From: Longimicrobiales bacterium
GTDB lineage: Bacteria; Gemmatimonadota; Gemmatimonadetes; Longimicrobiales; RSA9
Assembly (NCBI GenBank): GCA_036381495.1
Contig: DASVCS010000032.1
Span: 10,448-74,447, forward strand
Reading direction: 5' to 3'
Length of the DNA stretch: 64,000 nucleotides
In this document: positions 1 to 64,000 of the stretch, in pieces
Position numbering within the stretch: the stretch's first letter is position 1
Layout of the letters: the number at the start of each line of letters is the position of its first letter
Notes under the pieces: model-generated
The model's database searches: none
The model's input: the letters and a program-made list of their open reading frames with translations, nothing else
What the model was told of the DNA's origin: nothing
Translations under genes and position numbers: made by a program

Positions 1-92
1 CATCCGGCCGGCGCCCTCGTCGCTGAAGTGAGCGGGATCGCCGGGGGCGTAACAGCACGGTCCGACGAAACCGAAATCGTCTGCTCCGGCCC

Positions 93-111
93 GGGCGCCC
101 GACGGGCGCCC
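93..111 (-). terminator. GC hairpin 3' of asnS (candidate terminator)
   Basis: Perfect 8-bp stem GGGCGCCC (93-100) / loop gac / GGGCGCCC (104-111), beginning 3 nt after the asnS stop. It is followed on the minus strand only by a weakly T-rich tail (gatttcggtttcg), so function is uncertain. Confidence 0.3.
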
Positions 112-113
112 CC

Positions 114-1409
<1,296 letters not shown>

Positions 1410-1426
1410 AGCTGTGTCGGACTCCT

Positions 1427-2584
1427 ATGACCAAACCGAAGCGCGGGCGCGCCAGAAGAAAAACGGAGCCAAAGGTAGACGGGCCGGCGTGGGGTGTCAA
1501 TTTCATCGGCGGCGCCGCACTCGTGGCGCTCGGGGCGTGCAGCGGGCTCGAGCAGCCGGTGCCGGTGGCCGAGCTCGGTGCGAGGCAGGACGCCACGCGA
1601 GATCTCCCGGTGCCGGACTCGGTGGCGGCCGCGTGGCGGGCGCGGATCGGCTCGGCGCTGCTGGCGTCGCTGACGGCGGAGGACCCGGTGCTGCTGGGTG
1701 CCGCCGGGGATGGCACGGTCGCGGCGCTCTCGACGGCGACGGGCGAAGTGTTCTGGACGCGCGAGGTCCCCGGCGCGGTCGGCGGCGGCGTGATCCGGGA
1801 CGGGCTCCGGCTCTTCGTGGCCTCGGCGGACGAGCATGGCGGCGTGTACGCGCTCCGCCTGCGCGACGGGGTGCGACTGTGGGAGCGACGCGTCGGCGCG
1901 GTCTCGTTCGCGCCGGCCGTCGCGAGGGACACGGTCTACCTGGCCGCGGATGACGGGACGGTCTACGCACTGGATGCCGGGACCGGACGGGAGGCGTGGC
2001 GAACGCGGCTGACGGGACGGGCGGCGGCCTCCCCGGTGGTGGACGCGACGGCGGTCGTCGCAGCGACCACGGCCGATACCTTGTACTGGCTGGCGCGGGG
2101 CACGGGCGAGGTCGTCGCGCGGCACGCGCTGGCTGCGGGCGTCTCGGCGGAGCCGCGGCGCGCGGGCGAGCGGCTGTACCTGCCGCTGCACTCGGGCGCA
2201 GTGGCGGCGTACGACCTGGCCGGTCGCAGACCGCTCTGGCGGGCCGAGACGGGAGAGCCGATCCTGGCCGCGCCCGTCGTCGCCCGCGACGGCACGGTGT
2301 ACGTCCTGAACCGCGCCGCCGGCGTGTGGCGCATCGCGCCCGATGGCGCGGCGACGCCGATGGCCGAGCTCGGCGGCGCCGCGCGCGGCTCGCTCACGCT
2401 TGCCGGTGAACGGTTGCTGGTGGGGCTGCTGGACGGTACGCTGCTCGCGCTCGACACCACCGGCGCCACCGTGTGGAGCGAGCGCCTCGACGACTCGATC
2501 GTCGCGCCGGTTGCGGTGGCCGGCGGCGCGATCTACGTGCCGCTGCTGCGCGGAACGGTCGTCAAGCTCGAGGGGGTCCAGTGA
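1427..2584 (+). CDS. PQQ-like beta-propeller repeat lipoprotein (BamB-like)
   Basis: 385-aa ORF with a lipobox-like LVALGAC near the N-terminus. It has repeated 'G.VYALDA.TG...W' PQQ/beta-propeller blades. The start is uncertain because it lies only 17 bp from the divergent asnS start. Confidence 0.7.
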   Translation: MTKPKRGRARRKTEPKVDGPAWGVNFIGGAALVALGACSGLEQPVPVAELGARQDATRDLPVPDSVAAAWRARIGSALLASLTAEDPVLLGAAGDGTVAALSTATGEVFWTREVPGAVGGGVIRDGLRLFVASADEHGGVYALRLRDGVRLWERRVGAVSFAPAVARDTVYLAADDGTVYALDAGTGREAWRTRLTGRAAASPVVDATAVVAATTADTLYWLARGTGEVVARHALAAGVSAEPRRAGERLYLPLHSGAVAAYDLAGRRPLWRAETGEPILAAPVVARDGTVYVLNRAAGVWRIAPDGAATPMAELGGAARGSLTLAGERLLVGLLDGTLLALDTTGATVWSERLDDSIVAPVAVAGGAIYVPLLRGTVVKLEGVQ

Positions 2585-3111
2585 TGGCGCGCGCAGTATG
2601 GCTCGCGCTCTGCCTGATCGCCGCGCTGCGGCCCGCGCTCGCGTTCACGCAGGACACGACCCGCGCCGGCCCGCAGCCGGACGCCGCCACGCGGCCGGTC
2701 CGGACGGATGCATGGCGGCCGCTCCGCGTCGCGAAATGGGCGACATTGGGCACGGCCATCCTCTCCGTCGGATACGGCTTCGCCGCCTCACTGGCTGCCG
2801 ATACGCGCTACGACCGGATCGAGGCGGCGTGCGCAGCGGCCGACGCCCGCTGCGAGCGACGCTCCGCCTCGGGCGCCTACGCCGACGCCCAACTCCAGCG
2901 TCTGCACGATGAGGCGCAGCGCCTGGACGGACGTGCACGCCTCGCGCTGCTGGCGGGCCAGGTCGCCGCGGCGGCGAGCGTACTCCTCTTCATCCTCGAT
3001 CTCCAAGAGAATCCCGCGCCACCGAACGTACCGTACGAGCCGCCGCGCATCCGGCTGGCGCCGTCCACCGACGGCGGCGCGCGGTTGACCGTACGCGTGC
3101 CGGTGCCGTAG
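2584..3111 (+). CDS. Hypothetical secreted/membrane protein
   Basis: The ATG overlaps the upstream stop (GTGATG). It has a signal-peptide-like N-terminus (MARAVWLALCLIAALRPALAF) and two hydrophobic segments. No family recognised. Confidence 0.45.
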   Translation: MARAVWLALCLIAALRPALAFTQDTTRAGPQPDAATRPVRTDAWRPLRVAKWATLGTAILSVGYGFAASLAADTRYDRIEAACAAADARCERRSASGAYADAQLQRLHDEAQRLDGRARLALLAGQVAAAASVLLFILDLQENPAPPNVPYEPPRIRLAPSTDGGARLTVRVPVP

Positions 3112-3205
3112 AGGCGGCACTGCACGCCGTCAGGATCGGGCCGGGGATTCGGGTCGGGACACGCGCTCGCGCGCGGCCCACGGACGGGACCGCGGGAGGG
3201 TGCCG

Positions 3206-3916
3206 TCACCCCGTACCGGTGCGCTGCTGCGGCAGGCACGTGGTGAAGATTTCGTCGACGAGCGCCTGGCGTCTTTCGGCGTCGCTCATCGAGGCGGCCG
3301 GATCGAACACGGATCCGCGATCGGCTCCCGGAGCCTCATCGGCGAGCATCGCCCCGGGGTCGAAGAGCTGCGCGATCGCGTCCAGCCGTTGTTCGACGTC
3401 GAGCAGCGCGCTCGATGCGTGGCCGAGTTGCTGGGCGGTGATGTCCTGGAACTGGAGGCAGCCGATGAGGCGAAACACCTCGTCGCGCAGCTCGGCGCGC
3501 AGTCGTTCATCATCGGCGTTCGGGTCGCCGCGGTCCCGGGCGGCGGCATCGAGTTGGTCCAGCAGGCCGAGCGCGCGATCCAGGCCGTCCAGCATGTCGG
3601 TGGCGGCCAACTCGGTGGCCGACGAGACCTCGCGGAGCTTTGCGTGCGTGTGCTGGACGCGTTCGACCGCCGCCCGTTCGATGGCGCCACGGGAGCGCCG
3701 CAGCACATCGAGGGTGCGGGTGATCTCGTCGTAGGCCCGGAGCAGCATGAGCGGGAGCACGGAGAGCCCGGGCTCCCGGTCCGTGAGTTCGTCGAGGAGG
3801 CGGGCGATCCGGTCGTCGCCCGGGTCGTGTCCGCGCAGCTCTTCGAGGAGGGCGTCGACCAGTCGCAGCGTCTCCTCCGAATCGCTGAGCAACTCGGCGG
3901 TCAGTCGCCTCGGCAC
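3206..3916 (-). CDS. cheZ: CheZ-type CheY-P phosphatase
   Basis: 236-aa ORF immediately downstream of cheY. It contains the CheZ active-site helix motif (LQFQDITAQQL, compare E. coli DFQDLTGQ) and a C-terminal CheY-binding-like tail. Confidence 0.75.
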   Translation of the reverse strand: MPRRLTAELLSDSEETLRLVDALLEELRGHDPGDDRIARLLDELTDREPGLSVLPLMLLRAYDEITRTLDVLRRSRGAIERAAVERVQHTHAKLREVSSATELAATDMLDGLDRALGLLDQLDAAARDRGDPNADDERLRAELRDEVFRLIGCLQFQDITAQQLGHASSALLDVEQRLDAIAQLFDPGAMLADEAPGADRGSVFDPAASMSDAERRQALVDEIFTTCLPQQRTGTG

Positions 3917-3917
3917 G

Positions 3918-4301
3918 TCACCCTCGCGCCGCGCCGGATACCGCGGAGAGGACCTGCTCGATCTTCTCCTTCAGCACCTGAGGCGTGAACGGCTTCACCA
4001 CATAGTTGTTCACGCCGGCCTCGGCGGCGGCCAGGATGTCCTCGCGCGCGCTGCGCGTGGTCACCATGAGGACGGGGACGTCGCGCGCGTCATCGCGTGC
4101 GCGCAACGCGCGCACGAGGTCGAGCCCGCCGACGTTCGGCATGTTCCAATCCGTGATCACGAAGTCGATCGACGCGTCGAACCGGTCGAGCGCCTCCGCG
4201 CCGTCGCTCGCCTCGACGCAGTCCCCGTAGCCGATGCGTTGGAGCGAGTTGATCACGATCCGCCGCATGGTGGCCGAGTCGTCCACGACCAGGAACTTCA
4301 T
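3918..4301 (-). CDS. cheY: Chemotaxis response regulator CheY
   Basis: 127-aa single REC domain (MKFLVVDDS..., ITDWNMPN phospho-acceptor Asp, VVKPFT). Confidence 0.9.
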   Translation of the reverse strand: MKFLVVDDSATMRRIVINSLQRIGYGDCVEASDGAEALDRFDASIDFVITDWNMPNVGGLDLVRALRARDDARDVPVLMVTTRSAREDILAAAEAGVNNYVVKPFTPQVLKEKIEQVLSAVSGAARG

Positions 4302-4330
4302 GGATACTTCCTCCCCGAGACCCGCGGCGC

Positions 4331-4645
4331 TCAGATGTCGCCCGAATCGAGCAGCCGCCTGGCCAGTTCATCGATCATGGCAGGCGCATCATACGCGCCG
4401 CGCGCGATCCGATCCCGGATCCCTTCGACGCGTGCCGGATCGAGGTCCTCCAATTCCTCCGCCGGAAAACGATCGCGCGCCCCGGCGAGCGCGCGTCCCT
4501 CCTCAGAGATCTCGACGTGGTCGGCATGGCGCGAGGCGATCGGGCCACGGACCGGCGCCGGCGCCGGCTCCACCCGGCCGGTGTCGCGCTCTACCCGGAT
4601 GCCCGTTCCCTGCGCGGAATCGGGCCGAACGTCGTCGATATTCAT
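4331..4645 (-). CDS. flgM: Anti-sigma-28 factor FlgM
   Basis: The C-terminal region fits the FlgM family (VEISEEGRAL ... RVEGIRDRIARGAYDAPAMIDELARRLL). I chose the start at ATG 4645 because a GGAGG lies 5 nt upstream and the longer ORF start sits inside the promoter. Confidence 0.8.
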   Translation of the reverse strand: MNIDDVRPDSAQGTGIRVERDTGRVEPAPAPVRGPIASRHADHVEISEEGRALAGARDRFPAEELEDLDPARVEGIRDRIARGAYDAPAMIDELARRLLDSGDI

Positions 4646-4665
4646 AGGCACCTCCATCGATCCAA

Positions 4666-4693
4666 GGTTCGGCCGTCGCGGATGCAAACTTTA
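4666..4693 (-). promoter_or_regulatory. Sigma-28 (FliA) promoter of flgM-cheY-cheZ
   Basis: The minus strand reads TAAAGTTT-N12-GCCGAACC, against the enteric consensus TAAAGTTT-N11-GCCGATAA. The site lies about 20 nt upstream of the flgM start. Confidence 0.6.
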
Positions 4694-4790
4694 AGGTGCG
4701 CGAGGCGCCGGCGGCACGGGCACGCGTCGTGAATGCGAACATCGGGCCGGACCGCCCGCATACCTTGCAAACTGGAGGCGACCGAACGTC

Positions 4791-5936
4791 ATGGGCAGAA
4801 TCCTGATCACCGGAGGCGCGGGTTTCATCGGCTCGCACGCCGTCGACCGTTTCGTACGCGACGGCCACGAGGTGATGGTGCTGGACAACCTGGATCCGCA
4901 GGTGCACCGGGGCCGCGCGGCGGACTCGCCGGTCCACATCGGCGAGCACGTGCGGACTGGCCGCGTGCGCTTCCTCCGCGGCGATGTGCGGAGCCGCGCG
5001 GACGTCGAGCAGTCGCTGGATGGTGTGGACACGGTGGTACACCTGGCGGCGGCGGTCGGGGTGGGCCAGTCGATGTACGAGCCGTTCTACTACATGGACG
5101 TCAACGGCTCCGGACAGGCGATGCTGATGGAGGTGATGGCGCGCGAGCCGAAGCGGTGGCGCCGCTTCGTGGTGGCGAGCTCGATGAGCATCTACGGCGA
5201 GGGGCTCTACCGCTGTCCGGTGCACGGCGACTTGGCGCCCGCGCCGCGGCCCGACACGCAGCTCGCCGACGGCGCGTGGGAGTTGCGCTGCCCCGAGCCC
5301 GGCTGCGGGCGGACGGTCATGCCGCTGGCGACGCCCGAGGTCAAGCCGCTCCAGTTCACGAGCATCTACGCGATCTCGAAGAAGGTGCAGGAAGAGCTGG
5401 CGCTCTGTTTCGGCCGCGCCTACGACATCCCGACGGTCGCACTGCGCTTCTTCAACGTCTACGGCTCGCGGCAGTCGCTGTCGAACCCGTACACGGGCGT
5501 GGCGGCGATCTTCATGAGTCGCCTGAAGAACGGGCGCCCGCCGCTGATCTTCGAGGACGGCGGACAGAGCCGCGACTTCATCCACGTCTCGGACGTGGCG
5601 GAAGCCATCTACCGCGCCGCGACCGCCGAAGACGCCGCGACGGGGGCGTACAACGTCTGCACCGGCCGTCCGACCACGGTGCGCGAAGTGGCCGAGGTGC
5701 TGGCCCTCCGGCTCGAGTTGGACATTGCGCCGCGGATCGTCGGGAAGTTCCGGTCCGGCGACATCCGGCACTGCATCGGCGATCCCACGGCCGCGGCGGA
5801 GGCGCTGGGCTTCCGTGCCCGCGTGGGGCTGGCCGAAGGATTCGATGAGTTGCTGGCCTGGGCCGCCGATGAGGAGGCGGAGGACGGCGTGGCGGCGAGC
5901 TTCGCCGCGCTCGAGCGGCAAGGGCTCGTCCGCTGA
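4791..5936 (+). CDS. NAD-dependent epimerase/dehydratase (extended SDR)
   Basis: 381-aa ORF with a Rossmann motif ILITGGAGFIGSH and a YxxxK-type region (YAISKKVQE). Substrate unknown. Confidence 0.85.
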   Translation: MGRILITGGAGFIGSHAVDRFVRDGHEVMVLDNLDPQVHRGRAADSPVHIGEHVRTGRVRFLRGDVRSRADVEQSLDGVDTVVHLAAAVGVGQSMYEPFYYMDVNGSGQAMLMEVMAREPKRWRRFVVASSMSIYGEGLYRCPVHGDLAPAPRPDTQLADGAWELRCPEPGCGRTVMPLATPEVKPLQFTSIYAISKKVQEELALCFGRAYDIPTVALRFFNVYGSRQSLSNPYTGVAAIFMSRLKNGRPPLIFEDGGQSRDFIHVSDVAEAIYRAATAEDAATGAYNVCTGRPTTVREVAEVLALRLELDIAPRIVGKFRSGDIRHCIGDPTAAAEALGFRARVGLAEGFDELLAWAADEEAEDGVAASFAALERQGLVR

Positions 5937-6198
5937 ACGGAGATCCCGGACCCATGAACGACGCACCGATGACGGAGCCGCGCTGGGGAAACGCCGGGAA
6001 AGTGGGTGGTGCCGCCGCCGCGGACCCGGCGTGGGGCCTGCCGGCGCTGCTCGGAGCGGTGGCCGCGTCGGCCGCGGGGGACCGGGACACCGCGATCCGG
6101 CGACCGGATGCGGCACGCGCGGGATCCTTCGCGCCGGGGGCGATCCCGTTCCCGCTCACGCATGAGGGTCTCGCGCTCGGTCGGGGGCGGCGCGGTGC

Positions 6199-6594
6199 TC
6201 ATCCGTCGCCGCCCCGGGATGCCGCGTAGCTCTCGGCGGCTTCGCGCCAGCCTTCGTCGAGCATGGCGACCATGTCGATCACGCGGCCGAGGCGCTCCCG
6301 GTCGAGGGAACGACTGATCCCGGCCAGTTCGCCAAGGAAGTAGCCGTAGAGCGCCGCCAGACGCCCGGCCAGGTCGCCGCCCACATCGAAGTTCAATCCG
6401 CCGAGCAGCTCGAAGAGAATGGCCGACGCCTTCTCGAAGCTGGCCGACTTCCCCTCGAGGTCGCACATCTCGATCTGGCGCGCGGCTCGGCGGAGGTTCA
6501 ACAGGAGCTGCTCGTAGAGCAGGGGTACGACCTGCTCGCTCGAGCTGTTGAGGCGCTGGTTCCGCAGATACGCGCCGCCATCATTGTATCGCAT
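6199..6594 (-). CDS. fliS: Flagellar export chaperone FliS
   Basis: 131-aa ORF with the FliS four-helix pattern (PLLYEQLLLNLRRA ... KASAILFELLGGLNFD ... LAALYGYF). Confidence 0.8.
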   Translation of the reverse strand: MRYNDGGAYLRNQRLNSSSEQVVPLLYEQLLLNLRRAARQIEMCDLEGKSASFEKASAILFELLGGLNFDVGGDLAGRLAALYGYFLGELAGISRSLDRERLGRVIDMVAMLDEGWREAAESYAASRGGDG

Positions 6595-6638
6595 GATCGC
6601 CTGCGTTGAGCCGAAGGGACGTCATTGCGACCTCGCGT

Positions 6639-6821
6639 CTACGAGTGCACGAGTTGCGAGGTCGGCCGTTGCGCCTGGGACTGCGCGCGGGCGAGCGCCG
6701 TCTCCATGGCGGCGAACTCGCGGGCCAACGGTTCGCGGCGCTGGTCGAGGCGCGCCTCCGCGTCCGCGATACGGTCCTCGATCCGCTGAACGCTGGCGTC
6801 CAACCCGTCGATGGGCGGACG
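6639..6821 (-). pseudogene. fliD: fliD 3' remnant (last ~60 codons of the filament cap protein)
   Basis: Translation IDGLDASVQRIEDRIADAEARLDQRREPLAREFAAMETALARAQSQ fits the conserved FliD C-terminal coiled coil. It lies in the canonical position just upstream of fliS. There is no plausible start and no N-terminal or central domains. Confidence 0.55.
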
Positions 6822-6999
6822 ACTCCTTGAAGATGCGTTTGACGACAGCCGGTTTGTTCCCCACGATGATGATGCCCAGGCCCGCGCCCCCGATGATGAA
6901 CTCGGAGACCTGGAGCCGCGCGAAGACGTTGCCGCCGTGCATCGGGTAGCCGGCGGGGATGCTCCCGAAGACGACAGCGAGGCCCGCAATGATGGACAC
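6822..6999 (-). pseudogene. motA: motA 5' remnant (first ~57 codons)
   Basis: From GTG at 6999 the translation is SIIAGLAVVFGSIPAGYPMHGGNVFARLQVSEFIIGGAGLGIIIVGNKPAVVKRIFK. This aligns residue for residue with the E. coli MotA N-terminus (LGYLVVLGTVFGGYLMTGGSLGALYQPAELVIIAGAGIGSFIVGNNGKAIKGTLK). Homology then stops and the frame differs from the fliD remnant. Confidence 0.6.
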
Positions 7000-7113
7000 G
7001 GTCGATTCTGCGCCAGTGCAACGGATGTCCGTGATGATGTCCCGCCCGACAGTATCGGCGAGTCGGGCTTCGGGCTGCAATTCAGGGTTGCGGACGTGGG
7101 CCGGAGGCGCCGC

Positions 7114-7890
7114 GTGAGTGGCGCGGCGGCGGCGTGGCAAGCGCTGGGTGAGGAGATCCTCGCCGGGTTCTGTCACGAGATGAACGGGCGGCTCACCACG
7201 CTGCGCGGCACGCTCGAGCTGGCGTGCATGGACGGCCAGGTCGAGGCGGGGGTGGGCGACGAACTGGCGGCCGAGCTCGAGCGGCTCGAACGCACGGTCC
7301 GGCTGGTTCGCCACCTGGGCGCGGAGCGCGACACGGAGCCCGAGCCGATCCGCCCGATCGAACTCCTGCCGCTGGCCGTGACGCTGCTACGACATCACCG
7401 CGAGCTGGGCGGCATCGAGGTCGAGGTGGCCGAGGTCGGCGACACGCCGGCGGTGCTGGCGCCGTGGTCGCGGCTGCTGCGGCTGCTCACGCTCCTGCTG
7501 GCCGGCGCCGCCGAGGCCGCGCAGCGGGACGGGCGCGGCGGGGTGCGCGTGGAGGTACGAGGCGATGGCGATGACGTGGTGGTGGAGGCGGGGCGCGGGG
7601 CGCGCCCGACCGCGGGGTCCGGGGCCGAGACGCCGGCAGAGGCGAGAGCGGGAGATGCGGTGGCTGTGGGTGGGGCGGAGGCGGGCCGCGGGGCCGGGCT
7701 GGACGGTCCGGTCGGCGATGGAGCCGGCCACGCCCGGACGCCGCCCGGCGATCCCGCGCGAGGCCCGCTCGTGCTTGCCGATGCGTTGCGCGCCGGTGCC
7801 GCCGCATTGGGCGGTACGCTCGTCGGGGCGAGTGGCGCGGAGGATCGGCTCGCGGTGCGCCTGCCGGCCTGGCGCGACGCGGAACCGTAG
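7114..7890 (+). CDS. Sensor-less NtrB/FlrB-like histidine kinase with degenerate ATPase domain
   Basis: GTG start with GGAGG 6 nt upstream. It has an H-box GFCHEMNGRLTTLRG (compare NtrB AHEIKNPLGGLRG). The N-box Asn is absent (LLTLLLAGAAEAA). The G1/G2 boxes are degenerate (EAGRGA, GRGAGL). Confidence 0.5.
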   Translation: MSGAAAAWQALGEEILAGFCHEMNGRLTTLRGTLELACMDGQVEAGVGDELAAELERLERTVRLVRHLGAERDTEPEPIRPIELLPLAVTLLRHHRELGGIEVEVAEVGDTPAVLAPWSRLLRLLTLLLAGAAEAAQRDGRGGVRVEVRGDGDDVVVEAGRGARPTAGSGAETPAEARAGDAVAVGGAEAGRGAGLDGPVGDGAGHARTPPGDPARGPLVLADALRAGAAALGGTLVGASGAEDRLAVRLPAWRDAEP

Positions 7891-7955
7891 CGGCCGGCTT
7901 CGGCGCGGCGTCGATGCCGGCGTAGCCCGTATTCGCCCCGTCCGGCTGCGGCTCC

Positions 7956-8471
7956 TCAGAGACGACGACGCGGATGCCGCCGTCGACGCGGATCGCGTCG
8001 CCCGGGCGCCGGGTCAGAATCCGTACGCGGCGCGCCGCAGAGGGCGCGGAGGAGTTCGTCGTCGGAGCCCAGCGCGCCGCGCAGGACGTGGCGATTCAAC
8101 GAGACTTCATCCGAGAGCGCGAGCGCCTTCCGCTGGAGTTCGTCGCGCGCGTCACGCAGCGCATCGGTCATCCGGGGGCCGAGCGCGGCGTCCAGTTCGT
8201 CGAGCGTGATGTCGTCGCGGCCGCCGAGGATCATCAGGAGCGTGCGTCGCGAGCGCCGGGCCTCGCCGATGGTCTGGAGCACCCGGTGCGCCGCGAAGAT
8301 GCTCTCGTCCACCCGCTGCACATCATCGGCGGCCACGCCCTCGCGCTGGGCGCGCAGGATCTGCCCCAGCTCATCGAGCAGGCGCAGTTCGGTGCGAATG
8401 GCCGCTTCGAGCGTCTCCACCGTGGGGCGCGGCGTGGCGGCCGTCCCGGAAGCCGTGGATGCGCCGCTCAT
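7956..8471 (-). CDS. flgN: Flagellar chaperone FlgN-like
   Basis: 171-aa helical ORF (LEAAIRTELRLLDELGQILRAQREGVAADD...). Its start overlaps the upstream stop (ATGA). Assignment rests on position and helical pattern. Confidence 0.6.
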   Translation of the reverse strand: MSGASTASGTAATPRPTVETLEAAIRTELRLLDELGQILRAQREGVAADDVQRVDESIFAAHRVLQTIGEARRSRRTLLMILGGRDDITLDELDAALGPRMTDALRDARDELQRKALALSDEVSLNRHVLRGALGSDDELLRALCGAPRTDSDPAPGRRDPRRRRHPRRRL

Positions 8472-8797
8472 TCGCCGCCCGGCTGGCTGGCCGCATCCGT
8501 GCCGCCGTCGGCGCCGCCGCTCAGGCGGCGATGGAGCGCCGCGCCCAGGCCGCGCTCGAAGCGCGCCGCCGCGAGCACCGAAAGCTCGCCATCCAGCAGT
8601 CCGGAGAAGATGTCCTCACCGGCGCCGCCATCGAGGATGCCGCCCTCCGGGATCGTCTCACGAAGCGCCTTCGTCAGTTGCATCATGAATACTCCTTCCA
8701 GTGCGGCGCACGCTTCGCGCAGTGAGACCTCGCCCGTTGTTCCCGGCGCGGGCCCGGCCACCGGAGCGCGTCCGTCCGCGCGGATCGGCGCGCTCAT
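8468..8797 (-). CDS. Rod-binding protein (FlgJ N-terminal domain only)
   Basis: Rod_binding signature ACAALEGVFMMQLTKALRETIPEGG...GEDIFSGLLDGELSVLAAARFERGLGAAL. No muramidase domain is present. The start at ATG 8797 overlaps the upstream stop. Confidence 0.7.
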   Translation of the reverse strand: MSAPIRADGRAPVAGPAPGTTGEVSLREACAALEGVFMMQLTKALRETIPEGGILDGGAGEDIFSGLLDGELSVLAAARFERGLGAALHRRLSGGADGGTDAASQPGGE

Positions 8798-8931
8798 CGG
8801 ACGTCGACCGCCGCCGCCAGCGCGCCCACGCTGCGCAGCGATTGGAAGATCGCCGCGATCGCCGAGGGTGGCGCGGCGGCGGCGATCGTCGCGACGGCCG
8901 CGACGAGAACGGATCCCCGCATACGCTTCAT
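8794..8931 (-). pseudogene. flgI: flgI mini-ORF (signal peptide plus C-terminal ~25 residues of the P-ring protein)
   Basis: 45 codons: MKRMRGSVLVAAVATIAAAA-PPSAIAAIFQSLRSVGALAAAVDVR. The tail matches the conserved FlgI C-terminus (..TP.DL..ILQ.MK.AGAL.AELEVI). A GGAGGG lies upstream of the ATG. About 320 internal codons are missing. Confidence 0.5.
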
Positions 8932-9713
8932 GATCTTCCCTCCCCTGCCACCTCGATGTGAACCCGTGCGGGCCCGGCCGCGACGCCTTCGAGCCGCCTG
9001 TCCGTCGCGGTCCGGACCGCGACACCCTCTCCGAGCGCCGCCGATCCGATGGCGGTCCCGGGCAGCAGCGGCACCACCAGCGGGCCATCCTCGCCCAGAG
9101 ATGAGGATCGCCCCGCCGCACTCGGCCAGACCGGACTCGCGCGGCGCTGCGAGCGCGCTGGCGAGCTGGACGGTGCCGGAGTCCGTGGGCGTCACGCGCA
9201 GTTCCCGGACGCCGCCGCGGTCGAGCACGGGGGTAGAGCGCGCGCGGAGCAGTGAAGCATCCGCGTCGTGGACTTCGAGGGTGAGGCGTGGGTCGATCGG
9301 ATCGGACAACCGCCGGGAGACCTGGTAACGCGCCGTGCCCGTGATGGCGACCGGGATCCCCGTGCGCGTGCCCCCCGGCTCGAGCCGCAGCTCGGTGATC
9401 ACGCCAGCCGCGCCGGCGGCCACCGCCTCGGCGACGCGCAGCGCCTGCCCCTCTGCCGCCGCGGCCGGATCGCCGCGGGATGGCGGCCGCGTCGGGGCGA
9501 GCGTCCGCGCGATCGCGGCCCAGGTCTCGAAGGCATCCGGCGCGCGCAACGCCGTCCGTGTCAGACCGGCAGATCCCGCGCCAGCGCCTCCCGCAGCGCC
9601 GTCACCGGCCGCTGCTGCCACGCGCGCACGGAGCCCGCCGGCCCGGCCGCGGCACCCGCGGCGATCGCCGGCGCGTGCAGCGCCAGCGCACCGATGGGCG
9701 CCAGCCGCATCAT
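8932..9713 (-). pseudogene. Disrupted ORF translationally coupled to fliA (unknown, possibly degraded flagellar gene)
   Basis: An ATGATG at 9713 overlaps the fliA TGA and encodes a signal-peptide-like MMRLAPIGALALHAPAIAAGAAA..., which stops after 50 codons (9561). Protein-like sequence continues in another frame, then degenerates into an Arg-rich tract before flgI'. Confidence 0.3.
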
Positions 9714-10483
9714 GAGACCGACTCCTCTCGTAGCGTCGCCAGGCGGTCGCGGAGCGTCCCGATGGCCTTCGATCGGATCTGCGAGACCCGCGATTCGGTC
9801 AGATGCAGGATCTTCGCGATCTGGTGCAGCTTCAGTTCCTCGAAGTAGTAGAGCGAGAGCACCACGCGTTCGCGCTCCTTGAGCGTCAGGATCTCGCGAC
9901 GCAGCAGCTCGAGCTCCTGCGTGCGATTGACATCCTGCTCGATCTGTTCGCCGTCCTCGCCGATCAGGACATCGAGCGGCGTGGTCTGGGTGCCGTCCTC
10001 GGTCTCGAGCGGCCGGTCGAGCGAGACCTGCACCGCCTCCTCCGCATCCTGCTCCCAGCGCCAGAGCTTCTCGACGTCGATCCCCAGCGCCTCGGCCGTC
10101 TCCTTGGCATCCGGCGGCCGGTCGAGCGCACCCATCAACGCCTCGCGCACCGAGTTGATCTGCCGCTGCTTCCGCCGGACCGAGCGCGGCGCGTGGTCCC
10201 ACCGGCGCAGGTCGTCCAGGATCGCGCCCCGGATGCGCGGCGCCGCGAAGGTGCTGAACGCCAGACCACGCGAAGGCTCGAAATTCTCGATCGCCTTGAT
10301 CAGCCCGATCGTGCCGGCGCTCACCAGGTCGTCGAACTCTCGCTCGACGTGTAGCGTCCGCACCAACTGCCTCGCCACGTGGTGGACCAGCCGTAGATGA
10401 CGTGACAGCAGCCGCTCCCGCGCGGCCGGATCACCCTTCTTCTGATATGCCTCCCATAGGGTTGCCGATTCCATGGTCTTCAT
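9710..10483 (-). CDS. fliA: RNA polymerase sigma-28 factor FliA
   Basis: Sigma-70 family regions 2-4 are present (LVHHVARQL, DLVSAGTIGLIKAIENFEP, FSTFAAPRIRGAILD, LHQIAKILHLTESRVSQIRSKAI). It sits in a flagellar context. Start chosen at MKTMES. Confidence 0.9.
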   Translation of the reverse strand: MKTMESATLWEAYQKKGDPAARERLLSRHLRLVHHVARQLVRTLHVEREFDDLVSAGTIGLIKAIENFEPSRGLAFSTFAAPRIRGAILDDLRRWDHAPRSVRRKQRQINSVREALMGALDRPPDAKETAEALGIDVEKLWRWEQDAEEAVQVSLDRPLETEDGTQTTPLDVLIGEDGEQIEQDVNRTQELELLRREILTLKERERVVLSLYYFEELKLHQIAKILHLTESRVSQIRSKAIGTLRDRLATLREESVS

Positions 10484-10487
10484 CCCT

Positions 10488-10847
10488 TCACCTGGGGGAT
10501 CCAAGTGGGCCGGCCGACCCAAGCCCGGCGAAACTGTGAACGGCGAGCACACGCTCCCCGATGGCGCTTACCGCGACGGGCAGCGGCGAACCCGCTTCGG
10601 CCTCCTGCACGGTCCCACCCGCGTCGATCGCTGCGCGAAGCCCCGGATCATCCGGGAGCGCACCGCCGAACCCGATCTCGCGCGCCAGGAAATGCCGCAC
10701 CCCCTCGCCCCCGCCAAGGGTCACGCCCTCCTCCCGGCCCACTGCCGCTTCGGCTCCGCCCTCGCGCATCACCACGCTCATCCGGTTGTCGAATCGGTGA
10801 ATTTCCGCTGCTCCGGCGCGCTCACCGCTTGGCAGACTCCGTACCAC
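10488..10847 (-). pseudogene. flhG: flhG (MinD/ParA-type) 3' remnant
   Basis: Only the C-terminal part is recognisable (NR...GVRHFLAREIGFGGALPDDPGLRAAIDAGGTV...AVSAIGERVLA; compare B. subtilis FlhG VNR...[22 protein letters not shown]). There is no P-loop N-terminal half. It ends 5 nt before fliA. Confidence 0.45.
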
Positions 10848-10987
10848 ACGAACGCCGACGGCGACGTGCGTCTATCATCTTGCAATTTCGTTATTTACGA
10901 ACACGCCTCGCGGAGCCGCCGGAACAGCGGACACGTCGTTCGCGCCGGTTCCGGAAGTTTCTGCCGGTCGGAGCCGGCGAGTCTTGC

Positions 10988-11205
10988 CGAGGGAGGGCTG
11001 GGGCCAGGGAGTGCCCGGGAGGGAGTGCGCTGGAGGGGCGGACGGGGCCGGAAACGGCTGGGAGCTGGATGGGAACGGCCGGGAACGGGAGCGGGAGCGG
11101 GAACGTTTACGTTTACGGGGTCGGGAAGCGGGTCGCGCACGCGCTCGCGCTCGCGCACGGAACGGGGTCCGGAGGGGCTGGGAACTGTCGGGAGCGAGAG
11201 CGTCT
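10988..11205 (+). repeat. G-tract modular repeat element, copy R1
   Basis: (GGGCTG)-type tract at 10990-11012. Shared modules gagtgcccggga, gggagctggatgggaacggccggg and the core gggagcgggagcgggaacgtttacgtttacgggg (11087-11120), then cgcgcacgcgctcgcgctcgcgcacgg and ggaggggctggg. Alignable to R2 and to the reverse complement of R3. Confidence 0.75.
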
Positions 11206-11237
11206 ATGCGGACGGATCTGGCGGCCGACGCCGTCGC

Positions 11238-12647
<1,410 letters not shown>

Positions 12648-12783
12648 GAGTTGATCGGCCGGAATACGGAGCCCGGATTCGAGTGCTCAACTTCCGATCA
12701 GACCGCCACGATACTCCGCATTGTACTTGGTATCGACGCCGCCCGCAACGGGTGTCTGACGCAAACCTTTACAGTCGGGCCCG

Positions 12784-13580
12784 GTGAGGATCACCAACAA
12801 CGGACTCCAGCGAGAGGCGCTCGCGAATTGCCAGCGCGGTCTCGCGGAGATCGACGAGATCCGGGAACGCGTTGCCAGTGGCACGCGGATCCGGCAGCCA
12901 TCGGATGACCCGATCGCCGCCGGCGCGGTCCTGCGCACGGATGGACGCCTGCGGGCGCTCGAGCAGTACCGCCGGAACATCGATGCCGCGCGCGTCCGTG
13001 CCTCCGCTGAGGAGAACGTGCTCGAGCAGCTCACGGGGCTGCTCACGCGTGCGCGAGAGCTGGCCGTCGGTCAGGCGGATGCCACCGCCACTGCCGAGAC
13101 GCGGGCGGCCGCGCGCCGTGAGGTGGACGAGTTGCTCGCCACGGTCGTTCAGCTCGGCAACACGCGTTTCCAGGGGAGCTACCTCTTCGGCGGCGCCTTC
13201 GCCGATGCGGAACCCTTCGATGCGACGGGCGCGACGGATCCCGCCCATCCGCCCGTCGGCGACTACCGCGTCGAGGTCGCGGCCGGGCAGCTCGTGCGGG
13301 CGCACCACGATGGACAGACGGTCTTTGTCGACAGCGGCATCATCTCGGCGCTCCAGGACCTGTCCGCGGCGCTCGATGCCGACGACGATGCGGGCGTGAA
13401 GGCGGCGATTTCCGCCGTGGATGACGCGTTCGGCGCCGTCCAGACGCTCACGGGCGAGATCGGGCCGCGCTGGATGTGGCTGCGGCCAACGTCGAGGCGT
13501 GGGACGTCAATCTGCGTACGTTCCGCTCGGACCTCGCCGACGTCGAAGTCGAGGAAGCGATCTCCCGCCTGGTCGAAGGA
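12784..13580 (+). pseudogene. flgL: flgL (hook-associated protein 3), frameshifted and 3'-truncated
   Basis: The N-terminus is MRITNN... with a flagellin_N-like region for 228 codons. Homology then continues in another frame (AALDVAAANVEAWDVNLRTFRSDLADVEVEEAISRLV) after a GGG run at 13462-13464, where GGGG would restore the frame. The last ~25 codons are absent. Confidence 0.65.
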
Positions 13581-13821
13581 CTACGTGGTCGACCTCGGCG
13601 ACGCCGATGTCGCCGGTCTCGGTGCGGCGACGCCCGCCGACATCCTCGTCCTCTCGATCGTCACGCTCCCCGCCACGGCCGGCGATCCGTGCACGGTCAA
13701 CCTCCAGGGCCCGCTCGTGATGCATCTGGCACGCGGACAGGGGCGGCAGGTCGTCTTGAACGAACCCGAATACGGGGTCCGCTGTCCGCTCGATCTCCCG
13801 GCGTCCACCCCCGCGACTTGA
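13581..13821 (+). pseudogene. fliW: fliW 3' remnant (C-terminal half only)
   Basis: DYVVDLGDADVAGLG...ILVLSIVTLPATAGDPCTVNLQGPLVMHLARGQGRQVVLNEPEYGVRCPL matches the second half of FliW (B. subtilis NYEFDLDE...STANLLAPIIVN...AKQVVLHDSSY). There is no N-terminal half and no own start. It abuts the flgL remnant. Confidence 0.6.
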
Positions 13822-13852
13822 ATCACGGTGAGGGGCGCACCCGGGATCGGAG

Positions 13853-14989
13853 CTACCTGACCCGCGCGCCCCCCAGTAGCCGCAGGATCGCCGGCGCGAT
13901 CTGCGGCAACGCCAGGATCTCCTCCGCCGCATCCAGCCGCACCGCCTCCCGTGGCATCCCCCACACCACACTGGTCCGCTCGTCCTGGACCAGCGTCCGC
14001 GCACCGCTCATCCGCAACGCCTTCAACCCTTGCGCCCCATCCGCCCCCATCCCCGTCAGGAGCACGCCGATCGCGTTGCGCCCCGCGCTCCGCGCGACCG
14101 ACAGGAACAGGACGTCGACCGCCGGGCGCTGGTGATGCACCGGCGGGCCATCCTTGATCCGCACGCTGTAACGGGCGCCGTTCTGCTGCACGACCACGTG
14201 GTGGCCGCCCGGCGCGATCAGCGCGAGCCCCGGCACGATCGGGTCGTTGTCGCGCGCCTCGCGCACCTCCATGGCGCAGACCTGGTTCAGCCGCGCCGCG
14301 AACGCCGTCGTGAACTGCCCCGGCATGTGCTGCACGATCACCGTCCCTGGCGCATTCGCCGGGAGCGCCCGCAGGATCGTCTCGATCGCAGCCGGTCCGC
14401 CCGTCGACGCCCCGATCGCCAGCACCTTGTGCGTCGTCACCAGCGGCCGCCGCTCGCTCCGGCGCGACGCCGCGGGAGCGCTCCGCACCCCCGTCGCCGG
14501 TCGCGCGATCCGCGCCGATGCGCCCGCGCGGATCGCCTCGACGAGTCGGCGCGCGTCCTGCGGCGTCGAGTACGCCGAGCCCGGCTTGCTCACCACCTCG
14601 ATGGCGCCGAGCGCCAGTGCACGCACCGCCGCCTCGCTTCCTTCCGGCGCGAGCGAACTCACGATCACGACCGGCATCGGATGGTGCGCCATCAGCTTCT
14701 CGAGGAACGAGAGCCCATCCATCCGCGGCATCTCGATGTCCAGCGTGAGGACGTCCGGCCGGAGCTGCGCGATCTTCTCCCGCGCCACGTACGGATCCGT
14801 CGCGGTGCCCACGACCTCGATGCCATCGTAGCCGGACAGCGTTTCGGTCAGGACCTTCCGCACCAGCGCCGAATCATCGATGATCAGGACGCGGATCACC
14901 CGCTGCGCTCCACTCAGAGGCTCCTGGCGCACGGCCGCACCCGCGCGCACACTCCACCCGCCCTCGCCTGAACGCCGGCGCGCCCGCAT
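13853..14989 (-). CDS. cheB: Chemotaxis methylesterase/deamidase CheB
   Basis: REC domain (VLIIDDSALVR...TLDIEMPRMDG) plus a CheB catalytic domain (GASTGGP, QHMP, GMGADG). The exact start is uncertain. Confidence 0.9.
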   Translation of the reverse strand: MRARRRSGEGGWSVRAGAAVRQEPLSGAQRVIRVLIIDDSALVRKVLTETLSGYDGIEVVGTATDPYVAREKIAQLRPDVLTLDIEMPRMDGLSFLEKLMAHHPMPVVIVSSLAPEGSEAAVRALALGAIEVVSKPGSAYSTPQDARRLVEAIRAGASARIARPATGVRSAPAASRRSERRPLVTTHKVLAIGASTGGPAAIETILRALPANAPGTVIVQHMPGQFTTAFAARLNQVCAMEVREARDNDPIVPGLALIAPGGHHVVVQQNGARYSVRIKDGPPVHHQRPAVDVLFLSVARSAGRNAIGVLLTGMGADGAQGLKALRMSGARTLVQDERTSVVWGMPREAVRLDAAEEILALPQIAPAILRLLGGARVR

Positions 14990-15070
14990 CAGGCGACCTC
15001 CGCACGGCCGCGCCCGAAGCGGCGCCGCCGGATCCCGGCCACCCCGCCACGCCGATGCGCGGACCGACGG

Positions 15071-15898
15071 TCAGCGCCGGTACACCGCGGGCTGCACATA
15101 CCGGTAGTCGTGGGACAACGCCGCGAGGCTCTCCGAATGCCCGACCAGCAGGTAGCCGCCCGGCGCGAGCACGGACCGGAACGCCTCGATGAGACGTTGC
15201 TGCATCGTGCGATCGAAGTAGATCATCACGTTGCGACAGAAGATCACATCGAACGGACCCCGCATCGGCCAGGGGTCGAAGAGGTTGAGCCGCGCGAGTC
15301 GCACGAGCCGGGCTACGCCCGAGCTGACCCGGTAGCGTCGCGGCGAGCGCGGCTGTACGCACGTGAAGTGACGGACGAGGAGGTCGCGCGGCACGTCGGC
15401 CAGCGCCGTCTCATCATAGACGCCCGCCCGGGCAACTGCCAGCACGCGCGTCGAGATGTCCGTCCCCAGGACGCGCACGTCCAGGACATCGCACTCGGGG
15501 ATCGCCTCACGAAGCGTGATCGCGATCGAATACGGCTCCTCTCCCGAGGAGCAGCCGGCGCTCCAGATCCGGATCCGCCGGCGCGCGCGCACCAGTTCGG
15601 GCAGGATCACCTCGCGGAGGTATCGGAAGTGTTGCGGCTCACGGAAGAAACCGGTCTTGTTGGTCGTCATCGCGTCGATGAGTTCGGCCAGTTCGCGCCC
15701 CGTCGGGTCGTCGCGCAACAGACCGAAGTATGCATCGAAGCTCGGAAGCCCGAGTTCCCGGATGCGACGCACCAGTCGCGTCCGGACCAGTTCCCTCTTC
15801 CCACGCCGCAACGTGATCCCGCACAGGCGGTAGATCAGGCTGCGGACCATCTCGAACTGCTCGGGGGTCAGCTCGAAGGGCGTCGATTCGGCCAGCAT
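15071..15898 (-). CDS. cheR: Chemotaxis methyltransferase CheR
   Basis: CheR N-terminal helical domain plus a SAM-dependent methyltransferase domain (TNKTGFFREPQHF, IRIWSAGCSSGEEPYS, FCRNVMIYFD). Start chosen at MLAES. Confidence 0.9.
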   Translation of the reverse strand: MLAESTPFELTPEQFEMVRSLIYRLCGITLRRGKRELVRTRLVRRIRELGLPSFDAYFGLLRDDPTGRELAELIDAMTTNKTGFFREPQHFRYLREVILPELVRARRRIRIWSAGCSSGEEPYSIAITLREAIPECDVLDVRVLGTDISTRVLAVARAGVYDETALADVPRDLLVRHFTCVQPRSPRRYRVSSGVARLVRLARLNLFDPWPMRGPFDVIFCRNVMIYFDRTMQQRLIEAFRSVLAPGGYLLVGHSESLAALSHDYRYVQPAVYRR

Positions 15899-16008
15899 CG
15901 TGCGGAACTCGGGAGGCGGGGATCGAGGCGCGGGGCGCACGCCGGCGCCCCGATGGTCGCCCGCCGCGCGGCGCCGTGCCGTCGCGGCGAGCGGAGCCCC
16001 GCGTGGGC

Positions 16009-18474
16009 TCAGAATTCCTTCAGGATCGCCTCGTCCTCGTTGAACGGAATCAGACGGCGGGACTCATCCGCCGCTTGCCCGTTGCGCCCCCGCGCCGACG
16101 TCCCACGGCGCGTGCGCCGCGCCTCCTCCATCGGCAGCCTCCCCGCCGGTCCCCCGCTCGCCACCCTCGTTTCGCTGCGCTCCGCAAGGCGGAACTCGGC
16201 AACGAGCCGGCGCATCCCCTCCGCCTGACGACTCAACCCGTCCGCCGCACTCGCGCTCTCCTCCGAGTTCGCCGCCGTCTGCTGCGTCAGCGAGTTCATC
16301 TGCTCCACCGCCACGTTGATCTGTTCCACTCCCTGACTCTGCTGCTCACTCGCCGCCGCGATCTCCGCCATCACCTCGCCCACGCGGTTCACCTGCTCGT
16401 CGATCTCTTCCAGGTTCGAGAGCACTTCCTGGTTCAGCGCGACGCCGCCTTCCGCCTTCGCAACGCTCTCCTCGATCAACTGCGCCGTGTTCTTCGCGGC
16501 TTCCGCGCTCCGCATGGCCAGGTTCCGCACCTCCTCCGCGACCACCGCGAAGCCCTTCCCGGCCTCACCCGCCCGCGCCGCTTCGACTGCCGCGTTCAGC
16601 GCCAGCAGATTCGTCTGGAACGCGATCTCATCGATCGTCTTCACGATCTTCGCCGTCGCGTCGCTGCTCGCCTTGATCTCCTCGACCGCCGTCGAGAGGC
16701 GACGCATGCTGCCGACACCGCGCCCCGCGCTCTCCCGCGCGCGCTCCGCCAGGCTCCGCGCCTCCTTCGCGTTCGCCGTGTTCTGCTGCGTCATGCTGCT
16801 CAGCTCCTGGAGGCTGCTCGACACCTCCTCGAGCGAGCTGGCCTGCTCCCCCGCCCCTTCCGCCAATGCCTGGCTGCCACGGCTGATCTGCGCACTCGCC
16901 GCCGCCACCTGGTCCGCCGCCGCCGCCACGCCGCTCAACGCCTCGTCCAGACTCTCCAGCGCCGTGTTCAGCGCCTCCTTGATCCGCGCGTGGTCACCCT
17001 CGTACTCACCTTGCATCCGGACGGTCAGGTCCCGCGCCGCCACCCGATCGAGCACCCGTGACGCCTCGTTGATCGGGCCGACCACCGCATCCAGCGTCCG
17101 GTTGATCCCCTCGACGATCGCGCGGTACGCACCCGCGAACTTGTCGGCATTGCCCCGGGTCGCGAGACGCCCCGCCTGCGCCGCCGCGGTCAGACGCGTC
17201 GTCTCCTCCGTCAGTTCGCGCAGCGATGCGGAGATCCGCAGCAACGGCGCCGCGATCTCATCCCCATCGCCGCCATCCGGCCGCTCGTACGTCAGGTCGC
17301 CATCGGCAAAGCGGTACAATGCACCGACCACGTGCTCCTGGAGATTGTCCGCGAACTCATCCATCGTCCGCGCCAGCACCCCGATCTCGTCCTCACGATC
17401 CATCTCGAGACGGTGGCTCAGATCGCCGCCCGACATCTTCTGGATCATGAAGACCACCTTCGACAGCGGCTGCGCGATCCGCGTCGCGCTCATCCACGCC
17501 AGGACCGCCACGCCGCCCGCCACGCACAGCGCCAGCGCCACCAGGAACCACATCAGGTCGGTCGATTCCGCGAACGCCTCGCCCGCATCCTCCGTGACCA
17601 GGACGCCGGCCTTGCCGCCCATGAAGCCGCGGTACCACCCCTCCGTCGCGCCGCCGTTGTCCAGCGCGCCGTAGCTCGCCAATACGGCGTCATCGCCGAA
17701 CAGCGGCTCGACCGTGTAACCCGTCCGCCCCTGCGCCATCTCCGCACCCGCACGACTCCCCTGAATGTCCAGCGTCAAGACCTCGTCAGGATCCGTCGAC
17801 GCGATCACCGTCCCCGCCGGATCCACCACGTACGCCCGGACCGTCTCCTGCCCCTGCGTCGCGAAGTACGACTCGACGTAGTTCAGCACCATCCCCGCGG
17901 TCGCCTGCCAGTCCAGCTCCGCCACGACCACACCCAGGTTCTCGTCCGTCATCGATCGAACCGCGTCCGCGATCAGGATCTGCGGCCGCCCATCCGGACC
18001 CCGTTGCACCGGGCTCAGATACGTCGGCGAGTTCTCCGCGATGCCACCCTGGAACCACGCCGTTCCCACCACGTTCTGTGGCGCGTGCGCCAGCGCCTCC
18101 ACACTGCTCGCCGCCTTCAGCACGCCCTCCCGGTCGTAGACCAGGATCCCCCGGATGAGCCTCGATCGCGCGATCAGGTCCGAGAGCACCGCCTGAACCG
18201 CCGTCGTGTCCCCCATCCCCATCGCCGCCAGAACCAGCTCCGTATTGCTGCCAATGACCTGGATATCCAGCGCACGCTCGTAAATGATCCGGTCGAACCA
18301 GCTCGCCGCCTGATCCGCCACCAACGCGCGGTCGCGCCCCATCCGCTCCTCGAGCGTGCCGCGCATCGTGAACACCGCCATGCCGATCGAGATCGCCAGC
18401 GGCAGCAGGGCGATCGCCAGTGATGTGACCAGCAGCCTGGTACGCAGACTCTTCTTCAAGAGATCGATCATCAT
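16009..18474 (-). CDS. Methyl-accepting chemotaxis protein (large periplasmic sensor, HAMP, extended signalling domain)
   Basis: 821 aa with an N-terminal TM, a ~280-aa extracytoplasmic (Cache-like) region, a second TM, HAMP, and the conserved MCP hairpin ([40 protein letters not shown]). Confidence 0.9.
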
Positions 18475-18516
18475 TTCCGTCCCCGGGAGGTCGGCGCGCG
18501 ACGGGCGCGCCCGCCG

Positions 18517-18939
18517 TCAGTTGCTGTAGACGATCGGCAGCGCGACCATCGTGCGCACCGGTTTCCCGTTCAGCTTGCCGGGAACGAACCGGAGCTGCTT
18601 GGCCACCTCGCGGGCCGCATCACCCAGCGCACTCGCTGTGGCCGCCAGCACCTTGATCGTCTCGGGCTCGACCCGGCCATCCGGCCCGACCACGAACTGA
18701 AGCTGAACCTTCCCCGTGACACCCGCCATGCGCAGCGGCGCCGGGTACGACTCCTTGATCAGAGCCCTCGCGCGAGCCTCCGACTCGAAGGTGGGCAGCG
18801 ACGTCAGCTCGGACGGACTGTAGATCGGCGCCGCCTGCGCCCACGCGGGCTCATGCGCGAGCAACAGCAACGAAACCGCGATGATGGCCGGAAACCACCA
18901 TCGCAAAATTTCACACCGATCCACCGTTCCGTGCTTCAT
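18517..18939 (-). CDS. TonB C-terminal-domain protein (secreted)
   Basis: 140 aa with a signal/TM segment and a TonB_C-like fold (YPAPLRMAGVTGKVQLQFVVGPDGRVE...ALGDAAREVAKQLRFVPGKLNGKPV). AGGAGG lies upstream of the ATG. There is no proline-rich spacer. Confidence 0.7.
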   Translation of the reverse strand: MKHGTVDRCEILRWWFPAIIAVSLLLLAHEPAWAQAAPIYSPSELTSLPTFESEARARALIKESYPAPLRMAGVTGKVQLQFVVGPDGRVEPETIKVLAATASALGDAAREVAKQLRFVPGKLNGKPVRTMVALPIVYSN

Positions 18940-18976
18940 CCATTCCTCCTGTGTTCTGCACTGCTTTCCGCACCCA

Positions 18977-19004
18977 GTATCGGACGCGCCGGGCCCGGAC
19001 TTTA
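18977..19004 (-). promoter_or_regulatory. Sigma-28 promoter upstream of the TonB_C gene / MCP
   Basis: The minus strand reads TAAAGTCC-N12-TCCGATAC. It has the same architecture and 12-nt spacing as the flgM and cheA promoters and lies ~38 nt upstream of the ATG. Confidence 0.55.
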
Positions 19005-19068
19005 TAAAAATTTCCCCCGGACTTCGTACAAAACTTTCACCACCATGGCGGACCGCCGCCGCACCGCG

Positions 19069-19641
19069 TCACGACTCCGCCTCAGCCGATGATGCCGCCT
19101 GCACCGCCTGCAACGCCGTCACTTCGCTCTTCTCGAGGACGCGTTCGATGTCGAGGAGCAGCCGGACCTTCCCGGCCGTCTTCGCGATGCCGAGCAGGTA
19201 TTCCGTTGTCACGCCACTGCCGAAACTCGGCGCATCCTCGATCTCCGCCGCCGGGATGTCGACCACCTCCGATACGCGGTCGACCATCAGCCCCATCTGC
19301 ACGCCCGTCACCTCGACGACGATCATGCACTGTTCGCGCGATTCCTCGCCCGGCGGCATCCCGAGCTTCAGCCGCAGGTCCACGATCGGGATCACCCGCC
19401 CCCGCAGGTTGATGACGCCGCGGATGAACTCGGGAACGCGGGGCACCCGCGTGATCGGGAGGCGTCCGATGATCTCCTGCACGTTGAGGATCCCGACGCC
19501 GTACTCCTCGTCGCCCAGCGAGAACGTCAGGAACTTGCCCGCAATCGCCTCTTTCGCGACGGTCTCCTGGCTCGTGGCCGTTTCGCTCATGAGTTCGTCC
19601 CCCGTGCCTGAGGCGGCGGCGCGACTCCGGCGCGGCATCAT
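19069..19641 (-). CDS. cheW: Chemotaxis coupling protein CheW
   Basis: CheW domain (KFLTFSLGDEEYGVGILNVQEIIG...IRGVINLRGRVIPIVDLR). An ATGATG at 19641 overlaps the cheA TGA. An alternative start is at 19590. Confidence 0.85.
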   Translation of the reverse strand: MMPRRSRAAASGTGDELMSETATSQETVAKEAIAGKFLTFSLGDEEYGVGILNVQEIIGRLPITRVPRVPEFIRGVINLRGRVIPIVDLRLKLGMPPGEESREQCMIVVEVTGVQMGLMVDRVSEVVDIPAAEIEDAPSFGSGVTTEYLLGIAKTAGKVRLLLDIERVLEKSEVTALQAVQAASSAEAES

Positions 19642-21719
19642 GCCACCGACCGGAGTGCGGACCCGACGCCGTTCCCGTGTCCGGGCTGCCTCGAAATCGA
19701 AATGATCTGCGCGGGATCGAGGATCAGCCCGACGTGTCCATCGCCCAGGATCGCCGCGCCCGAGATCCCGGGCACATGCCCGATCCACGCGCCGAGCGGC
19801 TTCGCAACGACCTGCGTCTGCGCGATCAACTCGTCGACCAGAAGCGCACAACGCCGTTCACCGCTCCCGATGACGACCAGGAGCGCCTGCGTCGGATCCG
19901 TTTCGGCGCCCTCGATGTCGAAGAGGCGGTGCAGCCGCACGACCGGCAGGAGCGCATCCCGCAGCTTCACCAGTTCGTCCCGCCCCGCCACGGTCGGCAG
20001 CGCATCGCGCGTCGGCCGGAAACTCATCTGGATGCCGACCGTCGGGATGATGTAGCGCTCGCCGCCGACCCGAATCAGCATGCCGTCCGTGATGGCGAGC
20101 GTCAGTGGAAGGCGAAGCGAGAACGTCGTGCCCTTCCCCCGCTCGGACGCGATCTCGACGCGGCCGCCGATCGCCTCGACGTTGCGCCGCACCACGTCCA
20201 TGCCCACGCCTCGGCCCGAGATGTTCGTCAGCTCCTCGGCCGTCGAGAACCCGGGCGCGAAGATCAGCTCGAAGACATCCGCGTCCGAGAGGCCACGGTC
20301 CGATTCCAGGAGCCCTCGCGCCAACGCCTTCTCGACGATCCGATCACGGTCCAACCCGCGGCCATCGTCTTGCAGCTCGATCACCACGTTGCCGCGGTGG
20401 TGGTACGCCGCCAGCCGCACCGTGCCCCGCCGCGGCTTCCCGTTCGCCTCGCGCACGTCCGGCGGCTCGATCCCGTGGTCCACCGCGTTGCGGACCATGT
20501 GCACCAGAGGGTCGCTGATGAAGTCGACCATGTTCCGGTCGATCTCCGTGTCCTCCGCCTCCATGACGTAGTCGATCAGCTTGCCGCGCCGCTGTGCGAC
20601 GTCGCGCGCAAGGCGCGCCATCTTCTGGAACGTCGCCTTGAGCGGCACCATGCGCATCGCGATCGTCAGGTCTTGGAGCTCGCGCACGATCTTGCCGGCG
20701 TGCGCGACCGCCCGGGTCAGGTCCTCGCCGACGCCGCCGACCGCGCACTCGCGCGCGACCATCGACTGCGAGACCACCAGCTCGCCCACCATGTCCACCA
20801 GGCGATCGAGTCGGTCCGTTCGGACCCGAACCCAGGACTCCGCCCCCCGGTCCGTCCCCCGCGCCGGCTCCGATCCGCCCGCCGCGGCAGCGCGTGCCCC
20901 ACTTCCGGCACCATCGACGGCACCTCCGGCCGCCGCACTCGCCGCCGCCCCGGCCGTCGGATCCGGCGCGTCCAGCGACCGCAACAGCTCGGCGTAACCC
21001 GCCGGCGTGGCCGGCACGCCGCCCGCCAATTGTTCCTGGAGCCCCGTGATGAACGCGCCCAACATGTCCACGGCGCGGAGCGCCAGCTCCACATAGGCGC
21101 CGCCGAACCGGACCTCACCCTCCCGAACCCGACTCAACAGCGACTCGGCTCGGTGCGCCAGCTCCGTGACCTCTTCCAGGCCGAGGAACGCCGATGTCCC
21201 CTTGAGCGTGTGGAAAACGCGGAAGACGGTGTTGCACGACTCGACGTCGTCCGGATCCGACTCGAGAAGGAGGAGCGCGGACTCCGCGGCATCGAGCGAA
21301 TCGCGGCTCTCATCGATGAAACATTCGAGCAGGTCGCGATCCGCCGCCGCGATATCGATCGCCGCCGGCGCATCATCCGATGCCGGCGTCGCCTCGCGCG
21401 ATGACGCCACTTCCGACGGATCCTGTCCGTCCAGCGCGAGCATCGCACGCTCGATGAGCGAGCCCACCTCGGAGACCACCGCGTCGGGCTTCGCCACACG
21501 GCCGCGCCGGATCTCATCCAGCCGCCAGGCCGCGTCCAGCACGAACGCACGCGCGAGCGGCCACGGCTCCAGCCGGCTGTCCAGCCGGTGCAAGGCGCGA
21601 CGGATGACGTCGAGCTCCGCCATGTCCGTCGCATCGACCTGGAGCAGCAGCGCCGCGATCTCGTTCAGCGAGAGCGGCTCATCCCCGACCGCAGGTTTTT
21701 GCTTTTTTCTTCTCGGCAC
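19638..21719 (-). CDS. cheA: Chemotaxis histidine kinase CheA
   Basis: HPt (FRVFHTLKGTSAFLG), dimerisation, HATPase_c (DDGRGLD, GRGVGMDVV) and CheW-like domains are present. I moved the start to GTG 21719 (GGAG 6 nt upstream) because a sigma-28 promoter lies inside the longest ORF. Confidence 0.9.
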   Translation of the reverse strand: MPRRKKQKPAVGDEPLSLNEIAALLLQVDATDMAELDVIRRALHRLDSRLEPWPLARAFVLDAAWRLDEIRRGRVAKPDAVVSEVGSLIERAMLALDGQDPSEVASSREATPASDDAPAAIDIAAADRDLLECFIDESRDSLDAAESALLLLESDPDDVESCNTVFRVFHTLKGTSAFLGLEEVTELAHRAESLLSRVREGEVRFGGAYVELALRAVDMLGAFITGLQEQLAGGVPATPAGYAELLRSLDAPDPTAGAAASAAAGGAVDGAGSGARAAAAGGSEPARGTDRGAESWVRVRTDRLDRLVDMVGELVVSQSMVARECAVGGVGEDLTRAVAHAGKIVRELQDLTIAMRMVPLKATFQKMARLARDVAQRRGKLIDYVMEAEDTEIDRNMVDFISDPLVHMVRNAVDHGIEPPDVREANGKPRRGTVRLAAYHHRGNVVIELQDDGRGLDRDRIVEKALARGLLESDRGLSDADVFELIFAPGFSTAEELTNISGRGVGMDVVRRNVEAIGGRVEIASERGKGTTFSLRLPLTLAITDGMLIRVGGERYIIPTVGIQMSFRPTRDALPTVAGRDELVKLRDALLPVVRLHRLFDIEGAETDPTQALLVVIGSGERRCALLVDELIAQTQVVAKPLGAWIGHVPGISGAAILGDGHVGLILDPAQIISISRQPGHGNGVGSALRSVA

Positions 21720-21765
21720 TCCCGGCTCCGCGGCTGCCGGATTTTCATACAATTTCTCCTGGCCA

Positions 21766-21793
21766 GTCTCGGCCGCCGGTCCGGGAAACTTTA
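21766..21793 (-). promoter_or_regulatory. Sigma-28 promoter of cheA-cheW
   Basis: The minus strand reads TAAAGTTT-N12-GCCGAGAC, with its -10 end ~45 nt upstream of the proposed cheA start. Confidence 0.6.
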
Positions 21794-21875
21794 ACGCGGC
21801 TCGCACGCGGGTTCCGAGCCGCACGGCCGCTCGCCGCGCTCGGTCCGCGGGCGCGTACGACGTCGAAATGCCGCG

Positions 21876-22547
21876 TCAATCGCGCGAGGCGACCTCGTCC
21901 AGTGTTTCCAGTAGATTCTGGAATTCGAACGGCTTGCGGATCACCGGACAGCCGGTCTCGCGGGCAATCCGGTCGACGGCCGCGTGGGCGGGGTCGCCCG
22001 TGATGATGATCGTGCGTTTCAGGACCGTGGGGAAATCCCGCGCGGGCTGGTGCAGCAGCCAATACCCGGTCCCGTCCGTCGTCTTCAGATCGGTGACCAC
22101 GAGCTCGGGTGGAACGCCGGAGGTGATGCATGCCAGCGCGCTGCGGCCGCTCCACGCCTCGAGCACGCGGTGCCCGAGCTATTCGAGGAACCGGCGGATC
22201 GTCGTGCGAACCGCGGCGTCATCGTCCACCACCAGCACCGACCGCGCGCGCCGCAGCGTGAGCGGCACCGGCCGGAACGCGGAGGTCGAGGCGGGCGGAC
22301 CGAGCGGGAACTCGACCGTGAACGTCGTCCAGTGGTCCTTCGAGCGAGCGTACCAGATCCGCCCCCCGTACGCACGGACCATCCCCCGCGCAATGGCGAG
22401 GCCCAGGCCAAGGTGCCCGGATTTCGCGGTGAAGAAGGGCTCGAACACCTGCTCCCGCAGATCTCTCCGCACCCCCGGCCCGTTGTCCTTCACGCGCAGC
22501 GTGACCCTTTCATCGCCGGCTTCGGCCTCGATCCGGACGATGCCGCC
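21876..22547 (-). pseudogene. Hybrid histidine kinase remnant (5'-truncated HATPase_c plus REC interrupted by in-frame TAG)
   Basis: The G1/G2 boxes are retained (VKDNGPGV, GLGLAIARG) but there is no H-box or N-box upstream. The REC domain reads VLVVDDDAAVRTTIRRFLE-TAG(22179-22181)-LGHRVLEAWSGRSALACI...VVTDLKTTDGTG. Confidence 0.55.
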
Positions 22548-22738
22548 GGCGCGGGTCGCCACCGCTCGAGTATCGGGCGCCCGCGCCGCGGCCGCGAGGC
22601 ACCGATACCGCCGGCGAGCGGAGCGCCCCGCACCCGCCGGAGCGAACGCCGCGATTCGGGCGCGCGCACGGCGCGGGCCGGACCGGCTTCCCCGCCCCAG
22701 CCGCGACACCGCCGCGCCGGCCGACCGCGCTACGCGAA

Positions 22739-24844
<2,106 letters not shown>

Positions 24845-24857
24845 CGCTCCGCTCCGC

Positions 24858-25784
24858 TCAGGCCGTCAGGACCTCCCGGGCGAAGCGCCCGGCATCGAAC
24901 GGCTCCAGATCGTCGATCGCTTCGCCCGTCCCCACCAGCTTCACCGGCAGATCGAACGCCTCCTTCAGCGCGACCACGATCCCTCCCTTGGCGGTACTGT
25001 CCAGCTTCGCGAGCACCAGCCCCGACAGTCGAAGCGTCGCGCCGAAGGTCCGCGCCTGCGCCACCGCGTTCTGCCCCGTCGTCGCGTCCAGCACGAGCAG
25101 CGTCTCGTGCGGCGCGCCCTCGACCCGCCGCGAGACCACCCGCTGCACCTTCGCCAGCTCCGCCATGAGGTCGCCCTGCGTGTGCAGACGGCCGGCCGTG
25201 TCGATGATCACGACGTCCATCCCCCGCGCGCGCGCGGCCTCGATCGCGTCGAACGCCACCGCCGCCGGGTCGGCGCCGGCACGTGCGCCGACGAAATCGA
25301 CGCCCGCACGTTCCGCCCAGACCCGCAACTGGTCGATCGCACCCGCGCGGAAGGTATCGGCCGCGGCCAGCAACACGCGGCGGCCCTCCCGCTTCAGGCG
25401 CCGCGCCAGCTTCCCGATCGTCGTGGTCTTGCCGACACCGTTCACGCCCGCGACCAGGAAGACCGTCGGACCCCCGTCGGTCGCGAAGCGCAACGCCGGG
25501 TCCGCGTTCCCCGCCCGCAGCACCGCCGAGATCTCGGCCTCGACCGCTTCCCGGAACTCCTGCTCCGTCCGCGCGCGCCCCTGTCGCGACAACGACTCCA
25601 CGTGGTCCACCAGCCGCATGGTGACCGGCACCCCGAAATCACTCGCCAGCAGCAGCTCCTCCAGCCGCTCGAGCGAACCCGTGTCCATCCCGCGGACCAG
25701 CACGCCCACGTCCGTCAGCGCGATGTCCTTGATCCGCTGCCAGAGAGACCGCTGTTCTTCCTTCCGTTTGAAAAGTCTCGCCAT
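24858..25784 (-). CDS. ftsY: Signal recognition particle receptor FtsY
   Basis: NG domain with SRP GTPase motifs (GVNGVGKTTT, DTAGR, TKLD-like AKLDSTAKGG). Confidence 0.9.
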   Translation of the reverse strand: MARLFKRKEEQRSLWQRIKDIALTDVGVLVRGMDTGSLERLEELLLASDFGVPVTMRLVDHVESLSRQGRARTEQEFREAVEAEISAVLRAGNADPALRFATDGGPTVFLVAGVNGVGKTTTIGKLARRLKREGRRVLLAAADTFRAGAIDQLRVWAERAGVDFVGARAGADPAAVAFDAIEAARARGMDVVIIDTAGRLHTQGDLMAELAKVQRVVSRRVEGAPHETLLVLDATTGQNAVAQARTFGATLRLSGLVLAKLDSTAKGGIVVALKEAFDLPVKLVGTGEAIDDLEPFDAGRFAREVLTA

Positions 25785-25800
25785 CCTCGAAATCCCTCAC

Positions 25801-25860
25801 CGCAAACGCCCCCGCTCCCGCTCCGGGCGGGTCGCCATCCCGTTCCCGTTCCCGGCGCCT
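25801..25860 (-). repeat. Short copy/fragment of the G-tract repeat family (R5)
   Basis: The reverse complement reads gggaacgggaacgggatgg...ggagcgggagcgggggcgtttgcg. This resembles the family core gggaacgggagcgggagcgggaacgtttacg. It fills the ftsY upstream intergenic gap. Confidence 0.45.
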
Positions 25861-27847
25861 ACCTCAACCCCCACCGCCGTCGCAGCACCCACTCGGTGGA
25901 AACCAACAGCACGAGCAGCAGATACGGCCACGGCGTCGTGTGGAGCGGGGCGCCGGATCGCCCGCCGGGGAGCGACGCGTCGTCCCCCGCCGCGTCGAAG
26001 CCGGTCAATGCCGCGGCGGCTCGCGTGAACTCGGGCGAGTACGACTCGACGCTCACCGGCCCCTCCGCCGTCGCCACCTCATCGCCGCCGCGGATCGCCC
26101 GCGCCCGGTACCGATAGTGTCCGGGCGGCAGTGCCGGCGTCGTCAGCGAATCTCGGCTGCCGAGCGCCAACGCGGTATCCAGCACCACCGCTCCGGCGGT
26201 GTCGGTGATCGACAGCGCGACCGAGTCCGCGACCACGCCGGGTGCAACCCAATGCATCGGCGCGCCGCGCGCCGCCACCCGTTGCACGGGTCGGATCTCC
26301 GCGCCGCTCAGCGACGGCTCCTCGTGCAGCAGCCAGCCGCCCAGCGCCGCCCAGAGACGCCGGTACGCCTGCCGCGCATCCCCGCCGCGGAACGCCCAGC
26401 GCCAGAAGCCGGCAGCCGTTGCCACCGCCCAGCGCCGGCCCTCGCCCTCGCCCGCGAGGACCACCGGCACACCCGCGCCGCGGCGGCCGCGATGCGCCTC
26501 GAGCGCCGCCCACGCACCCTCGGGCACGCCCGCCGCACGGACGCCCACCAGCGGCGGAAGCTGCTCCACATCGAGCGAACCGAGCATCGGAGTCAGCGGC
26601 GACGCCGGCAAATCACCGGACGCGTACCACTCGCCCGGCGCCGCGCCCGCCAGGTCGATCGGCAGCCCGGCGACATCCCCGCCCTCCGCAGGGAAGATCA
26701 ACACCCGATGCTTCCGCGCAGCCGCACGCCGCGCCCAGTCCGGCGCATCCGATCCAAGTGCGTGTAGAACCACCAGATCCGCGCGCTCGACCGCCCGCCG
26801 CACCTCCGTGGCCTCCGCGGGCGCCCCGGCATCGGCCCCGGCGCCGAGCTGGAGGTACCGGCCATCCGCCGCACGCAGAAAACCCCGGACCGGCAAGCCG
26901 AGCGCCTCTGTGAGCACCGGCTGGAGGAAGCGCGGCTCCCAGTCCGGATGGAACGAGACGACGACGACCCCCGCCGGATCCTCTCCCACGTAGACGTAAA
27001 TGCTCCGCGCATCATCGGCCGGCGCCGCATCGGCCGGCTCGAGCGCCACATCGTAGCGCACCAGCCCACCTCCCGGCGGCGCCTCCGGCGTGAACTCGAG
27101 CACCGCCGTCGCGACGCGTCCCGGCGCGGCCGTCGCCAGCCGCGCGCGCGCCCGCACACGGCCACCCTCCCGGAGCACGACCGCCACCGAATCGCCCGCA
27201 CCCCCCACGGTCGTCACCCCGACCCGAACCCGCAACGGCTCGCCCGCCTTCGCCCACCCCGGCGCATCGACCTCCGCGAGCGCACGACTCGCCACCCCCG
27301 CCCCACCGACGATCCGCGTCTCGACGTCCAGCCCCAATCCGGGTAGCGTCCGCGCCACCGCCGCGGCATCCTCGATCCCGCCGTCCGTCACGACCACCAC
27401 CTTGCGCGCACCGCCCTCCGCCGCCGCCCGCAGCGCCGGCAGGAGACGACTGCTCGTCGCATCCGGCCGCAGTGAATCCAGCGCCGCCGCAGAACGCTGC
27501 GCCGTGCCATCGCCGAATACGACCACCGGCCGCGAACCCGCCAGCCGGCCCGCCTCCGCCACGGCACGCTCCCAACGCGTCGTCGTATCATCCGCCGCCA
27601 CCGGGAGCGACATGCTCAGCGAACCATCCACCAGCACCTGCGTCCGCGAGCCGCTCGTCACCCGCCCCGGCAACGGCAGCATCGGATCGAACAGCAACAG
27701 GACCAGGATGCTCAGGACCGCCCAGCGCAGCCCCGCGAGGAACAGGCGCCCGCGCCCCGGCGTCTCCTTCCGGCCGTACAGGTAGAAGACCACCGCCAGC
27801 GCACCCGCCGCCGCGAGCGCGAACAACGCCCAATTTGCTGCTGACAT
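25859..27847 (-). CDS. Large membrane-anchored protein (BatA-like N-terminal TM pair, C-terminal TM anchor)
   Basis: Start chosen at MSAANWALFALAAAGALAVVFYLY. There are two N-terminal TM helices, a long Ala/Gly/Arg-rich soluble region, and a C-terminal TM (PWPYLLLVLLVSTEWVLRRRWG). The family call is tentative. Confidence 0.55.
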   Translation of the reverse strand: MSAANWALFALAAAGALAVVFYLYGRKETPGRGRLFLAGLRWAVLSILVLLLFDPMLPLPGRVTSGSRTQVLVDGSLSMSLPVAADDTTTRWERAVAEAGRLAGSRPVVVFGDGTAQRSAAALDSLRPDATSSRLLPALRAAAEGGARKVVVVTDGGIEDAAAVARTLPGLGLDVETRIVGGAGVASRALAEVDAPGWAKAGEPLRVRVGVTTVGGAGDSVAVVLREGGRVRARARLATAAPGRVATAVLEFTPEAPPGGGLVRYDVALEPADAAPADDARSIYVYVGEDPAGVVVVSFHPDWEPRFLQPVLTEALGLPVRGFLRAADGRYLQLGAGADAGAPAEATEVRRAVERADLVVLHALGSDAPDWARRAAARKHRVLIFPAEGGDVAGLPIDLAGAAPGEWYASGDLPASPLTPMLGSLDVEQLPPLVGVRAAGVPEGAWAALEAHRGRRGAGVPVVLAGEGEGRRWAVATAAGFWRWAFRGGDARQAYRRLWAALGGWLLHEEPSLSGAEIRPVQRVAARGAPMHWVAPGVVADSVALSITDTAGAVVLDTALALGSRDSLTTPALPPGHYRYRARAIRGGDEVATAEGPVSVESYSPEFTRAAAALTGFDAAGDDASLPGGRSGAPLHTTPWPYLLLVLLVSTEWVLRRRWGLR

Positions 27848-28013
27848 CCACCGAACTCCCGTCCGTTGCCGCTCTTCCCGGCCGGCACCGCCGGGGCTCC
27901 GCCTAGTACGCCGGCACGCCCCGAGAGATCCGCCGTTTCTTCGGCCCGCCACCGCCATTTCCGCCGCCCTCCCGCCGGATCCGGAGGGCGTTGCACGTGG
28001 CGCGCCGCGCCGG

Positions 28014-28335
28014 TTGGAGGGCTGGGGCTAGGGCTGGGGAGTGCCCGGGAAGGGTGCGGTGGTGGGGAGGATGACCCGGGGAGGGCCGGGAGCTGGATGG
28101 GAACTGGCGGGAACGGGAGCGGGAGCGGGAACGTTTACGTTTACGGGATGGGGGCGACCGGGAACGAGAGCGGCGGCTGCGCCGCCTGGAGCGGGAACGT
28201 TTACGTTTACGGGGGACGGGGGTCGGCCGGGAAGGGGATCGGGACCGGGATGGGATCGGGCACGAACCGGACCGGGCCGCGCAGCCCCTCGCGCTCGCGC
28301 TCGCGCACGAGATGGGCATCGGGAGGGGCCGGGCA
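28014..28335 (+). repeat. G-tract modular repeat element, copy R2 (with internal core duplication)
   Basis: Hexamer tract ggagggctggggctagggctgggg (28017-28040). The core gggagcgggagcgggaacgtttacgtttacggg is at 28115-28147, with a second partial copy at 28189-28215. These are followed by cgcgctcgcgctcgcgcacg and gggaggggccggg. Confidence 0.75.
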
Positions 28336-28341
28336 GCCGCT

Positions 28342-29658
28342 TCAGCTCTCCCCGCTCACGCGCGCCGGGCCCTCACGCGTCGTCGTCCCCGCGAGCTGCG
28401 TCCCCGGCATCTGGATGCGATCGAGGAGCACGATCCGCTGACCGAGGACCGCCTCGAAGTCATCTCGCTGGTCCCGCGGAATCGGCGGAGCGCCCGGGAG
28501 CTTCGCGGTCCGGGCGTTCAACGGCCGCCCGTTCTTGCGCAGCTCGTAGTGCAGGTGCGGCCCGGTCGCCAATCCCGTCGACCCGACGTAACCGATCACC
28601 TGCCCCTGCGCGACCGCGCGTCCCCGCCGGATCCCACGGGCGAACCCTCTGAGGTGGGCGTATCGCGTCGTGTAGCCGCCCGGGTGCCGGAGCTCGATCA
28701 TGTTGCCGTACCCGCCGCGCCGTCCCGCGAAGATGACGGTCCCATCGCCCGTCGCACGCACGCGGGTCCCCGGCGGCGCGCCGAAATCCGTACCCAGATG
28801 CGCGCGGTAGATCCCCAGGACGGGGTGGTATCGCCGCCACGTGAACGAGGAGGTGATGCGCACGTAGTCGACCGGATAGCGCCGGAAGAGGCCACGCAGC
28901 GATCGTCCTTCGAGGTCGTAGTACCCGCCCCGGTCGTCACCGGGGCTGAAGTAGACCGCCGGGTAGCTGCTCCCGCGGCTCACCAGCTCCGCGACCAGGA
29001 CTTGCCGCCGGCGCGCCGTCCCATCCGGCCGCGCCTCCCGTTCGTAGACCACCCGGTAGCTGTCACCCGGCTGGATGTCGTGAGAGAAGTCCAGCTTGTA
29101 CGCGTAGATCTCCGCCAATTCGACCACGAGCGCCGCGCGCTCGGCCGGCGGGACGTCCGCCGCATCGTTCTCGACCAGCGCCTCGTAGAGTGTGCGGCCG
29201 TCCCGGATCACGCCCGACAGGTACACCGTGTCCACCGTCGTCGGCGTCACCGCGACCGTCCCTTCCCATCCGTCGGCGTTCCGCTCCAGCCGGATCGTGC
29301 TGTCCGCGTTGATCCTCAACTCGACTGCGCGCGGCGTGCCGTCCGAGACCCACCGCCGTACCGTCACCTCGACGCCCGGCCGCAGCGACCGCGGGCTCTT
29401 GTGTTCCCGTAACGCCAGCAGGAGGTTCGCCAGTTCGGTCCCCGTGATCTGCGCGCTCCCCAGCAGACGATCCAGCGTCTCACCCGGCTCGAGCACCCGC
29501 GTCTCGACCCGCTCGACCGGCCTCGCGTACAGCGCGCTGAGGAGCGGCGCCCGCGCCCGCGTCGCCACCGGATCCGGTGTCCCCGAGCACGATGCCACCG
29601 CCCACGACACCACGCCCGCGGCCCCGATCAGCCCCATCACTCGGTAAGGGTTCGCCAT
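28342..29658 (-). CDS. M23 family metallopeptidase lipoprotein (MepM/YebA-like murein endopeptidase)
   Basis: Start at MANPYRVMGLIGAAGVVSWAVASC (lipobox). There is an OapA/LysM-like N-domain and an M23 catalytic core (HLGTDFGAP, GYGNMIELRH, GSTGLATGPHLHYE). Confidence 0.85.
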   Translation of the reverse strand: MANPYRVMGLIGAAGVVSWAVASCSGTPDPVATRARAPLLSALYARPVERVETRVLEPGETLDRLLGSAQITGTELANLLLALREHKSPRSLRPGVEVTVRRWVSDGTPRAVELRINADSTIRLERNADGWEGTVAVTPTTVDTVYLSGVIRDGRTLYEALVENDAADVPPAERAALVVELAEIYAYKLDFSHDIQPGDSYRVVYEREARPDGTARRRQVLVAELVSRGSSYPAVYFSPGDDRGGYYDLEGRSLRGLFRRYPVDYVRITSSFTWRRYHPVLGIYRAHLGTDFGAPPGTRVRATGDGTVIFAGRRGGYGNMIELRHPGGYTTRYAHLRGFARGIRRGRAVAQGQVIGYVGSTGLATGPHLHYELRKNGRPLNARTAKLPGAPPIPRDQRDDFEAVLGQRIVLLDRIQMPGTQLAGTTTREGPARVSGES

Positions 29659-29699
29659 CAAGCCCCCTCTTCGTTTGACCGCAGGACCGCGCCTACATC

Positions 29700-29987
29700 C
29701 GCTGCCCCGCTCCTGCCGCCGTCGACCTGGAAACGGGTTCGCCCTCCGCGCCCCCGTCCCCGCAAACGTGGAAACGGAGGCAACGCCCAGCCCCCGTCCC
29801 CCTCCCGTGCGCGTGCGCGAGCGGATGCGCGTGCGCGGCCCGCCTCCCGTTCCCGGCCGCCCCCATCCCGTAAACGTAAACGTTCCCGCTCCCGCTCCCG
29901 GCCGTTCCTGGCCATGCCCGGGCCGTCCTCCCCTCCACCGCACCGCCTCCCGGGTGTCCCCAGCCCCAGCCCCAGCCCTAGCCCTAA
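29700..29987 (-). repeat. G-tract modular repeat element, copy R3 (inverted relative to R2)
   Basis: The reverse complement begins TTAGGGCTAGGGCTGGGGCTGGGGCTGGGG (29958-29987). It carries a core nearly identical to that of R2 (29867-29899 = rc of gggagcgggagcgggaacgtttacgtttacggg). Its terminal TAG is the ftsZ stop codon. Confidence 0.75.
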
Positions 29988-31171
29988 TCCATCTGCCGCC
30001 GGATGAACGTCGGAATATCCAGATCGGTGAGCTGCCGCCGCACGATCGCCCGCTCCGGCTCCCGCGGAAACGGCATCGCCTCGGCCACCATGCTGCTGCC
30101 GTTGCGCTCCGGCGCGGGCCGCCTCGAGGGCGCCATCGGCATCGAGCTCGGGACCGCGCCCCGCATGTTGAAGTTCGGCCGCAGCACGCCTTCTCGCGCG
30201 GCTTCCTCGCCCCCGGCCAGTCCCGTGGCGATCACCGTCACCCGGACTTCGCCCTCCATCGACGGATCGTGTACGGCGCCGAAGATGATCTCCGCCTCCT
30301 CGCCCGCCGCCTCCTGAATGATCGACGCGATCGACGTCACTTCGTCGATGGTCAGGTCCATGCCGCCGGTGATGTTGATCAGCACGCCGGCCGCGCCGAG
30401 GATCGACACGTTGTCCAGCAGCGGGCTCGAGATGGCCTCCTGCGCCGCCTCGACCGCCCGGTTCTCTCCACTCGCGAAACCCGTCCCCATCAGCGCCGGA
30501 CCGCGGCTCGCCATCACCGTGCGTACATCCGCGAAGTCCACGTTGACCTCGCCCGTCACGTTGATCAGGTCGCTGATCCCCTGGGTGGCGTGCAGCAGCA
30601 CCTCATCCGCCCGCTTCAGCGCATCCCGGAAGGAGACGCCCTTGCCGACCACGGACAGCAGACGCTCGTTCGGCACCACGATCACAGTGTCGGCCGACCG
30701 CTTCAGCTCGGCCAGCCCCTGCTCCGCCTGCCGCATCCGCTTCTTGCCCTCGAAGAGGAACGGCTTCGTCACCACCCCGATGCTCAGCGCGCCCAGTTCC
30801 CGCGCCATCTCCGCGATCACCGGCGCGGCGCCCGTCCCCGTGCCGCCACCCATCCCCGCCGTAATGAACACCAGGTCCGAGCCCTCGATCGCCCGGGCCA
30901 CCTCCTCCCGGTTCTCCTCGATCGCCTGCCGCCCGATCTCCGGCCGCGCACCCGCACCCAGCCCGCGCGTCAGCTTCTTGCCGATCTGGATCTTGAGCTG
31001 CGACCTCGAGTTCTTCAGCGCCTGCGCGTCCGTATTCACGCTGATGAACTCGACGCCCTCGAGGTCCTCGTCGATCATCCGGTTCACGGCATTGCCACCG
31101 CCTCCGCCCACGCCCACCACCTTCATCCGGGCGTTCTGGGTCGCCGCTTCCTCGAATTCGAAGATCATCAT
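29984..31171 (-). CDS. ftsZ: Cell division GTPase FtsZ
   Basis: Tubulin signature [13 protein letters not shown], the T7 loop, and the conserved C-terminal peptide [13 protein letters not shown]. Confidence 0.95.
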
Positions 31172-31244
31172 CGCCCACCCTCCTTTGGGTGACCGCCGGC
31201 GGCCCCCTCGCCCGCCCGCGGATTGAGGATTGAAAAGGTACCGA

Positions 31245-32474
31245 CTAGAAGAACTCCTTCAACCATGTGACCAGACGACCCACGGCCCCGTCACCGAAAC
31301 CCGCCGCCACTCCCGACTCCAGACCCCGCGCCGCGCCATACAGCGCGAGCCCCGTCGCCGTCGCGAACTTCGGCCGCTTCACCGAATCCGCCAGCCCCGT
31401 CAACTCCTCGCCCGGCACCCCGATCCGCACCGGCATGCCGAACACGTGCTGCGCCACCTCGACCGTCCCGTGCAGCGACGCGCCACCTCCCGTCAGCACG
31501 ACGCCGGCGCCCAGCTTCCCCGTCTCACCCGCGCTTTCGATCTCGCGCGCGACCAGCCCCAGGATCTCGTCCAGCCGCTGCTCGATGATGTGCGCGATCA
31601 GCTCGCGGGCCACCTGCCGCTGACTCCCCGGCCCCGGCGCCGGCACCTCGACCATCTCGCGAGGGTCCACGAGCCGCGCCGATGCGACGCCAAAACGCTC
31701 CTTCGAACGCTCCGCCTCCGCGTACGTGATCGAGAGACCCTTCGCCAGGTCGTTCGTCACCGTACTGCCGCCCCACGGGATCGTCGCGAGGTGCCGCATC
31801 TTCGCGTCGCGGAAGATCGCCAGCTCGGTCGTCGCGCCGCCCAGGTCGACCAGGGCGACTCCGACGTCCCTCTCGTCCTCCACGAGCACCGCCCTCGACG
31901 TCGCGAGCGGCTCGTGGACGAGCGCCTCGATCTTGTAGCCCGCGCGGGTCACCGCCTTGCGCATGTTCTGCGTCGCCGTGGCCGAACTGGTGATGATGTA
32001 GACCTCGGCTTCGAGCCGCATCCCGGCCATCCCCAGGGGATCGCGGATCCCGGACTGGTGATCGACGACGTATTCCTGCGGTAGCACGTGCAGCAGCTCA
32101 CGATCGGCGGGGACGACCACCGCGCGCGCCACCTCGTGCACGCGGCGCACGTCGCCCGCCCCGATCTCGTCGCCGCCGACGGCCACCACGCCCGTCGACG
32201 TCTTAGCGTGGATGTGCTCGCCCGCCACGCCCACGTACACGCGGTCCACGTGCGCGCCGGCCATCAGCTCGGCCTCCCGCATCGCCTTGCGCACCGACTC
32301 GGTGGTCTCCTCGATGTCGGTGACGACCTCGCGGCGCATACCGCCCGTCCGCGCCTGACCGACACCGAGGATCTTGAACACCGGCCGCCGCGGCGGGTCG
32401 CCGTCGATCGAGACGATCACGGCGCACGTCTTCGTGGAACCGATATCGAGCCCCGCAACGAGGTAGGGACGCAT
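31245..32474 (-). CDS. ftsA: Cell division protein FtsA
   Basis: Actin-like ATPase fold ([35 protein letters not shown]), located between ftsQ and ftsZ. Confidence 0.9.
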
Positions 32475-32475
32475 G

Positions 32476-33225
32476 TCAGCCTTTGATGCCAGGAGTCAGC
32501 GAGACCACGACCTGGTCGCGGTACCGGACGTCGATGCGCCGGATGCGGTCCAGCTCCTCTCGCGCCGCCAGATCCGCGATCGTGAGTCGGAGCTGTTCGA
32601 GGCGCACGGCCCCGGGTTCACCGGGGAGCAGGACCTCCGACCCCGCGGGATCCCGCAGCACCAACCGCAGTGCGCCGCCGGCCGCCGGCGCGATCTCCGA
32701 GACGCGCGCAGCCAGTTCCGGCGCCCGCGTCCGCAGCCATGCCGCCGCCTTCACCATCGCCATAGCGACCGGGTCGCGCAACCGCCCGTCCGGCGCGACC
32801 TCCGCCTGTCCCCCGAGGACCGGCAGATCGATGTCGAACGCGGTGAGGTCGATCGGAAGCACGCGCCCCGCACCGTCCACCGCGCGCAGGACCGGCGTCC
32901 GCGCAAGCGCGACCGGCTCGACCTCCGTCACCGTGAGCACGAGCGTGCCGGGCAACTCGCGCTCGATTCGGACATCCGAGACGAGCGGGTGCGCCATCAG
33001 CGCCGCGCGCCACGGGGCCGGATCGTCGAAGACGTTCGACGCCCGCGTGATGCCGCTCAACGCCAGTGCCTCGTGCGGCGCCAGGTACCGCGTCCCCATC
33101 ACGCGGACGTGTTCGACGCGGAACGCGGGGATGTACCGCAGCAGCCGGGGCGCCTGCGCCGCGGCGGCCACGAGCCCCACGACCGCCGTCGCGATCGCGC
33201 ATCGCCGGAACGCCGCGCGCGTCAC
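32476..33225 (-). CDS. ftsQ: Cell division protein FtsQ
   Basis: GTG start overlapping the murC TGA (GTGA). It has a TM anchor followed by POTRA-like (FRVEHVRVMGTRYLAPHEAL) and FtsQ beta domains. Confidence 0.75.
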   Translation of the reverse strand: MTRAAFRRCAIATAVVGLVAAAAQAPRLLRYIPAFRVEHVRVMGTRYLAPHEALALSGITRASNVFDDPAPWRAALMAHPLVSDVRIERELPGTLVLTVTEVEPVALARTPVLRAVDGAGRVLPIDLTAFDIDLPVLGGQAEVAPDGRLRDPVAMAMVKAAAWLRTRAPELAARVSEIAPAAGGALRLVLRDPAGSEVLLPGEPGAVRLEQLRLTIADLAAREELDRIRRIDVRYRDQVVVSLTPGIKG

Positions 33226-34712
33226 TGGGCCGCCTCCCCGTGGCTCTCGGTCGCGCCGTCCGCCGCACCGTCGGTGCCGGCCAACCCGGTCAGGATCGCG
33301 CGGCCCGTCCCGTCGATGTCGCCGGCGCCCATGGTGATACAGACGTCGCCCGGACGCAACGCGACGAGGAGCGCTTCCGCGAGGGCGTCCCGGTCCGCGT
33401 GATAGTGGACCGCTCGTGCGCCGGCGCTGCGAGCGGACTCCGCGACCCGCTCCCCGGTGACGCCCGGCAGCGGTGCCTCTCGCGCCGGATACACGTCCGT
33501 CACCCACACCTCGTCGGCACGGGCGAGCGCCCGGCCGAACTCCGCCGCGAAGTCACGGGTCCGCGTGTAGAGATGCGGCTGGAACACGGCGACGAGCCGC
33601 GCGTCCGGGTACGCGGCCCGGGCCGCCGCCAGCGTGGCCTCGATCTCCGTCGGGTGGTGCGCGTAGTCGTCGATCACCAGGACGCCCGCCGCGCGGCCGA
33701 TCTCCTGGAACCGACGCGCCACGCCCGTGAAGGCGGCCAGCGCGCGCCGCGCCGCATCGAAGTCCGCCCCCATGTGCCGCGCCGCGGCCCATGCGCCCAG
33801 CGCGTTGCGTACATTGTGCACGCCCGGCACGGCGAGCACCAGCTCACCCAGTAGCGCGCCGCGTTCGCGAACGCGGAACCGCGCGCCCCGGCCACGCACC
33901 TCGACCGCCTCCGCACGCAGTTCCGCCGCGGGCGCCAGGCCGTAGCCCAGCACCCGCCGGCCGGCCGCTTCAGATTTTAGGCGCCGGGCGCCCGCGTCAT
34001 CGACGCAGACCGCGATCTGCCCCTCATCAGGCACCGGCGCCAGGAATTCACGAAATGCCTCTTCGACGGCGACGAGCGACCCGTAGATGTCGAGGTGGTC
34101 CGCCTCGATCGTGGTGACCACCGCCACCTCGGGCCGTAGCGTCAGGAAGGAGCGATCGTACTCATCGGCCTCGACCACGAACAGCGAATCCGAGCCGACG
34201 CGCAGTCCGCCGCCCCACTCCGCGACGCGGCCGCCCACGAAGCCGGTCGGATCCAGCCCTGCTTCCGCCAGGATCGACGTCGTCATTGCCGTTGTCGTCG
34301 TCTTGCCGTGTGTCCCCGCCACGGCCACCACCCGCCCCCGGTTGACCAGCGCACCCAGCGCCTGGGCCCGCTTCAGGACGGGGATCCCGCGCGCCCGCGC
34401 CGCGCTCAGCTCCGGGTGGTCCGGCGGCACCGCGGCCGTCGTGACCACCGCCACCGCGCCGGCCACGTGCGCCGCATCATGCCCCTGCGTCACCTCGGCG
34501 CCCAGCCGGCGCAGCGATTCGGCCACCTCGCCGGGGCGCGCGTCGCACCCGGTCACCCGGCCGCCGGACCGCAGGACGAGCTCGGCCAGCGCCGACATCC
34601 CCGCGCCGGAGATCCCGACGAAGTGCACGGCTCCGTTCCGGGCCAACTCCCGCAGGTCGAACTCCCGCGCGTCGCGCGCCGGCTGCCTGGCACCGCCCGG
34701 GCCGCGGCTCAT
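33222..34712 (-). CDS. murC: UDP-N-acetylmuramate--L-alanine ligase
   Basis: Mur ligase with GISGAGMSALAE and GTHGKTTTTAM motifs, in dcw position. Confidence 0.9.
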   Translation of the reverse strand: MSRGPGGARQPARDAREFDLRELARNGAVHFVGISGAGMSALAELVLRSGGRVTGCDARPGEVAESLRRLGAEVTQGHDAAHVAGAVAVVTTAAVPPDHPELSAARARGIPVLKRAQALGALVNRGRVVAVAGTHGKTTTTAMTTSILAEAGLDPTGFVGGRVAEWGGGLRVGSDSLFVVEADEYDRSFLTLRPEVAVVTTIEADHLDIYGSLVAVEEAFREFLAPVPDEGQIAVCVDDAGARRLKSEAAGRRVLGYGLAPAAELRAEAVEVRGRGARFRVRERGALLGELVLAVPGVHNVRNALGAWAAARHMGADFDAARRALAAFTGVARRFQEIGRAAGVLVIDDYAHHPTEIEATLAAARAAYPDARLVAVFQPHLYTRTRDFAAEFGRALARADEVWVTDVYPAREAPLPGVTGERVAESARSAGARAVHYHADRDALAEALLVALRPGDVCITMGAGDIDGTGRAILTGLAGTDGAADGATESHGEAAQ

Positions 34713-35842
34713 CCGTCCTCCTCGAGCAGTGCGGCAAGGCGCTCGGCCACTTCACGCGCGGCATCCGGCCGCGCACGCTCACGCGCCCGCGCCGCCATCG
34801 TCTCGCGCCGCGCGGCATCCCCCGCGAGTCCGCGGATCTCCGACCACAGCCGCTCCGGCGTCAGCTCCGCCTCCGGCACGTAGACGGCCGCACCGGCACG
34901 CGCCAGCGCCTGTGCATTGTGCGTCTGATGGTCGGCCGCCGCCGTGGGGAGCGGCACCAGGACGGCGGGGATCCCCCACGCCAGCAGCTCGGCCGTCGCC
35001 ATGGCGCCCGCCCGCGACAGCGCGAGGTCCGCCGCGGCCAGCGCCCGCGGCATCGCCTCGATGTAACCGAGCGTCCGGACCCAGCCGTCCACGCCGAGCG
35101 GCTCGAGCCGCTCCGCGATGCTCTCCAGGTGCGCCGGCCCCGTCGCCCACAGGATCTCGAGGCCCGCCGGCCGCGGCGGCAGCGCGCCCGCCGCCACCTG
35201 CGTGAGCGCCGCGACCAGCGCCTCGTTCACCGCGCGCGCACCCTGGCTGCCGCCCACGACCAGGACCACGACCGCCGCCGGATCCAGCCCGAAGTCGCTG
35301 CGACACGCCGCGCGGTCGAGGCGCGGGTCCGGCGGCCGGATCGGGTTGCCCAACGCGAACACCCGGGTCCGCCGCCCCGGCCGCAGGTACGCCTCCGCCT
35401 CCGGAAACCCCAGATGGATCTGGCGCGCCCAGCGAGCCAGCCAGCGCGTGGTCAGCCCGGGATACGAGTTCTGCTCCTGGAGCGCCAGCGGCACGCCGCG
35501 CAGCAGCGCCCACGCGCCCGCCGGCCCGCTCGCGTAACCGCCCGTCCCCACCACCAACCGCGGCCGGAACCGCCGGAACAGTCGCGACAGCCCCCGCCAG
35601 CTCCCGATTGCCGACGGGATCAGCCGCCAGTTCCGCCAGACCCGGCTCCGGCGGATCGGCTCGAGCGGGAGTAGCGTGTGCGGCCGCCCCTCGGCCGGGA
35701 GCACGCGCGCCTCGACGCCCCGCCGCGCGCCCACGAAGTGGATCGCCACGCCCGGCCGGACCGCCTCGAGCGCGCCCGCCAGCGCCAGCGCCGGATACAG
35801 ATGGCCGCCGGTCCCGCCGCCCGCGAAGATCACGCGACTCAC
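34709..35842 (-). CDS. murG: Undecaprenyldiphospho-muramoylpentapeptide beta-N-acetylglucosaminyltransferase
   Basis: GTG start overlapping the ftsW TGA. N-terminal FAGGGTGGHLYPALA and a C-terminal GT28 domain. The upstream part of the 770-aa ORF is ftsW read out of frame. Confidence 0.9.
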   Translation of the reverse strand: MSRVIFAGGGTGGHLYPALALAGALEAVRPGVAIHFVGARRGVEARVLPAEGRPHTLLPLEPIRRSRVWRNWRLIPSAIGSWRGLSRLFRRFRPRLVVGTGGYASGPAGAWALLRGVPLALQEQNSYPGLTTRWLARWARQIHLGFPEAEAYLRPGRRTRVFALGNPIRPPDPRLDRAACRSDFGLDPAAVVVLVVGGSQGARAVNEALVAALTQVAAGALPPRPAGLEILWATGPAHLESIAERLEPLGVDGWVRTLGYIEAMPRALAAADLALSRAGAMATAELLAWGIPAVLVPLPTAAADHQTHNAQALARAGAAVYVPEAELTPERLWSEIRGLAGDAARRETMAARARERARPDAAREVAERLAALLEEDG

Positions 35843-37053
35843 CCGCCCCCCCCCGCCGCCGTGGCGCTTCCCGATGCCGCGGCCGCACCCGCCCGCGCAA
35901 TGCTCAGCAGCACGCCGACCGCGGCCAGACACACCAGCAGACTCGACCGGCCGTACGAGATGAACGGCAGCGTCACGCCCGTCGTCGGAACCAGCGCCAG
36001 GTTCACCGCCATGTGCAACAGCGCCTGCACCACGATCAGATTCGTGAGTCCCACCGCCAGCAGGCAGCCGAACAGGTCCGGCGCCTGCCGCGCCACCCGG
36101 TAGCCGACCAGCGCGAACGTCGCGAAGAGCGTCACCAACGCGAGCACGCCCAGAAAGCCCCACTCCTCCCCGATGATCGCGAAGATGAAATCGTTGTGCG
36201 GCTCCGGCAGGAAGCCGAACTTCTGCTCGCCTCGGCCGAATCCGCGCCCGAGCACGCCGCCGCTTCCGACCGCGATCAACGCCTGGTTGATCTGGTAGCT
36301 CATCCCCGCCGGGTCCTGAGTCGGATCGAGGAACGCGACGACCCGGCGCATCCGGTACGCCACCGCCTCGACCTGCCCCCAGAGTACGGGCAATCCCACG
36401 ACCGCGAGCACCAGGAAGTGCCCGATTCGCGCGCCGGCCGCGAACACCACCAGCGCCGCGAGCAGCAGCACCAGCAGCGCGCTCGACAGACTCGGCTGCA
36501 ACACGATCAGCCCGTCCACCGCCGCCCACACCACGAGGAACGGCAGCAACCCGCGGCTCAGACTCGACAGCCGCTCCTGCTTCTTCACCGCCAGCGCCGC
36601 CGTCCACACCACGAGCGACAGCTTCGCGAATTCCGACGGCTGCAACGCCAGTGGCCCGAGCATCAACCAGCGGCGCGCGCCGTTGATCTCCGGCGCGATC
36701 GCGTGTGTCACGGGCAACACCACGATCACCAGCAGCAGCGCCGTCCCGCCCAGCAGCGGCCAGGCGAGCCGCCGCAGCCAGCGGTAGTCCACCCGCGCCA
36801 GCACCGCCAGCGCGACCAACCCCAGCGCCCCGCCCGCCGCCTGGCGCACCACGAAGTAGTAATCCTCGAGCCCTCCCGTCTGCGCCATCACCGCGCTCGC
36901 GCTGTAGACCATGACCAGCCCGAACGAGAGCAACGCCACCGTCAGGCCCAGGAGCGCCGGCCCCTCCCAGCCGATCCCCAGCCGCGATGCGGGCCGTCCC
37001 GCTTCCGCGACCTCCCGCCACGACGCCACCGCCATCGGACCGCCGCTATCCAT
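35839..37053 (-). CDS. ftsW: Lipid II flippase / SEDS glycosyltransferase FtsW
   Basis: About 10 TM segments and SEDS motifs (QPSEFAKL, PEPHNDFIFAIIGEE, LPFISYGRSS). Start chosen at the ATG overlapping the murD 3' end; the start is uncertain. Confidence 0.85.
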   Translation of the reverse strand: MDSGGPMAVASWREVAEAGRPASRLGIGWEGPALLGLTVALLSFGLVMVYSASAVMAQTGGLEDYYFVVRQAAGGALGLVALAVLARVDYRWLRRLAWPLLGGTALLLVIVVLPVTHAIAPEINGARRWLMLGPLALQPSEFAKLSLVVWTAALAVKKQERLSSLSRGLLPFLVVWAAVDGLIVLQPSLSSALLVLLLAALVVFAAGARIGHFLVLAVVGLPVLWGQVEAVAYRMRRVVAFLDPTQDPAGMSYQINQALIAVGSGGVLGRGFGRGEQKFGFLPEPHNDFIFAIIGEEWGFLGVLALVTLFATFALVGYRVARQAPDLFGCLLAVGLTNLIVVQALLHMAVNLALVPTTGVTLPFISYGRSSLLVCLAAVGVLLSIARAGAAAASGSATAAGGGG

Positions 37054-38419
37054 GCGCCTCATCCCCACGGGCCAGCGCCGTGAACCGGCGCCCCCGCTCC
37101 TCGTAGTCCCGGAACATGTCGAAGCTCGCGCACGCCGGAGAGAGCAGCACCACGTCGCCGGGCTCCGCCAACGCCGCCGCGCGCGCCACCACCGCCTCGA
37201 ATCCGCCATCCACGCGCTCGACCCGGATCTGGGCACCGAGGTCCGACACCACCTGTGCCGCCGCCTCGCCGTACGCGATCACCACCTTCACCGCAGAACG
37301 CAGCTCCGGCAGCAACCCCGTGTACGGCTCTCCCTTGTGCCGCCCTCCCAGCAACAACACGGTCGGACGCGTCATGCTCCGCAACGCCACCCGCGTCGAG
37401 GCGAGGTTCGTCGCCTTCGAGTCGTTGATCCAGAGCACGCCATCTCGCTCCGCGACCGGCTCGAGGCGGTGCGCCAGCGCACGGAAGCTCCGCAGACCCT
37501 CGCGCACCGCATCCACGCTCGCCCCCGCCGCGACCGCCGCGACCGCGGCCGCCAGCGCGTTCGCCCGGTTGTGCGCGCCCAGAAGCTGCAACTCGTCCGC
37601 ACCCACCAGCGCGACGTCGGCGCCGCCGAGCCGCAACCTCAACTCGCCCGTCTCCGCCACGTACCCGCCCTCCTCGCCCGCAGCCGGCTCGCCGTTCACC
37701 CGGAACAGGTAGCGGCGCCCCGGCGCGACCCCAGCCAGCGCCACCGCCTCCGGTTGCTCGCCGTTCAGCACCCATACGCTCTCCGCCGTCGCGTTCTCGA
37801 ACACCCGCGCCTTGTCCCCGTAATACGCCGCCACCGACGGGTACCGGTCCAGGTGGTCCGGCGAGAGGTTCGTCAACACGCCGATCCGCGGCGCGAACGT
37901 GTCGATGTCCGCGAGCTGGAACGAACTCGCCTCGACCACCACCCAGTCCGGCGGCGGCTCGCGCAGCGCCACCTCCGAGAGCGCCAGCCCGATGTTCCCC
38001 GCCGCCGGCGCGGACAGCCCCGCCGCCTCGAGCAGGTGCGACGCGAGCGCCGTCGTCGTCGTCTTGCCGTTCGTCCCCGTCACCGCAACGACCGGGCAGC
38101 GCAGCCGCCGGAACGCGAACTCGAGCTCGGAGACCCGCGGCAGTGCCCGGATCCTCGGCTCCTCGAGCACCGCCGCCGTCGGCGGGATCCCCGGACTCAC
38201 CACCAGCAGGTCGCACGCGGCCAGCGAGTCCACCGAGTGCCCACCCACCTCCGCCTCGCCGCCGGCGCGCCGCACCGCCTCCGCTGCCGCCCGCAGCTCG
38301 GGCGAGTCCCCGGCATCGGACGCGAAAACACGCTCACCCGCCGCGAGCGCCAGCTCCGCCGCCGCCCGCCCACTCCGCGCGAGCCCCAGCACGCCGATCC
38401 GCCGCGCATCGCCGCTCAC
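37046..38419 (-). CDS. murD: UDP-N-acetylmuramoylalanine--D-glutamate ligase
   Basis: Mur ligase (GLARSGRAAA, GTNGKTTTTAL), GTG start, in dcw position. Confidence 0.9.
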   Translation of the reverse strand: MSGDARRIGVLGLARSGRAAAELALAAGERVFASDAGDSPELRAAAEAVRRAGGEAEVGGHSVDSLAACDLLVVSPGIPPTAAVLEEPRIRALPRVSELEFAFRRLRCPVVAVTGTNGKTTTTALASHLLEAAGLSAPAAGNIGLALSEVALREPPPDWVVVEASSFQLADIDTFAPRIGVLTNLSPDHLDRYPSVAAYYGDKARVFENATAESVWVLNGEQPEAVALAGVAPGRRYLFRVNGEPAAGEEGGYVAETGELRLRLGGADVALVGADELQLLGAHNRANALAAAVAAVAAGASVDAVREGLRSFRALAHRLEPVAERDGVLWINDSKATNLASTRVALRSMTRPTVLLLGGRHKGEPYTGLLPELRSAVKVVIAYGEAAAQVVSDLGAQIRVERVDGGFEAVVARAAALAEPGDVVLLSPACASFDMFRDYEERGRRFTALARGDEAHG

Positions 38420-38637
38420 CCGCGGCCCCCTCCGCTCGCCGCGCTCCCCACTCCCGCGACCACGGCACGGCCGCCCGCCGGGGTCCCGCCCGCCGCACCG
38501 CCGTCCGTCCCACGGCCGTCGGTCACGTCGGCACCCCCGGCATCGCCGCCCGTCCCACGGCGACCCATCACGGCGCGGCGCGCACGCGCCCGCGTTCGGC
38601 CACCCGGCCCCCGCCGGACCACCGAAGCCCGCCTCAT
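38416..38637 (-). CDS. Putative 73-aa Gly/Arg-rich small ORF between mraY and murD
   Basis: ATG overlaps the mraY TGA (ATGA) and its TGA overlaps the murD GTG (GTGA). Third-position G/C is high. The sequence is low complexity (MRRASVVRRGPGGRTRARARR...GRGTDGGAAGG...) with no homology recognised. It could be non-coding spacer. Confidence 0.25.
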   Translation of the reverse strand: MRRASVVRRGPGGRTRARARRAVMGRRGTGGDAGGADVTDGRGTDGGAAGGTPAGGRAVVAGVGSAASGGGRG

Positions 38638-39740
38638 CGGATCTTCAGCGTGCTGAAGGCCAGCAGCGTGAACAGGATCCCCAGGATCCAGAACCGGATG
38701 ATCACCTTGCTCTCCGGCCAGCCACTTTTCTCGAAGTGGTGATGGAGCGGCGCCATCCGGAAGATCCGCTGACCGCGACCGTCGCGCCGCGCCGTGTACT
38801 TGAAGTACCCGACCTGAAGGATCACCGAGAGCGCTTCCAGGACGAAGACGCCGCCCACGATCACGAGCAGGAACTCCGCCTTCAGCAGCACCGCCACCGC
38901 GCCGATCGCGCCGCCGATCGCCAGCGAGCCGGTGTCTCCCATGAACACCTCCGCCGGGTGCGCGTTGAACCAGAGAAAACCCAGCGCCGCACCGGTCAGC
39001 GCCACACAGAAGACCGACAGCTCGCCCGACCCCGGGAGATAGAACAATCCGAGGTACTTCGACGTGTCCACCCGCCCGATCAGGTACGCGAAGACCGCGA
39101 ACGTCGCCGCCGCGATCGCCGACAGCCCCGCCGCCAGGCCATCCAGCCCATCGCTCAGGTTGACCGCGTTCGAGCTCCCCATCAACACCACGGTCACCCA
39201 CGGAAAGAACACGGCGCCCCAGATCGCCAGGTGGTGATCCGCGAAGAACGGGACCCCCGTCCAGTTCGCCGGGACCGGACTGATCGGGAAGAACCACAGA
39301 AAGAACGCCACGCCCAGACCGAGCGCCCCCTGGCCGATGAGCTTGTAGCGGCCGACCAGCCCCTCGGTCCGCCGCCGCACCACCTTCAGGTAGTCGTCCA
39401 CGAAGCCGAGAACGCCCATCCCCACGAGCACGACGAGCGCGATGATCGTGTACGGATTCGTCAGCTCCGCCCACAGCAACGTCGCCGTCACCGTCGCCAC
39501 GAGGATCAGCACGCCCCCCATGGTGGGCGTGCCCGCCTTGCTCAGATGCGTGGCGGGGCCGTCCTCCCGCACCACCTGACCCACGCGCAGCGTCCGTAGC
39601 CATCGGATGATCGATGGGCCGAGCAGGAACGACAGCACCAGCGCCGTCACCATGGCGCCCGCCGCCCGGAACGTGATGTACCGGAATAGATTGAAGAAGA
39701 TATGGTGTTCCGCCAGCGGATACAACAGGTGATAGAGCAC
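38634..39740 (-). CDS. mraY: Phospho-N-acetylmuramoyl-pentapeptide transferase
   Basis: 368 aa, 10 TM segments, MraY motifs (PTMGG, NAVNLSDGLDGLA, GDTGSLAIGG, HHHFE). Confidence 0.95.
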   Translation of the reverse strand: MLYHLLYPLAEHHIFFNLFRYITFRAAGAMVTALVLSFLLGPSIIRWLRTLRVGQVVREDGPATHLSKAGTPTMGGVLILVATVTATLLWAELTNPYTIIALVVLVGMGVLGFVDDYLKVVRRRTEGLVGRYKLIGQGALGLGVAFFLWFFPISPVPANWTGVPFFADHHLAIWGAVFFPWVTVVLMGSSNAVNLSDGLDGLAAGLSAIAAATFAVFAYLIGRVDTSKYLGLFYLPGSGELSVFCVALTGAALGFLWFNAHPAEVFMGDTGSLAIGGAIGAVAVLLKAEFLLVIVGGVFVLEALSVILQVGYFKYTARRDGRGQRIFRMAPLHHHFEKSGWPESKVIIRFWILGILFTLLAFSTLKIR

Positions 39741-39743
39741 CCG

Positions 39744-41348
39744 TCACGCTCCCGTCGTTGGCCCCGCGTCGTCGCGCCGCCGCCGCGTCTCCACCTCGCG
39801 AATCGGCATCGAATCCGCCCAGTCCGCCTCCAGGTGCGGGAGGAGGCGCTCGAGCGCCACGCCCCGCGACCCCTTCAGCAACACGACCTCCTCGCCCGTC
39901 AAACGGCGCGCCAACAGCGGGTAGGCATCCAGTGGATCCTCCTCCCGCACCAGTCGCGCACCCAGCGAATCCGCCAGCGGCTCGAACGCCGCAACGAACT
40001 CGCCCGTCGCCACGATCAGATCCACGGCCGCCGCCGACACCGCCTCCGCCGTCCGCCGGTGCAGTTCCGCGCTCCCGGACCCCAGCTCCCGCATGGTCCC
40101 GAGCACCGCAACCCGCCCGCCGCCGCGCGGCAGCGAGATCAGCAGGTCCACGGCCGCGGCGACACTCGCCGGATTCGCGTTGTAGCAGTCCACGATCACG
40201 GTCAGACCACCGACCCGCCGGATCTCCGCCCGCATCGCCGCCGGTGCCACCGTGGCCACTGCGGCCGCCGCAGCCGCCTCATCCACGCCCCACTCCGCGC
40301 CCAAGCCCAGCGCCAGCAACGCATTACGCGCGTTCGGCCGCCCATGTAGCGACAGCCGCACCTCGTGGCCACGCCAGTAGAACCGCGCCCGCCCCGCCTC
40401 ATCCAGCGCGAGCGACTCGGCACGGAACTGCGGGTCCGCGCGCTCGGTCCAGCCCGCGACCGCGACGCGCGGCGCCAGTTCTCGCGCCCGCTCCACCAGC
40501 ACCGCGGGATCGTCCGCCACCAACGCGAACCCCTCCGGTCGCAACGCCGGCAACATCGACGTCTCCTCGCGCAACACGCCCTCGAGGTCGCCCAGCCCTT
40601 CGAGGTGCTCCTCCGCGATCCCCGTGATGATCACGGCGTCCGGCTCGAGAATCGTCGCCAGTTCGGCGATCTCGCCCGGGATGTTCGTGCCGGCCTCGAC
40701 GACGAGCGCCTCCGTCTCCGCCGGCGCCGCGAGCACCGTCAGCGGCACGCCGATGCGGTTGTTCAGGTTGCCCTTCGTCGCGTGCACGCGATAGCGCGTT
40801 TCCAGAACGACGCGCGCGAGTTCCTTCGTCGTCGTCTTTCCGTTGCTGCCGACGATGGCGCAGACCCGCGCGCCCAAGTGCACCCGGTAGTGCCGCGCCA
40901 GGCGCCCGAGCGCGACCAGGGTGTCCGGGACGACGTAGTAGACCAGATCCTCGGGCGCACCGTCCGGCACCCGGTCGACGACGGCGCCGCGCGCACCCTT
41001 CGCGGCCGCTTCGCCCAGAAACTCGTGCGCGTCGAACCGCTCGCCTCGCAGCGCGACGAACAGCGCGCCCTCCGTGAGCGTCCGCGTATCCGTCGCGACA
41101 GCCGTGAAATAAGGGCTGGGGCTGGGGCTGGGGCTAGGGCTAGGTGGAGTCCCTCGTCCCTTTCCGTGCGTGAGCGCGTGCGCGACCGCCCCCGAGCCCG
41201 TTCCGGTCCCACGCGGCGCAACCGCCGCTCCCGTTCCCGGCTGTTCCCCAGCCCCAGCCCTAGCCCTAGCCCCAGCCCTAACGTGCCGGCGCTCCGCGCC
41301 GCCCCCCAGCGCCTCGCGCACCGCTGCATCCGTCCAGAAGCCGTTCAC
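39744..41348 (-). CDS. murF: UDP-N-acetylmuramoyl-tripeptide--D-alanyl-D-alanine ligase, carrying an in-frame repeat-element insertion
   Basis: Mur ligase motifs (GSNGKTTTKEL and others). At 534 aa it is about 60-80 aa longer than typical MurF, owing to a low-complexity insert between ALGGGAERRH and YFTAVATDTRTL. Confidence 0.9.
   Translation of the reverse strand: MNGFWTDAAVREALGGGAERRHVRAGARARAGAGEQPGTGAAVAPRGTGTGSGAVAHALTHGKGRGTPPSPSPSPSPSPYFTAVATDTRTLTEGALFVALRGERFDAHEFLGEAAAKGARGAVVDRVPDGAPEDLVYYVVPDTLVALGRLARHYRVHLGARVCAIVGSNGKTTTKELARVVLETRYRVHATKGNLNNRIGVPLTVLAAPAETEALVVEAGTNIPGEIAELATILEPDAVIITGIAEEHLEGLGDLEGVLREETSMLPALRPEGFALVADDPAVLVERARELAPRVAVAGWTERADPQFRAESLALDEAGRARFYWRGHEVRLSLHGRPNARNALLALGLGAEWGVDEAAAAAAVATVAPAAMRAEIRRVGGLTVIVDCYNANPASVAAAVDLLISLPRGGGRVAVLGTMRELGSGSAELHRRTAEAVSAAAVDLIVATGEFVAAFEPLADSLGARLVREEDPLDAYPLLARRLTGEEVVLLKGSRGVALERLLPHLEADWADSMPIREVETRRRRDDAGPTTGA
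41111..41281. mobile_element. MITE-like member of the G-tract repeat family (R4) inserted in frame in murF
   Basis: Inverted hexamer-tract termini: AAGGGCTGGGGCTGGGGCTGGGGCTAGGGCTAGG (41111-41144) and CCCCAGCCCCAGCCCTAGCCCTAGCCCCAGCCCTAA (41246-41281). The interior is alignable to R1/R2 modules (gggaacgggagcggcggttgcgccgcgtgg; cgcgcacgcgctcacgcacgg). It is ~171 bp (57 codons) with no stop in the murF frame. Confidence 0.75.
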
Positions 41349-42850
41349 GCGGTCACCTCCCGGACGCCGTCGGCCAGGAGCTTGCGCACGACTTCGCGCT
41401 CGTCGAACGGGATCTTCTGCTTCCCCACGATCTGATACGTCTCGTGCCCCTTGCCGGCGAGGAGCACCATGTCTTCGGCGCGCGCCGATCCCAGTGCCCG
41501 TGCGATCGCCGCCCGGCGGTCCGGGATCCGGATGTAGTCGCCGCGCGGCATCCCCGCCACGATCTCGTCGATGATCGCCTCGGGATCCTCCGTCCGCGGG
41601 TTGTCCGACGTCACGATCGCGATGTCGGCGAGACGTTCCGCCACGGCGCCCATCATCGGCCGCTTGCCGCGGTCACGCTCGCCGCCGGCGCCGAAGACGA
41701 GGATGAGGCGGCCGGGCACCAGCGGCCGCAGCGCACGCAGCGCCTGCTCGAGGGCGTACGGCTTGTGGGCGTAGTCGGTCAGCACCGGGCAGGGCGCGTC
41801 GGCGATCCGCTCGAGCCGCCCGGGCACCTGTGGCACGGTGTGCAGCCGCTCCGCGATCTCGTCGAGCCCGAGCCCGAGCGCGTGGCACGCCGCCGCCGCG
41901 GCCAGCGCGTTCTGGACGTTGAACGCGCCCAGGAGCGGCAGCTCGACGGGGACGGCGCCCACCGGCGTGAGCAGCCGGAAGCGGGCACCGAACGCGCCGA
42001 GCACGACCTCCTCCGCCCGCACATCGGCATCCGCGGCCGTCAGCGCGAACCGGAGCGCACGCGGCGCCTGCTCGGCCAGCCCCGTCCAGGCCGGATCCTC
42101 CGCGTTCACCACGGCCACGCCGTCGGGCCGGAGCCGCTCGACCAGCGACCGCTTCGCCGCACGGTACGCCTCCTCCGTCCCGTGGTAGTCCAGGTGGTCG
42201 CGCGTCAGGTTGATGAAGATCGCGGCATCGAAGTGGAGTGCGTAGACGCGTCCCTGCTCGAGTGCGTGGGACGAGACCTCGGCCGCCAGTGCCTGCGTGC
42301 CCCGGTCCCGCAGCGCGCGCAGCGTTCGCGCCAGCTCCACCGGGCCGGGCGTCGTCAGCGAATCGCTCCCGGGCAGCGGCCGGCCATCGTCGAGGATCGC
42401 GCCCAGCGTCCCGAGCGATGCCGCCGCGTGCCGCGCACCCAGCAGGTGTCGCAGCAACCAGACGGTCGTCGTCTTCCCGTTCGTGCCGGTCACGCCGATG
42501 AGCATCATTTCGGCCGCGGGATCGCCGTACGCCAGCGCCGCCGCGAGCGCGGCCGCGCGCCGGCCATCCCGGACCACCACCTGGGGCAGCTCGCTCCCGT
42601 CGACGGGCCGCTCGACCAGCGCCGCAGCCGCACCCGCGGACTCCGCGACCGGTACGAAGGCGTGCGCATCCGCAGTGGTCCCGGCCCACGCACAGAACAG
42701 CTCGCCGCGCTGAACCCGGCGACTGTCATCCGCAATGCCCGTCAGCATGGGATCCGCCGCCGGCCGCGTGACCAGCAGTCCCGCCCGTTCCAGTCGCTCC
42801 ACCACTTCCGCAAGGCGGAACGGCTGCGCCGTCGGATGCCGCGCGCTCAA
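41345..42850 (-). CDS. murE: UDP-N-acetylmuramoyl-L-alanyl-D-glutamate--2,6-diaminopimelate ligase
   Basis: Mur ligase (GVTGTNGKTTT). The DNPR motif (TSDNPRTEDP) suggests meso-DAP specificity. Confidence 0.9.
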   Translation of the reverse strand: MSARHPTAQPFRLAEVVERLERAGLLVTRPAADPMLTGIADDSRRVQRGELFCAWAGTTADAHAFVPVAESAGAAAALVERPVDGSELPQVVVRDGRRAAALAAALAYGDPAAEMMLIGVTGTNGKTTTVWLLRHLLGARHAAASLGTLGAILDDGRPLPGSDSLTTPGPVELARTLRALRDRGTQALAAEVSSHALEQGRVYALHFDAAIFINLTRDHLDYHGTEEAYRAAKRSLVERLRPDGVAVVNAEDPAWTGLAEQAPRALRFALTAADADVRAEEVVLGAFGARFRLLTPVGAVPVELPLLGAFNVQNALAAAAACHALGLGLDEIAERLHTVPQVPGRLERIADAPCPVLTDYAHKPYALEQALRALRPLVPGRLILVFGAGGERDRGKRPMMGAVAERLADIAIVTSDNPRTEDPEAIIDEIVAGMPRGDYIRIPDRRAAIARALGSARAEDMVLLAGKGHETYQIVGKQKIPFDEREVVRKLLADGVREVTA

Positions 42851-44859
42851 CTCGCCCCCCCGCCCGCGCGCACCCGGACCACGCTGCCCCGCGCCGCCGA
42901 CCGACCCGCCGCCGGCGCCGTGGATCGAACCGTGCCGCTCCCCTCGACCCGCACCTGGAACCCCTGACGGTGCAACCGCCGCACCGCATCCCTCAGCGCC
43001 AGACCCCGGACGTCCGGAACGGCGCGACGATCATCGGAGGCGCCGCCCGCAAACGGCTCGACCGGCCTCGCATCCATGGCGAAGATGAACGGCCCCGCCA
43101 CCGGCGCCGTCGCGCCGGTCTCGATGTGAGGCAACACCGCGCGTGCACGGCGCGCTCGCTCGTCCGGGCCCGCCGCCGCCGTCGATTCCGCCGCCGCCGC
43201 GACCACCGCGCGCCGATCCAGCGCCGTGCTCCGCGCCGCCAGCGCCGCGGCGAGCGTGGCGCGCGTCACCGGCGCCGCCGCGGTACCGCCGTAGTAGGTA
43301 CCCTTCGGGTGATCGAGCTTCACCAGGAACGTGAGCTGCGGGTCCGCCGCCGGAAAGAATCCCGCGAACGACGCCGTGTACCAGCCCTCACCGTACCGGC
43401 CGGCATGGTAGCGCCGCGCCGTCCCCGTCTTGCCCGCAACCCGGAACACGCCGAGATCCGCCGCCTGTCCTGTCCCGGCTTCCACCACATCCACCAGCAC
43501 CGCGCTGACCGCTCGCGCGACTTCCGCCGGAACCACACGCCGCACCGGTTGCGGCTCCGACCGGAACAGCGTCCGCCCCCCACGCGACCGCACCTCGCGC
43601 ACCAGGTGCGGCTCCATCAGCACACCACCGTTCGCCAGCGCGCCGTACGCCATCACCATCTGCAACGGCGTCACCCCGATCTCGTACCCGATCGCCAGGC
43701 TGCTCTGCGAATAGCCCGACCACTGGTCCGGTCGCCGCAACACCCCCGCCGCCTCCGACGGGTACGTGATCCCCGTCGGAGTGCCGAAGCCGAAGTCACG
43801 CAGATACGCGTACTGCTCCTCCGGCTCCAACCGATGCGCCACCTTCGCCATCGCGATGTTCGACGAGAGTCGCAGAGCATCCCGCAACGTCAACCAACCA
43901 TAAGGATGGGAGTCCTCGATCGTGCGCCCACCGCGCACGTAACGGCCCTCCTCCGCAAAAATGCTGTCCGAGAGCTCCGCCCGCCCCTCCGCCAGCAGCG
44001 CGGAGACGAGGAACGGCTTCAGCGTCGAGCCCGGCTCGTACGGCTCCGTCACCGCACGCCACGAACGCACGGCCGACCCCCGCCGGCTCACCGCCGCCAG
44101 GATCTCCCCCGTCTGCGGGTCCGCCAACACCAGATCCCCGCCGGCCGCGTCCGTCTCTTCGATCGCGTGGCGCAGCGCACCCTCCGCGATCTCCTGGAGA
44201 TGCACATCGAGCGTCAGGACCAGGTCCCGGCCCGCCACCGGATCGACCACCGTGACGCGCGACCCCGGAATCGACCGCCCCCGCGCATCCCGGCGCGCCA
44301 CCGCCGCCCCCGGCCGCCCGCTCAGCAGCGAATCGAATTCCAGCTCGAGGCCGCCCAGCGCCTGACCATCCGCCGACACCCTGCCGATCAGCTCGAGCGC
44401 CACATCACCGTGCGGATACGACCGCTCGACCACCCGCTCGAGGTAGATCCCGGGCTCCCCCTCGAGTCGCGGCCGCACCGACGCATCGTGCCGCCCCGGA
44501 AGCACCACCCACCGGCGCGCCGGATCCGTCGCACGCGCCGCCGCCGCCGCCGACAACCCCAACACCTCCCGCAGACGTTGCGCCACCGCCGCCCGGTCCC
44601 GCAGCTCCCGCGGCGCCACCGACACCCGCACCACCTCCCGGCTCACCGCCAGCGGAATCCCGTTCCGATCGTAGATCGTCCCCCGCGGCGCCGGTAGCAC
44701 CATCTTCTCCTGGTGCTGGCCCAGCGCGCGCGCCGCCCAACGCCCACCCTCGATGACCTGGAGCTGGAAGCCGCGGACCAGAACGACCAGCGAACCCACC
44801 ACCAGTCCCATGAGCAACGCCCGCCGGCGCCACGCCTGCCCCCGCCCCGGACGCCTCAC
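42847..44859 (-). CDS. ftsI: Peptidoglycan D,D-transpeptidase FtsI (class B PBP) with C-terminal PASTA-like domain
   Basis: GTG start overlapping the ftsL TGA. It has a TM anchor, a PBP dimer domain, and transpeptidase motifs (STLKP, SSN, KTGT). The C-terminal VPDVRGLALRDAVRRLHRQGFQVRVEGSGTV is PASTA-like. Confidence 0.9.
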   Translation of the reverse strand: MRRPGRGQAWRRRALLMGLVVGSLVVLVRGFQLQVIEGGRWAARALGQHQEKMVLPAPRGTIYDRNGIPLAVSREVVRVSVAPRELRDRAAVAQRLREVLGLSAAAAARATDPARRWVVLPGRHDASVRPRLEGEPGIYLERVVERSYPHGDVALELIGRVSADGQALGGLELEFDSLLSGRPGAAVARRDARGRSIPGSRVTVVDPVAGRDLVLTLDVHLQEIAEGALRHAIEETDAAGGDLVLADPQTGEILAAVSRRGSAVRSWRAVTEPYEPGSTLKPFLVSALLAEGRAELSDSIFAEEGRYVRGGRTIEDSHPYGWLTLRDALRLSSNIAMAKVAHRLEPEEQYAYLRDFGFGTPTGITYPSEAAGVLRRPDQWSGYSQSSLAIGYEIGVTPLQMVMAYGALANGGVLMEPHLVREVRSRGGRTLFRSEPQPVRRVVPAEVARAVSAVLVDVVEAGTGQAADLGVFRVAGKTGTARRYHAGRYGEGWYTASFAGFFPAADPQLTFLVKLDHPKGTYYGGTAAAPVTRATLAAALAARSTALDRRAVVAAAAESTAAAGPDERARRARAVLPHIETGATAPVAGPFIFAMDARPVEPFAGGASDDRRAVPDVRGLALRDAVRRLHRQGFQVRVEGSGTVRSTAPAAGRSAARGSVVRVRAGGGAS

Positions 44860-45179
44860 CGCCCCGTCCCCCTCGCTACACCGTGCCCGAGCGGAAGGAT
44901 CACCATCTCCGATCCCGACGGGACATGCATCCCCAGCCGCTCGCCCGCCACCGCCACCACCCGGCCCCGGCTCTCCAACCGCCGGATCCGGTCCACCAAC
45001 TCCGACCGCTCCGCCTCGAGAATCGCACGCGCATCCCGGACTTCCTCGAGCGCCCTCAGCTTCTCCAGCGCACGGCTCTGCCGCCACACCACCAGACTCA
45101 ACGAGCCCAACAGCGCGGCCAGCGCCAACGCCATCCGGATCACCCCCGGCTGGCCCCGCTTCACGCCGCCTTCCTCCAC
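44856..45179 (-). CDS. ftsL: Cell division protein FtsL
   Basis: 107 aa with a single TM (IRMALALAALLGSLSLVVW) followed by a coiled coil, between rsmH and ftsI. Confidence 0.7.
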   Translation of the reverse strand: MEEGGVKRGQPGVIRMALALAALLGSLSLVVWRQSRALEKLRALEEVRDARAILEAERSELVDRIRRLESRGRVVAVAGERLGMHVPSGSEMVILPLGHGVARGTGR

Positions 45180-46087
45180 GCACGCAGCCGCACGCTCCGC
45201 GCGCGCGGATTCGCTCGCACCTCCGCCTCCGATGCCTGCACCGGCCGCCGCGTCAACACCTCACCGAGCGGCACCCCGCGACACCGACACACCGGCAACT
45301 CCGGCGGACAGATGCACCCGCGGCTCCACTCCCGGAACGCCACCTTCACGCGCCGATCCTCCAGCGAATGGTACGACAGCACCACCATCACCCCACCGCC
45401 ACCCAACCGCTCCCGCAACAGCGGCAACGCACGATCCAGTGCGCCCAATTCGTCGTTCACAGCGATCCGCAACGACTGGAAGATCCGCGCACGGTCCTGC
45501 ATGCGCAGCCGAGGCCCGAACACCTCCTCCAGTACCGCCAGCAGATCGTCGCTCCACTCGAACGGCGCCACGCGACGCCGCGCCACCACCGCCGCCGCCA
45601 GGCGCCGCGACCTGCGCTCCTCGCCGTACCGGTAGAACAGATCCGCCAACTCCGACTCCGACAGCTCGTTCAACAGATCCGCCGCCGTCGCGCCACCCCC
45701 CGCCGCACCCGCCATCCGCATGTCCAGCCGCGTCCCCGGCCGGAACGAAAACCCACGCGCCGCCTCATCCACCTGCCGCCACGAAAGCCCCAGATCCAGC
45801 AGCACCCCCGCCAGCGGACCCTCGACCACCGCCGCAGCATCCGCAAAATTCGCGTGCAACAGCTCCACCCGCTCACCGAACCGCGCCAGCCGTCTCGCCG
45901 CCACTTCCAGCGCCTCCGCGTCCTGATCCACTCCGATCACCCGCGCCCCACTCCCCGCCTCCAGGATCGCCTCGCTATGACCCCCGTCTCCTACCGTCCC
46001 ATCGAAATACACCCCGCCCCGCTCTGGACGCAGCCACTCCAGTACCTCACGCACCAGCACGGGGACATGGCGAACATCACCCGTCAC
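45161..46087 (-). CDS. rsmH: 16S rRNA (cytosine1402-N4)-methyltransferase
   Basis: HVPVLVREVLEWL, DGTVGDGGHSEAIL, DLGLSWRQVD, SYHSLEDRRVK. Start (GTG 46087) inferred 4 nt after the mraZ stop. Confidence 0.9.
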   Translation of the reverse strand: MTGDVRHVPVLVREVLEWLRPERGGVYFDGTVGDGGHSEAILEAGSGARVIGVDQDAEALEVAARRLARFGERVELLHANFADAAAVVEGPLAGVLLDLGLSWRQVDEAARGFSFRPGTRLDMRMAGAAGGGATAADLLNELSESELADLFYRYGEERRSRRLAAAVVARRRVAPFEWSDDLLAVLEEVFGPRLRMQDRARIFQSLRIAVNDELGALDRALPLLRERLGGGGVMVVLSYHSLEDRRVKVAFREWSRGCICPPELPVCRCRGVPLGEVLTRRPVQASEAEVRANPRARSVRLRAWRKAA

Positions 46088-46091
46088 GTCG

Positions 46092-46520
46092 CTATCGGAA
46101 TATCTGGGGGGCAAACCGCTCGAACTCCCCCGCCTCCGCCCGCACCGCCGCCTCGAATCGCTCCGGATTCCAGATCTCGATCCGGTCGATCGCTCCCACC
46201 AACAACGCCTGCCCATCCAGCTCGGCCGCCTCCTTCAACCGCGCTGGAACCAGGATCCGCCCCTGGCTGTCCGGCACCACCTCCACCGCATTCGCCATCA
46301 CCGACAGCACGTACACCCGCGCCTCCGGCCGATGCCGCACCAGATCCTTCAACCGCTCCTCGACACCCGCCCACTCCGCCTCCGGGTACAACGCCAGCGC
46401 CGGCGGGTGCGCCTGCAACAGCACGAACCGCTGGTCGGGCGCCGTCCGACGAAATGCCGCCGGCAGACTCACCCGCCCCTTCTCATCCAGTTGGTAGGTG
46501 TAACTCCCCAGAAATGTCAT
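46092..46520 (-). CDS. mraZ: Transcriptional regulator MraZ
   Basis: MTFLGSYTYQLDEKGRVSLPAAFR..., with two SpoVT/AbrB-like DXXXR repeats. Start chosen at the conserved MFLG-type N-terminus. Confidence 0.9.
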   Translation of the reverse strand: MTFLGSYTYQLDEKGRVSLPAAFRRTAPDQRFVLLQAHPPALALYPEAEWAGVEERLKDLVRHRPEARVYVLSVMANAVEVVPDSQGRILVPARLKEAAELDGQALLVGAIDRIEIWNPERFEAAVRAEAGEFERFAPQIFR

Positions 46521-46576
46521 TCCCCCGCCTCGGGGTCGGCCCCCTGCACCGGGTAATGGCCGTTGGATCCACTGTT

Positions 46577-46603
46577 CCCCACTGGTCCCCACTGCGCCCC
46601 ACT
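46577..46603 (-). promoter_or_regulatory. MraZ operator: three direct AGTGGGG boxes at 10-bp spacing
   Basis: The minus strand reads AGTGGGGcgcAGTGGGGaccAGTGGGGaac, with a fourth degenerate AGTGGAT. It lies 57-83 nt upstream of mraZ. This matches the known MraZ-box architecture (GTGGG repeats, 10-bp periodicity). Confidence 0.6.
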
Positions 46604-46612
46604 TCGGCCCTC

Positions 46613-46642
46613 AAGCTACGTTCCGCGTCCCACCCGAGTCAA
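46613..46642 (-). promoter_or_regulatory. Candidate sigma-70 promoter of the dcw operon (Pmra)
   Basis: The minus strand reads TTGACT-N18-TAGCTT, immediately upstream of the MraZ boxes. The -10 is weak. Confidence 0.4.
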
Positions 46643-46656
46643 GGACTTTCTCCAAA

Positions 46657-47616
46657 TTGCGGCCGGTCACAGATTTGCATTCGTCGTCCCCCGCGCTGGC
46701 GCGGCCGGTGGCATGGGATGAGGCGTTCGTGGGCTCCAGGATTACGATCATCATGCACCCGCGGCGGGAGCCGACCCGGGTGGATGCGCTGCGGGAGATC
46801 GTGGCCCGTTTGCGTGCGCAAGGACACCGGGTCGCGGTGCGGCTGACCTTCGAGGCGGGAGACGCGGCGCACTTCGCGCGCGAGGCCGTCCGCGCGGGGT
46901 CCGACCTGGTGGTGGCGGCGGGTGGGGATGGCACGCTGAACGAGGTGGTCAACGGCGTGGCGCGGATGCGGCGGCAGCCCCGGATCGGGATCGTGCCGAT
47001 CGGCACCGCGAACGACTTCGCCGCGGGGCTCGGGCTCCCGACCGACATGGACGAGGCGTTTGCCGTGGCGCTCCGCGGGCGGCCGATCGCGGTGGACGTC
47101 GGGTGCGTCAACGGGCGGTACTTCGTGAACGTGTCGACGGGCGGGTTCGGGGCGGAGGCCACGGAGGCGACATCGCCGGAGACGAAGCGGTTCCTCGGCC
47201 CATTCGCGTATCTGGTGACCGGCGTCCGCGAGTTCGTCGAGCTGCACACGGTGTCGGCGCGCTTCGTGGCGGACGGCCGGGTGTTCTACGCCGGAGAGTT
47301 CCTGCTCTTCGCGGTGGGGAACGGGCGGCGGACGGGCGGGGGTAGCGTGCTCACGCCGCGGGCGCGGCTGGACGATGGACGCCTCGACCTCCTGGTGATC
47401 CCGGCGATGCCCCGGCTCGAGTTCCTCGCGCTGCTCCCGGAGGTCCGCGCGGGGACGCACATCGACCACCCTGGCGTCCTCTACACGCAGACGACCTCGA
47501 TCACCGTACGCGCCGCGCGCCCGCTCTCCGTGAACGCCGACGGCGAGCCGCTCCATGCGCGACGACTGCGCTACTCGCTACTCCCCCGGCCCATCACGGT
47601 GATGGCGCCGCGGTGA
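46657..47616 (+). CDS. Diacylglycerol kinase-family lipid kinase (YegS/BmrU-like)
   Basis: DAGK_cat motifs (VVAAGGDGTLNEVVNG, GIVPIGTANDFA) plus the C-terminal accessory domain. The start is uncertain (alternative GTGs at 46708 and 46729). Confidence 0.8.
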   Translation: MRPVTDLHSSSPALARPVAWDEAFVGSRITIIMHPRREPTRVDALREIVARLRAQGHRVAVRLTFEAGDAAHFAREAVRAGSDLVVAAGGDGTLNEVVNGVARMRRQPRIGIVPIGTANDFAAGLGLPTDMDEAFAVALRGRPIAVDVGCVNGRYFVNVSTGGFGAEATEATSPETKRFLGPFAYLVTGVREFVELHTVSARFVADGRVFYAGEFLLFAVGNGRRTGGGSVLTPRARLDDGRLDLLVIPAMPRLEFLALLPEVRAGTHIDHPGVLYTQTTSITVRAARPLSVNADGEPLHARRLRYSLLPRPITVMAPR

Positions 47617-47734
47617 GCGCCTCGAGCCGCACGCGCGCCGCCCGTGCCCGCTCCGGATGGTTCCGGATGTCCGAGGGGCCGGGGCGATCCATCGCCCCGG
47701 CCCCTCGGACCCTGCTGAAAAGCTGCGGCGGGGT

Positions 47735-49480
47735 TCAGTCGCCGCGCGCGATCAGCGCCTTCTGGAACTCGATGTACTGGTTCACGTTATCGATGAGTTT
47801 CTGGAAGTTCGCGCCCTGCGCCTGCTCGCCGTACGCCCGGCCCTGCTCCAGTTGCTCGAGCGCCCGCTGGAAGATCGGGAGCGCCTTCTTCGCCGATGCG
47901 GCCGTGGCCGGTTCCTGGACCCGCCGCGCCCGATCGAGCAGCACGTAGCCGATGAAGAAATGAGCCATCGACTGGGTGTTCGCATCGGTCGCGAGCTCGA
48001 GCGTCGCCTCGAAGTACGGCAGCGCCTCGTCGTAGAGCTTTTGCTCGAACTTCTGGTTGAAGCCCACTCCGAGAATCGCCAACGCGGCGGCATTCGAACT
48101 GATTTCACCTCGCTCCACCGCCTGGCGGAACGCCTCGACCGCGCGGGTCAGATCTCCGCTCTGCACGAGCCACTGACCCTTGAGCGCCATGACGCTCTCG
48201 GCATCCGGATCGCGTGCCAGGAGCGAGTCCAGCGCCGCGAGTGCCTCTTCGACACGCCCCGCATCCTTGAGTGCCGACGCGTAGGTGCTCCACAAGCTCA
48301 CGTCGTTCGGGTACACGGTCAACGCCCGCGCCCCGAACTGGATCGCCTCATCGGTGCGCTTGAGCGCCGTCAGCGCGTTCATCTTCTGAGCGAACACCTC
48401 GAGCTCTGCGCTGTCGCCCCTCGCCGCGACGACCTTGTCGAAGTAGCCGACCGCCTTCTCGTACAGCGCCGCTGCCTCCGGTGCGAGCGCCTGTGCTCCG
48501 CTGTCCTGACCCGCCGTCGGGTGCGCCCGCTCCGCGGCGGCGCTGACCGCGTAGAAGCCGGCGAATTTGAGCAGGGTCAGGTTCGTCGAATCGGTCCGCA
48601 ACCCCTCCTCGGCGATCTGGAGCGCACCCTCCGCATCACCGGCCTTCGCCGCTTCCGTCGCGATCGTGAGCCGGACCTGCACGTTGCCCGGGTTCAGCTC
48701 GAGGTAGCGACGGTAGTACGTGCGGGACTCGTCGTTGCGCTCCAGCTTGGCCGTGATGAAGCCCGCCGCGTTGAGCGCCTCCGTGTTCGCCGGATTCTGC
48801 TCGAGCACCTTCTCCATCGGCGCGAGCGCCTCATCGAAGCGGCCCATCTGCATGAGCGCGTAGCCCTTGCCGTAGAGTGCGGCGGGGAACTCGGGATCGA
48901 TCTGGAGCGCCCGCTCGCATCGCTCGAGCGCCGTGTCCCACATCTCGTTCGCCAGGTCCTGGGTGCAGTACGCGACCGTGCTGATCAGGTTCACGTAATC
49001 CTTGAAGGACGTGAAGATCTGCTGCGCCGCCTGCTTGGGCTCGGTGGCCGTGACCGTCGGCGCGGTGAACGTGACCTGGTCCTCGGCGCTGATGAACTCC
49101 GCCTTGACCTCCATTCCCGCGGTCGTCTCGGAGTAAGTCCCGCACATCACCAGTTGGTACCCCTCACGCGCGGCGAGCTGTCGCGCCTGGATGCACGTCA
49201 ACTCGTCTTCGTCGAGGTGGTACTTGTCGAGCGCATCGTCGAAGTCATCGTCGTCGACCGGCACGTGCGTCGGGAGCTGATTGATGAGCTTCCGCAGCTC
49301 CTTCGCGACGTCTTCGCCGAAGTCCTCGTCGATGTCACCCTGGCGTTCCAGCCGAGGCACCAGCACCTGGAATCGCTCCTGTTGCGCCTGGGCGGGCGCC
49401 GAGAACAGCAGCGCACCGACGGCCGCGAGTCCCAAGGTGAGGGCAACGTTCCGTCGCCGATTCGTGGGCGTGTACACCAT
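47735..49480 (-). CDS. Secreted TPR-repeat protein
   Basis: Signal peptide (RRNVALTLGLAAVGALLFSAPAQAQ) followed by many TPR-like A..Y...G....A repeats through to the C-terminus. Confidence 0.75.
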   Translation of the reverse strand: MVYTPTNRRRNVALTLGLAAVGALLFSAPAQAQQERFQVLVPRLERQGDIDEDFGEDVAKELRKLINQLPTHVPVDDDDFDDALDKYHLDEDELTCIQARQLAAREGYQLVMCGTYSETTAGMEVKAEFISAEDQVTFTAPTVTATEPKQAAQQIFTSFKDYVNLISTVAYCTQDLANEMWDTALERCERALQIDPEFPAALYGKGYALMQMGRFDEALAPMEKVLEQNPANTEALNAAGFITAKLERNDESRTYYRRYLELNPGNVQVRLTIATEAAKAGDAEGALQIAEEGLRTDSTNLTLLKFAGFYAVSAAAERAHPTAGQDSGAQALAPEAAALYEKAVGYFDKVVAARGDSAELEVFAQKMNALTALKRTDEAIQFGARALTVYPNDVSLWSTYASALKDAGRVEEALAALDSLLARDPDAESVMALKGQWLVQSGDLTRAVEAFRQAVERGEISSNAAALAILGVGFNQKFEQKLYDEALPYFEATLELATDANTQSMAHFFIGYVLLDRARRVQEPATAASAKKALPIFQRALEQLEQGRAYGEQAQGANFQKLIDNVNQYIEFQKALIARGD

Positions 49481-49737
49481 CTCCGGGATCTCCGAGTTGG
49501 GGGATGTACATCTGATGGCGGCCAAGAGCGCCGCTCCGTGTGTACTATGCCGCGCGTGCAAAAAAAGTTCGACCCGGCGCACACGTGGCTCGAGGCGCTG
49601 GCGCTACCTCCGCGTACGGTCGGGAACGCAGTCCTGTCTGAAACGCCCCATAATATGCAACGGCGGAGGCCATCGCAAGACGTGCGCCGATCGAGATGGA
49701 GGCCGCCGGTCGCGGCGGCATCCTCGCCGATGCGGAT

Positions 49738-51930
49738 TCAGTCCTCGTCGGCATCCGGTGCTCCCAGCATCTGCCGCATGCGATCGAAGAAGTTCTCGCG
49801 GAGATCGGCGGACTCCTCCGGCGAGAGCAGGGTCTCCGCGGTCTTGACGTTGAGGAGCTCGGCCGGGATCTCCTCGAGGAAACGGGACGGCAGCGATGGC
49901 ACGAGCTCGCCTCCCTTCCGGCGCGCGCGGCACAGCGACAACGTCAGGCGACGCCTGGCCCGCGTGATCCCGACGTAGAACAGCCGCCGCTCCTCGGCGA
50001 GCGGATCGCCGCGCGGGGTCTCGGCCTCGGCATCGGCCAGCGAGCGCGCGTGGGGCAGGATCCCCTCTTCCAGGCCGACGATGAACACGTCGGAGAACTC
50101 GAGCCCCTTGGCCGAGTGCAGCGTCATGAGCGCGACGGTCGCATCGTCCTCGCGGTCGTGGCCATCGCGATCGTCGCCGTCCGCGAGCGCAATGCGTGCG
50201 AGCGCGTCGGCGAGCGACGGCGGGAATCCGGCGGCACCTTCGCGCTCCGCCTCCTCCGTCGCGGCCGCCCAGACGCGGCGTTCGTAGCGTGCGATCGAGC
50301 CGACCAGGTCGCGCAGGTTGTCGACGCGCGCATCGGCGGAGCGCGCATTGCGGGGATCGGCGCGGATCGCCGCTTCGAGGCCCAGTCGATCGAAGAAGTC
50401 GTGCGCCCAGCGTGCGATCGGCGGCATCTCGGCCGCGGGCGGCGTCCGCCGCGCCTCGGCTTCGGCCGCCTCCAGCGTTCGCCGGGCGTCACGCAGCACG
50501 GCGAGGAACGTCCCGATCGCGTGGGCCGCCGCGCCGCCCACGTCGTCTTCGCCGGCCGAGCGTAGTGCCTCCGCGAAGGATACGTTGCGCGCCTGCGCCT
50601 GCTCGGCAAGCTTCAACACCGTCGCGCGCCCGATGCCTCGCGCCGGATAGTTGATGATGCGCCGCAGCGCGATCTCGTCGTCCGGGTGGACCACCGCGCG
50701 CAGGTAGGCGATGGCGTCGGCCACCTCCTTGCGCTCGAAGAACGAGGTCCCGCCGATCACCCGGTAGGGCACGTTCTTCGCCCGCAGCGCCTCTTCGAGC
50801 GGACGCGCCTGCGTGTTCACACGGTAGAGCACCGCGAAGTCGCCCCACTTCAGCTTCTGCGTGAAGGCACGGACGCTGATCTCCGCCGCGATCGTCTCCG
50901 CCTCCGCCTCCTCATCCGCGTGCTCGTACGAGTCGATCGGCGCGCCGATCCCGTTGGCCGTCCGGAGCCGCTTCGGATGGCGCCGCGGGTTGCCCGCGAT
51001 CACTGCATTGGCCGCCTCCAGGATCCGCCGCGTCGAGCGGTAGTTCTGCTCGAGCGTGATCACGCGCGCGCCCGGGAAGTGCCGCTCGAATTCGAGGATA
51101 TTGCCCACGTCGGCACCGCGGAACGCGTAGATCGCCTGGTCGTCATCGCCCACCACGCACAGGTTGCGGCGGGATCCGGCCAGGAGCCGTGCCAGCTCGA
51201 ACTGCACCGCGTTGGTGTCCTGGTACTCGTCGATCATGAGGTAATGCCAGCGGCGCCAGAGGTCGCGGCGTGCCTCTTCGTCCGCCTCCAGCAGGCGCAC
51301 GGGCAGGAGCAGCAGGTCGTCGAAGTCCACGGCGCCGGACGCGCGCAGGATTTCTTCGTAGCGCGCGTAGGCGCCGGCGGCGAGGATTTCGTAGTCATCG
51401 GAGCGGTTGCCGCGCATCGGCGCTTCGCGCACCTCGCGCGCCGCCACCTCGGGCGAGATGCGCCGGCCTTTCCAATCGGAGATCCGGCGGAGCACCCGCT
51501 TCAGGTCGAAGCGATCGTCATCGATCGAGATCTCGGCGCACGCGGTCTTGAGCGCCGCGAGCTGGTCCGGCGCGGCGTAGATGGCGAAGCGCTGGGGCAA
51601 TCCCAGGCGCGACGCGTGTGCGCGCAGGATCCGCACGCCGAGCGAGTGGAACGTGCTGATCACCACTGCGCGCGCCTCGCGCCCGGCGTACGACTGCACG
51701 CGCTGCCGCATCTCTTCCGCCGCGCGGTTCGTGAACGTCACCACCACGATCCGCGCCGGGTCCACCTTATGCCCCCGGATCAGGTGCACGATGCGGTGCA
51801 CCAGCGTCTTCGTCTTCCCCGAGCCGGCGCCCGCGAGTACCAGCAGCGGGCCTTCCGTGTGCAGCACGGCTGCGCGCTGCTCGGGGTTCAGGTCGGACAG
51901 GTAACGGGTCGATGTGGCCGTCGGAGGCAT
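49738..51930 (-). CDS. ATP-dependent DNA helicase UvrD/PcrA family
   Basis: SF1 helicase motifs (LNPEQRAAV, AGAGSGKTKTLVHR, DEYQDTN, TLEQNYRS, TLHSAKGLEF, YVGITRAR). Confidence 0.9.
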   Translation of the reverse strand: MPPTATSTRYLSDLNPEQRAAVLHTEGPLLVLAGAGSGKTKTLVHRIVHLIRGHKVDPARIVVVTFTNRAAEEMRQRVQSYAGREARAVVISTFHSLGVRILRAHASRLGLPQRFAIYAAPDQLAALKTACAEISIDDDRFDLKRVLRRISDWKGRRISPEVAAREVREAPMRGNRSDDYEILAAGAYARYEEILRASGAVDFDDLLLLPVRLLEADEEARRDLWRRWHYLMIDEYQDTNAVQFELARLLAGSRRNLCVVGDDDQAIYAFRGADVGNILEFERHFPGARVITLEQNYRSTRRILEAANAVIAGNPRRHPKRLRTANGIGAPIDSYEHADEEAEAETIAAEISVRAFTQKLKWGDFAVLYRVNTQARPLEEALRAKNVPYRVIGGTSFFERKEVADAIAYLRAVVHPDDEIALRRIINYPARGIGRATVLKLAEQAQARNVSFAEALRSAGEDDVGGAAAHAIGTFLAVLRDARRTLEAAEAEARRTPPAAEMPPIARWAHDFFDRLGLEAAIRADPRNARSADARVDNLRDLVGSIARYERRVWAAATEEAEREGAAGFPPSLADALARIALADGDDRDGHDREDDATVALMTLHSAKGLEFSDVFIVGLEEGILPHARSLADAEAETPRGDPLAEERRLFYVGITRARRRLTLSLCRARRKGGELVPSLPSRFLEEIPAELLNVKTAETLLSPEESADLRENFFDRMRQMLGAPDADED

Positions 51931-52149
51931 ACGCTCGGATGCTGCCGGTCGCGGTCGAAAAAGGCGGGAATATGGGGCGCCCGCGTCGATCGTTCAACCC
52001 GCCTCGCGGATGTCGCGCGCGTGCCGACGCCTCGATCGCCCCGTTGTCGACTGCACGGGAGTGCCCGTTCGATGTCGTCGGCCGCGGCGCGCGCCGGGTG
52101 TGCATCTTGCGATGCCCTCCAGCGGAGTCCGCAACCCGCCGGAGGACGC

Positions 52150-52581
52150 ATGGGACGGCACCAGGACCGCAGCGCGGCGAACGCCGCCGGACCGGACCGG
52201 CCGGAGGAGGCCGGTGAGGACCGCTTCGAGCACGTCGCGATCGGCTACGTGGACCGCCGGGATCTCGATGACTTCATCGACGGCGAGCAGGGCGACGTGA
52301 CGATCCACGGCCCCATCCATACGGGTCGGCGCATCGAGGACGTCGCGACGCTCGGTACCGGCGCGACGGAGGGCACGCCGTGCCTGGTGGTCCCGCTCAT
52401 CCGCGAACGGATCGGCGACATCCACCGCGAGGTCTCGGCCGTCCTCGATCGCTACGAGGGTCGGCCGCGCAAGGCGCCGCGCGGCCGCCGGCCCCGAACG
52501 CTCCGCGAGACCGGCGGCACCGCGCGCGGCACGACCTCCGGCGCGATCCGCACCGGTTCCAGGGACACCGGCGAGGGATGA
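52150..52581 (+). CDS. Hypothetical protein (143 aa)
   Basis: ATG preceded by GGAGGA. Third-position G/C is high. Only the last 143 codons of a 631-aa ORF lie outside the uvrD antisense shadow. No family recognised. Confidence 0.4.
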   Translation: MGRHQDRSAANAAGPDRPEEAGEDRFEHVAIGYVDRRDLDDFIDGEQGDVTIHGPIHTGRRIEDVATLGTGATEGTPCLVVPLIRERIGDIHREVSAVLDRYEGRPRKAPRGRRPRTLRETGGTARGTTSGAIRTGSRDTGEG

Positions 52582-52704
52582 CGGCGCGCTGCCCGCGCCC
52601 ACGGCTCCGCGCGAGACGCTCGTTCGCCCGGACGCTCCGCGACGGCGCGGGGGGCGCCGAACGCGTGCATCGGGCCGCTCCGCCCGTGCCGTGCGCGCGC
52701 CGGC

Positions 52705-53847
52705 CTACCCCAGAACCTGCCTGAAGACCCGAAGGAAGTTGCCGCCCAGGATCTTCCGCACCTCGTCGTCGTCGAAGCCCCGGGCCAGGAGAAGCTCGGT
52801 CAGGCGCGGGAGTGCCGCGGCGTCCGGGAGACCGTCGGGGACGGCGGGAATGCCGTCGAAATCGCTCCCCAGCCCCACGTGATCCGTTCCCGCCGTCGCG
52901 GCGATGTGCTGGATGTGGTCGGCCACCGCCGTGATCGGGACGGGCGGGAGTTCCGCGCAACGGGCGGCCAGCCACGCGGCTGCCTCGCGGCGGGCACGGT
53001 CGGGGTCGCCGTGTGCGGCCCGGGCGCGCGCCTCACGCGCGTGCCTCTCCGCGTCGATGCGCGCGTAGGCCGCGCCATACCTCGCATCCAGGAAGGTGGG
53101 GAAGAAGTTCACGCCCACGACGCCGCCGGCGCGAGCGAGCGCACGGAGCTGGTCATCCGTCAGGTTGCGCGGGTGGTCCGCCAGCGCGCGGGCGCACGAG
53201 TGGCTCGCGATGACCGGCGCCGCACTCACCTCCAGTGCGTCGTAGAAGGTGGACTCGGCCACGTGCGAGACGTCGACGAGCATGCGCAGCCGGTTCATCT
53301 CGCGGACCACATCGCGGCCGAAGGTGGTGAGCCCGCCGTGGCGCGGCGGCGGACCGGCGGCATCCGCCCAGTCGTTGTGGTTGTTCCACGTCAGCGTCAG
53401 GTACCGCACGCCCCGGGCGTACAGCCGGCGCAGGTTGTCGATCGAGTTCTCGATCGCGTGTCCGCCCTCGACGCCGATCATGATGGCGACATCGCCTGCC
53501 GCACGGGCACCGGCGATCCCGTCCGCGTCGACGACCACGCGGGCGCCCGCCGTCCGGCCGATCACCCGGTGGATCGCGTCCACCAGTTCCAACGCGTGGG
53601 CGAACGATGCGCCCGGCAACTCCGCCTTCTCGGCGGGCACCCACGCAATCAGGAACTGGACGCCGACGCCCCCCTCCCGCAGACGCGGCAGATCGATGTG
53701 GCCGTTCTCGTGCCGCGCGCCGAAGTCGTAGCCGGGCTCCAGGAAGAACTCGGTGGGTGTGTCCGCGTGCGTGTCCACGATGACCGCATCGCGGTGCACC
53801 CGCGCGGCCGCGGCCGCCATCGGTCCGGCCCGCTCCTCCGCGCTCAT
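52705..53847 (-). CDS. Membrane (renal-type) dipeptidase, peptidase M19
   Basis: VIVDTHADTP, GGVGVQFLIAWV, MIGVEGGHAIE, YLTLTWNNHNDWAD, VDVSHV, HVGLGSDFDG. The start ATG overlaps the mpg TGA. Confidence 0.85.
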   Translation of the reverse strand: MSAEERAGPMAAAAARVHRDAVIVDTHADTPTEFFLEPGYDFGARHENGHIDLPRLREGGVGVQFLIAWVPAEKAELPGASFAHALELVDAIHRVIGRTAGARVVVDADGIAGARAAGDVAIMIGVEGGHAIENSIDNLRRLYARGVRYLTLTWNNHNDWADAAGPPPRHGGLTTFGRDVVREMNRLRMLVDVSHVAESTFYDALEVSAAPVIASHSCARALADHPRNLTDDQLRALARAGGVVGVNFFPTFLDARYGAAYARIDAERHAREARARAAHGDPDRARREAAAWLAARCAELPPVPITAVADHIQHIAATAGTDHVGLGSDFDGIPAVPDGLPDAAALPRLTELLLARGFDDDEVRKILGGNFLRVFRQVLG

Positions 53848-54449
53848 CGCGAGACCCAGGGGTTGCCGCGCAGATGGAACCGCAACGGCCAGTCCGCGGC
53901 GTGACGGATGCCGATCCGGGGGCCCGCCTCGATCATCGCCGGGTCCACCCCCGGACCCGCGCGGATCCACAGCGGCGGCCCCTCGAGCCGCACGCCGTTC
54001 TGCGCGCCGGAAATGCCGAGCGCCTGCGCCAGCCGCCCCGGCCCGCGGGCCAGCTCACGGTCCGCACAACGCCCACCGCGGCGCTCCCGCATGACCGCCA
54101 GTCCCTCGATCGGCTCGAGCGCGCGGATCAACACCGCCGCCGGGTAGCCCTCCGGTCCGGTCACCACGTTCACGCACCAGTGGATGCCGTAGCTGCGATA
54201 CACGTACGCCGTCCCACCCGGCCCGAACATGGCCGCGTTCCTCGCAGTCCGGCCCACCCGCGCGGCCGCGTGCGACGCCGGGTCGTGCGGACCGACGTAC
54301 GCCTCGGTCTCGACGATCCGGCCCGCCGTCGTACGCCCATCGAGCGTCGACACCAGAACGGCGCCGAGGAGGTCGCGGGCGACCTCCTCGGCGGGACGAC
54401 AGTAGAACGACCGCGGCGGAGCCGCGCCCTCCGGCACGCATACCGTCAC
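53844..54449 (-). CDS. mpg: DNA-3-methyladenine glycosylase (Mpg/AAG family)
   Basis: RIVETEAYVGPHDPASHA, GTAYVYRSYGIHWCVNVV, LIRALEP, GPGRLAQALGI. Confidence 0.85.
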   Translation of the reverse strand: MTVCVPEGAAPPRSFYCRPAEEVARDLLGAVLVSTLDGRTTAGRIVETEAYVGPHDPASHAAARVGRTARNAAMFGPGGTAYVYRSYGIHWCVNVVTGPEGYPAAVLIRALEPIEGLAVMRERRGGRCADRELARGPGRLAQALGISGAQNGVRLEGPPLWIRAGPGVDPAMIEAGPRIGIRHAADWPLRFHLRGNPWVSR

Positions 54450-56746
54450 TCGGAGCCGCCCGCCGCCACCTGACTCTTCTTCTTGCGGCCACCGCGCCGG
54501 CCGCGCCGGCTCCGCGACCGCTGCGGCGCCTCATCCCCGTCCGGCGTGGCATCCGCCCCGGCCGCGTTCGATGCCGGCGTCGATTCCTCCGGCCCCCGGG
54601 CCTGCGCCGCCGGCGCCGCCGTCGCATCGGCCATCGATGCCGGCGACTCCGCCTCCGGCTTCCGGCGCGAACGGCTCGAGTTCGCTCCGCGCGCCGGCTG
54701 CTTCGCCTCCGCCGGCTGTTCGGCCGATGAGCCGGAGACCGACGTGCGCTGCGCATAGTCCGACCGCCACGCGGCGAGCACCGTGCCGGCGCGACGCTCA
54801 CCGAGAACGGCCCGCACACGCGCCTCGTCCGTCTGGAGCGCATCGAACACGCCGGCCGCGCCGAACGTCTCGATCAGTACGTCCGCGGTCTTCCTCCCCA
54901 CACCCTTGTACCGGTTCGCGAGATACGACCTCACGGCGTCCGCGTCGGTCGGCAGACCGAGCTGCGCCGCCACCGACGACGACGCCGGCTCGGCCCGGCC
55001 GGAGCGCGCGCGTCCGCCGCGCTCCCGCTCCGCCGACGCGGCACTGCGCCCGTTCGAACCCTCTGCGGCCGGCTCGATCGCCGGCGCGCCGCCGGCCGTG
55101 CTCGCCGCCCGGCTCCAGCCCATCCCCGCCGGCACCGCCTGTCCGGGGAGGACCGGTGGCGGCCCCACACCTGCCGCACGACCGCGGGTCCCACGTCGGA
55201 ACCCGATGCCCCGCGGCACCGACCTCGCCGCAGCCGGCGTCGCAGCGATCGTCACTTCCGCCGGCCGCGCCGCCGCATCCCGCGCCGCGCCCGCACGCTC
55301 CACCTCGTCGGCCGGATGCACGGCCTCCGCCCGCGGCGACTCCGCGGCCGGCTCCGCCTTCGGCCCCTCCGTCCGCGGTCCCTCCGGCCGCGCGGGTTCC
55401 GCCCGTGATGCCGCGGTCACCGCCGGACGCGGCTCCGCAGCCGGCGCCGCCTCGGATGCGGTCCGACGCCCGCGGCTCGAGCCTCCCCTCGATGAACGGG
55501 ACGACGGCTGCTCCACCCCCTTCGGCGGCTGCGACGCACCGGCGAGCGTGACTTCGTACACGCCATCGCCCGCCTTGCGGAGATCGATGACTTCCGCATC
55601 GTGCGCCTGGCGGAGGAAGCGGCTGAAACGGCTGAAGCCCACGCTGGATTCGTCCCAGCCCGGCTCGAGCGCCAGCATCTGGCGCTTCACGTCCGAGTCG
55701 CGCGCCACGGCGGATCCGTCCGCGAGCACCTGCTCGACGGCCCGGCGCAGCAATGCATACGCGGCGCGCAACGGGTCGCTCCCGGCGCGTCCGGTATCGA
55801 CGGGTTCGGCTTCCGCCGGAGCCGCGGCGTCGACCGGCTCGACGCCGACTTCCACCGGCTCTTCCCGTTCGGCCGCCGAACGGCCGCGACCGCCCCGCGA
55901 ACGACGCGCCTGGTCCCGCGAGCGCCGTGGCTCCGACTCCGCCGCGTCGGACGCACTGCCGGCCGCACTCCGGCCGTTCGCCGGCTGGACCTCCCACTGG
56001 CCGTTGTCGAGCTTCTTCAGGTGCAGGCACCCCCGGCTCGAGGCGTCCGAGAGGAACTTGCTGAACTTGCTGTAGCCGATCTCCTTCTCATTGAAATTCG
56101 GATCCAGCTCGACCATCACCTGCTTGAGCCGGTCCGAGCGCATGACATCCTTGCGCTCCGCCATCCGGCGGACGGCCTCCTCGACCAGGACCCAGGGGTC
56201 GCCGATCCCGCGGCCATCCTCCTCGCTCTTCCGCGTCAGCCCCGAGAGCGCCGAGTACGAGTAGTACTCGTCGCAGTTCTGGACCAACAAGTCCGAGGCG
56301 GACTCGCGGATCCCCACGCCGATCACGTACTTGCCGTATTCCTTCAGCTTCAGCACCAGACTGCTGAAGTCCGAATCCCCGGAGAGCAGAATGAACGTCC
56401 CGATCTCCGGCCGCGTGAAGACCAACTCCAGCGCATCGATCGCGAGCCGGATGTCCGTCGCGTTCTTCTTCGAGCTGCCGTACGCCGGCGCGAAGATCAG
56501 GTCGACCGACGACTCCGCGAGCTGGACGATGTATTGAGGGTAGCGGCGCCAGTCCGCGTAGGCACGCTGAACGGCGACTTTGCCCTTGATGATGTCGCTG
56601 TCGAGGAGGTTCTTGAGTTCCTTGGAAAGGTCGTCGCGGATCCCCAACGTCACGTTGTCGAAGTCGATGAGGAGCGCCGCGTTCGGTGCGTGCTGATCCG
56701 ATGTGAATCGCCCCTGGTGGGGAGCACGCGCAAATTGTGCAGCCAT
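54446..56746 (-). CDS. NYN (LabA-like) nuclease-domain protein with two OST-HTH/LOTUS domains and a C-terminal HhH-like module
   Basis: NYN core (ALLIDFDNV...RAYADW...KNATDIRLAIDA...FILLSGDSDF). There are two OST-HTH-like units (GYSKFSKFLSDASSRGCLHLKK; GFSRFSRFLRQAHDAEVIDLRK) and ~300 aa of Ala/Pro/Arg/Glu-rich disorder. The tail is YKGVGRKTADVLIETFG. Confidence 0.8.
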   Translation of the reverse strand: MAAQFARAPHQGRFTSDQHAPNAALLIDFDNVTLGIRDDLSKELKNLLDSDIIKGKVAVQRAYADWRRYPQYIVQLAESSVDLIFAPAYGSSKKNATDIRLAIDALELVFTRPEIGTFILLSGDSDFSSLVLKLKEYGKYVIGVGIRESASDLLVQNCDEYYSYSALSGLTRKSEEDGRGIGDPWVLVEEAVRRMAERKDVMRSDRLKQVMVELDPNFNEKEIGYSKFSKFLSDASSRGCLHLKKLDNGQWEVQPANGRSAAGSASDAAESEPRRSRDQARRSRGGRGRSAAEREEPVEVGVEPVDAAAPAEAEPVDTGRAGSDPLRAAYALLRRAVEQVLADGSAVARDSDVKRQMLALEPGWDESSVGFSRFSRFLRQAHDAEVIDLRKAGDGVYEVTLAGASQPPKGVEQPSSRSSRGGSSRGRRTASEAAPAAEPRPAVTAASRAEPARPEGPRTEGPKAEPAAESPRAEAVHPADEVERAGAARDAAARPAEVTIAATPAAARSVPRGIGFRRGTRGRAAGVGPPPVLPGQAVPAGMGWSRAASTAGGAPAIEPAAEGSNGRSAASAERERGGRARSGRAEPASSSVAAQLGLPTDADAVRSYLANRYKGVGRKTADVLIETFGAAGVFDALQTDEARVRAVLGERRAGTVLAAWRSDYAQRTSVSGSSAEQPAEAKQPARGANSSRSRRKPEAESPASMADATAAPAAQARGPEESTPASNAAGADATPDGDEAPQRSRSRRGRRGGRKKKSQVAAGGSE

Positions 56747-57039
56747 GTGCCTCGCTTTGTGTTTGTGGTTCTGCTGTCCGCGAGGCCCCTTCCTCTCCAT
56801 GCGGCGGCGAGTCCCCACCCCGAGCCCCGATCCCCACGCCGATCATCACGTGGAAACCGGGGGCGGCGTGGCCCGCGGCCGCGGGACGAGTGAAGGAGTC
56901 CCGCTCTCGTCGATTGTCAATCTCCGGCGGCACAGCCGCCGTTTTCACTCCCGGCCGGTTCGCCCGGCGCACCGGACCGGCGTGCGGCGCCGCCCCATCC
57001 GGCGGCGCCGCCCTGCCCGGCGGGCCCGACGCCCGGCCG

Positions 57040-58641
57040 TTACGGCCGGCGACTCGACTCTTCCGCGCTGATCATGCGCGCGAGTTCGACCCGCCGGACC
57101 TTCCCGCTCCCCGTGAGCGGGAACGAGTCGAGGAAGCGGACCAGGTCCGGAACCTTGTAGTCCGCGAGCGCCCCCCGACACCACTCCATGATCTCGTCGC
57201 CCGTGACGATCGCGCCCTCCACCGGGACGACGCACGCGCAGACCAACTCACCGAGCACTTCGTGCGGCACCCCGACCACCGCGGCATCCAGCACCGCGGG
57301 ATGGGCCTGCAACCGGTCCTCGACCTCACGCGGGTAGACGTTGAACCCGCCCCGGATGATCAACTCCTTCCGCCGGCCGACGATGTGGACGTAACCCTCC
57401 TCGTCGACCAACCCGAGATCCCCGGTCAGGAAGAAGCCATCCTCCGCGAACGCCTGCGACGTCTCGCCCGGCTGGCGGTAGTACCCCTTCATCACGCCGG
57501 GGCCCCGCACCGCCAGCTCACCCAGACTCTCGATCGGCAACACGGTCCCGTCCAGGTCGAGCGCACGCACTTCGGTCCCCGGCAACGGCCGGCCGACCGT
57601 GAACACCTGCTTCTCGACCGGATCGTCCGGTCGCGTCACCGAGACCGTCGACGCCGTCTCCACCAGCGAGTACGCCACCTGGAGGTTCGGGCAGAACTCC
57701 GCCCGAATGGTCCGCACCATCTCATCGCCAATCGGCGCGCCCGCCACGATCCCCGCCCGCAACGACGAGAGGTCCCGCGGCTCGTGCCGCCACTCCCGCA
57801 ACTCCGCGATGAAGACCGTCGGCACGCCGTAGTGCACCGTCACACGGTGCCGCTCGATCAGCGCAAGCGCCTCATCCGGCAGGAACTGCTCCTGGAGGAT
57901 GAGCGACGCACCCGAGAGCAGCGTCCCGAGCACGCCCGGACCCAGGCCGAAGACGTCGAACAGCGTCGTCACCCCGAACACCACGTCGTCCTGCGTCAGG
58001 CCAATGGCGTCGACGGTGTGCGCCGCGGTGGTCAGCAGGTTCCGGTGCGTGAGCGCCACGCCCTTCGGCTTCCCCATCGTCCCCGAGGTGTAGAGGATGG
58101 CGAACACCTCGTCTTCGGGGGATACCCCGATCGGCGGCAACGCACGCCCCTCGCCGCTCGAGACAAGATCCTCGTACTGGTAGATCCGGTCGTCGTACCA
58201 GAGGTCCTCCTCGCCCACCGTGACCAGGTATTGCAGGTCGGGCAGCGAGGTCAGGAACCCCTCGAACAGCTCCAGATAGTCTACGCCGGCGAACGACTCC
58301 ACCGTGACCACCACTGCGGCTTCGGAATGCCGCAGCATGTACTGGAGCTCCGCTACCGTGTAATGGGGGTTCAACGGCACGATCACCGCGCCCAGCTTCG
58401 CCGCCGCGAACATGGACACGATGAACTCCGGCCAGTTGGGCAGGTCCAGGGCAATCCGGTCGCCCGCCTCGATGCCCAGTCCGCTCAAAGCGGCGGCGAG
58501 CGCCGTGGCCCGCGCTTCGACCTGTCCATACGTCAGTCGACGATCGCCGAAGACCAGGAACACGCGCTCGGGATGCTCCGCCGCGCGTTGTTCCAGGACC
58601 TGGGCGACCGACATGTTCGCCCGCTCGGCGAGCGTCATCAC
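57040..58641 (-). CDS. AMP-dependent acyl-CoA synthetase/ligase
   Basis: ANL superfamily motifs (YTSGTMGKPKGV, GYYRQPGETS, TGDLG, GGFNVYPREVE, GKVRR). Confidence 0.85.
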   Translation of the reverse strand: MMTLAERANMSVAQVLEQRAAEHPERVFLVFGDRRLTYGQVEARATALAAALSGLGIEAGDRIALDLPNWPEFIVSMFAAAKLGAVIVPLNPHYTVAELQYMLRHSEAAVVVTVESFAGVDYLELFEGFLTSLPDLQYLVTVGEEDLWYDDRIYQYEDLVSSGEGRALPPIGVSPEDEVFAILYTSGTMGKPKGVALTHRNLLTTAAHTVDAIGLTQDDVVFGVTTLFDVFGLGPGVLGTLLSGASLILQEQFLPDEALALIERHRVTVHYGVPTVFIAELREWRHEPRDLSSLRAGIVAGAPIGDEMVRTIRAEFCPNLQVAYSLVETASTVSVTRPDDPVEKQVFTVGRPLPGTEVRALDLDGTVLPIESLGELAVRGPGVMKGYYRQPGETSQAFAEDGFFLTGDLGLVDEEGYVHIVGRRKELIIRGGFNVYPREVEDRLQAHPAVLDAAVVGVPHEVLGELVCACVVPVEGAIVTGDEIMEWCRGALADYKVPDLVRFLDSFPLTGSGKVRRVELARMISAEESSRRP

Positions 58642-58709
58642 GCCTCCGTCGCAATGCCTGCGAGCCGTGCCGGTCCCGCCCGGCCGGCCGTGCCGCTCCG
58701 CAGATACGG

Positions 58710-58738
58710 AACATAGCGGAGCGATGCACGGGCGTCAA
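58710..58738 (-). promoter_or_regulatory. Sigma-70-type promoter of the acyl-CoA synthetase gene
   Basis: The minus strand reads TTGACG-N17-TATGTT, about 65 nt upstream of the ATG. Confidence 0.5.
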
Positions 58739-58750
58739 ACCTCGACACGA

Positions 58751-59893
58751 TCAACACATACCCCCGAACGACCGGTCCGTTCGGCGCTGGAGCGCCGAAA
58801 GCACGCCCTCGAGCCGTCCCGGCTCGAGCCGAAACGCCCACTCGCCGGCCTCGGTCCGGGCGACCTCGCCGATGCGCGCGAGGAGCGTGTAGCGGGCGTG
58901 CCCACGCCTGGCCTTCTTGTCGCTGCGCGCCGCCTCGAGCACCGCGCGCGGCGCGGTGCCGTCGGGCAACTCGACGGGCAGATCGAAGCGTTGCAGCACC
59001 CCGCGGAGACTGGCCGCCGCGCCGGGCGCCGTCACGCCCACCGATTCCCCCGCGGCGGCCTCGGCGACCATGCCGATGGCCACGGCGGCGCCGTGCGAGA
59101 TCCCGAAGTCGGTGACCGACTCGATCGCGTGGCCGATCGTGTGCCCGAAGTTGAGCGCCTGCCGCGGCCCGGCCTCGCGGAGGTCGCGTGCGACGAAACC
59201 GGCCTTGATCCGGACCGACCGGCGGATCAGCCGGGCCAGCGGGCGCGGTTCGCGGCGCAACAGCGCGGCCGCCGCCCCCTCGATCCACCGGAGGTAGCGC
59301 GCATCCGCGATCGCGCCGTGCTTCACCGCTTCGGCCATGCCATTGCGGAACTCCGCTTCGGGCAACGTTTGGAGAACCGCGGGGTCGGCGATCACGATGC
59401 GCGGCGGATGGAACGCGCCGACCAGGTTCTTCCCCGCGGGCGTGTCCACGCCGGTCTTGCCCCCCACGGAGGCATCCACCATGGCGAGCAGCGATGTCGG
59501 CACCTGCACGACCGGGATGCCGCGCATGTACGTCGCCGCGATGAAGCCGGCCAGATCGCCGGTGACCCCGCCGCCCAGCGCGATCACGGCGCCGTCGCGC
59601 GCCAGCCCCTCGCCGAGGAGCGCATCCGTGAGACGCGCCCAGACTTCGCGCGTCTTCCGCGCCTCGCCCGCCCGGAAAGTGTGCAGACTCGCACGAATCC
59701 CCGCCGCCGCCAGGCCGTCCAACACCCCCGCGCCGTACAACGCCGCCACCGCGTCATCGGCCACGACGGCGTAGCGAAACGCCGGCGCGGCCTCCTTCAC
59801 GAGCGCAGGGAGGCGCCCCAGAACGCCGGGCTCGACGATCACGTCGTAGTCCGCCGGAGGCGGCGGCGCCACGGGGATCCGGATGCGTGTCAC
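58751..59893 (-). CDS. aroB: 3-dehydroquinate synthase
   Basis: GGGVTGDLAGFIAATYMRGI, PTSLLAMVDASVGGKTG, NFGHTIGHAIE. Confidence 0.9.
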   Translation of the reverse strand: MTRIRIPVAPPPPADYDVIVEPGVLGRLPALVKEAAPAFRYAVVADDAVAALYGAGVLDGLAAAGIRASLHTFRAGEARKTREVWARLTDALLGEGLARDGAVIALGGGVTGDLAGFIAATYMRGIPVVQVPTSLLAMVDASVGGKTGVDTPAGKNLVGAFHPPRIVIADPAVLQTLPEAEFRNGMAEAVKHGAIADARYLRWIEGAAAALLRREPRPLARLIRRSVRIKAGFVARDLREAGPRQALNFGHTIGHAIESVTDFGISHGAAVAIGMVAEAAAGESVGVTAPGAAASLRGVLQRFDLPVELPDGTAPRAVLEAARSDKKARRGHARYTLLARIGEVARTEAGEWAFRLEPGRLEGVLSALQRRTDRSFGGMC

Positions 59894-59903
59894 GGGCGGC
59901 CGT

Positions 59904-60122
59904 TCACCGGCGCAGGAGCAGGTTGAGCAGCAACGTGAGCAGCACGCTGAGCAGGATCATCACGCCGAGCGGTACGTAGATCGTGACGTTGTCGCGGCGC
60001 CAGACGATGTCGCCCGGCAGCCGCCCCACGCCGAAACGGTCCAGCGCGAGCAGCACGAGACCCGCCACCGCGAGCAACACCGCGAGAACCAGGAAGAGCC
60101 GTCCCACGCCGCCCGTCGTCAT
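59904..60122 (-). CDS. DUF2905-like small membrane protein
   Basis: 72 aa with two TM helices and the conserved GRLPGDIVWRRDNVTIYVP motif. The ATG overlaps the upstream stop. Confidence 0.6.
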   Translation of the reverse strand: MTTGGVGRLFLVLAVLLAVAGLVLLALDRFGVGRLPGDIVWRRDNVTIYVPLGVMILLSVLLTLLLNLLLRR

Positions 60123-61264
60123 GCGCACCGCTCCCGCTGCACCCGCCGGCGATCGGCACCCGTCCCCAGCAGCGTTTCCGCGGTCAGCCAGTGCACCAGC
60201 GGCTCGAGTCCGACGCACTGGCGCGCGACGCGTCGCATCCGATCCGCGCCGTTGCCGCGTTCGAGCAGCGCCTCGATCCCTTCCGGCATCGCACCATCTT
60301 CGAGGGCCTCCGCAATGCGCCCCACCTGGTCGATCAGCCGGCGGACGGCCGACCGCATCGGGATCCGGCCGCCCGGCGCATCCGGGTCGACGAGCCACGC
60401 ATCCAGGCCGTAGCGCGCGGCGCGCCACTCGTTCCCGGCCAGGAGCAGTTGCGCCGCGCTCTCCGAGAAATCGGCCGTGCGCGGCTCCTCGAGCACGCCC
60501 TCGTCGGCCGCCACGATCAGTGCGCGCGCGAGCGCGGCAATGGCGACGGCGTCATCCAGACGCGGGCAGACGTCGGTCACGCGGAACTCGAGCGTCGGGT
60601 AGACCGCGTGCGGGCGCACGCCCCAGTAGAGGTTGCGTTCATCGCCGATGGTCTCGGTGCGCAGCAGCAGCTCGACGAGGCGACGGTACTCCCGGTCGGA
60701 TGCGAGCCGCGGCGGCACGCCCGAGTTCGGCCAGCGCCGCCAGAGGATCATTCGATACGACGCGTACTGGCTGTCCTCGCCCTCGTAGAACGGAGAGCTG
60801 CTCGCCAGCGCCAGCAGGCACGGCGTGTAGTGGCGGACCACGTTCAGCAGGTGGATCCGGTCCCGGCTCGGCGGGATCGCGACGTGTACGTGCATCCCGA
60901 AGTTGTGCTCGTCCCGGGCGATCCGACCGTAGTTCTCGGCGATCTTGCGGTAGCGCTCGCCACGGGTCGACCGCTGGCCCTCCCACCGGCTGAAGGGGTG
61001 CGTCCCCGCTGCCGCGATCTCCAGACCCTCGGCCGCCGCCGTCGTCGCCACCTGGAAGCGCAGCCGGCGCAGTTCCCGATCGAGTTCCGCCGCGGTGCGG
61101 CAGATGCGGGTCCCGATCTCGAGCGTCGTCTCCTGCAACTCGGGTCGGATCTCCGCGCTCCAATCGCTCGTCAGCACGTCCCGGGCGCGGCTCCGGAGAG
61201 CGCCCGTCTCGGCGTCCACCAACTGGTACTCTTCTTCGACGCCGAGCGTGAAATCGCCTGTCAT
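60119..61264 (-). CDS. Carboxylate-amine ligase (YbdK / glutamate-cysteine ligase family 2)
   Basis: Starts MTGDFTLGVEEEYQLVD, then ELQETTLEIGT and FGMHVHV. GCS2 family pattern. Substrate unknown. Confidence 0.8.
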   Translation of the reverse strand: MTGDFTLGVEEEYQLVDAETGALRSRARDVLTSDWSAEIRPELQETTLEIGTRICRTAAELDRELRRLRFQVATTAAAEGLEIAAAGTHPFSRWEGQRSTRGERYRKIAENYGRIARDEHNFGMHVHVAIPPSRDRIHLLNVVRHYTPCLLALASSSPFYEGEDSQYASYRMILWRRWPNSGVPPRLASDREYRRLVELLLRTETIGDERNLYWGVRPHAVYPTLEFRVTDVCPRLDDAVAIAALARALIVAADEGVLEEPRTADFSESAAQLLLAGNEWRAARYGLDAWLVDPDAPGGRIPMRSAVRRLIDQVGRIAEALEDGAMPEGIEALLERGNGADRMRRVARQCVGLEPLVHWLTAETLLGTGADRRRVQRERCA

Positions 61265-61399
61265 TCTACACGCCCGCGGAACTGAGCGTCTCCTTCCGGC
61301 CGCGAAGTTAGCCGCCCCCTCGCATCGGAGCAAGGAAGGGGCCGCGGGTGGCCGGCCCGGGGCACTTCCCTTCCGGTGGGCGGTGCGTTATGATGAATC

Positions 61400-61506
61400 C
61401 GGGTGTGCGTGCGGTGCGGTCCGCACCGGCACCCGACCGAAATTGATGACAATTGCGCCCCGCGCGACCGCAAGGCCGCGTCTCCCGTGGAGGAGGCGCG
61501 TTTTTT
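61400..61506 (+). promoter_or_regulatory. Structured leader upstream of the ATP-grasp operon (hairpins plus T6 run)
   Basis: An interrupted palindrome cgggtg..ggtgcgg-t-ccgcacc..cacccg (61400-61434). A GCAA-tetraloop hairpin cgcgacc-gcaa-ggccgcg (61463-61480). A short CTCC/GGAG stem followed by TTTTTT (61501-61506), a T-run that is exceptional in this GC-rich window, 30 nt before the ATG. Confidence 0.3.
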
Positions 61507-61535
61507 CGTAGGGGCGTACGCTCGCAGTCGAGACG

Positions 61536-62636
61536 ATGACGCGCCGGATCGGCTTCGCGTACAACGAGAAGCCCAACGAGGAGGACGAGCCTCCGAGCGA
61601 AGACCGCCCCCCATCCACGGCGGACCTCCGCGCGCCGGTGGTCGCCCCCGAGGGGAACCGTGGCCGGCGCCTCCATCCTCCGCCCCACGACCGCTACGCG
61701 GAGTGGGACGAACCCGCCACCATCGACGCCGTCGCCTCCGCGCTGCGCCGCGCGGGCGAGGTCATCCGGCTCGAGGCGGATGCGGAGTTCCCGCTGAAGT
61801 TGCGGGACGCCCGCCCGGACATCGTCTTCAACATCGCCGAGGGGCTGCACGGCCCCAACCGCGAGGCCCACGTCCCCGCCATCTGCGAGTTCCTCGACGT
61901 TCCCTATACCGGAAGCGACCCGCTGACCCTGGGGCTGGCGCTCGACAAGCGGCGCGCGAAGGAGGTGTTCCTCGCGCGCGGGATCCGGACGCCGGCGTTC
62001 GCGGTCATCGACGGGGCGCCGGAGGCGCCTCCCTTCCCGCTCCCGGCGATCGTGAAGCCGCTCTGCGAAGGGTCCAGCAAGGGGATCCCGGCGGCGGCGT
62101 ACTGCGAGACCGCTCCCGCCGTCCGGCGGCGTGCACGAGAGATCCTCGAGGAATACCACCAGCCCGCGCTGGTCGAGCAGTTCCTCCCCGGCCGCGAGTT
62201 CACCTGCGCCGTCCTGGGCAACGGCCCATCGGCGCGCGTGCTCCCGCCGGTCGAGATCCGGTTCGATGCGCTCCCCGCGGACGTCCCGCCGATCTACGGC
62301 TACGAGGCGAAGTGGGTGTGGGACACGCCCGAGGCGCCCCTCGCGATCTTCGACTGCCCCGCCCGACTCGACGCGAGACTCGAACGCGCGTTGCGGCAGA
62401 CGGCGCTCGCGGCCTATCGAGCCCTCGGTTGCCGCGACTGGGCACGCATCGATCTCCGGCTCGACGCCGGAGGCGCGCCCCATGTGATCGAGATCAATCC
62501 GTTGCCGGGGATCCTCCCGGATCCTCGTCAGAACTCGTGCTTCCCGAAAGCCGCCCGAGCCGCCGGGATCGATTACGACACGCTGATCCTCACGGTCCTG
62601 GACAGCGCGCTACGGCGATACGGGATGGCTTCATGA
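61536..62636 (+). CDS. ATP-grasp enzyme, D-alanine--D-alanine ligase-like family (paralog 1)
   Basis: Ddl-like pre-ATP-grasp (FNIAEGLHGPNREAHVPAICEFLDVPYTGS, DKRRAKEVF) and an ATP-grasp core (AIVKPLCEGSSKGI, VEQFLPGREF, ARIDLRLD, IEINPLPG). An unusual acidic/Pro-rich insertion lies near the N-terminus. Confidence 0.8.
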   Translation: MTRRIGFAYNEKPNEEDEPPSEDRPPSTADLRAPVVAPEGNRGRRLHPPPHDRYAEWDEPATIDAVASALRRAGEVIRLEADAEFPLKLRDARPDIVFNIAEGLHGPNREAHVPAICEFLDVPYTGSDPLTLGLALDKRRAKEVFLARGIRTPAFAVIDGAPEAPPFPLPAIVKPLCEGSSKGIPAAAYCETAPAVRRRAREILEEYHQPALVEQFLPGREFTCAVLGNGPSARVLPPVEIRFDALPADVPPIYGYEAKWVWDTPEAPLAIFDCPARLDARLERALRQTALAAYRALGCRDWARIDLRLDAGGAPHVIEINPLPGILPDPRQNSCFPKAARAAGIDYDTLILTVLDSALRRYGMAS

Positions 62637-63604
62637 GAATCGCGATCCTGTACGGTGACGTCGAGGGGCGCGCCGGCGCGCCCCCGGACGAACGCGCTGT
62701 GATGGAGGCCGTCGAAGCGGTCCATATCGCGCTGCGCGACCTCGGCCACGAGCCGATTCGCCTGCCGGTCGGCGGTGCCGTCCCGGACTGGACCCCCATC
62801 CTCGTCGAGAGCGGCGCGGATCTCGTCTTCAACCTCTGCGAGGGGACGAACGGCTCGAGCGCGAACGAATGGCGCGTCGCCGCCGTCATCGAGCTGCTCG
62901 GCCTCCCCATGACCGGCAGCCCGGCGGAGACGCTCGCGCTGGCGCGCCGTAAGGACCGTGTCAACGCGCTCCTGTCCGATGCGGGGATCCCCGTCCCGGC
63001 CTGGGCGCCGGTCCCGCCGGACGGCCGCCTCGTCGGGTGGGACCGCTTCCCCGCGATCATCAAGCCCGCCGGTGAAGACGGCTCGGTCGGCATCACGCAG
63101 CGGTCGGTGGTGGGAGATGGCGCCGCACTCGAAGCGGAGGTCGCCGCCTCGAACGGCGGCTCGGAACGCCGGCCTCTCCTGGTGCAGGAGTTCCTGCCGG
63201 GCCGCGAGCTGGCGGTCGGCTTCGTCGGAGACCGCGTGCTGTCCGTCGCCGAGATCGATTTCGCCAGGATGCCGGACGGCGCCTGGCCCCTCGTCGACTA
63301 CGACGCCAAATGGCGACCCGGCTCCGCCGCGGACGCCGGCACCGTCTCCCGCTGCCCCGCGCGCCTCGCGCCCGCGCTGCGCAACCGCGCCATCCACCTG
63401 GCCCGCGCGGCGTGGCACCTCCTCGAGGGGCGTGGCTACGGCCGCGTGGACCTCCGCGCCGACGGCCGCGGACGCCTCCACGTGCTCGACGTCAACCCCA
63501 ATCCGGACCTCGCTCCGGGAGCCGGCCTCTCCCGCATGGCCGCCGCCGACGGGTGGGGGTACACCGACCTTGTGCGCCACATCATCGCCGAGGCGATCCG
63601 CTGA
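62633..63604 (+). CDS. ATP-grasp enzyme, D-alanine--D-alanine ligase-like family (paralog 2)
   Basis: The ATG overlaps the upstream TGA. FNLCEGTNGSSANEWRVAAVIELLGLPMTGS, AIIKPAGEDGSVGI, VQEFLPGRE, GRVDLRAD, LDVNPNPD. Confidence 0.8.
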   Translation: MRIAILYGDVEGRAGAPPDERAVMEAVEAVHIALRDLGHEPIRLPVGGAVPDWTPILVESGADLVFNLCEGTNGSSANEWRVAAVIELLGLPMTGSPAETLALARRKDRVNALLSDAGIPVPAWAPVPPDGRLVGWDRFPAIIKPAGEDGSVGITQRSVVGDGAALEAEVAASNGGSERRPLLVQEFLPGRELAVGFVGDRVLSVAEIDFARMPDGAWPLVDYDAKWRPGSAADAGTVSRCPARLAPALRNRAIHLARAAWHLLEGRGYGRVDLRADGRGRLHVLDVNPNPDLAPGAGLSRMAAADGWGYTDLVRHIIAEAIR

Positions 63605-64000
63605 GCACCGCCCGCGTCGCCCCAGTCGAGCCGCGCCACCGCGAGGCCATCGCCGGGATCCTCCGCGAAACCGGCATGTTCCGCGACGACGAGATCCACG
63701 TCGCGCTCGAAGTCCTCGACGCCTACTTCCGCCAACCCGAGCAGGACTACACCGCCCTGGGCGCCTTCACCCCCGGCGGCACGCTGCTCGGCTACACCTG
63801 TTACGGCCCCACGCCCTGCACGCACGGCACCTGGGATCTCTACTGGATCGCCGTGGCGCCGCGCGCGCAGAACGCCGGGATCGGAACGCTGCTCCTCCAG
63901 GAGGTCGAACGAAGGCTCGCCCGGATCCATGCTCGACTCGTGCTCATCGAAACCTCGGCCCGGCCGCTCTACGAGCCGACCCGCGCGTTCTACCGGCAGC
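63601..64000 (+). CDS. GNAT-family N-acetyltransferase (3' partial at window end)
   Basis: My translation reads ...EPRHREAIAGILRETGMFRDDEIHVALEVLDAY...WDLYWIAVAPRAQNAGIGTLLLQEVERRL... (acetyl-CoA-binding Q/R-x-x-G-x-G/A motif). The start is uncertain (CTG 63601 overlapping the upstream stop, or GTG 63553). Confidence 0.6.
   Translation, partial: MSTARVAPVEPRHREAIAGILRETGMFRDDEIHVALEVLDAYFRQPEQDYTALGAFTPGGTLLGYTCYGPTPCTHGTWDLYWIAVAPRAQNAGIGTLLLQEVERRLARIHARLVLIETSARPLYEPTRAFYRQ

What the first reader, a model, noticed from the sequence alone, without database searches (positions are those of the whole stretch)
3206..22547. Flagellar structural genes are reduced to scars while the sigma-28/FlgM switch and a full chemotaxis pathway remain intact
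Within 19 kb the following appear intact:
- flgM, cheY, cheZ, fliS, flgN
- a FlgJ-type rod-binding gene
- fliA
- a sigma-54 response regulator
- cheB, cheR, an MCP, cheW and cheA

Three sigma-28 promoters of identical architecture (TAAAGTYY-N12-NCCGA) are also retained.

Every motor, filament or assembly gene I can recognise is broken:
- motA' joined to 'fliD (6639-6999)
- flgI reduced to 45 codons (8794-8931)
- flhG lacking its ATPase half (10488-10847)
- flgL frameshifted and truncated, abutting half a fliW (12784-13821)
- a hybrid kinase with an in-frame stop (21876-22547)

The candidate promoters in front of the dead genes (motA', flgL) are visibly poorer matches than those in front of the live ones.

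This pattern suggests a lineage that lost the flagellum by multiple deletions but kept, and perhaps repurposed, the FliA/FlgM checkpoint and Che signalling. FlgM normally needs the flagellar export apparatus to be removed, so how the switch would operate without one is an open question.
Basis: inference. Interest (0 to 1): 0.7.

Follow-up and report, generated by a model that had tools for sequence, protein, structure and literature searches.

The report
Decaying flagellar locus, regulators still intact
In an uncultured soil-type bacterium (Longimicrobiales, Gemmatimonadota) the native flagellum gene cluster has been gutted by at least eight deletions, while its sigma-28/FlgM switch and a chemotaxis pathway are still intact; this pattern is already known from non-flagellated Legionella, so it is real but not new in kind.

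Summary

Corrections:
- flgN is not intact; its conserved C-terminus was removed with flgK.
- The "flgI" relic is a flgH'::'flgI fusion.

Still intact are fliA, flgM, cheY, a cheZ-like gene, fliS, the rod-binding gene, a sigma-54 regulator and cheA/W/R/B plus an MCP. Three exact sigma-28 promoters (0.1 expected by chance) precede flgM-cheYZ, cheAW and tonB-like-mcp-cheRB.

Short contigs from three sequencing runs reproduce four junction regions, and 40 kb of neighbouring housekeeping genes is undamaged, so this is not assembly noise.

Remnants show no extra divergence and keep coding-type GC3. Genes that are useless without a flagellum (fliS, rod-binding) are also intact. The loss therefore looks recent, and intactness does not demonstrate repurposing. 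The "decayed promoter" claim fails, because motile relatives carry the same weak -35 boxes.

Legionella oakridgensis and L. longbeachae are direct precedents. Verdict: new member of a known kind, modest interest.

The parts
3206..3916 (-). cheZ-like gene, apparently intact (last gene of the flgM-cheY-cheZ operon)
   Evidence: Weak Pfam CheZ hit, E 0.0056, below the gathering score. No NCBIfam or PDB hit. LQFQDITAQ motif read. 43%-identical homologue next to cheY in L038.
3918..4301 (-). cheY, intact
   Evidence: Response_reg E 1.8e-26. Best NCBIfam hit is CheY, 132.9 bits, below the equivalog cutoff. 66% identical to the L038 homologue.
4331..4645 (-). flgM (anti-sigma-28), intact, 104 aa
   Evidence: Pfam FlgM 29 bits against a gathering score of 25. 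NCBIfam 27.5 bits, below the cutoff of 40.75. 41% identical to L085 FlgM.
4669..4693 (-). sigma-28 promoter in front of flgM-cheY-cheZ
   Evidence: Exact match TAAAGTTT-N12-GCCGA. Three exact matches in the window against 0.10 expected.
6199..6594 (-). fliS, intact
   Evidence: Pfam FliS E 2e-21. NCBIfam 53.9 bits against a cutoff of 53.75. Identical copy in contigs from two runs.
6639..6812 (-). 'fliD remnant: only the last ~55 codons
   Evidence: FliD_C profile positions 192-235 of 236, E 1.4e-3. L085 FliD residues 627-677 of 684, 37% identity.
6815..6999 (-). motA' remnant: first ~61-73 of 285 codons, in a different frame from 'fliD
   Evidence: MotA_N E 7e-10. 51-61% identical to MotA residues 1-57/73 of L006, L009 and L012. 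The junction is reproduced in L087 and L088.
7055..7079 (-). sigma-28-like promoter of motA' (TGCAGCCC-N12-GCCGATAC)
   Evidence: Aligned by eye with TCCAGTYY-N..-GCCGATAC upstream of motA in L006, L009 and L012.
6811..7890 (+). small kinase-like gene divergent from motA, probably intact (true start likely near 7120)
   Evidence: 31-38% identical to the ORF at the same position in L006, L008, L009 and L012. Only a faint HisKA hit.
7961..8026 (-). csrA' remnant: first ~22 codons only
   Evidence: 75-85% identical to residues 3-22 of the L012 and L009 proteins. The L009 protein is CsrA by Pfam, E 3e-18.
7956..8471 (-). flgN', 3'-truncated: homology ends near 8028, then the ORF reads out of frame across csrA'
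   Evidence: Pfam FlgN E 2e-10. The conserved C-terminal Y...LLxNRxV motif of 40 orthologues is missing. Region reproduced in L089.
8468..8797 (-). rod-binding (FlgJ N-domain type) gene, intact, with ATGA overlaps at both ends
   Evidence: Pfam Rod-binding 23.5 bits against a gathering score of 25.1. 49-62% identical to relatives. Sequence read.
8794..8931 (-). flgH'::'flgI relic, 45 codons: flgH start fused in frame to the last ~38 codons of flgI
   Evidence: 56-67% identical to FlgI residues 304/316 to the end in L009 and L012. The start overlaps the flgA stop as ATGA.
8928..9077 (-). 'flgA remnant: last ~45 codons, with the native stop
   Evidence: 62-66% identical to the C-terminus of the L005, L008 and L009 proteins. 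The L005 protein is ChapFlgA by Pfam.
9100..9621 (-). X' : N-terminal ~175-215 residues of a 390-520 aa AMIN-like protein that follows fliA in relatives
   Evidence: 53.5% identical to L005 residues 40-195 of 519. Weak AMIN hit on the L005 protein.
9710..10483 (-). fliA (sigma-28), intact
   Evidence: NCBIfam FliA_WhiG 218.9 bits against a cutoff of 189.6. 74% identical to L005. Keeps 89 of 91 highly conserved columns, with no rate acceleration. Identical protein in two Logan contigs.
10488..10724 (-). 'flhG remnant: last ~78 of ~271 codons, ATPase part gone
   Evidence: L005 residues 333-385 (53% identity), L009 (52%) and L012 FlhG residues 194-252. Covered by L095.
11048..11177 (.). dispersed intergenic repeat sitting in the gap where flgB...flhF is missing
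   Evidence: Copies at 28076-28330 and 29830-29900 (inverted), partial copy at 25794-25833. No Rfam hit and no significant fold.
11238..12647 (-). sigma-54 response regulator, intact; in L002 its orthologue heads the flgB...fliJ operon
   Evidence: Pfam Response_reg + Sigma54_activat + HTH_8. 77% identical to L002. Synteny shown.
12784..13574 (+). flgL' pseudogene: residues 1-~236 in frame, a 1-nt-type frameshift near 13470, residues ~237-272 in another frame, last ~24 codons deleted
   Evidence: Flagellin_N E 6e-17. NCBIfam FlgL 145.7 bits, covering profile positions 1-184 of 387 only. Two HSPs in two frames against L002 FlgL. Reproduced in L001.
13573..13821 (+). 'fliW remnant: second half only, from about residue 81 of 160
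   Evidence: Pfam FliW profile positions 50-122 of 122. 51% identical to L002 FliW residues 81-154.
13853..14989 (-). cheB, intact
   Evidence: CheB_methylest E 8e-64 plus Response_reg.
15071..15940 (-). cheR, intact
   Evidence: CheR E 5e-61 plus CheR_N.
16009..18474 (-). methyl-accepting chemotaxis protein (dCache-HAMP-MCPsignal), intact
   Evidence: Pfam.
18517..18939 (-). TonB C-terminal-domain protein, first gene of the mcp-cheR-cheB operon
   Evidence: TonB_C E 1.4e-13. NCBIfam tonB_Cterm 42.1 bits against a cutoff of 27.1.
18980..19004 (-). sigma-28 promoter in front of tonB-like-mcp-cheR-cheB
   Evidence: Exact pattern match.
19069..19590 (-). cheW, intact
   Evidence: CheW E 1.8e-39. 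Start codon options listed.
19638..21719 (-). cheA, intact (start probably the GTG at 21719-21717)
   Evidence: Hpt, H-kinase_dim, HATPase_c and CheW domains. The N-terminal extension is shared with the L090 homologue.
21769..21793 (-). sigma-28 promoter in front of cheA-cheW
   Evidence: Exact pattern match. Sequence read.
21876..22544 (-). hybrid histidine-kinase remnant: last 224 of 613 residues, with an in-frame TAG at 22179-22181 (Lys codon in L002)
   Evidence: 63% identical to L002 kinase residues 390/391-613. HATPase_c profile starts only at position 23. Weak Response_reg hit after the stop.

Best explanation
This is the native flagellum/chemotaxis super-locus of an uncultured Longimicrobiales population, caught in recent deletional decay.

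WHAT HAS HAPPENED (shown)
- At least eight separate deletions, one frameshift and one nonsense mutation have removed or broken the structural and assembly genes that relatives keep at this locus.
- Missing or broken: flgB to flhF, flgF, flgG, flgA, flgH, flgI, flgK, flgL, fliD, motA and whatever lay between motA and fliD.
- Several regulators are also broken or gone: flhG, csrA, fliW and a hybrid kinase.
- No flagellum can be built from this locus.

WHAT SURVIVES
- fliA, flgM, cheY, a cheZ-like gene, cheA, cheW, cheR, cheB, an MCP, fliS, the rod-binding gene and a sigma-54 response regulator.
- These sit in the stretches of DNA between deletions.
- Three strong sigma-28 promoters still head flgM-cheYZ, cheAW and tonB-like-mcp-cheRB.

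MOST LIKELY READING (inferred)
- The survivors are mainly genes that have not yet been hit, rather than genes recruited to a new job.
- If the circuit still runs, FliA would transcribe flgM and the che operons.
- FlgM cannot be exported through a hook-basal body here, so it would have to be removed by proteolysis or would simply hold FliA off.
For: ORTHOLOGY OF THE LOCUS
- L002 carries fliJ...flgB <- RR | flgL fliW | kinase ... recG ftsY.
- L005, L009 and L012 carry flhA-flhF-flhG-fliA-X-flgF-flgG-flgA-flgH-flgI-rod-binding-flgN-flgK-csrA-(kinase-like)-motA.
- The window keeps the same order and orientation, with holes.

REMNANTS AND JUNCTIONS
- Each remnant matches the expected part of its orthologue at 37-85% identity.
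- Native ATGA gene overlaps are preserved at the edges of remnants.

NOT ASSEMBLY NOISE
- The dcw cluster, recG, ftsY, uvrD and other genes across about 40 kb are intact.
- Logan contigs from SRR25158368, SRR23047312 and SRR23047317 match at 99.93-100%. They cover the motA'/'fliD, flgN'/csrA' and flgL'/'fliW junctions and the 'flhG truncation.

RECENCY
- flgL' shows no excess divergence (mean distance difference about 0).
- Remnant GC3 is 0.76-0.92, against 0.77-0.93 for intact genes.

SURVIVORS ARE NOT OBVIOUSLY SELECTED
- fliS and the rod-binding gene have no known role without a flagellum, yet both are intact.
- flgN, csrA, fliW and flhG are damaged.
- No sigma-54 promoter remains in the locus for the retained regulator.

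SECOND LOCUS
- No FlhA from this MAG (accession series HEX7049xxx) appears among the 120 best hits to the closest relative's FlhA.
Against: - Both point lesions (the flgL frameshift and the kinase stop) lie in genes already truncated by deletion, and none lies in about 12.5 kb of untruncated flagellar/che coding sequence. If lesions fell at random on surviving coding DNA this would happen about 5% of the time (my estimate from the coordinates). That hints weakly at purifying selection on the survivors.
- fliA keeps 89 of 91 highly conserved positions, and three perfect sigma-28 promoters persist.
- Long-term retention of fliA/flgM and of che operons after flagellar loss is documented in Legionella, so repurposing is plausible.
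- The rest of the genome was not available, so a second flagellar system cannot be excluded.
- Two stretches rest on the MAG assembly alone: 8576-9141 (the 'flgA and flgH'::'flgI junctions) and 11087-11989 (the link from the repeat to the response regulator).
Confidence: 0.6

Rival explanations
1. The flagellum is lost, but the FliA/FlgM switch and the Che pathway (with the TonB-like protein and MCP) are kept by selection. They would now control a non-flagellar output, with FlgM removed by regulated proteolysis instead of export, as in Legionella oakridgensis.
For: - There are no lesions in fliA, flgM, cheAWYZRB or the MCP, about 12 kb in all.
- Three exact sigma-28 promoters are present against 0.1 expected.
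- fliA is fully conserved at 89 of 91 key columns.
- Both point lesions fall in already truncated genes.
- Precedents exist: L. oakridgensis keeps a functional fliA/flgM with FlgM degraded, and L. longbeachae keeps fliA, fleN, fleR/S and a che operon without flagella (PMC5655016).
Against: - Equally intact are fliS and the rod-binding gene, which have no known role without a flagellum, so intactness is not diagnostic.
- Dead flgL' is no more diverged than live orthologues, and remnants keep coding GC3. The time since loss is therefore too short to reveal selection.
- No close relative sharing the deletions exists in the databases: the next-best FlgL and FliS hits are at 59% and 56%.
- No candidate output system was seen in the window.
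Confidence: 0.25
2. The organism is still flagellated from a second, complete flagellar gene set elsewhere in the genome, either acquired or duplicated. This locus would then be the redundant copy decaying, with fliA, flgM and che shared by the working system.
For: - Dual flagellar systems with one inactive ancestral set are known in other bacteria (my own knowledge, for example Rhodobacter sphaeroides).
- This would explain why the che genes, fliA, flgM and fliS stay intact.
- The rest of the MAG could not be inspected.
Against: - The locus is the orthologue of the single native locus of relatives.
- No FlhA with this MAG's accession series appears among the top 120 relatives of the closest FlhA.
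- Database-wide searches with this MAG's FlgL and FliS returned no second copy from it.
- A foreign system would need its own chaperones and regulators.
Confidence: 0.08
3. The deletions and frame disruptions are artefacts of metagenome assembly, such as chimeric joins at repeats or indel errors.
For: - The sequence is a short-read MAG contig.
- A dispersed repeat sits exactly at the largest gap.
- Logan contigs break at that repeat (L095 ends at 11087).
- Two junction regions lack independent coverage.
Against: - Four junction regions are reproduced at 99.93-100% identity in independently built contigs. These include contigs from two other runs, SRR23047312 and SRR23047317.
- The 'flhG truncation lies 200-320 bp before the repeat and inside L095.
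- About 40 kb of adjacent housekeeping genes have no frame problems.
- Eight artefactual deletions all landing in flagellar genes is implausible.
Confidence: 0.03

Closest known systems
Legionella oakridgensis (and other clade III Legionella): non-flagellated, retaining only fliA and flgM
   Same: - The flagellar regulon is lost while sigma-28 and its anti-sigma factor persist.
- flgM is itself sigma-28-dependent. Here an exact sigma-28 promoter precedes flgM.
- The same puzzle arises of FlgM control without an export apparatus. In L. oakridgensis it is answered by growth-phase- and temperature-dependent degradation (PMC5655016).
   Different: - In Legionella the loss is old and clean, with no remnants reported in the review. 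Here a dozen gene fragments remain, so the process is caught in mid-course.
- The phylum is different (Gemmatimonadota).
- Function of FliA/FlgM is untested here.
- che genes are present here but absent in L. oakridgensis.
Legionella longbeachae subclade: flagella-negative but chemotaxis-positive, retaining fliA, fleN, fleR/fleS and flgD
   Same: The same combination of no structural flagellar genes, a retained sigma-28, a retained sigma-54-dependent two-component regulator, and a complete che operon (PMC5655016).
   Different: - In L. longbeachae the che operon is thought to have been acquired by an ancestor of the subclade, and it is not known to be sigma-28-driven.
- Here the che operons carry sigma-28 promoters and sit inside the decayed flagellar locus, so they look like leftovers of the flagellar regulon.
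- Here fleN/flhG is truncated.
Flagellar pseudogene clusters of recently non-motile lineages (Shigella, Yersinia pestis, Burkholderia mallei, Bordetella pertussis); my own knowledge, not checked here
   Same: Recent loss of motility through deletions, frameshifts and nonsense mutations, with many neighbouring flagellar and che genes still intact simply because too little time has passed.
   Different: - Those are host-restricted pathogens, often with IS-mediated events. This is an environmental MAG with no IS elements seen, only a small dispersed repeat at one gap.
- Here deletions dominate over point lesions (at least 8 against 2).
Sigma-28 family factors working outside flagella (Streptomyces WhiG, Chlamydia sigma-28); my own knowledge
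   Same: They show that a FliA/WhiG-type sigma factor (NCBIfam TIGR02479, met here) can be kept for non-flagellar regulons.
   Different: Those systems use other anti-sigma partners and have no flagellar remnants. Nothing here shows a new regulon.

Membership tests
FliA/WhiG sigma-28 factors | Match to the family model above its curated cutoff, with sigma-70 regions 2, 3 and 4 present | tested here: met
   - TIGR02479 scores 218.9 bits against a cutoff of 189.6.
- Pfam finds regions r2, r3 and r4.
- 89 of 91 columns conserved among 68 orthologues are kept.
FliA/WhiG sigma-28 factors | Cognate promoters (TAAA-N15-GCCGATAA type) in front of late flagellar/che genes | tested here: met
   - Three exact TAAAGTYY-N13-CCGA sites are present against 0.10 expected.
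- Weaker GCCGATAC sites lie upstream of motA' and flgL' and are shared with relatives.
- Promoter activity itself was not tested.
FlgM anti-sigma-28 factor | Match to FlgM family models | tested here: inconclusive
   - Pfam PF04316 scores 29 bits against a gathering score of 25, which passes.
- NCBIfam TIGR03824 scores 27.5 bits against a cutoff of 40.75, which fails.
- The protein is 41% identical to the L085 protein at the equivalent position.
FlgM anti-sigma-28 factor | Binds FliA and is removed by export through the hook-basal body | not testable with these tools
   The export apparatus genes flhA, flhB and fliPQR are absent from the locus. Binding and turnover need experiments.
CheZ phosphatase | Match to the CheZ family model, and the catalytic D...Q motif | tested here: inconclusive
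   - Pfam CheZ scores 17 bits against a gathering score of 30.7.
- There is no NCBIfam or PDB sequence hit.
- A motif FQDITAQ resembling E. coli QDFQDLTGQ is present (sequence; the E. coli motif is from my own knowledge).
- The gene lies immediately after cheY.
FliS flagellin chaperone | Match to family models above cutoff | tested here: met
   Pfam E 2e-21. TIGR00208 scores 53.9 bits against a cutoff of 53.75.
FlgN chaperone | Full-length match, including the C-terminal region conserved in the clade | tested here: not met
   - Pfam FlgN passes at 41.5 bits against a gathering score of 30.5.
- The terminal Y...LLxNRxV motif, present in the orthologues, is replaced by out-of-frame csrA sequence.
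Non-flagellated lineage retaining the sigma-28/FlgM and che modules (Legionella longbeachae/oakridgensis type) | Absence of flagellar structural and export genes from the whole genome | not testable with these tools
   - The genes are shown missing or broken at the native locus only.
- An indirect check found no FlhA from this MAG.
Non-flagellated lineage retaining the sigma-28/FlgM and che modules (Legionella longbeachae/oakridgensis type) | Intact fliA and flgM, with flgM under sigma-28 control | tested here: met
Non-flagellated lineage retaining the sigma-28/FlgM and che modules (Legionella longbeachae/oakridgensis type) | Long-term retention (purifying selection) of the kept genes after the loss | tested here: inconclusive
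   - Relative-rate tests show no acceleration in either live fliA or dead flgL'.
- No close relative is available for dN/dS.

The most novel reading that the evidence does not exclude
A free-living Gemmatimonadota lineage has discarded its flagellum but keeps, under selection, a self-contained sigma-28/FlgM-controlled chemosensory module. The module comprises CheA/W/Y/Z/R/B, one dCache MCP and a TonB-C-domain protein, all behind perfect sigma-28 promoters. It would now steer a non-flagellar output, with FlgM turned over without any export apparatus.
Probability: 0.2. Interest if true: 0.5.

Novelty: new member of a known kind. Interest (0 to 1): 0.3.

Why it matters
The locus is an unusually legible snapshot of how a bacterium loses its flagellum. 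More than a dozen recognisable fragments allow each deletion to be mapped against intact relatives. They show that loss proceeds by many medium-sized deletions rather than by point decay, and that regulators, chaperones and chemotaxis genes can outlive the machine they serve.

It extends a pattern so far described mainly in Legionella to an environmental phylum with few cultures. It is also a warning for MAG-based trait prediction: annotation calls "FlgL", "FliS", "FliA" and a full Che pathway here, which could be scored as motility potential, although no flagellum can be made from this locus.

If the retained switch turned out to be functional, it would be a second natural system for studying FlgM control without secretion.

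Tried and rejected
LOOK-UPS THAT FAILED OR ADDED LITTLE
- Exact-protein look-ups for cheY, the response regulator, the rod-binding protein, the X' ORF and a 254-aa FliA variant found nothing. The junctions at 8576-9141 and 11087-11989 therefore stay unverified by a second assembly.
- The window's own MAG is not in the genome collection (best FliA hit 74%).
- The metagenome scan with CheA gave only one distant homologue (45% identity, 49.5% GC). It was useful only to show that the CheA N-terminal extension is genuine.

IDEAS TESTED AND DROPPED
- General frameshift noise: overlapping long ORFs elsewhere in the window are high-GC artefacts, and those genes are intact.
- A frameshift at the 5' end of cheA (an ATG with a strong RBS at 21747 is out of frame): rejected as a lesion, because an in-frame GTG 16 codons before the conserved N-terminal block fits the L090 homologue.
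- Promoter decay at motA' and flgL': rejected.
- A sigma-54 promoter for the retained regulator: none found.
- The repeat at the largest gap as a structured RNA or Rfam family: no support.

EARLY MISASSIGNMENTS I CORRECTED
- The fragment at 8952-9077 is flgA, not flgH.
- The ORF at 2788-3120 is not flgM.

Full report
SOURCE AND GENE CALLING

The window is about 70% G+C, so long spurious ORFs abound. I selected genes by third-position GC and then tested them against Pfam and NCBIfam. The ORF at 12784-13821 is 100% identical to NCBI protein HEX7049138.1, named "MAG TPA: FlgL [Longimicrobiales bacterium]", on an 89-kb contig. FliS is HEX7049128.1. The sequence is therefore a metagenome-assembled genome of the phylum Gemmatimonadota.

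WHAT IS INTACT

| Gene | Coordinates | Evidence |
|---|---|---|
| flgM | 4331-4645(-) | Pfam FlgM 29 bits, above the gathering score |
| cheY | 3918-4301(-) | |
| cheZ-like | 3206-3916(-) | weak Pfam hit only, an FQDITAQ motif, and a homologue next to cheY in L038 |
| fliS | 6199-6594(-) | |
| rod-binding | 8468-8797(-) | |
| fliA | 9710-10483(-) | FliA_WhiG 218.9 bits against a cutoff of 189.6 |
| sigma-54 response regulator | 11238-12647(-) | |
| cheB, cheR, dCache-HAMP MCP, cheA | 13853-21719(-) | |
| cheW | 19069-19590(-) | |

The ORF between cheW and the MCP (18517-18939) is a TonB C-terminal-domain protein, not cheW.

The pattern TAAAGTYY-N13-CCGA occurs exactly three times in 64 kb, against 0.10 expected. 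All three sites are on the coding strand just upstream of flgM, of the tonB-like gene and of cheA.

REFERENCE ARRANGEMENT IN RELATIVES

- In L002 (FlgL 58% identical) the sigma-54 regulator heads flgB-flgC-fliE-fliF-fliG-fliH-fliI-fliJ. It is divergent from flgL-fliW, which are followed by a 613-aa hybrid kinase and, further on, recG and ftsY.
- Eighty genomes were fetched with FliA. These include the closest relative L005 (74%) and a complete Longimicrobiales chromosome, L012.
- In these the order is fliM...fliR-flhB-flhA-flhF-flhG-fliA-X-flgF-flgG-flgA-flgH-flgI-rod-binding-flgN-flgK-csrA-(kinase-like gene, opposite strand)-motA-motB.
- In L085 the order flgL-fliW-fliC-fliD-?-fliS-?-flgM is seen.

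THE WINDOW AGAINST THAT TEMPLATE

Reading the minus strand downward from 12647:
- The response regulator is followed by 60 bp, a dispersed repeat (11048-11177) and about 320 bp of non-coding DNA.
- Next come the last ~78 codons of flhG, then fliA.
- Deletion 1 therefore removes flgB through flhF plus two thirds of flhG. This is at least 20 kb, judged from L002 plus L012.
- After fliA comes the N-terminal ~200 residues of the AMIN-like protein X.
- Deletion 2 removes the rest of X, flgF, flgG and most of flgA.
- The last ~45 codons of flgA follow, with the native stop.
- The flgH start codon overlaps that stop as ATGA. About seven flgH codons are fused in frame to the last ~38 codons of flgI.
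- The rod-binding gene follows intact, still translationally coupled (ATGA) at both ends.
- flgN follows, but its homology stops at ...CGAP near 8028.
- Deletion 4 has removed its conserved C-terminal Y...LLxNRxV motif together with all of flgK.
- It joins flgN to the first ~22 codons of csrA, which are 85% identical to L009 CsrA.
- The rest of csrA is gone (deletion 5).
- After the divergent kinase-like gene, motA retains only residues 1-~70 (MotA_N E 7e-10). It abuts, in another frame, the last ~55 codons of fliD, which lie directly upstream of fliS. This is deletion 6.

On the plus strand:
- flgL reads in frame to about 13470.
- It continues in a different frame for residues ~237-272, which are 66-72% identical to L002.
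- It is then joined to fliW at residue ~81. This is a frameshift plus deletion 7.
- The resulting 345-aa chimeric ORF is what GenBank calls FlgL.

Beyond the che operons, only residues 390-613 of the hybrid kinase remain, next to recG (deletion 8). A Lys codon has mutated to TAG at 22179-22181.

IS IT REAL?

- The remaining 40 kb of the window (dcw cluster from mraZ to ftsZ, uvrD, peptidases, tRNA synthetase, bamB) shows no frame problems.
- Short contigs assembled independently by Logan match the window at 99.93-100%.

| Contig | Run | Window span | Covers |
|---|---|---|---|
| L001 | SRR25158368 | 11989-14959 | flgL frameshift and flgL'/'fliW junction |
| L087 | SRR25158368 | 4636-7008 | motA'/'fliD junction |
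| L088 | SRR23047312 | 5403-7283 | motA'/'fliD junction |
| L089 | SRR25158368 | 7269-8576 | flgN'/csrA' junction |
| L094 | SRR23047317 | 9141-10579 | fliA and most of X' |
| L095 | SRR25158368 | 9661-11087 | truncated flhG |

- Not covered are 8576-9141 and 11087-11989.
- L095 ends exactly where the exact core of the repeat begins. The physical link from the repeat to the response regulator therefore rests on the MAG assembly alone.
- The flhG truncation itself lies inside L095.

HOW OLD IS THE LOSS, AND ARE THE SURVIVORS SELECTED?

- Relative-rate comparisons show that fliA is not accelerated and keeps 89 of 91 highly conserved columns.
- The dead flgL' is equally unaccelerated.
- Remnants keep the third-position GC of coding DNA: 0.76-0.92, against 0.77-0.93 for intact genes.
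- The inactivations are therefore recent relative to the only available comparisons, where the nearest relatives are 56-74% identical. Intactness alone says little.
- Two observations argue against a tidy "structure dead, regulation alive" rule:
  - Regulators csrA, fliW and flhG are destroyed, and flhF is absent.
  - Flagellum-only helpers (fliS, rod-binding protein) and a sigma-54 activator with no sigma-54 promoter left in the locus are intact.
- A weak counter-signal exists. Both point lesions lie in genes already truncated by deletion, which would occur about 5% of the time if lesions hit surviving coding DNA at random (my estimate).

PROMOTERS

- The weaker sites in front of motA' (TGCAGCCC-N12-GCCGATAC) and flgL' (TCAACTTC-N12-CACGATAC) do exist.
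- Motile relatives have the same kind of site at the same place: TCCAGTYY...GCCGATAC before motA in L006, L009 and L012, and TCAACTTA...GACGATAC before flgL in L002.
- At three mismatches the pattern is no commoner than chance (58 matches against 49 expected).
- The difference in promoter quality is therefore ancestral and is not decay.

SECOND LOCUS?

- The MAG is absent from the searchable genome collection.
- As an indirect test I searched the 5.8-billion-protein set with the closest relative's FlhA. The three hits named as Longimicrobiales TPA proteins have accessions HEY8484255, HET9986167 and HEY8470465. None falls in this MAG's HEX7049xxx series.
- This is weak negative evidence only.

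COMPARISON WITH WHAT IS KNOWN

The Legionella flagellar-regulon review (PMC5655016) describes two precedents.
- L. oakridgensis and other clade III species lack the whole regulon except functional fliA and flgM. [quoted passage not shown]
- L. longbeachae and its subclade are flagella-negative but keep fliA, fleN, fleR/fleS and flgD and carry a chemotaxis operon.

The present locus shows the same end state being approached in another phylum, with the intermediate debris still visible. From my own knowledge, recently non-motile pathogens (Shigella, Yersinia pestis) show comparable mixtures of dead and intact flagellar genes, and WhiG and chlamydial sigma-28 show that the sigma family can serve other regulons.

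VERDICT

- The deletion-loss interpretation is supported.
- Repurposing is possible but undemonstrated, and I rate it at roughly one in four or five.
- The finding is a new member of a known kind.
- Its practical value is as a well-resolved example of flagellar decay, and as a caution against scoring motility from MAG annotations.

Noticed in passing
window 11048-11177; 28076-28330; 29830-29900 (inverted); partial copy at 25794-25833: A dispersed intergenic repeat with core GGGAGCGGGAGCGGGAACGTTTACGTTTACGGGG. One copy lies exactly in the gap left by the largest flagellar deletion. Two copies form a 57-nt, 96% inverted repeat flanking the M23 peptidase gene (28342-29943). It has no Rfam match and no significant fold. 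It might have mediated the deletion, or it might confuse assemblers: a Logan contig ends at its edge.
   Followed up: partly
window 18517-18939 (-), promoter at 18980-19004: A 140-aa TonB C-terminal-domain protein is the first gene of the sigma-28-driven mcp-cheR-cheB operon, which is an unusual companion for che genes. It also gives a faint NCBIfam hit (21 bits, below cutoff) to the AgmX/PglI C-terminal domain of myxobacterial gliding proteins.
   Followed up: no
window 21745-21747 (-), just downstream of the cheA sigma-28 promoter: An AT-rich AGGAGAAATTGT-ATG (strong RBS plus ATG) opens a 27-codon ORF that is out of frame with cheA and runs through an A-rich tract. It could be a leader peptide or a relic of an older start. 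cheA itself probably starts at the in-frame GTG at 21719.
   Followed up: partly
window 6811-7890 (+); L012 18727-19785; L009 18678-20399; L006 11999-12667; L008 10836-11555: A small gene with only a faint HisKA-like H-box (FCHEMNGRL) and no clear Pfam domain is conserved, divergent from motA, across Longimicrobiales flagellar loci. It survives in the decayed locus. Its function is unknown.
   Followed up: no
L005 10768-12327; L008 2680-4242; L009 10753-11922; window 9100-9621: A 390-520 aa protein with a weak AMIN-domain hit directly follows fliA and precedes flgF in several Longimicrobiales. L012 has an unrelated 268-aa protein at that position. It may be a clade-specific flagellar accessory protein.
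   Followed up: no
L012 16824-17714 and 17678-18199 (complete chromosome OZ252109.1): flgK of this long-read 'complete' relative is split into two overlapping ORFs (FlgK_D1 in the first, Flg_bbr_C in the second). This suggests a frameshift or an indel error in that assembly.
   Followed up: no
upstream of motA in L006, L009 and L012, and at window 7055-7079: A clade-specific variant sigma-28-type promoter, TCCAGTYY-N12/13-GCCGATAC, is conserved in front of motA. flagellin in L085 has TAAAGTTC-N12-CCGA at 6181-6204.
   Followed up: partly
window 25859-27958 (-): A 699-aa ORF between ftsY and the M23 peptidase has coding-type GC3 but no Pfam hit. A homologue sits at the same position in L002 (its start is 62% identical).
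   Followed up: no
window 29958-29988, 41109-41139 (inverted) and 28008-28039: Short runs of the pentamer CCCCAG/GGGCT ((CCCAG)n-like) recur in intergenic spots of the dcw region.
   Followed up: no
window 10088 and 7263: Single-nucleotide differences exist between the MAG and Logan contigs. One is C/T at a third codon position of fliA, within the same run. The other is A/G in the kinase-like gene, in run SRR23047312. The population is therefore polymorphic and present in several samples.
   Followed up: partly

Follow-up and report, generated by a model that had tools for sequence, protein, structure and literature searches.

A motA'/'fliD junction in a Longimicrobiales flagellar locus: probable deletion scar in a gene cluster being lost

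On the minus strand of a contig from a Longimicrobiales bacterium, the beginning of a motA gene runs out of frame into the end of a fliD gene, and fliS follows directly. Is this junction the scar of a genomic deletion in a flagellar gene cluster undergoing loss, or does it reflect a faulty assembly, a longer history of rearrangements, the decay of a spare copy or a remnant that was kept for a function? The window, i.e., the whole stretch of 64 kb that was analysed (contig DASVCS010000032.1, positions 10,448 to 74,447), has a G+C content of 71%. We favour the deletion scar, with a probability of roughly 0.9. The following features define the junction and its immediate surroundings:

6199 to 6594, minus strand: fliS, intact, 131 aa, ATG at 6594
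6622 to 6999, minus strand: chimeric open reading frame (ORF) of 125 aa, 59 MotA residues followed by 66 Arg-rich out-of-frame residues across 'fliD
6639 to 6812, minus strand: 'fliD, the last 57 codons and a TAG stop, in a frame different from that of motA'
6813 to 6822, minus strand: junction, 10 nt TCGTCCGCCC, assignable to neither parent gene
6823 to 6999, minus strand: motA', GTG start, codons 1-59, one codon lost, radical substitutions
7117 to 7890, plus strand: gene next to and divergent from motA, with a 257-aa product that weakly resembles histidine kinases

The two stubs and their junction

Translation of the minus strand from GTG 6999 to codon 59 (6825-6823) yields VSIIAGLAVVFGSIPAGYPMHGGNVFARLQVSEFIIGGAGLGIIIVGNKPAVVKRIFKE. 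This product matched the Pfam family MotA_N (PF20560) with an E-value of 7.2e-10 and 39.4 bits versus a cut-off of 27.3, covering profile positions 1-59 of 91 only. The stub shares with the MotA family this domain and a 70% identity to residues 1-60 of MotA of the closest relative (locus L010; tblastn, E = 3e-15), an alignment that ends in the window at 6823. Missing are residues 60-285 and with them the entire MotA_ExbB channel domain: no Pfam match to MotA_ExbB (PF01618) was obtained behind motA' within the 230-aa ORF, and in MotA of the closest relative this domain occupies residues 125-238. A word-indexed protein search with the 59-aa query had no match, while phmmer, run exhaustively against 1.84 billion representative proteins, found 68 matches with E < 1e-3, the best at 5.9e-10. 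Nearly all of these alignments begin at residues 1-3 of the hit. Internal matches were few, and in the two that were inspected (P0009, P0020) the upstream residues resemble over-extended ORF calls. At 39963-40136, E. coli MotA gave a faint match (E = 0.58), which was disregarded. In the relatives, motB directly follows motA; no motB lies beside motA', and the MotB proteins of loci L015 and L021, used as tblastn queries, had no match in the window.

The second stub, read from 6812 to the TAG stop at 6641-6639, encodes IDGLDASVQRIEDRIADAEARLDQRREPLAREFAAMETALARAQSQAQRPTSQLVHS. Its Pfam match to FliD_C was weak (E = 1.4e-3; 18.5 bits, under the cut-off of 25.4) and covered profile positions 192-235 of 236; FliD_N was absent. 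Pairwise alignments by BLASTP and tblastn placed it at the extreme C-termini of Gemmatimonadota FliD proteins with 37-54% identity (L009, L021, L015, L041 and L006). The lowest E-value (6e-12) was obtained for residues 698-748 of the 756-residue FliD of L009, at 47% identity, and the identities to the FliD of L021 (residues 959-1009 of 1018) and of L015 were 51% and 45%. In these five relatives, the C-terminal coiled coil of FliD is the counterpart of the last ~54 residues of the stub. FliD proteins of relatives have 684-1035 aa; the stub lacks about 960 of roughly 1020 residues. An extension of the FliD frame to 6857, overlapping motA', was examined and dismissed as a spurious alignment extension. 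Both stubs are pseudogene fragments: MotA_ExbB, motB and FliD_N are missing and FliD_C is partial. Accordingly, motA' is no functional member of the MotA family.

MotA homology extends to 6823 and FliD homology starts at 6812, and these ends bound the 10-nt junction. A frame switch near 6820 is also visible independently of homology. The GC-richest codon phase is pos%3=1 over 6820-6999 (0.93-0.95) and pos%3=0 over 6640-6819 (0.90-0.93), each being the expected third-codon position of the respective stub. The chimeric ORF that crosses the junction ends 27 nt before fliS and contains no Pfam family beyond MotA_N. The fliS gene itself matches Pfam FliS over profile positions 3-114 of 115 (E = 2e-21), its product is 60% identical to FliS of L021, and an exact copy of the product is annotated at NCBI as FliS of a Longimicrobiales metagenome-assembled genome, to which an exact copy of FliA is assigned as well. 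Between the 'fliD stop and the fliS ATG lie 44 nt; fliD and fliS are also adjacent in L015, L021, L024 and L041. The original prediction, made from the sequence without database searches, had read a MotA N-terminus from GTG 6999, an end of this homology at about 6822-6830, and the end of FliD in a different frame, stopping 44 nt before fliS. All of this agrees with the alignments, the phase switch and the coordinates given above; of the profile searches proposed with it, the one for MotA was clear and the one for FliD_C marginal.

The motA stub carries an excess of private changes. Seven of its 60 residue states (11.7%) were unseen in 28-32 distinct relatives, versus about one in 60 (1.7%) for four control relatives of comparable closeness; a few more distant relatives reach 9-11. 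The private states are S2, A5, P15 (I/L15P), P19 (T/V19P), F26, R28 (a change of the invariant L28) and one lost codon. The two prolines sit in the first hydrophobic helix, and the lost codon falls in the SEFIIIGG motif. In 'fliD, the conserved W-L of ...SQWLASQL is replaced by R-P, in a comparison with four relatives only. For fliA, which is retained in the same locus, the comparison with 100 relatives showed all 44 invariant positions unchanged and a share of unseen states (1.6%) similar to that of functional controls. For FliS, FlgN, FlgJ and CsrA, few or redundant relatives made such comparisons too noisy. Private changes in motA' and their lack at the invariant positions of fliA thus suggest that the motA stub has been adrift for some time and that fliA is still constrained. 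Synonymous sites are saturated at protein identities of 50-78% and 71% GC.

Synteny and the reality of the junction

The closest relative (P0078; loci L010, L011 and L012), whose FliA is 78% identical, has an intact and colinear flagellar cluster. Its first part is arranged as flgE-fliL-fliM-fliN-fliOP-fliQ-fliR-flhB-flhA-flhF-flhG-fliA-(481-aa unknown)-flgF-flgG-flgA-flgH-flgI-flgJ(rod-binding)-flgN-flgK-csrA. Behind csrA follow a 254-aa gene on the other strand, motA, motB, an EAL/HDOD gene, glycosyltransferase/methyltransferase genes and fliC. Five further relatives (L015, L018, L021, L024 and L041) have motA-motB-(0 or 1 gene)-fliC-fliD-fliS arranged colinearly on a single strand; their fliD genes, for 1018-1035 aa, end ~17-90 nt before fliS. 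In these five, motA and fliD are on the same strand, in the right order and 3-4 kb apart. The nearest relatives available are at 78% identity for FliA and 60% for FliS, and the gene content between motB and fliC varies among them. For two relatives found by FliS, L006 and L009, no motA gene lies within 10 kb, which made them unusable for a test of the deletion. A scan of genome contigs with FliS yielded only Bdellovibrionota at 31-34% identity, of no use for synteny, whereas FliA as the query led to the closest relative; a tblastx comparison of the loci with the window was discarded as high-GC noise.

On the motA side of the junction, the 257-aa product of the divergent gene had no significant Pfam match; at least 15 relatives have an orthologue (29-41% identity) that lies directly upstream of motA, in divergent orientation. 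With this gene on one side and fliS on the other, both flanks are in their native place, hence only the interior is missing. As motA and fliD are colinear in the relatives, a single deletion suffices to join them. Searches with proteins of the relatives detected no trace of motB or fliC, and the junction shows none of a mobile element. We conclude, at the probability of about 0.9 stated above, that the motA'/'fliD junction is a genomic deletion scar in a flagellar cluster that is being lost. The large deletion had been proposed originally from the missing middle, and the syntenic region of the flagellated relatives now speaks for it. A single event would be enough, and overlapping successive deletions fit equally. 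Between motA codon 60 and the point 57 codons ahead of the fliD stop lie 5,833 nt in L024, 6,721 nt in L021, 7,154 nt in L015 and no less than 14 kb in the layout of L012 of the closest relative. Accordingly, the deletion would have a size of about 5.8-7.2 kb for most layouts, or of 14 kb or more if the ancestor resembled the closest relative.

The likely course can be outlined as follows. The ancestral order on one strand would have been ...flgN-flgK-csrA-[divergent gene]-motA-motB-(0-3 further genes)-fliC-fliD-fliS. One deletion, or overlapping successive ones, would have removed the DNA that begins at motA codon 60 and stops some 57 codons short of the end of fliD, and joined the two stubs out of frame. 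Neither stub can be functional, motA' lacking the MotA_ExbB proton-channel domain and 'fliD consisting of the terminal coiled-coil segment only.

A window taken from a metagenome-assembled genome invites the suspicion of a chimeric or collapsed join of the motA and fliD regions, both genes being intact in the organism. The junction is, however, present in two further assemblies. A Logan contig of run SRR25158368 (L001) is 100% identical to the window over 2373 nt across the junction, and one of run SRR23047312 (L002) has the same junction with one mismatch in 1881 nt, at position 7263. The contigs stem from different sequencing runs, one of which may be the source data of the metagenome-assembled genome itself. 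Since three assemblies agree, one of them with a variant, a misjoin is unlikely. Both flanks are moreover colinear with the relatives in the same orientation, and the radical private substitutions in motA' are expected of an old pseudogene and not of a misjoin. At least five further scars and a frameshift (described below) hit flagellar genes only, and the long neighbouring ORFs for CheA (728 aa), a methyl-accepting chemotaxis protein (MCP, 821 aa) and RecG (701 aa) are intact. Two of the other disrupted sites recur in Logan contigs: the flgL/fliW ORF, and the flgN/csrA scar, the latter in a contig of run SRR25158368. An artefact of assembly is therefore extremely improbable.

Further scars and intact genes of the locus

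Counting the motA'/'fliD junction, the locus contains six or more deletion scars within about 7 kb. Proteins of the relative were searched against the window by tblastn and the hits were followed up by alignments, which resolved at least five further scars: 'flhG, the remnant of the 481-aa gene next to 'flgA, flgH'/'flgI, flgN'/csrA' and flgL'/'fliW. The features concerned, and the genes between them, are:

7961 to 8471, minus strand: flgN' and csrA', flgN residues 1-154 of 180 (8471-8025) abutting csrA residues 1-22 (8026-7961) in another frame
8468 to 8797, minus strand: flgJ-like rod-binding gene, apparently full length, 60% identical to L010 FlgJ residues 5-95, Pfam Rod-binding E = 8e-5
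8794 to 8931, minus strand: flgH'/'flgI, a 45-aa ORF with a flgH-like start (MKRMRG) and the last 39 FlgI residues, ~1.5 kb deleted
8928 to 9065, minus strand: 'flgA, the last 45 codons (225-269), 51% identical to L010 FlgA residues 225-267 of 269
9148 to 9564, minus strand: remnant of an unknown gene, residues 62-199 of a 481-aa product whose gene comes after fliA in relatives, 42% identity, E = 1e-17
9710 to 10474, minus strand: fliA (sigma-28), intact, 78% identical over 252 of 255 residues to that of P0078/L010, Pfam sigma-70 r2, r3 and r4
10488 to 10766, minus strand: 'flhG, the last ~90 codons, 45% identical to L010 FlhG residues 209-268, E = 2e-9
12784 to 13821, plus strand: flgL'/'fliW, a 345-aa ORF, pseudogene fusion, open by accident

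The flgN'/csrA' remnants are 56% (FlgN) and 73% (CsrA) identical to the L010 proteins in tblastn. The relative has the order flgN-flgK-csrA, so this scar corresponds to a deletion of flgK, ~1.5 kb; the remainder of csrA is missing as well. In the 45-aa ORF, the local alignment to L010 FlgI residues 316-354 scored 106, and the six-residue match to the flgH start is weak. The remnant of the 481-aa gene joins 'flgA after 82 nt, with flgF, flgG and most of flgA deleted (~3 kb). That 'flhG reaches back to about residue 190 is a visual judgement; of the genes that precede it in the relative, flgE through flhF, none is present here. Most intricate is the 345-aa ORF: flgL residues 1-246 in frame are followed by a frameshift near 13466, by flgL ~250-285 in another frame and, from about 13590, by fliW residues ~76-150 (alignments to FlgL and FliW of L006). 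Pfam assigned it Flagellin_N (E = 6e-17) and positions 50-122 of 122 of the FliW profile (E = 4e-14), with Flagellin_C absent.

Complete domain sets were found for fliA, fliS, flgM (4331-4687), cheY (3918-4301) and a sigma-54 activator (11238-12647), and also for cheB, cheR, an MCP gene, cheW and cheA. The gene fliC is absent from the 64-kb window, and tblastn with proteins of the relatives detected no further flagellar fragments in it. The genes for motor, rod, ring, hook junction, filament and cap are thus gone here, with fliA, flgM, fliS and the che genes intact; the bacterium has probably lost motility.

The position of flgL'/'fliW deserves attention. It lies on the strand opposite to the junction and 6 kb away from it, and in L006, the only relative showing flgL-fliW, flgL-fliW-fliC-fliD-fliS are contiguous. 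Because it lies elsewhere and on the other strand, at least one rearrangement besides plain deletions may have occurred. One may ask whether motA' came to lie beside 'fliD in the same manner, through inversion, translocation or a mobile-element rearrangement combined with deletions. The locus has clearly suffered many events, and a sigma-54 activator gene and the che cluster replace what should lie upstream of 'flhG. Given the order of motA and fliD in five relatives, however, one deletion is enough. Merely 10 nt at the junction are unassigned, remnants of motB, fliC or mobile elements are absent, and the window holds no other flagellar fragments. For the motA'/'fliD junction itself a history in several steps is unlikely.

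A related possibility is that the locus is a decayed duplicate and that a second, intact flagellar system is encoded elsewhere. Only 64 kb of the genome, part of an 89-kb contig, are in view, and the chemotaxis genes, fliA and flgM are intact. The relatives, of which ~20 kb of each contig were examined, gave no sign of a second set; each has one colinear cluster, and the remnants in the window are syntenic with that cluster. A spare copy is thus very unlikely, and the loss of the flagellar cluster itself remains the preferred reading.

The putative motA promoter and the retained regulators

Upstream of the deleted genes a putative control element has survived.

7052 to 7080, minus strand: sigma-28-type motA promoter, TTGCAG (7080-7075), a 15-nt spacer and the -10 element GCCGATAC (7059-7052)

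The -10 element GCCGATAC is of the GCCGATAA type and located about 53 nt from the GTG of motA'. The motif GCCGATA[C/A] is found at the same distance upstream of motA in 11 relatives (L012, L014, L015, L017, L018, L021, L024, L026, L027, L041 and L046), and their motA promoters can be summarized as [C/T/G][C/T][C/T]CA[G/A]-N15-GCCGATA[C/A]. In enterobacteria, the -35 element of sigma-28 promoters is TAAA. The original prediction had correctly located the -10 box at 7052-7059 and had stated, as TAAA is absent, that no -35 element is left. For this lineage the latter is probably wrong: TTGCAG fits the -35-like pattern of the relatives at five of six positions, at an identical spacing of 15 nt. 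The motif GCCGATA occurs four times in the window versus 5.9 expected, i.e., it is not enriched; with a frequency not above chance, the argument for the promoter is one of positional conservation. The sigma-28-type motA promoter of the lineage, including the -35-like element, appears to be retained here as a putative promoter. A by-product of the comparison is the definition of this promoter for the lineage, [C/T]CA[G/A]-N15-GCCGATA[C/A].

Between 6100 and 7300 neither a terminator-like hairpin nor a sigma-70-like promoter was found. As the motA promoter is kept and no terminator-like site precedes fliS, a FliA-dependent transcript could run through the 125-aa chimeric ORF into fliS. In the scheme outlined above, the retained promoter would transcribe this junk ORF and then read into the intact fliS gene.

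Such an arrangement raises the question of whether the remnant was kept for a function, the 125-aa chimera as a small membrane protein or the stubs as carriers of a promoter or leader for fliS. The promoter with its correct spacing and the free passage into fliS would suit the latter. The fliS and fliA genes look intact, fliA also constrained, and other remnants lie directly upstream of retained genes with ATGA start/stop overlaps preserved. Against a protein function stand the prolines and the arginine in the first transmembrane/hydrophobic segment of motA', the lost codon, and the tail of the chimeric ORF, which is an Arg-rich out-of-frame sequence. A leader for fliS would serve a FliS without known client, since fliC is absent from the window. 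Random deletions that are bounded by genes still selected, or not yet hit, would leave the same remnants. A retained function of the junction is therefore decidedly unlikely.

A broader form of this idea concerns the whole locus. The scars might be non-random in that selection keeps fliA, flgM, fliS, the flgJ-like gene, most of flgN, the che genes and the stubs with promoters and coupled start sites, and all structural genes were excised. In that case a non-flagellated Longimicrobiales lineage would have turned the FliA/FlgM circuit to non-flagellar control, fliS having come under the captured motA sigma-28 promoter. We regard this as speculative and unlikely. The locus also poses a more modest question: do fliA, flgM, fliS and the chemotaxis genes remain in use in a cell that has given up its flagellum?

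Flagellar pseudogenisation by deletion is well known from lineages that gave up motility, such as Shigella, Yersinia pestis and Burkholderia mallei. The locus shares with these non-motile pathogens the inactivation of structural flagellar genes by deletions and frameshifts, the truncated gene ends in syntenic operons and the persistence, for a time, of some regulatory and chemotaxis genes. It differs from them in its host, an uncultured, presumably free-living member of the Longimicrobiales known from metagenomes only, and in its density, with at least six scars packed into ~7 kb and no insertion sequence seen at the junctions. It represents ordinary gene loss caught part-way; neither the mechanism nor the element is of a new kind. 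Among more than 400 Gemmatimonadota metagenome-assembled genomes surveyed earlier, flagellar genes were confined to some lineages and habitats (PMC10581226); this patchy distribution implies repeated losses. That survey scored presence or absence (>60% of the genes), whereas the present locus is an intermediate state in which remnants and breakpoints can be identified. It captures flagellum loss at the resolution of breakpoints in a little-known phylum, for which the process was visible earlier only as gene presence or absence across metagenome-assembled genomes. For annotation it carries a warning: the 345-aa flgL'-'fliW fusion and the 125-aa motA' chimera resemble genes and are scars, and could be miscounted when pathway completeness is scored.

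Scars on both strands

Besides the motA'/'fliD scar, the following remnants of flagellar genes were identified in the window:

12784-13821, plus strand: flgL-'fliW scar, a single open ORF of 345 aa
8794-9564, minus strand: three consecutive remnants, of a 481-aa unknown gene, of flgA and of flgH-like/FlgI
7961-8471, minus strand: flgN'/csrA' junction, flgN cut at residue 154 of 180, with the opening 22 codons of csrA adjoining it in a different frame

Despite its open frame, the 345-aa ORF is a scar. The flgL part carries a frameshift near position 13466 and lacks the final ~25 codons; the fliW part joined to it is a 3' fragment of ~75 codons. Pfam recognized Flagellin_N followed by the C-terminal half of FliW, while Flagellin_C was not found in this ORF. 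In the relative L006, fliC is located directly behind fliW; from the window it is missing.

The first of the three consecutive remnants covers residues 62-199 of the unknown gene, the second the final 45 codons of flgA, and the third is a 45-aa ORF in which a flgH-like start is joined to the C-terminal 39 residues of FlgI. The stop/start overlaps ATGA are still kept at flgA/flgH and at flgI/flgJ. Between flgN' and csrA', flgK (465 aa in a relative) was lost; the rest of csrA is degenerate, or was cut off where it meets the gene on the opposite strand, at that gene's 3' end.

Putative promoters and the neighbour of motA

Two further features lie near the putative promoters:

within 10488-10846, minus strand: 'flhG, final ~90 codons, immediately upstream of fliA
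7117-7890, plus strand: 257-aa gene, divergent neighbour of motA, a position kept in at least 15 Gemmatimonadota relatives

The sole match to the sigma-54 promoter pattern in the window, TGGTACGGAGTCTGC (10846-10832, minus strand; 0.2 matches expected by chance), is situated ~70 nt upstream of the 'flhG remnant, a short way downstream of the gene for a sigma-54 activator (11238-12647). This site may now be the promoter of fliA.

For motA, the predicted sigma-28-type promoter of the clade reads [C/T/G][C/T][C/T]CA[G/A]-N15-GCCGATA[C/A]. It is conserved upstream of motA, at a distance of about 75-50 nt from the gene, in the relatives' loci L012, L014, L015, L017, L018, L021, L024, L026, L027, L041 and L046, and is also present at 7052-7080 of the window. 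Its -35-like element differs from the TAAA of enterobacterial sigma-28 promoters. The 257-aa neighbour had no significant Pfam match; a faint HisKA-like H-box, FCHEMNGRLTTLRG, is present.

Gene content in relatives and chemotaxis genes

Three of the Gemmatimonadota relatives encode FliD proteins of 1018-1035 aa, roughly double the normal size:

L015, 14399-17506
L021, 14017-17073
L024, 6114-9173

FliD has 684 aa in L006 and 756 aa in L009. Immediately after fliS, the relatives L006, L009, L015 and L021 have a gene of 121-159 aa. No homologue of it was detectable at 5937-6198 of the window, where only 263 nt separate fliS from a convergent epimerase gene; its absence may be another deletion. 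In the closest relative, ~7 kb of genes between motB and fliC (L012, 13271-20321) look like a flagellin-glycosylation island, comprising glycosyltransferase/TPR, FkbM-methyltransferase/sulfotransferase/APS-kinase and GT2/TPR types; L009 has a similar gene set upstream of fliC.

Chemotaxis genes occupy two places in the window:

13853-21824, minus strand: cheA, cheW, MCP, cheR, cheB
3918-4301: cheY

The cluster looks complete and persists next to the decayed flagellar genes. Its MCP has 821 aa with dCache/HAMP domains. A 699-aa ORF (25859-27958, minus strand) had no Pfam match at E<0.01. The convergent cheB lies 31 nt past the flgL/'fliW ORF.
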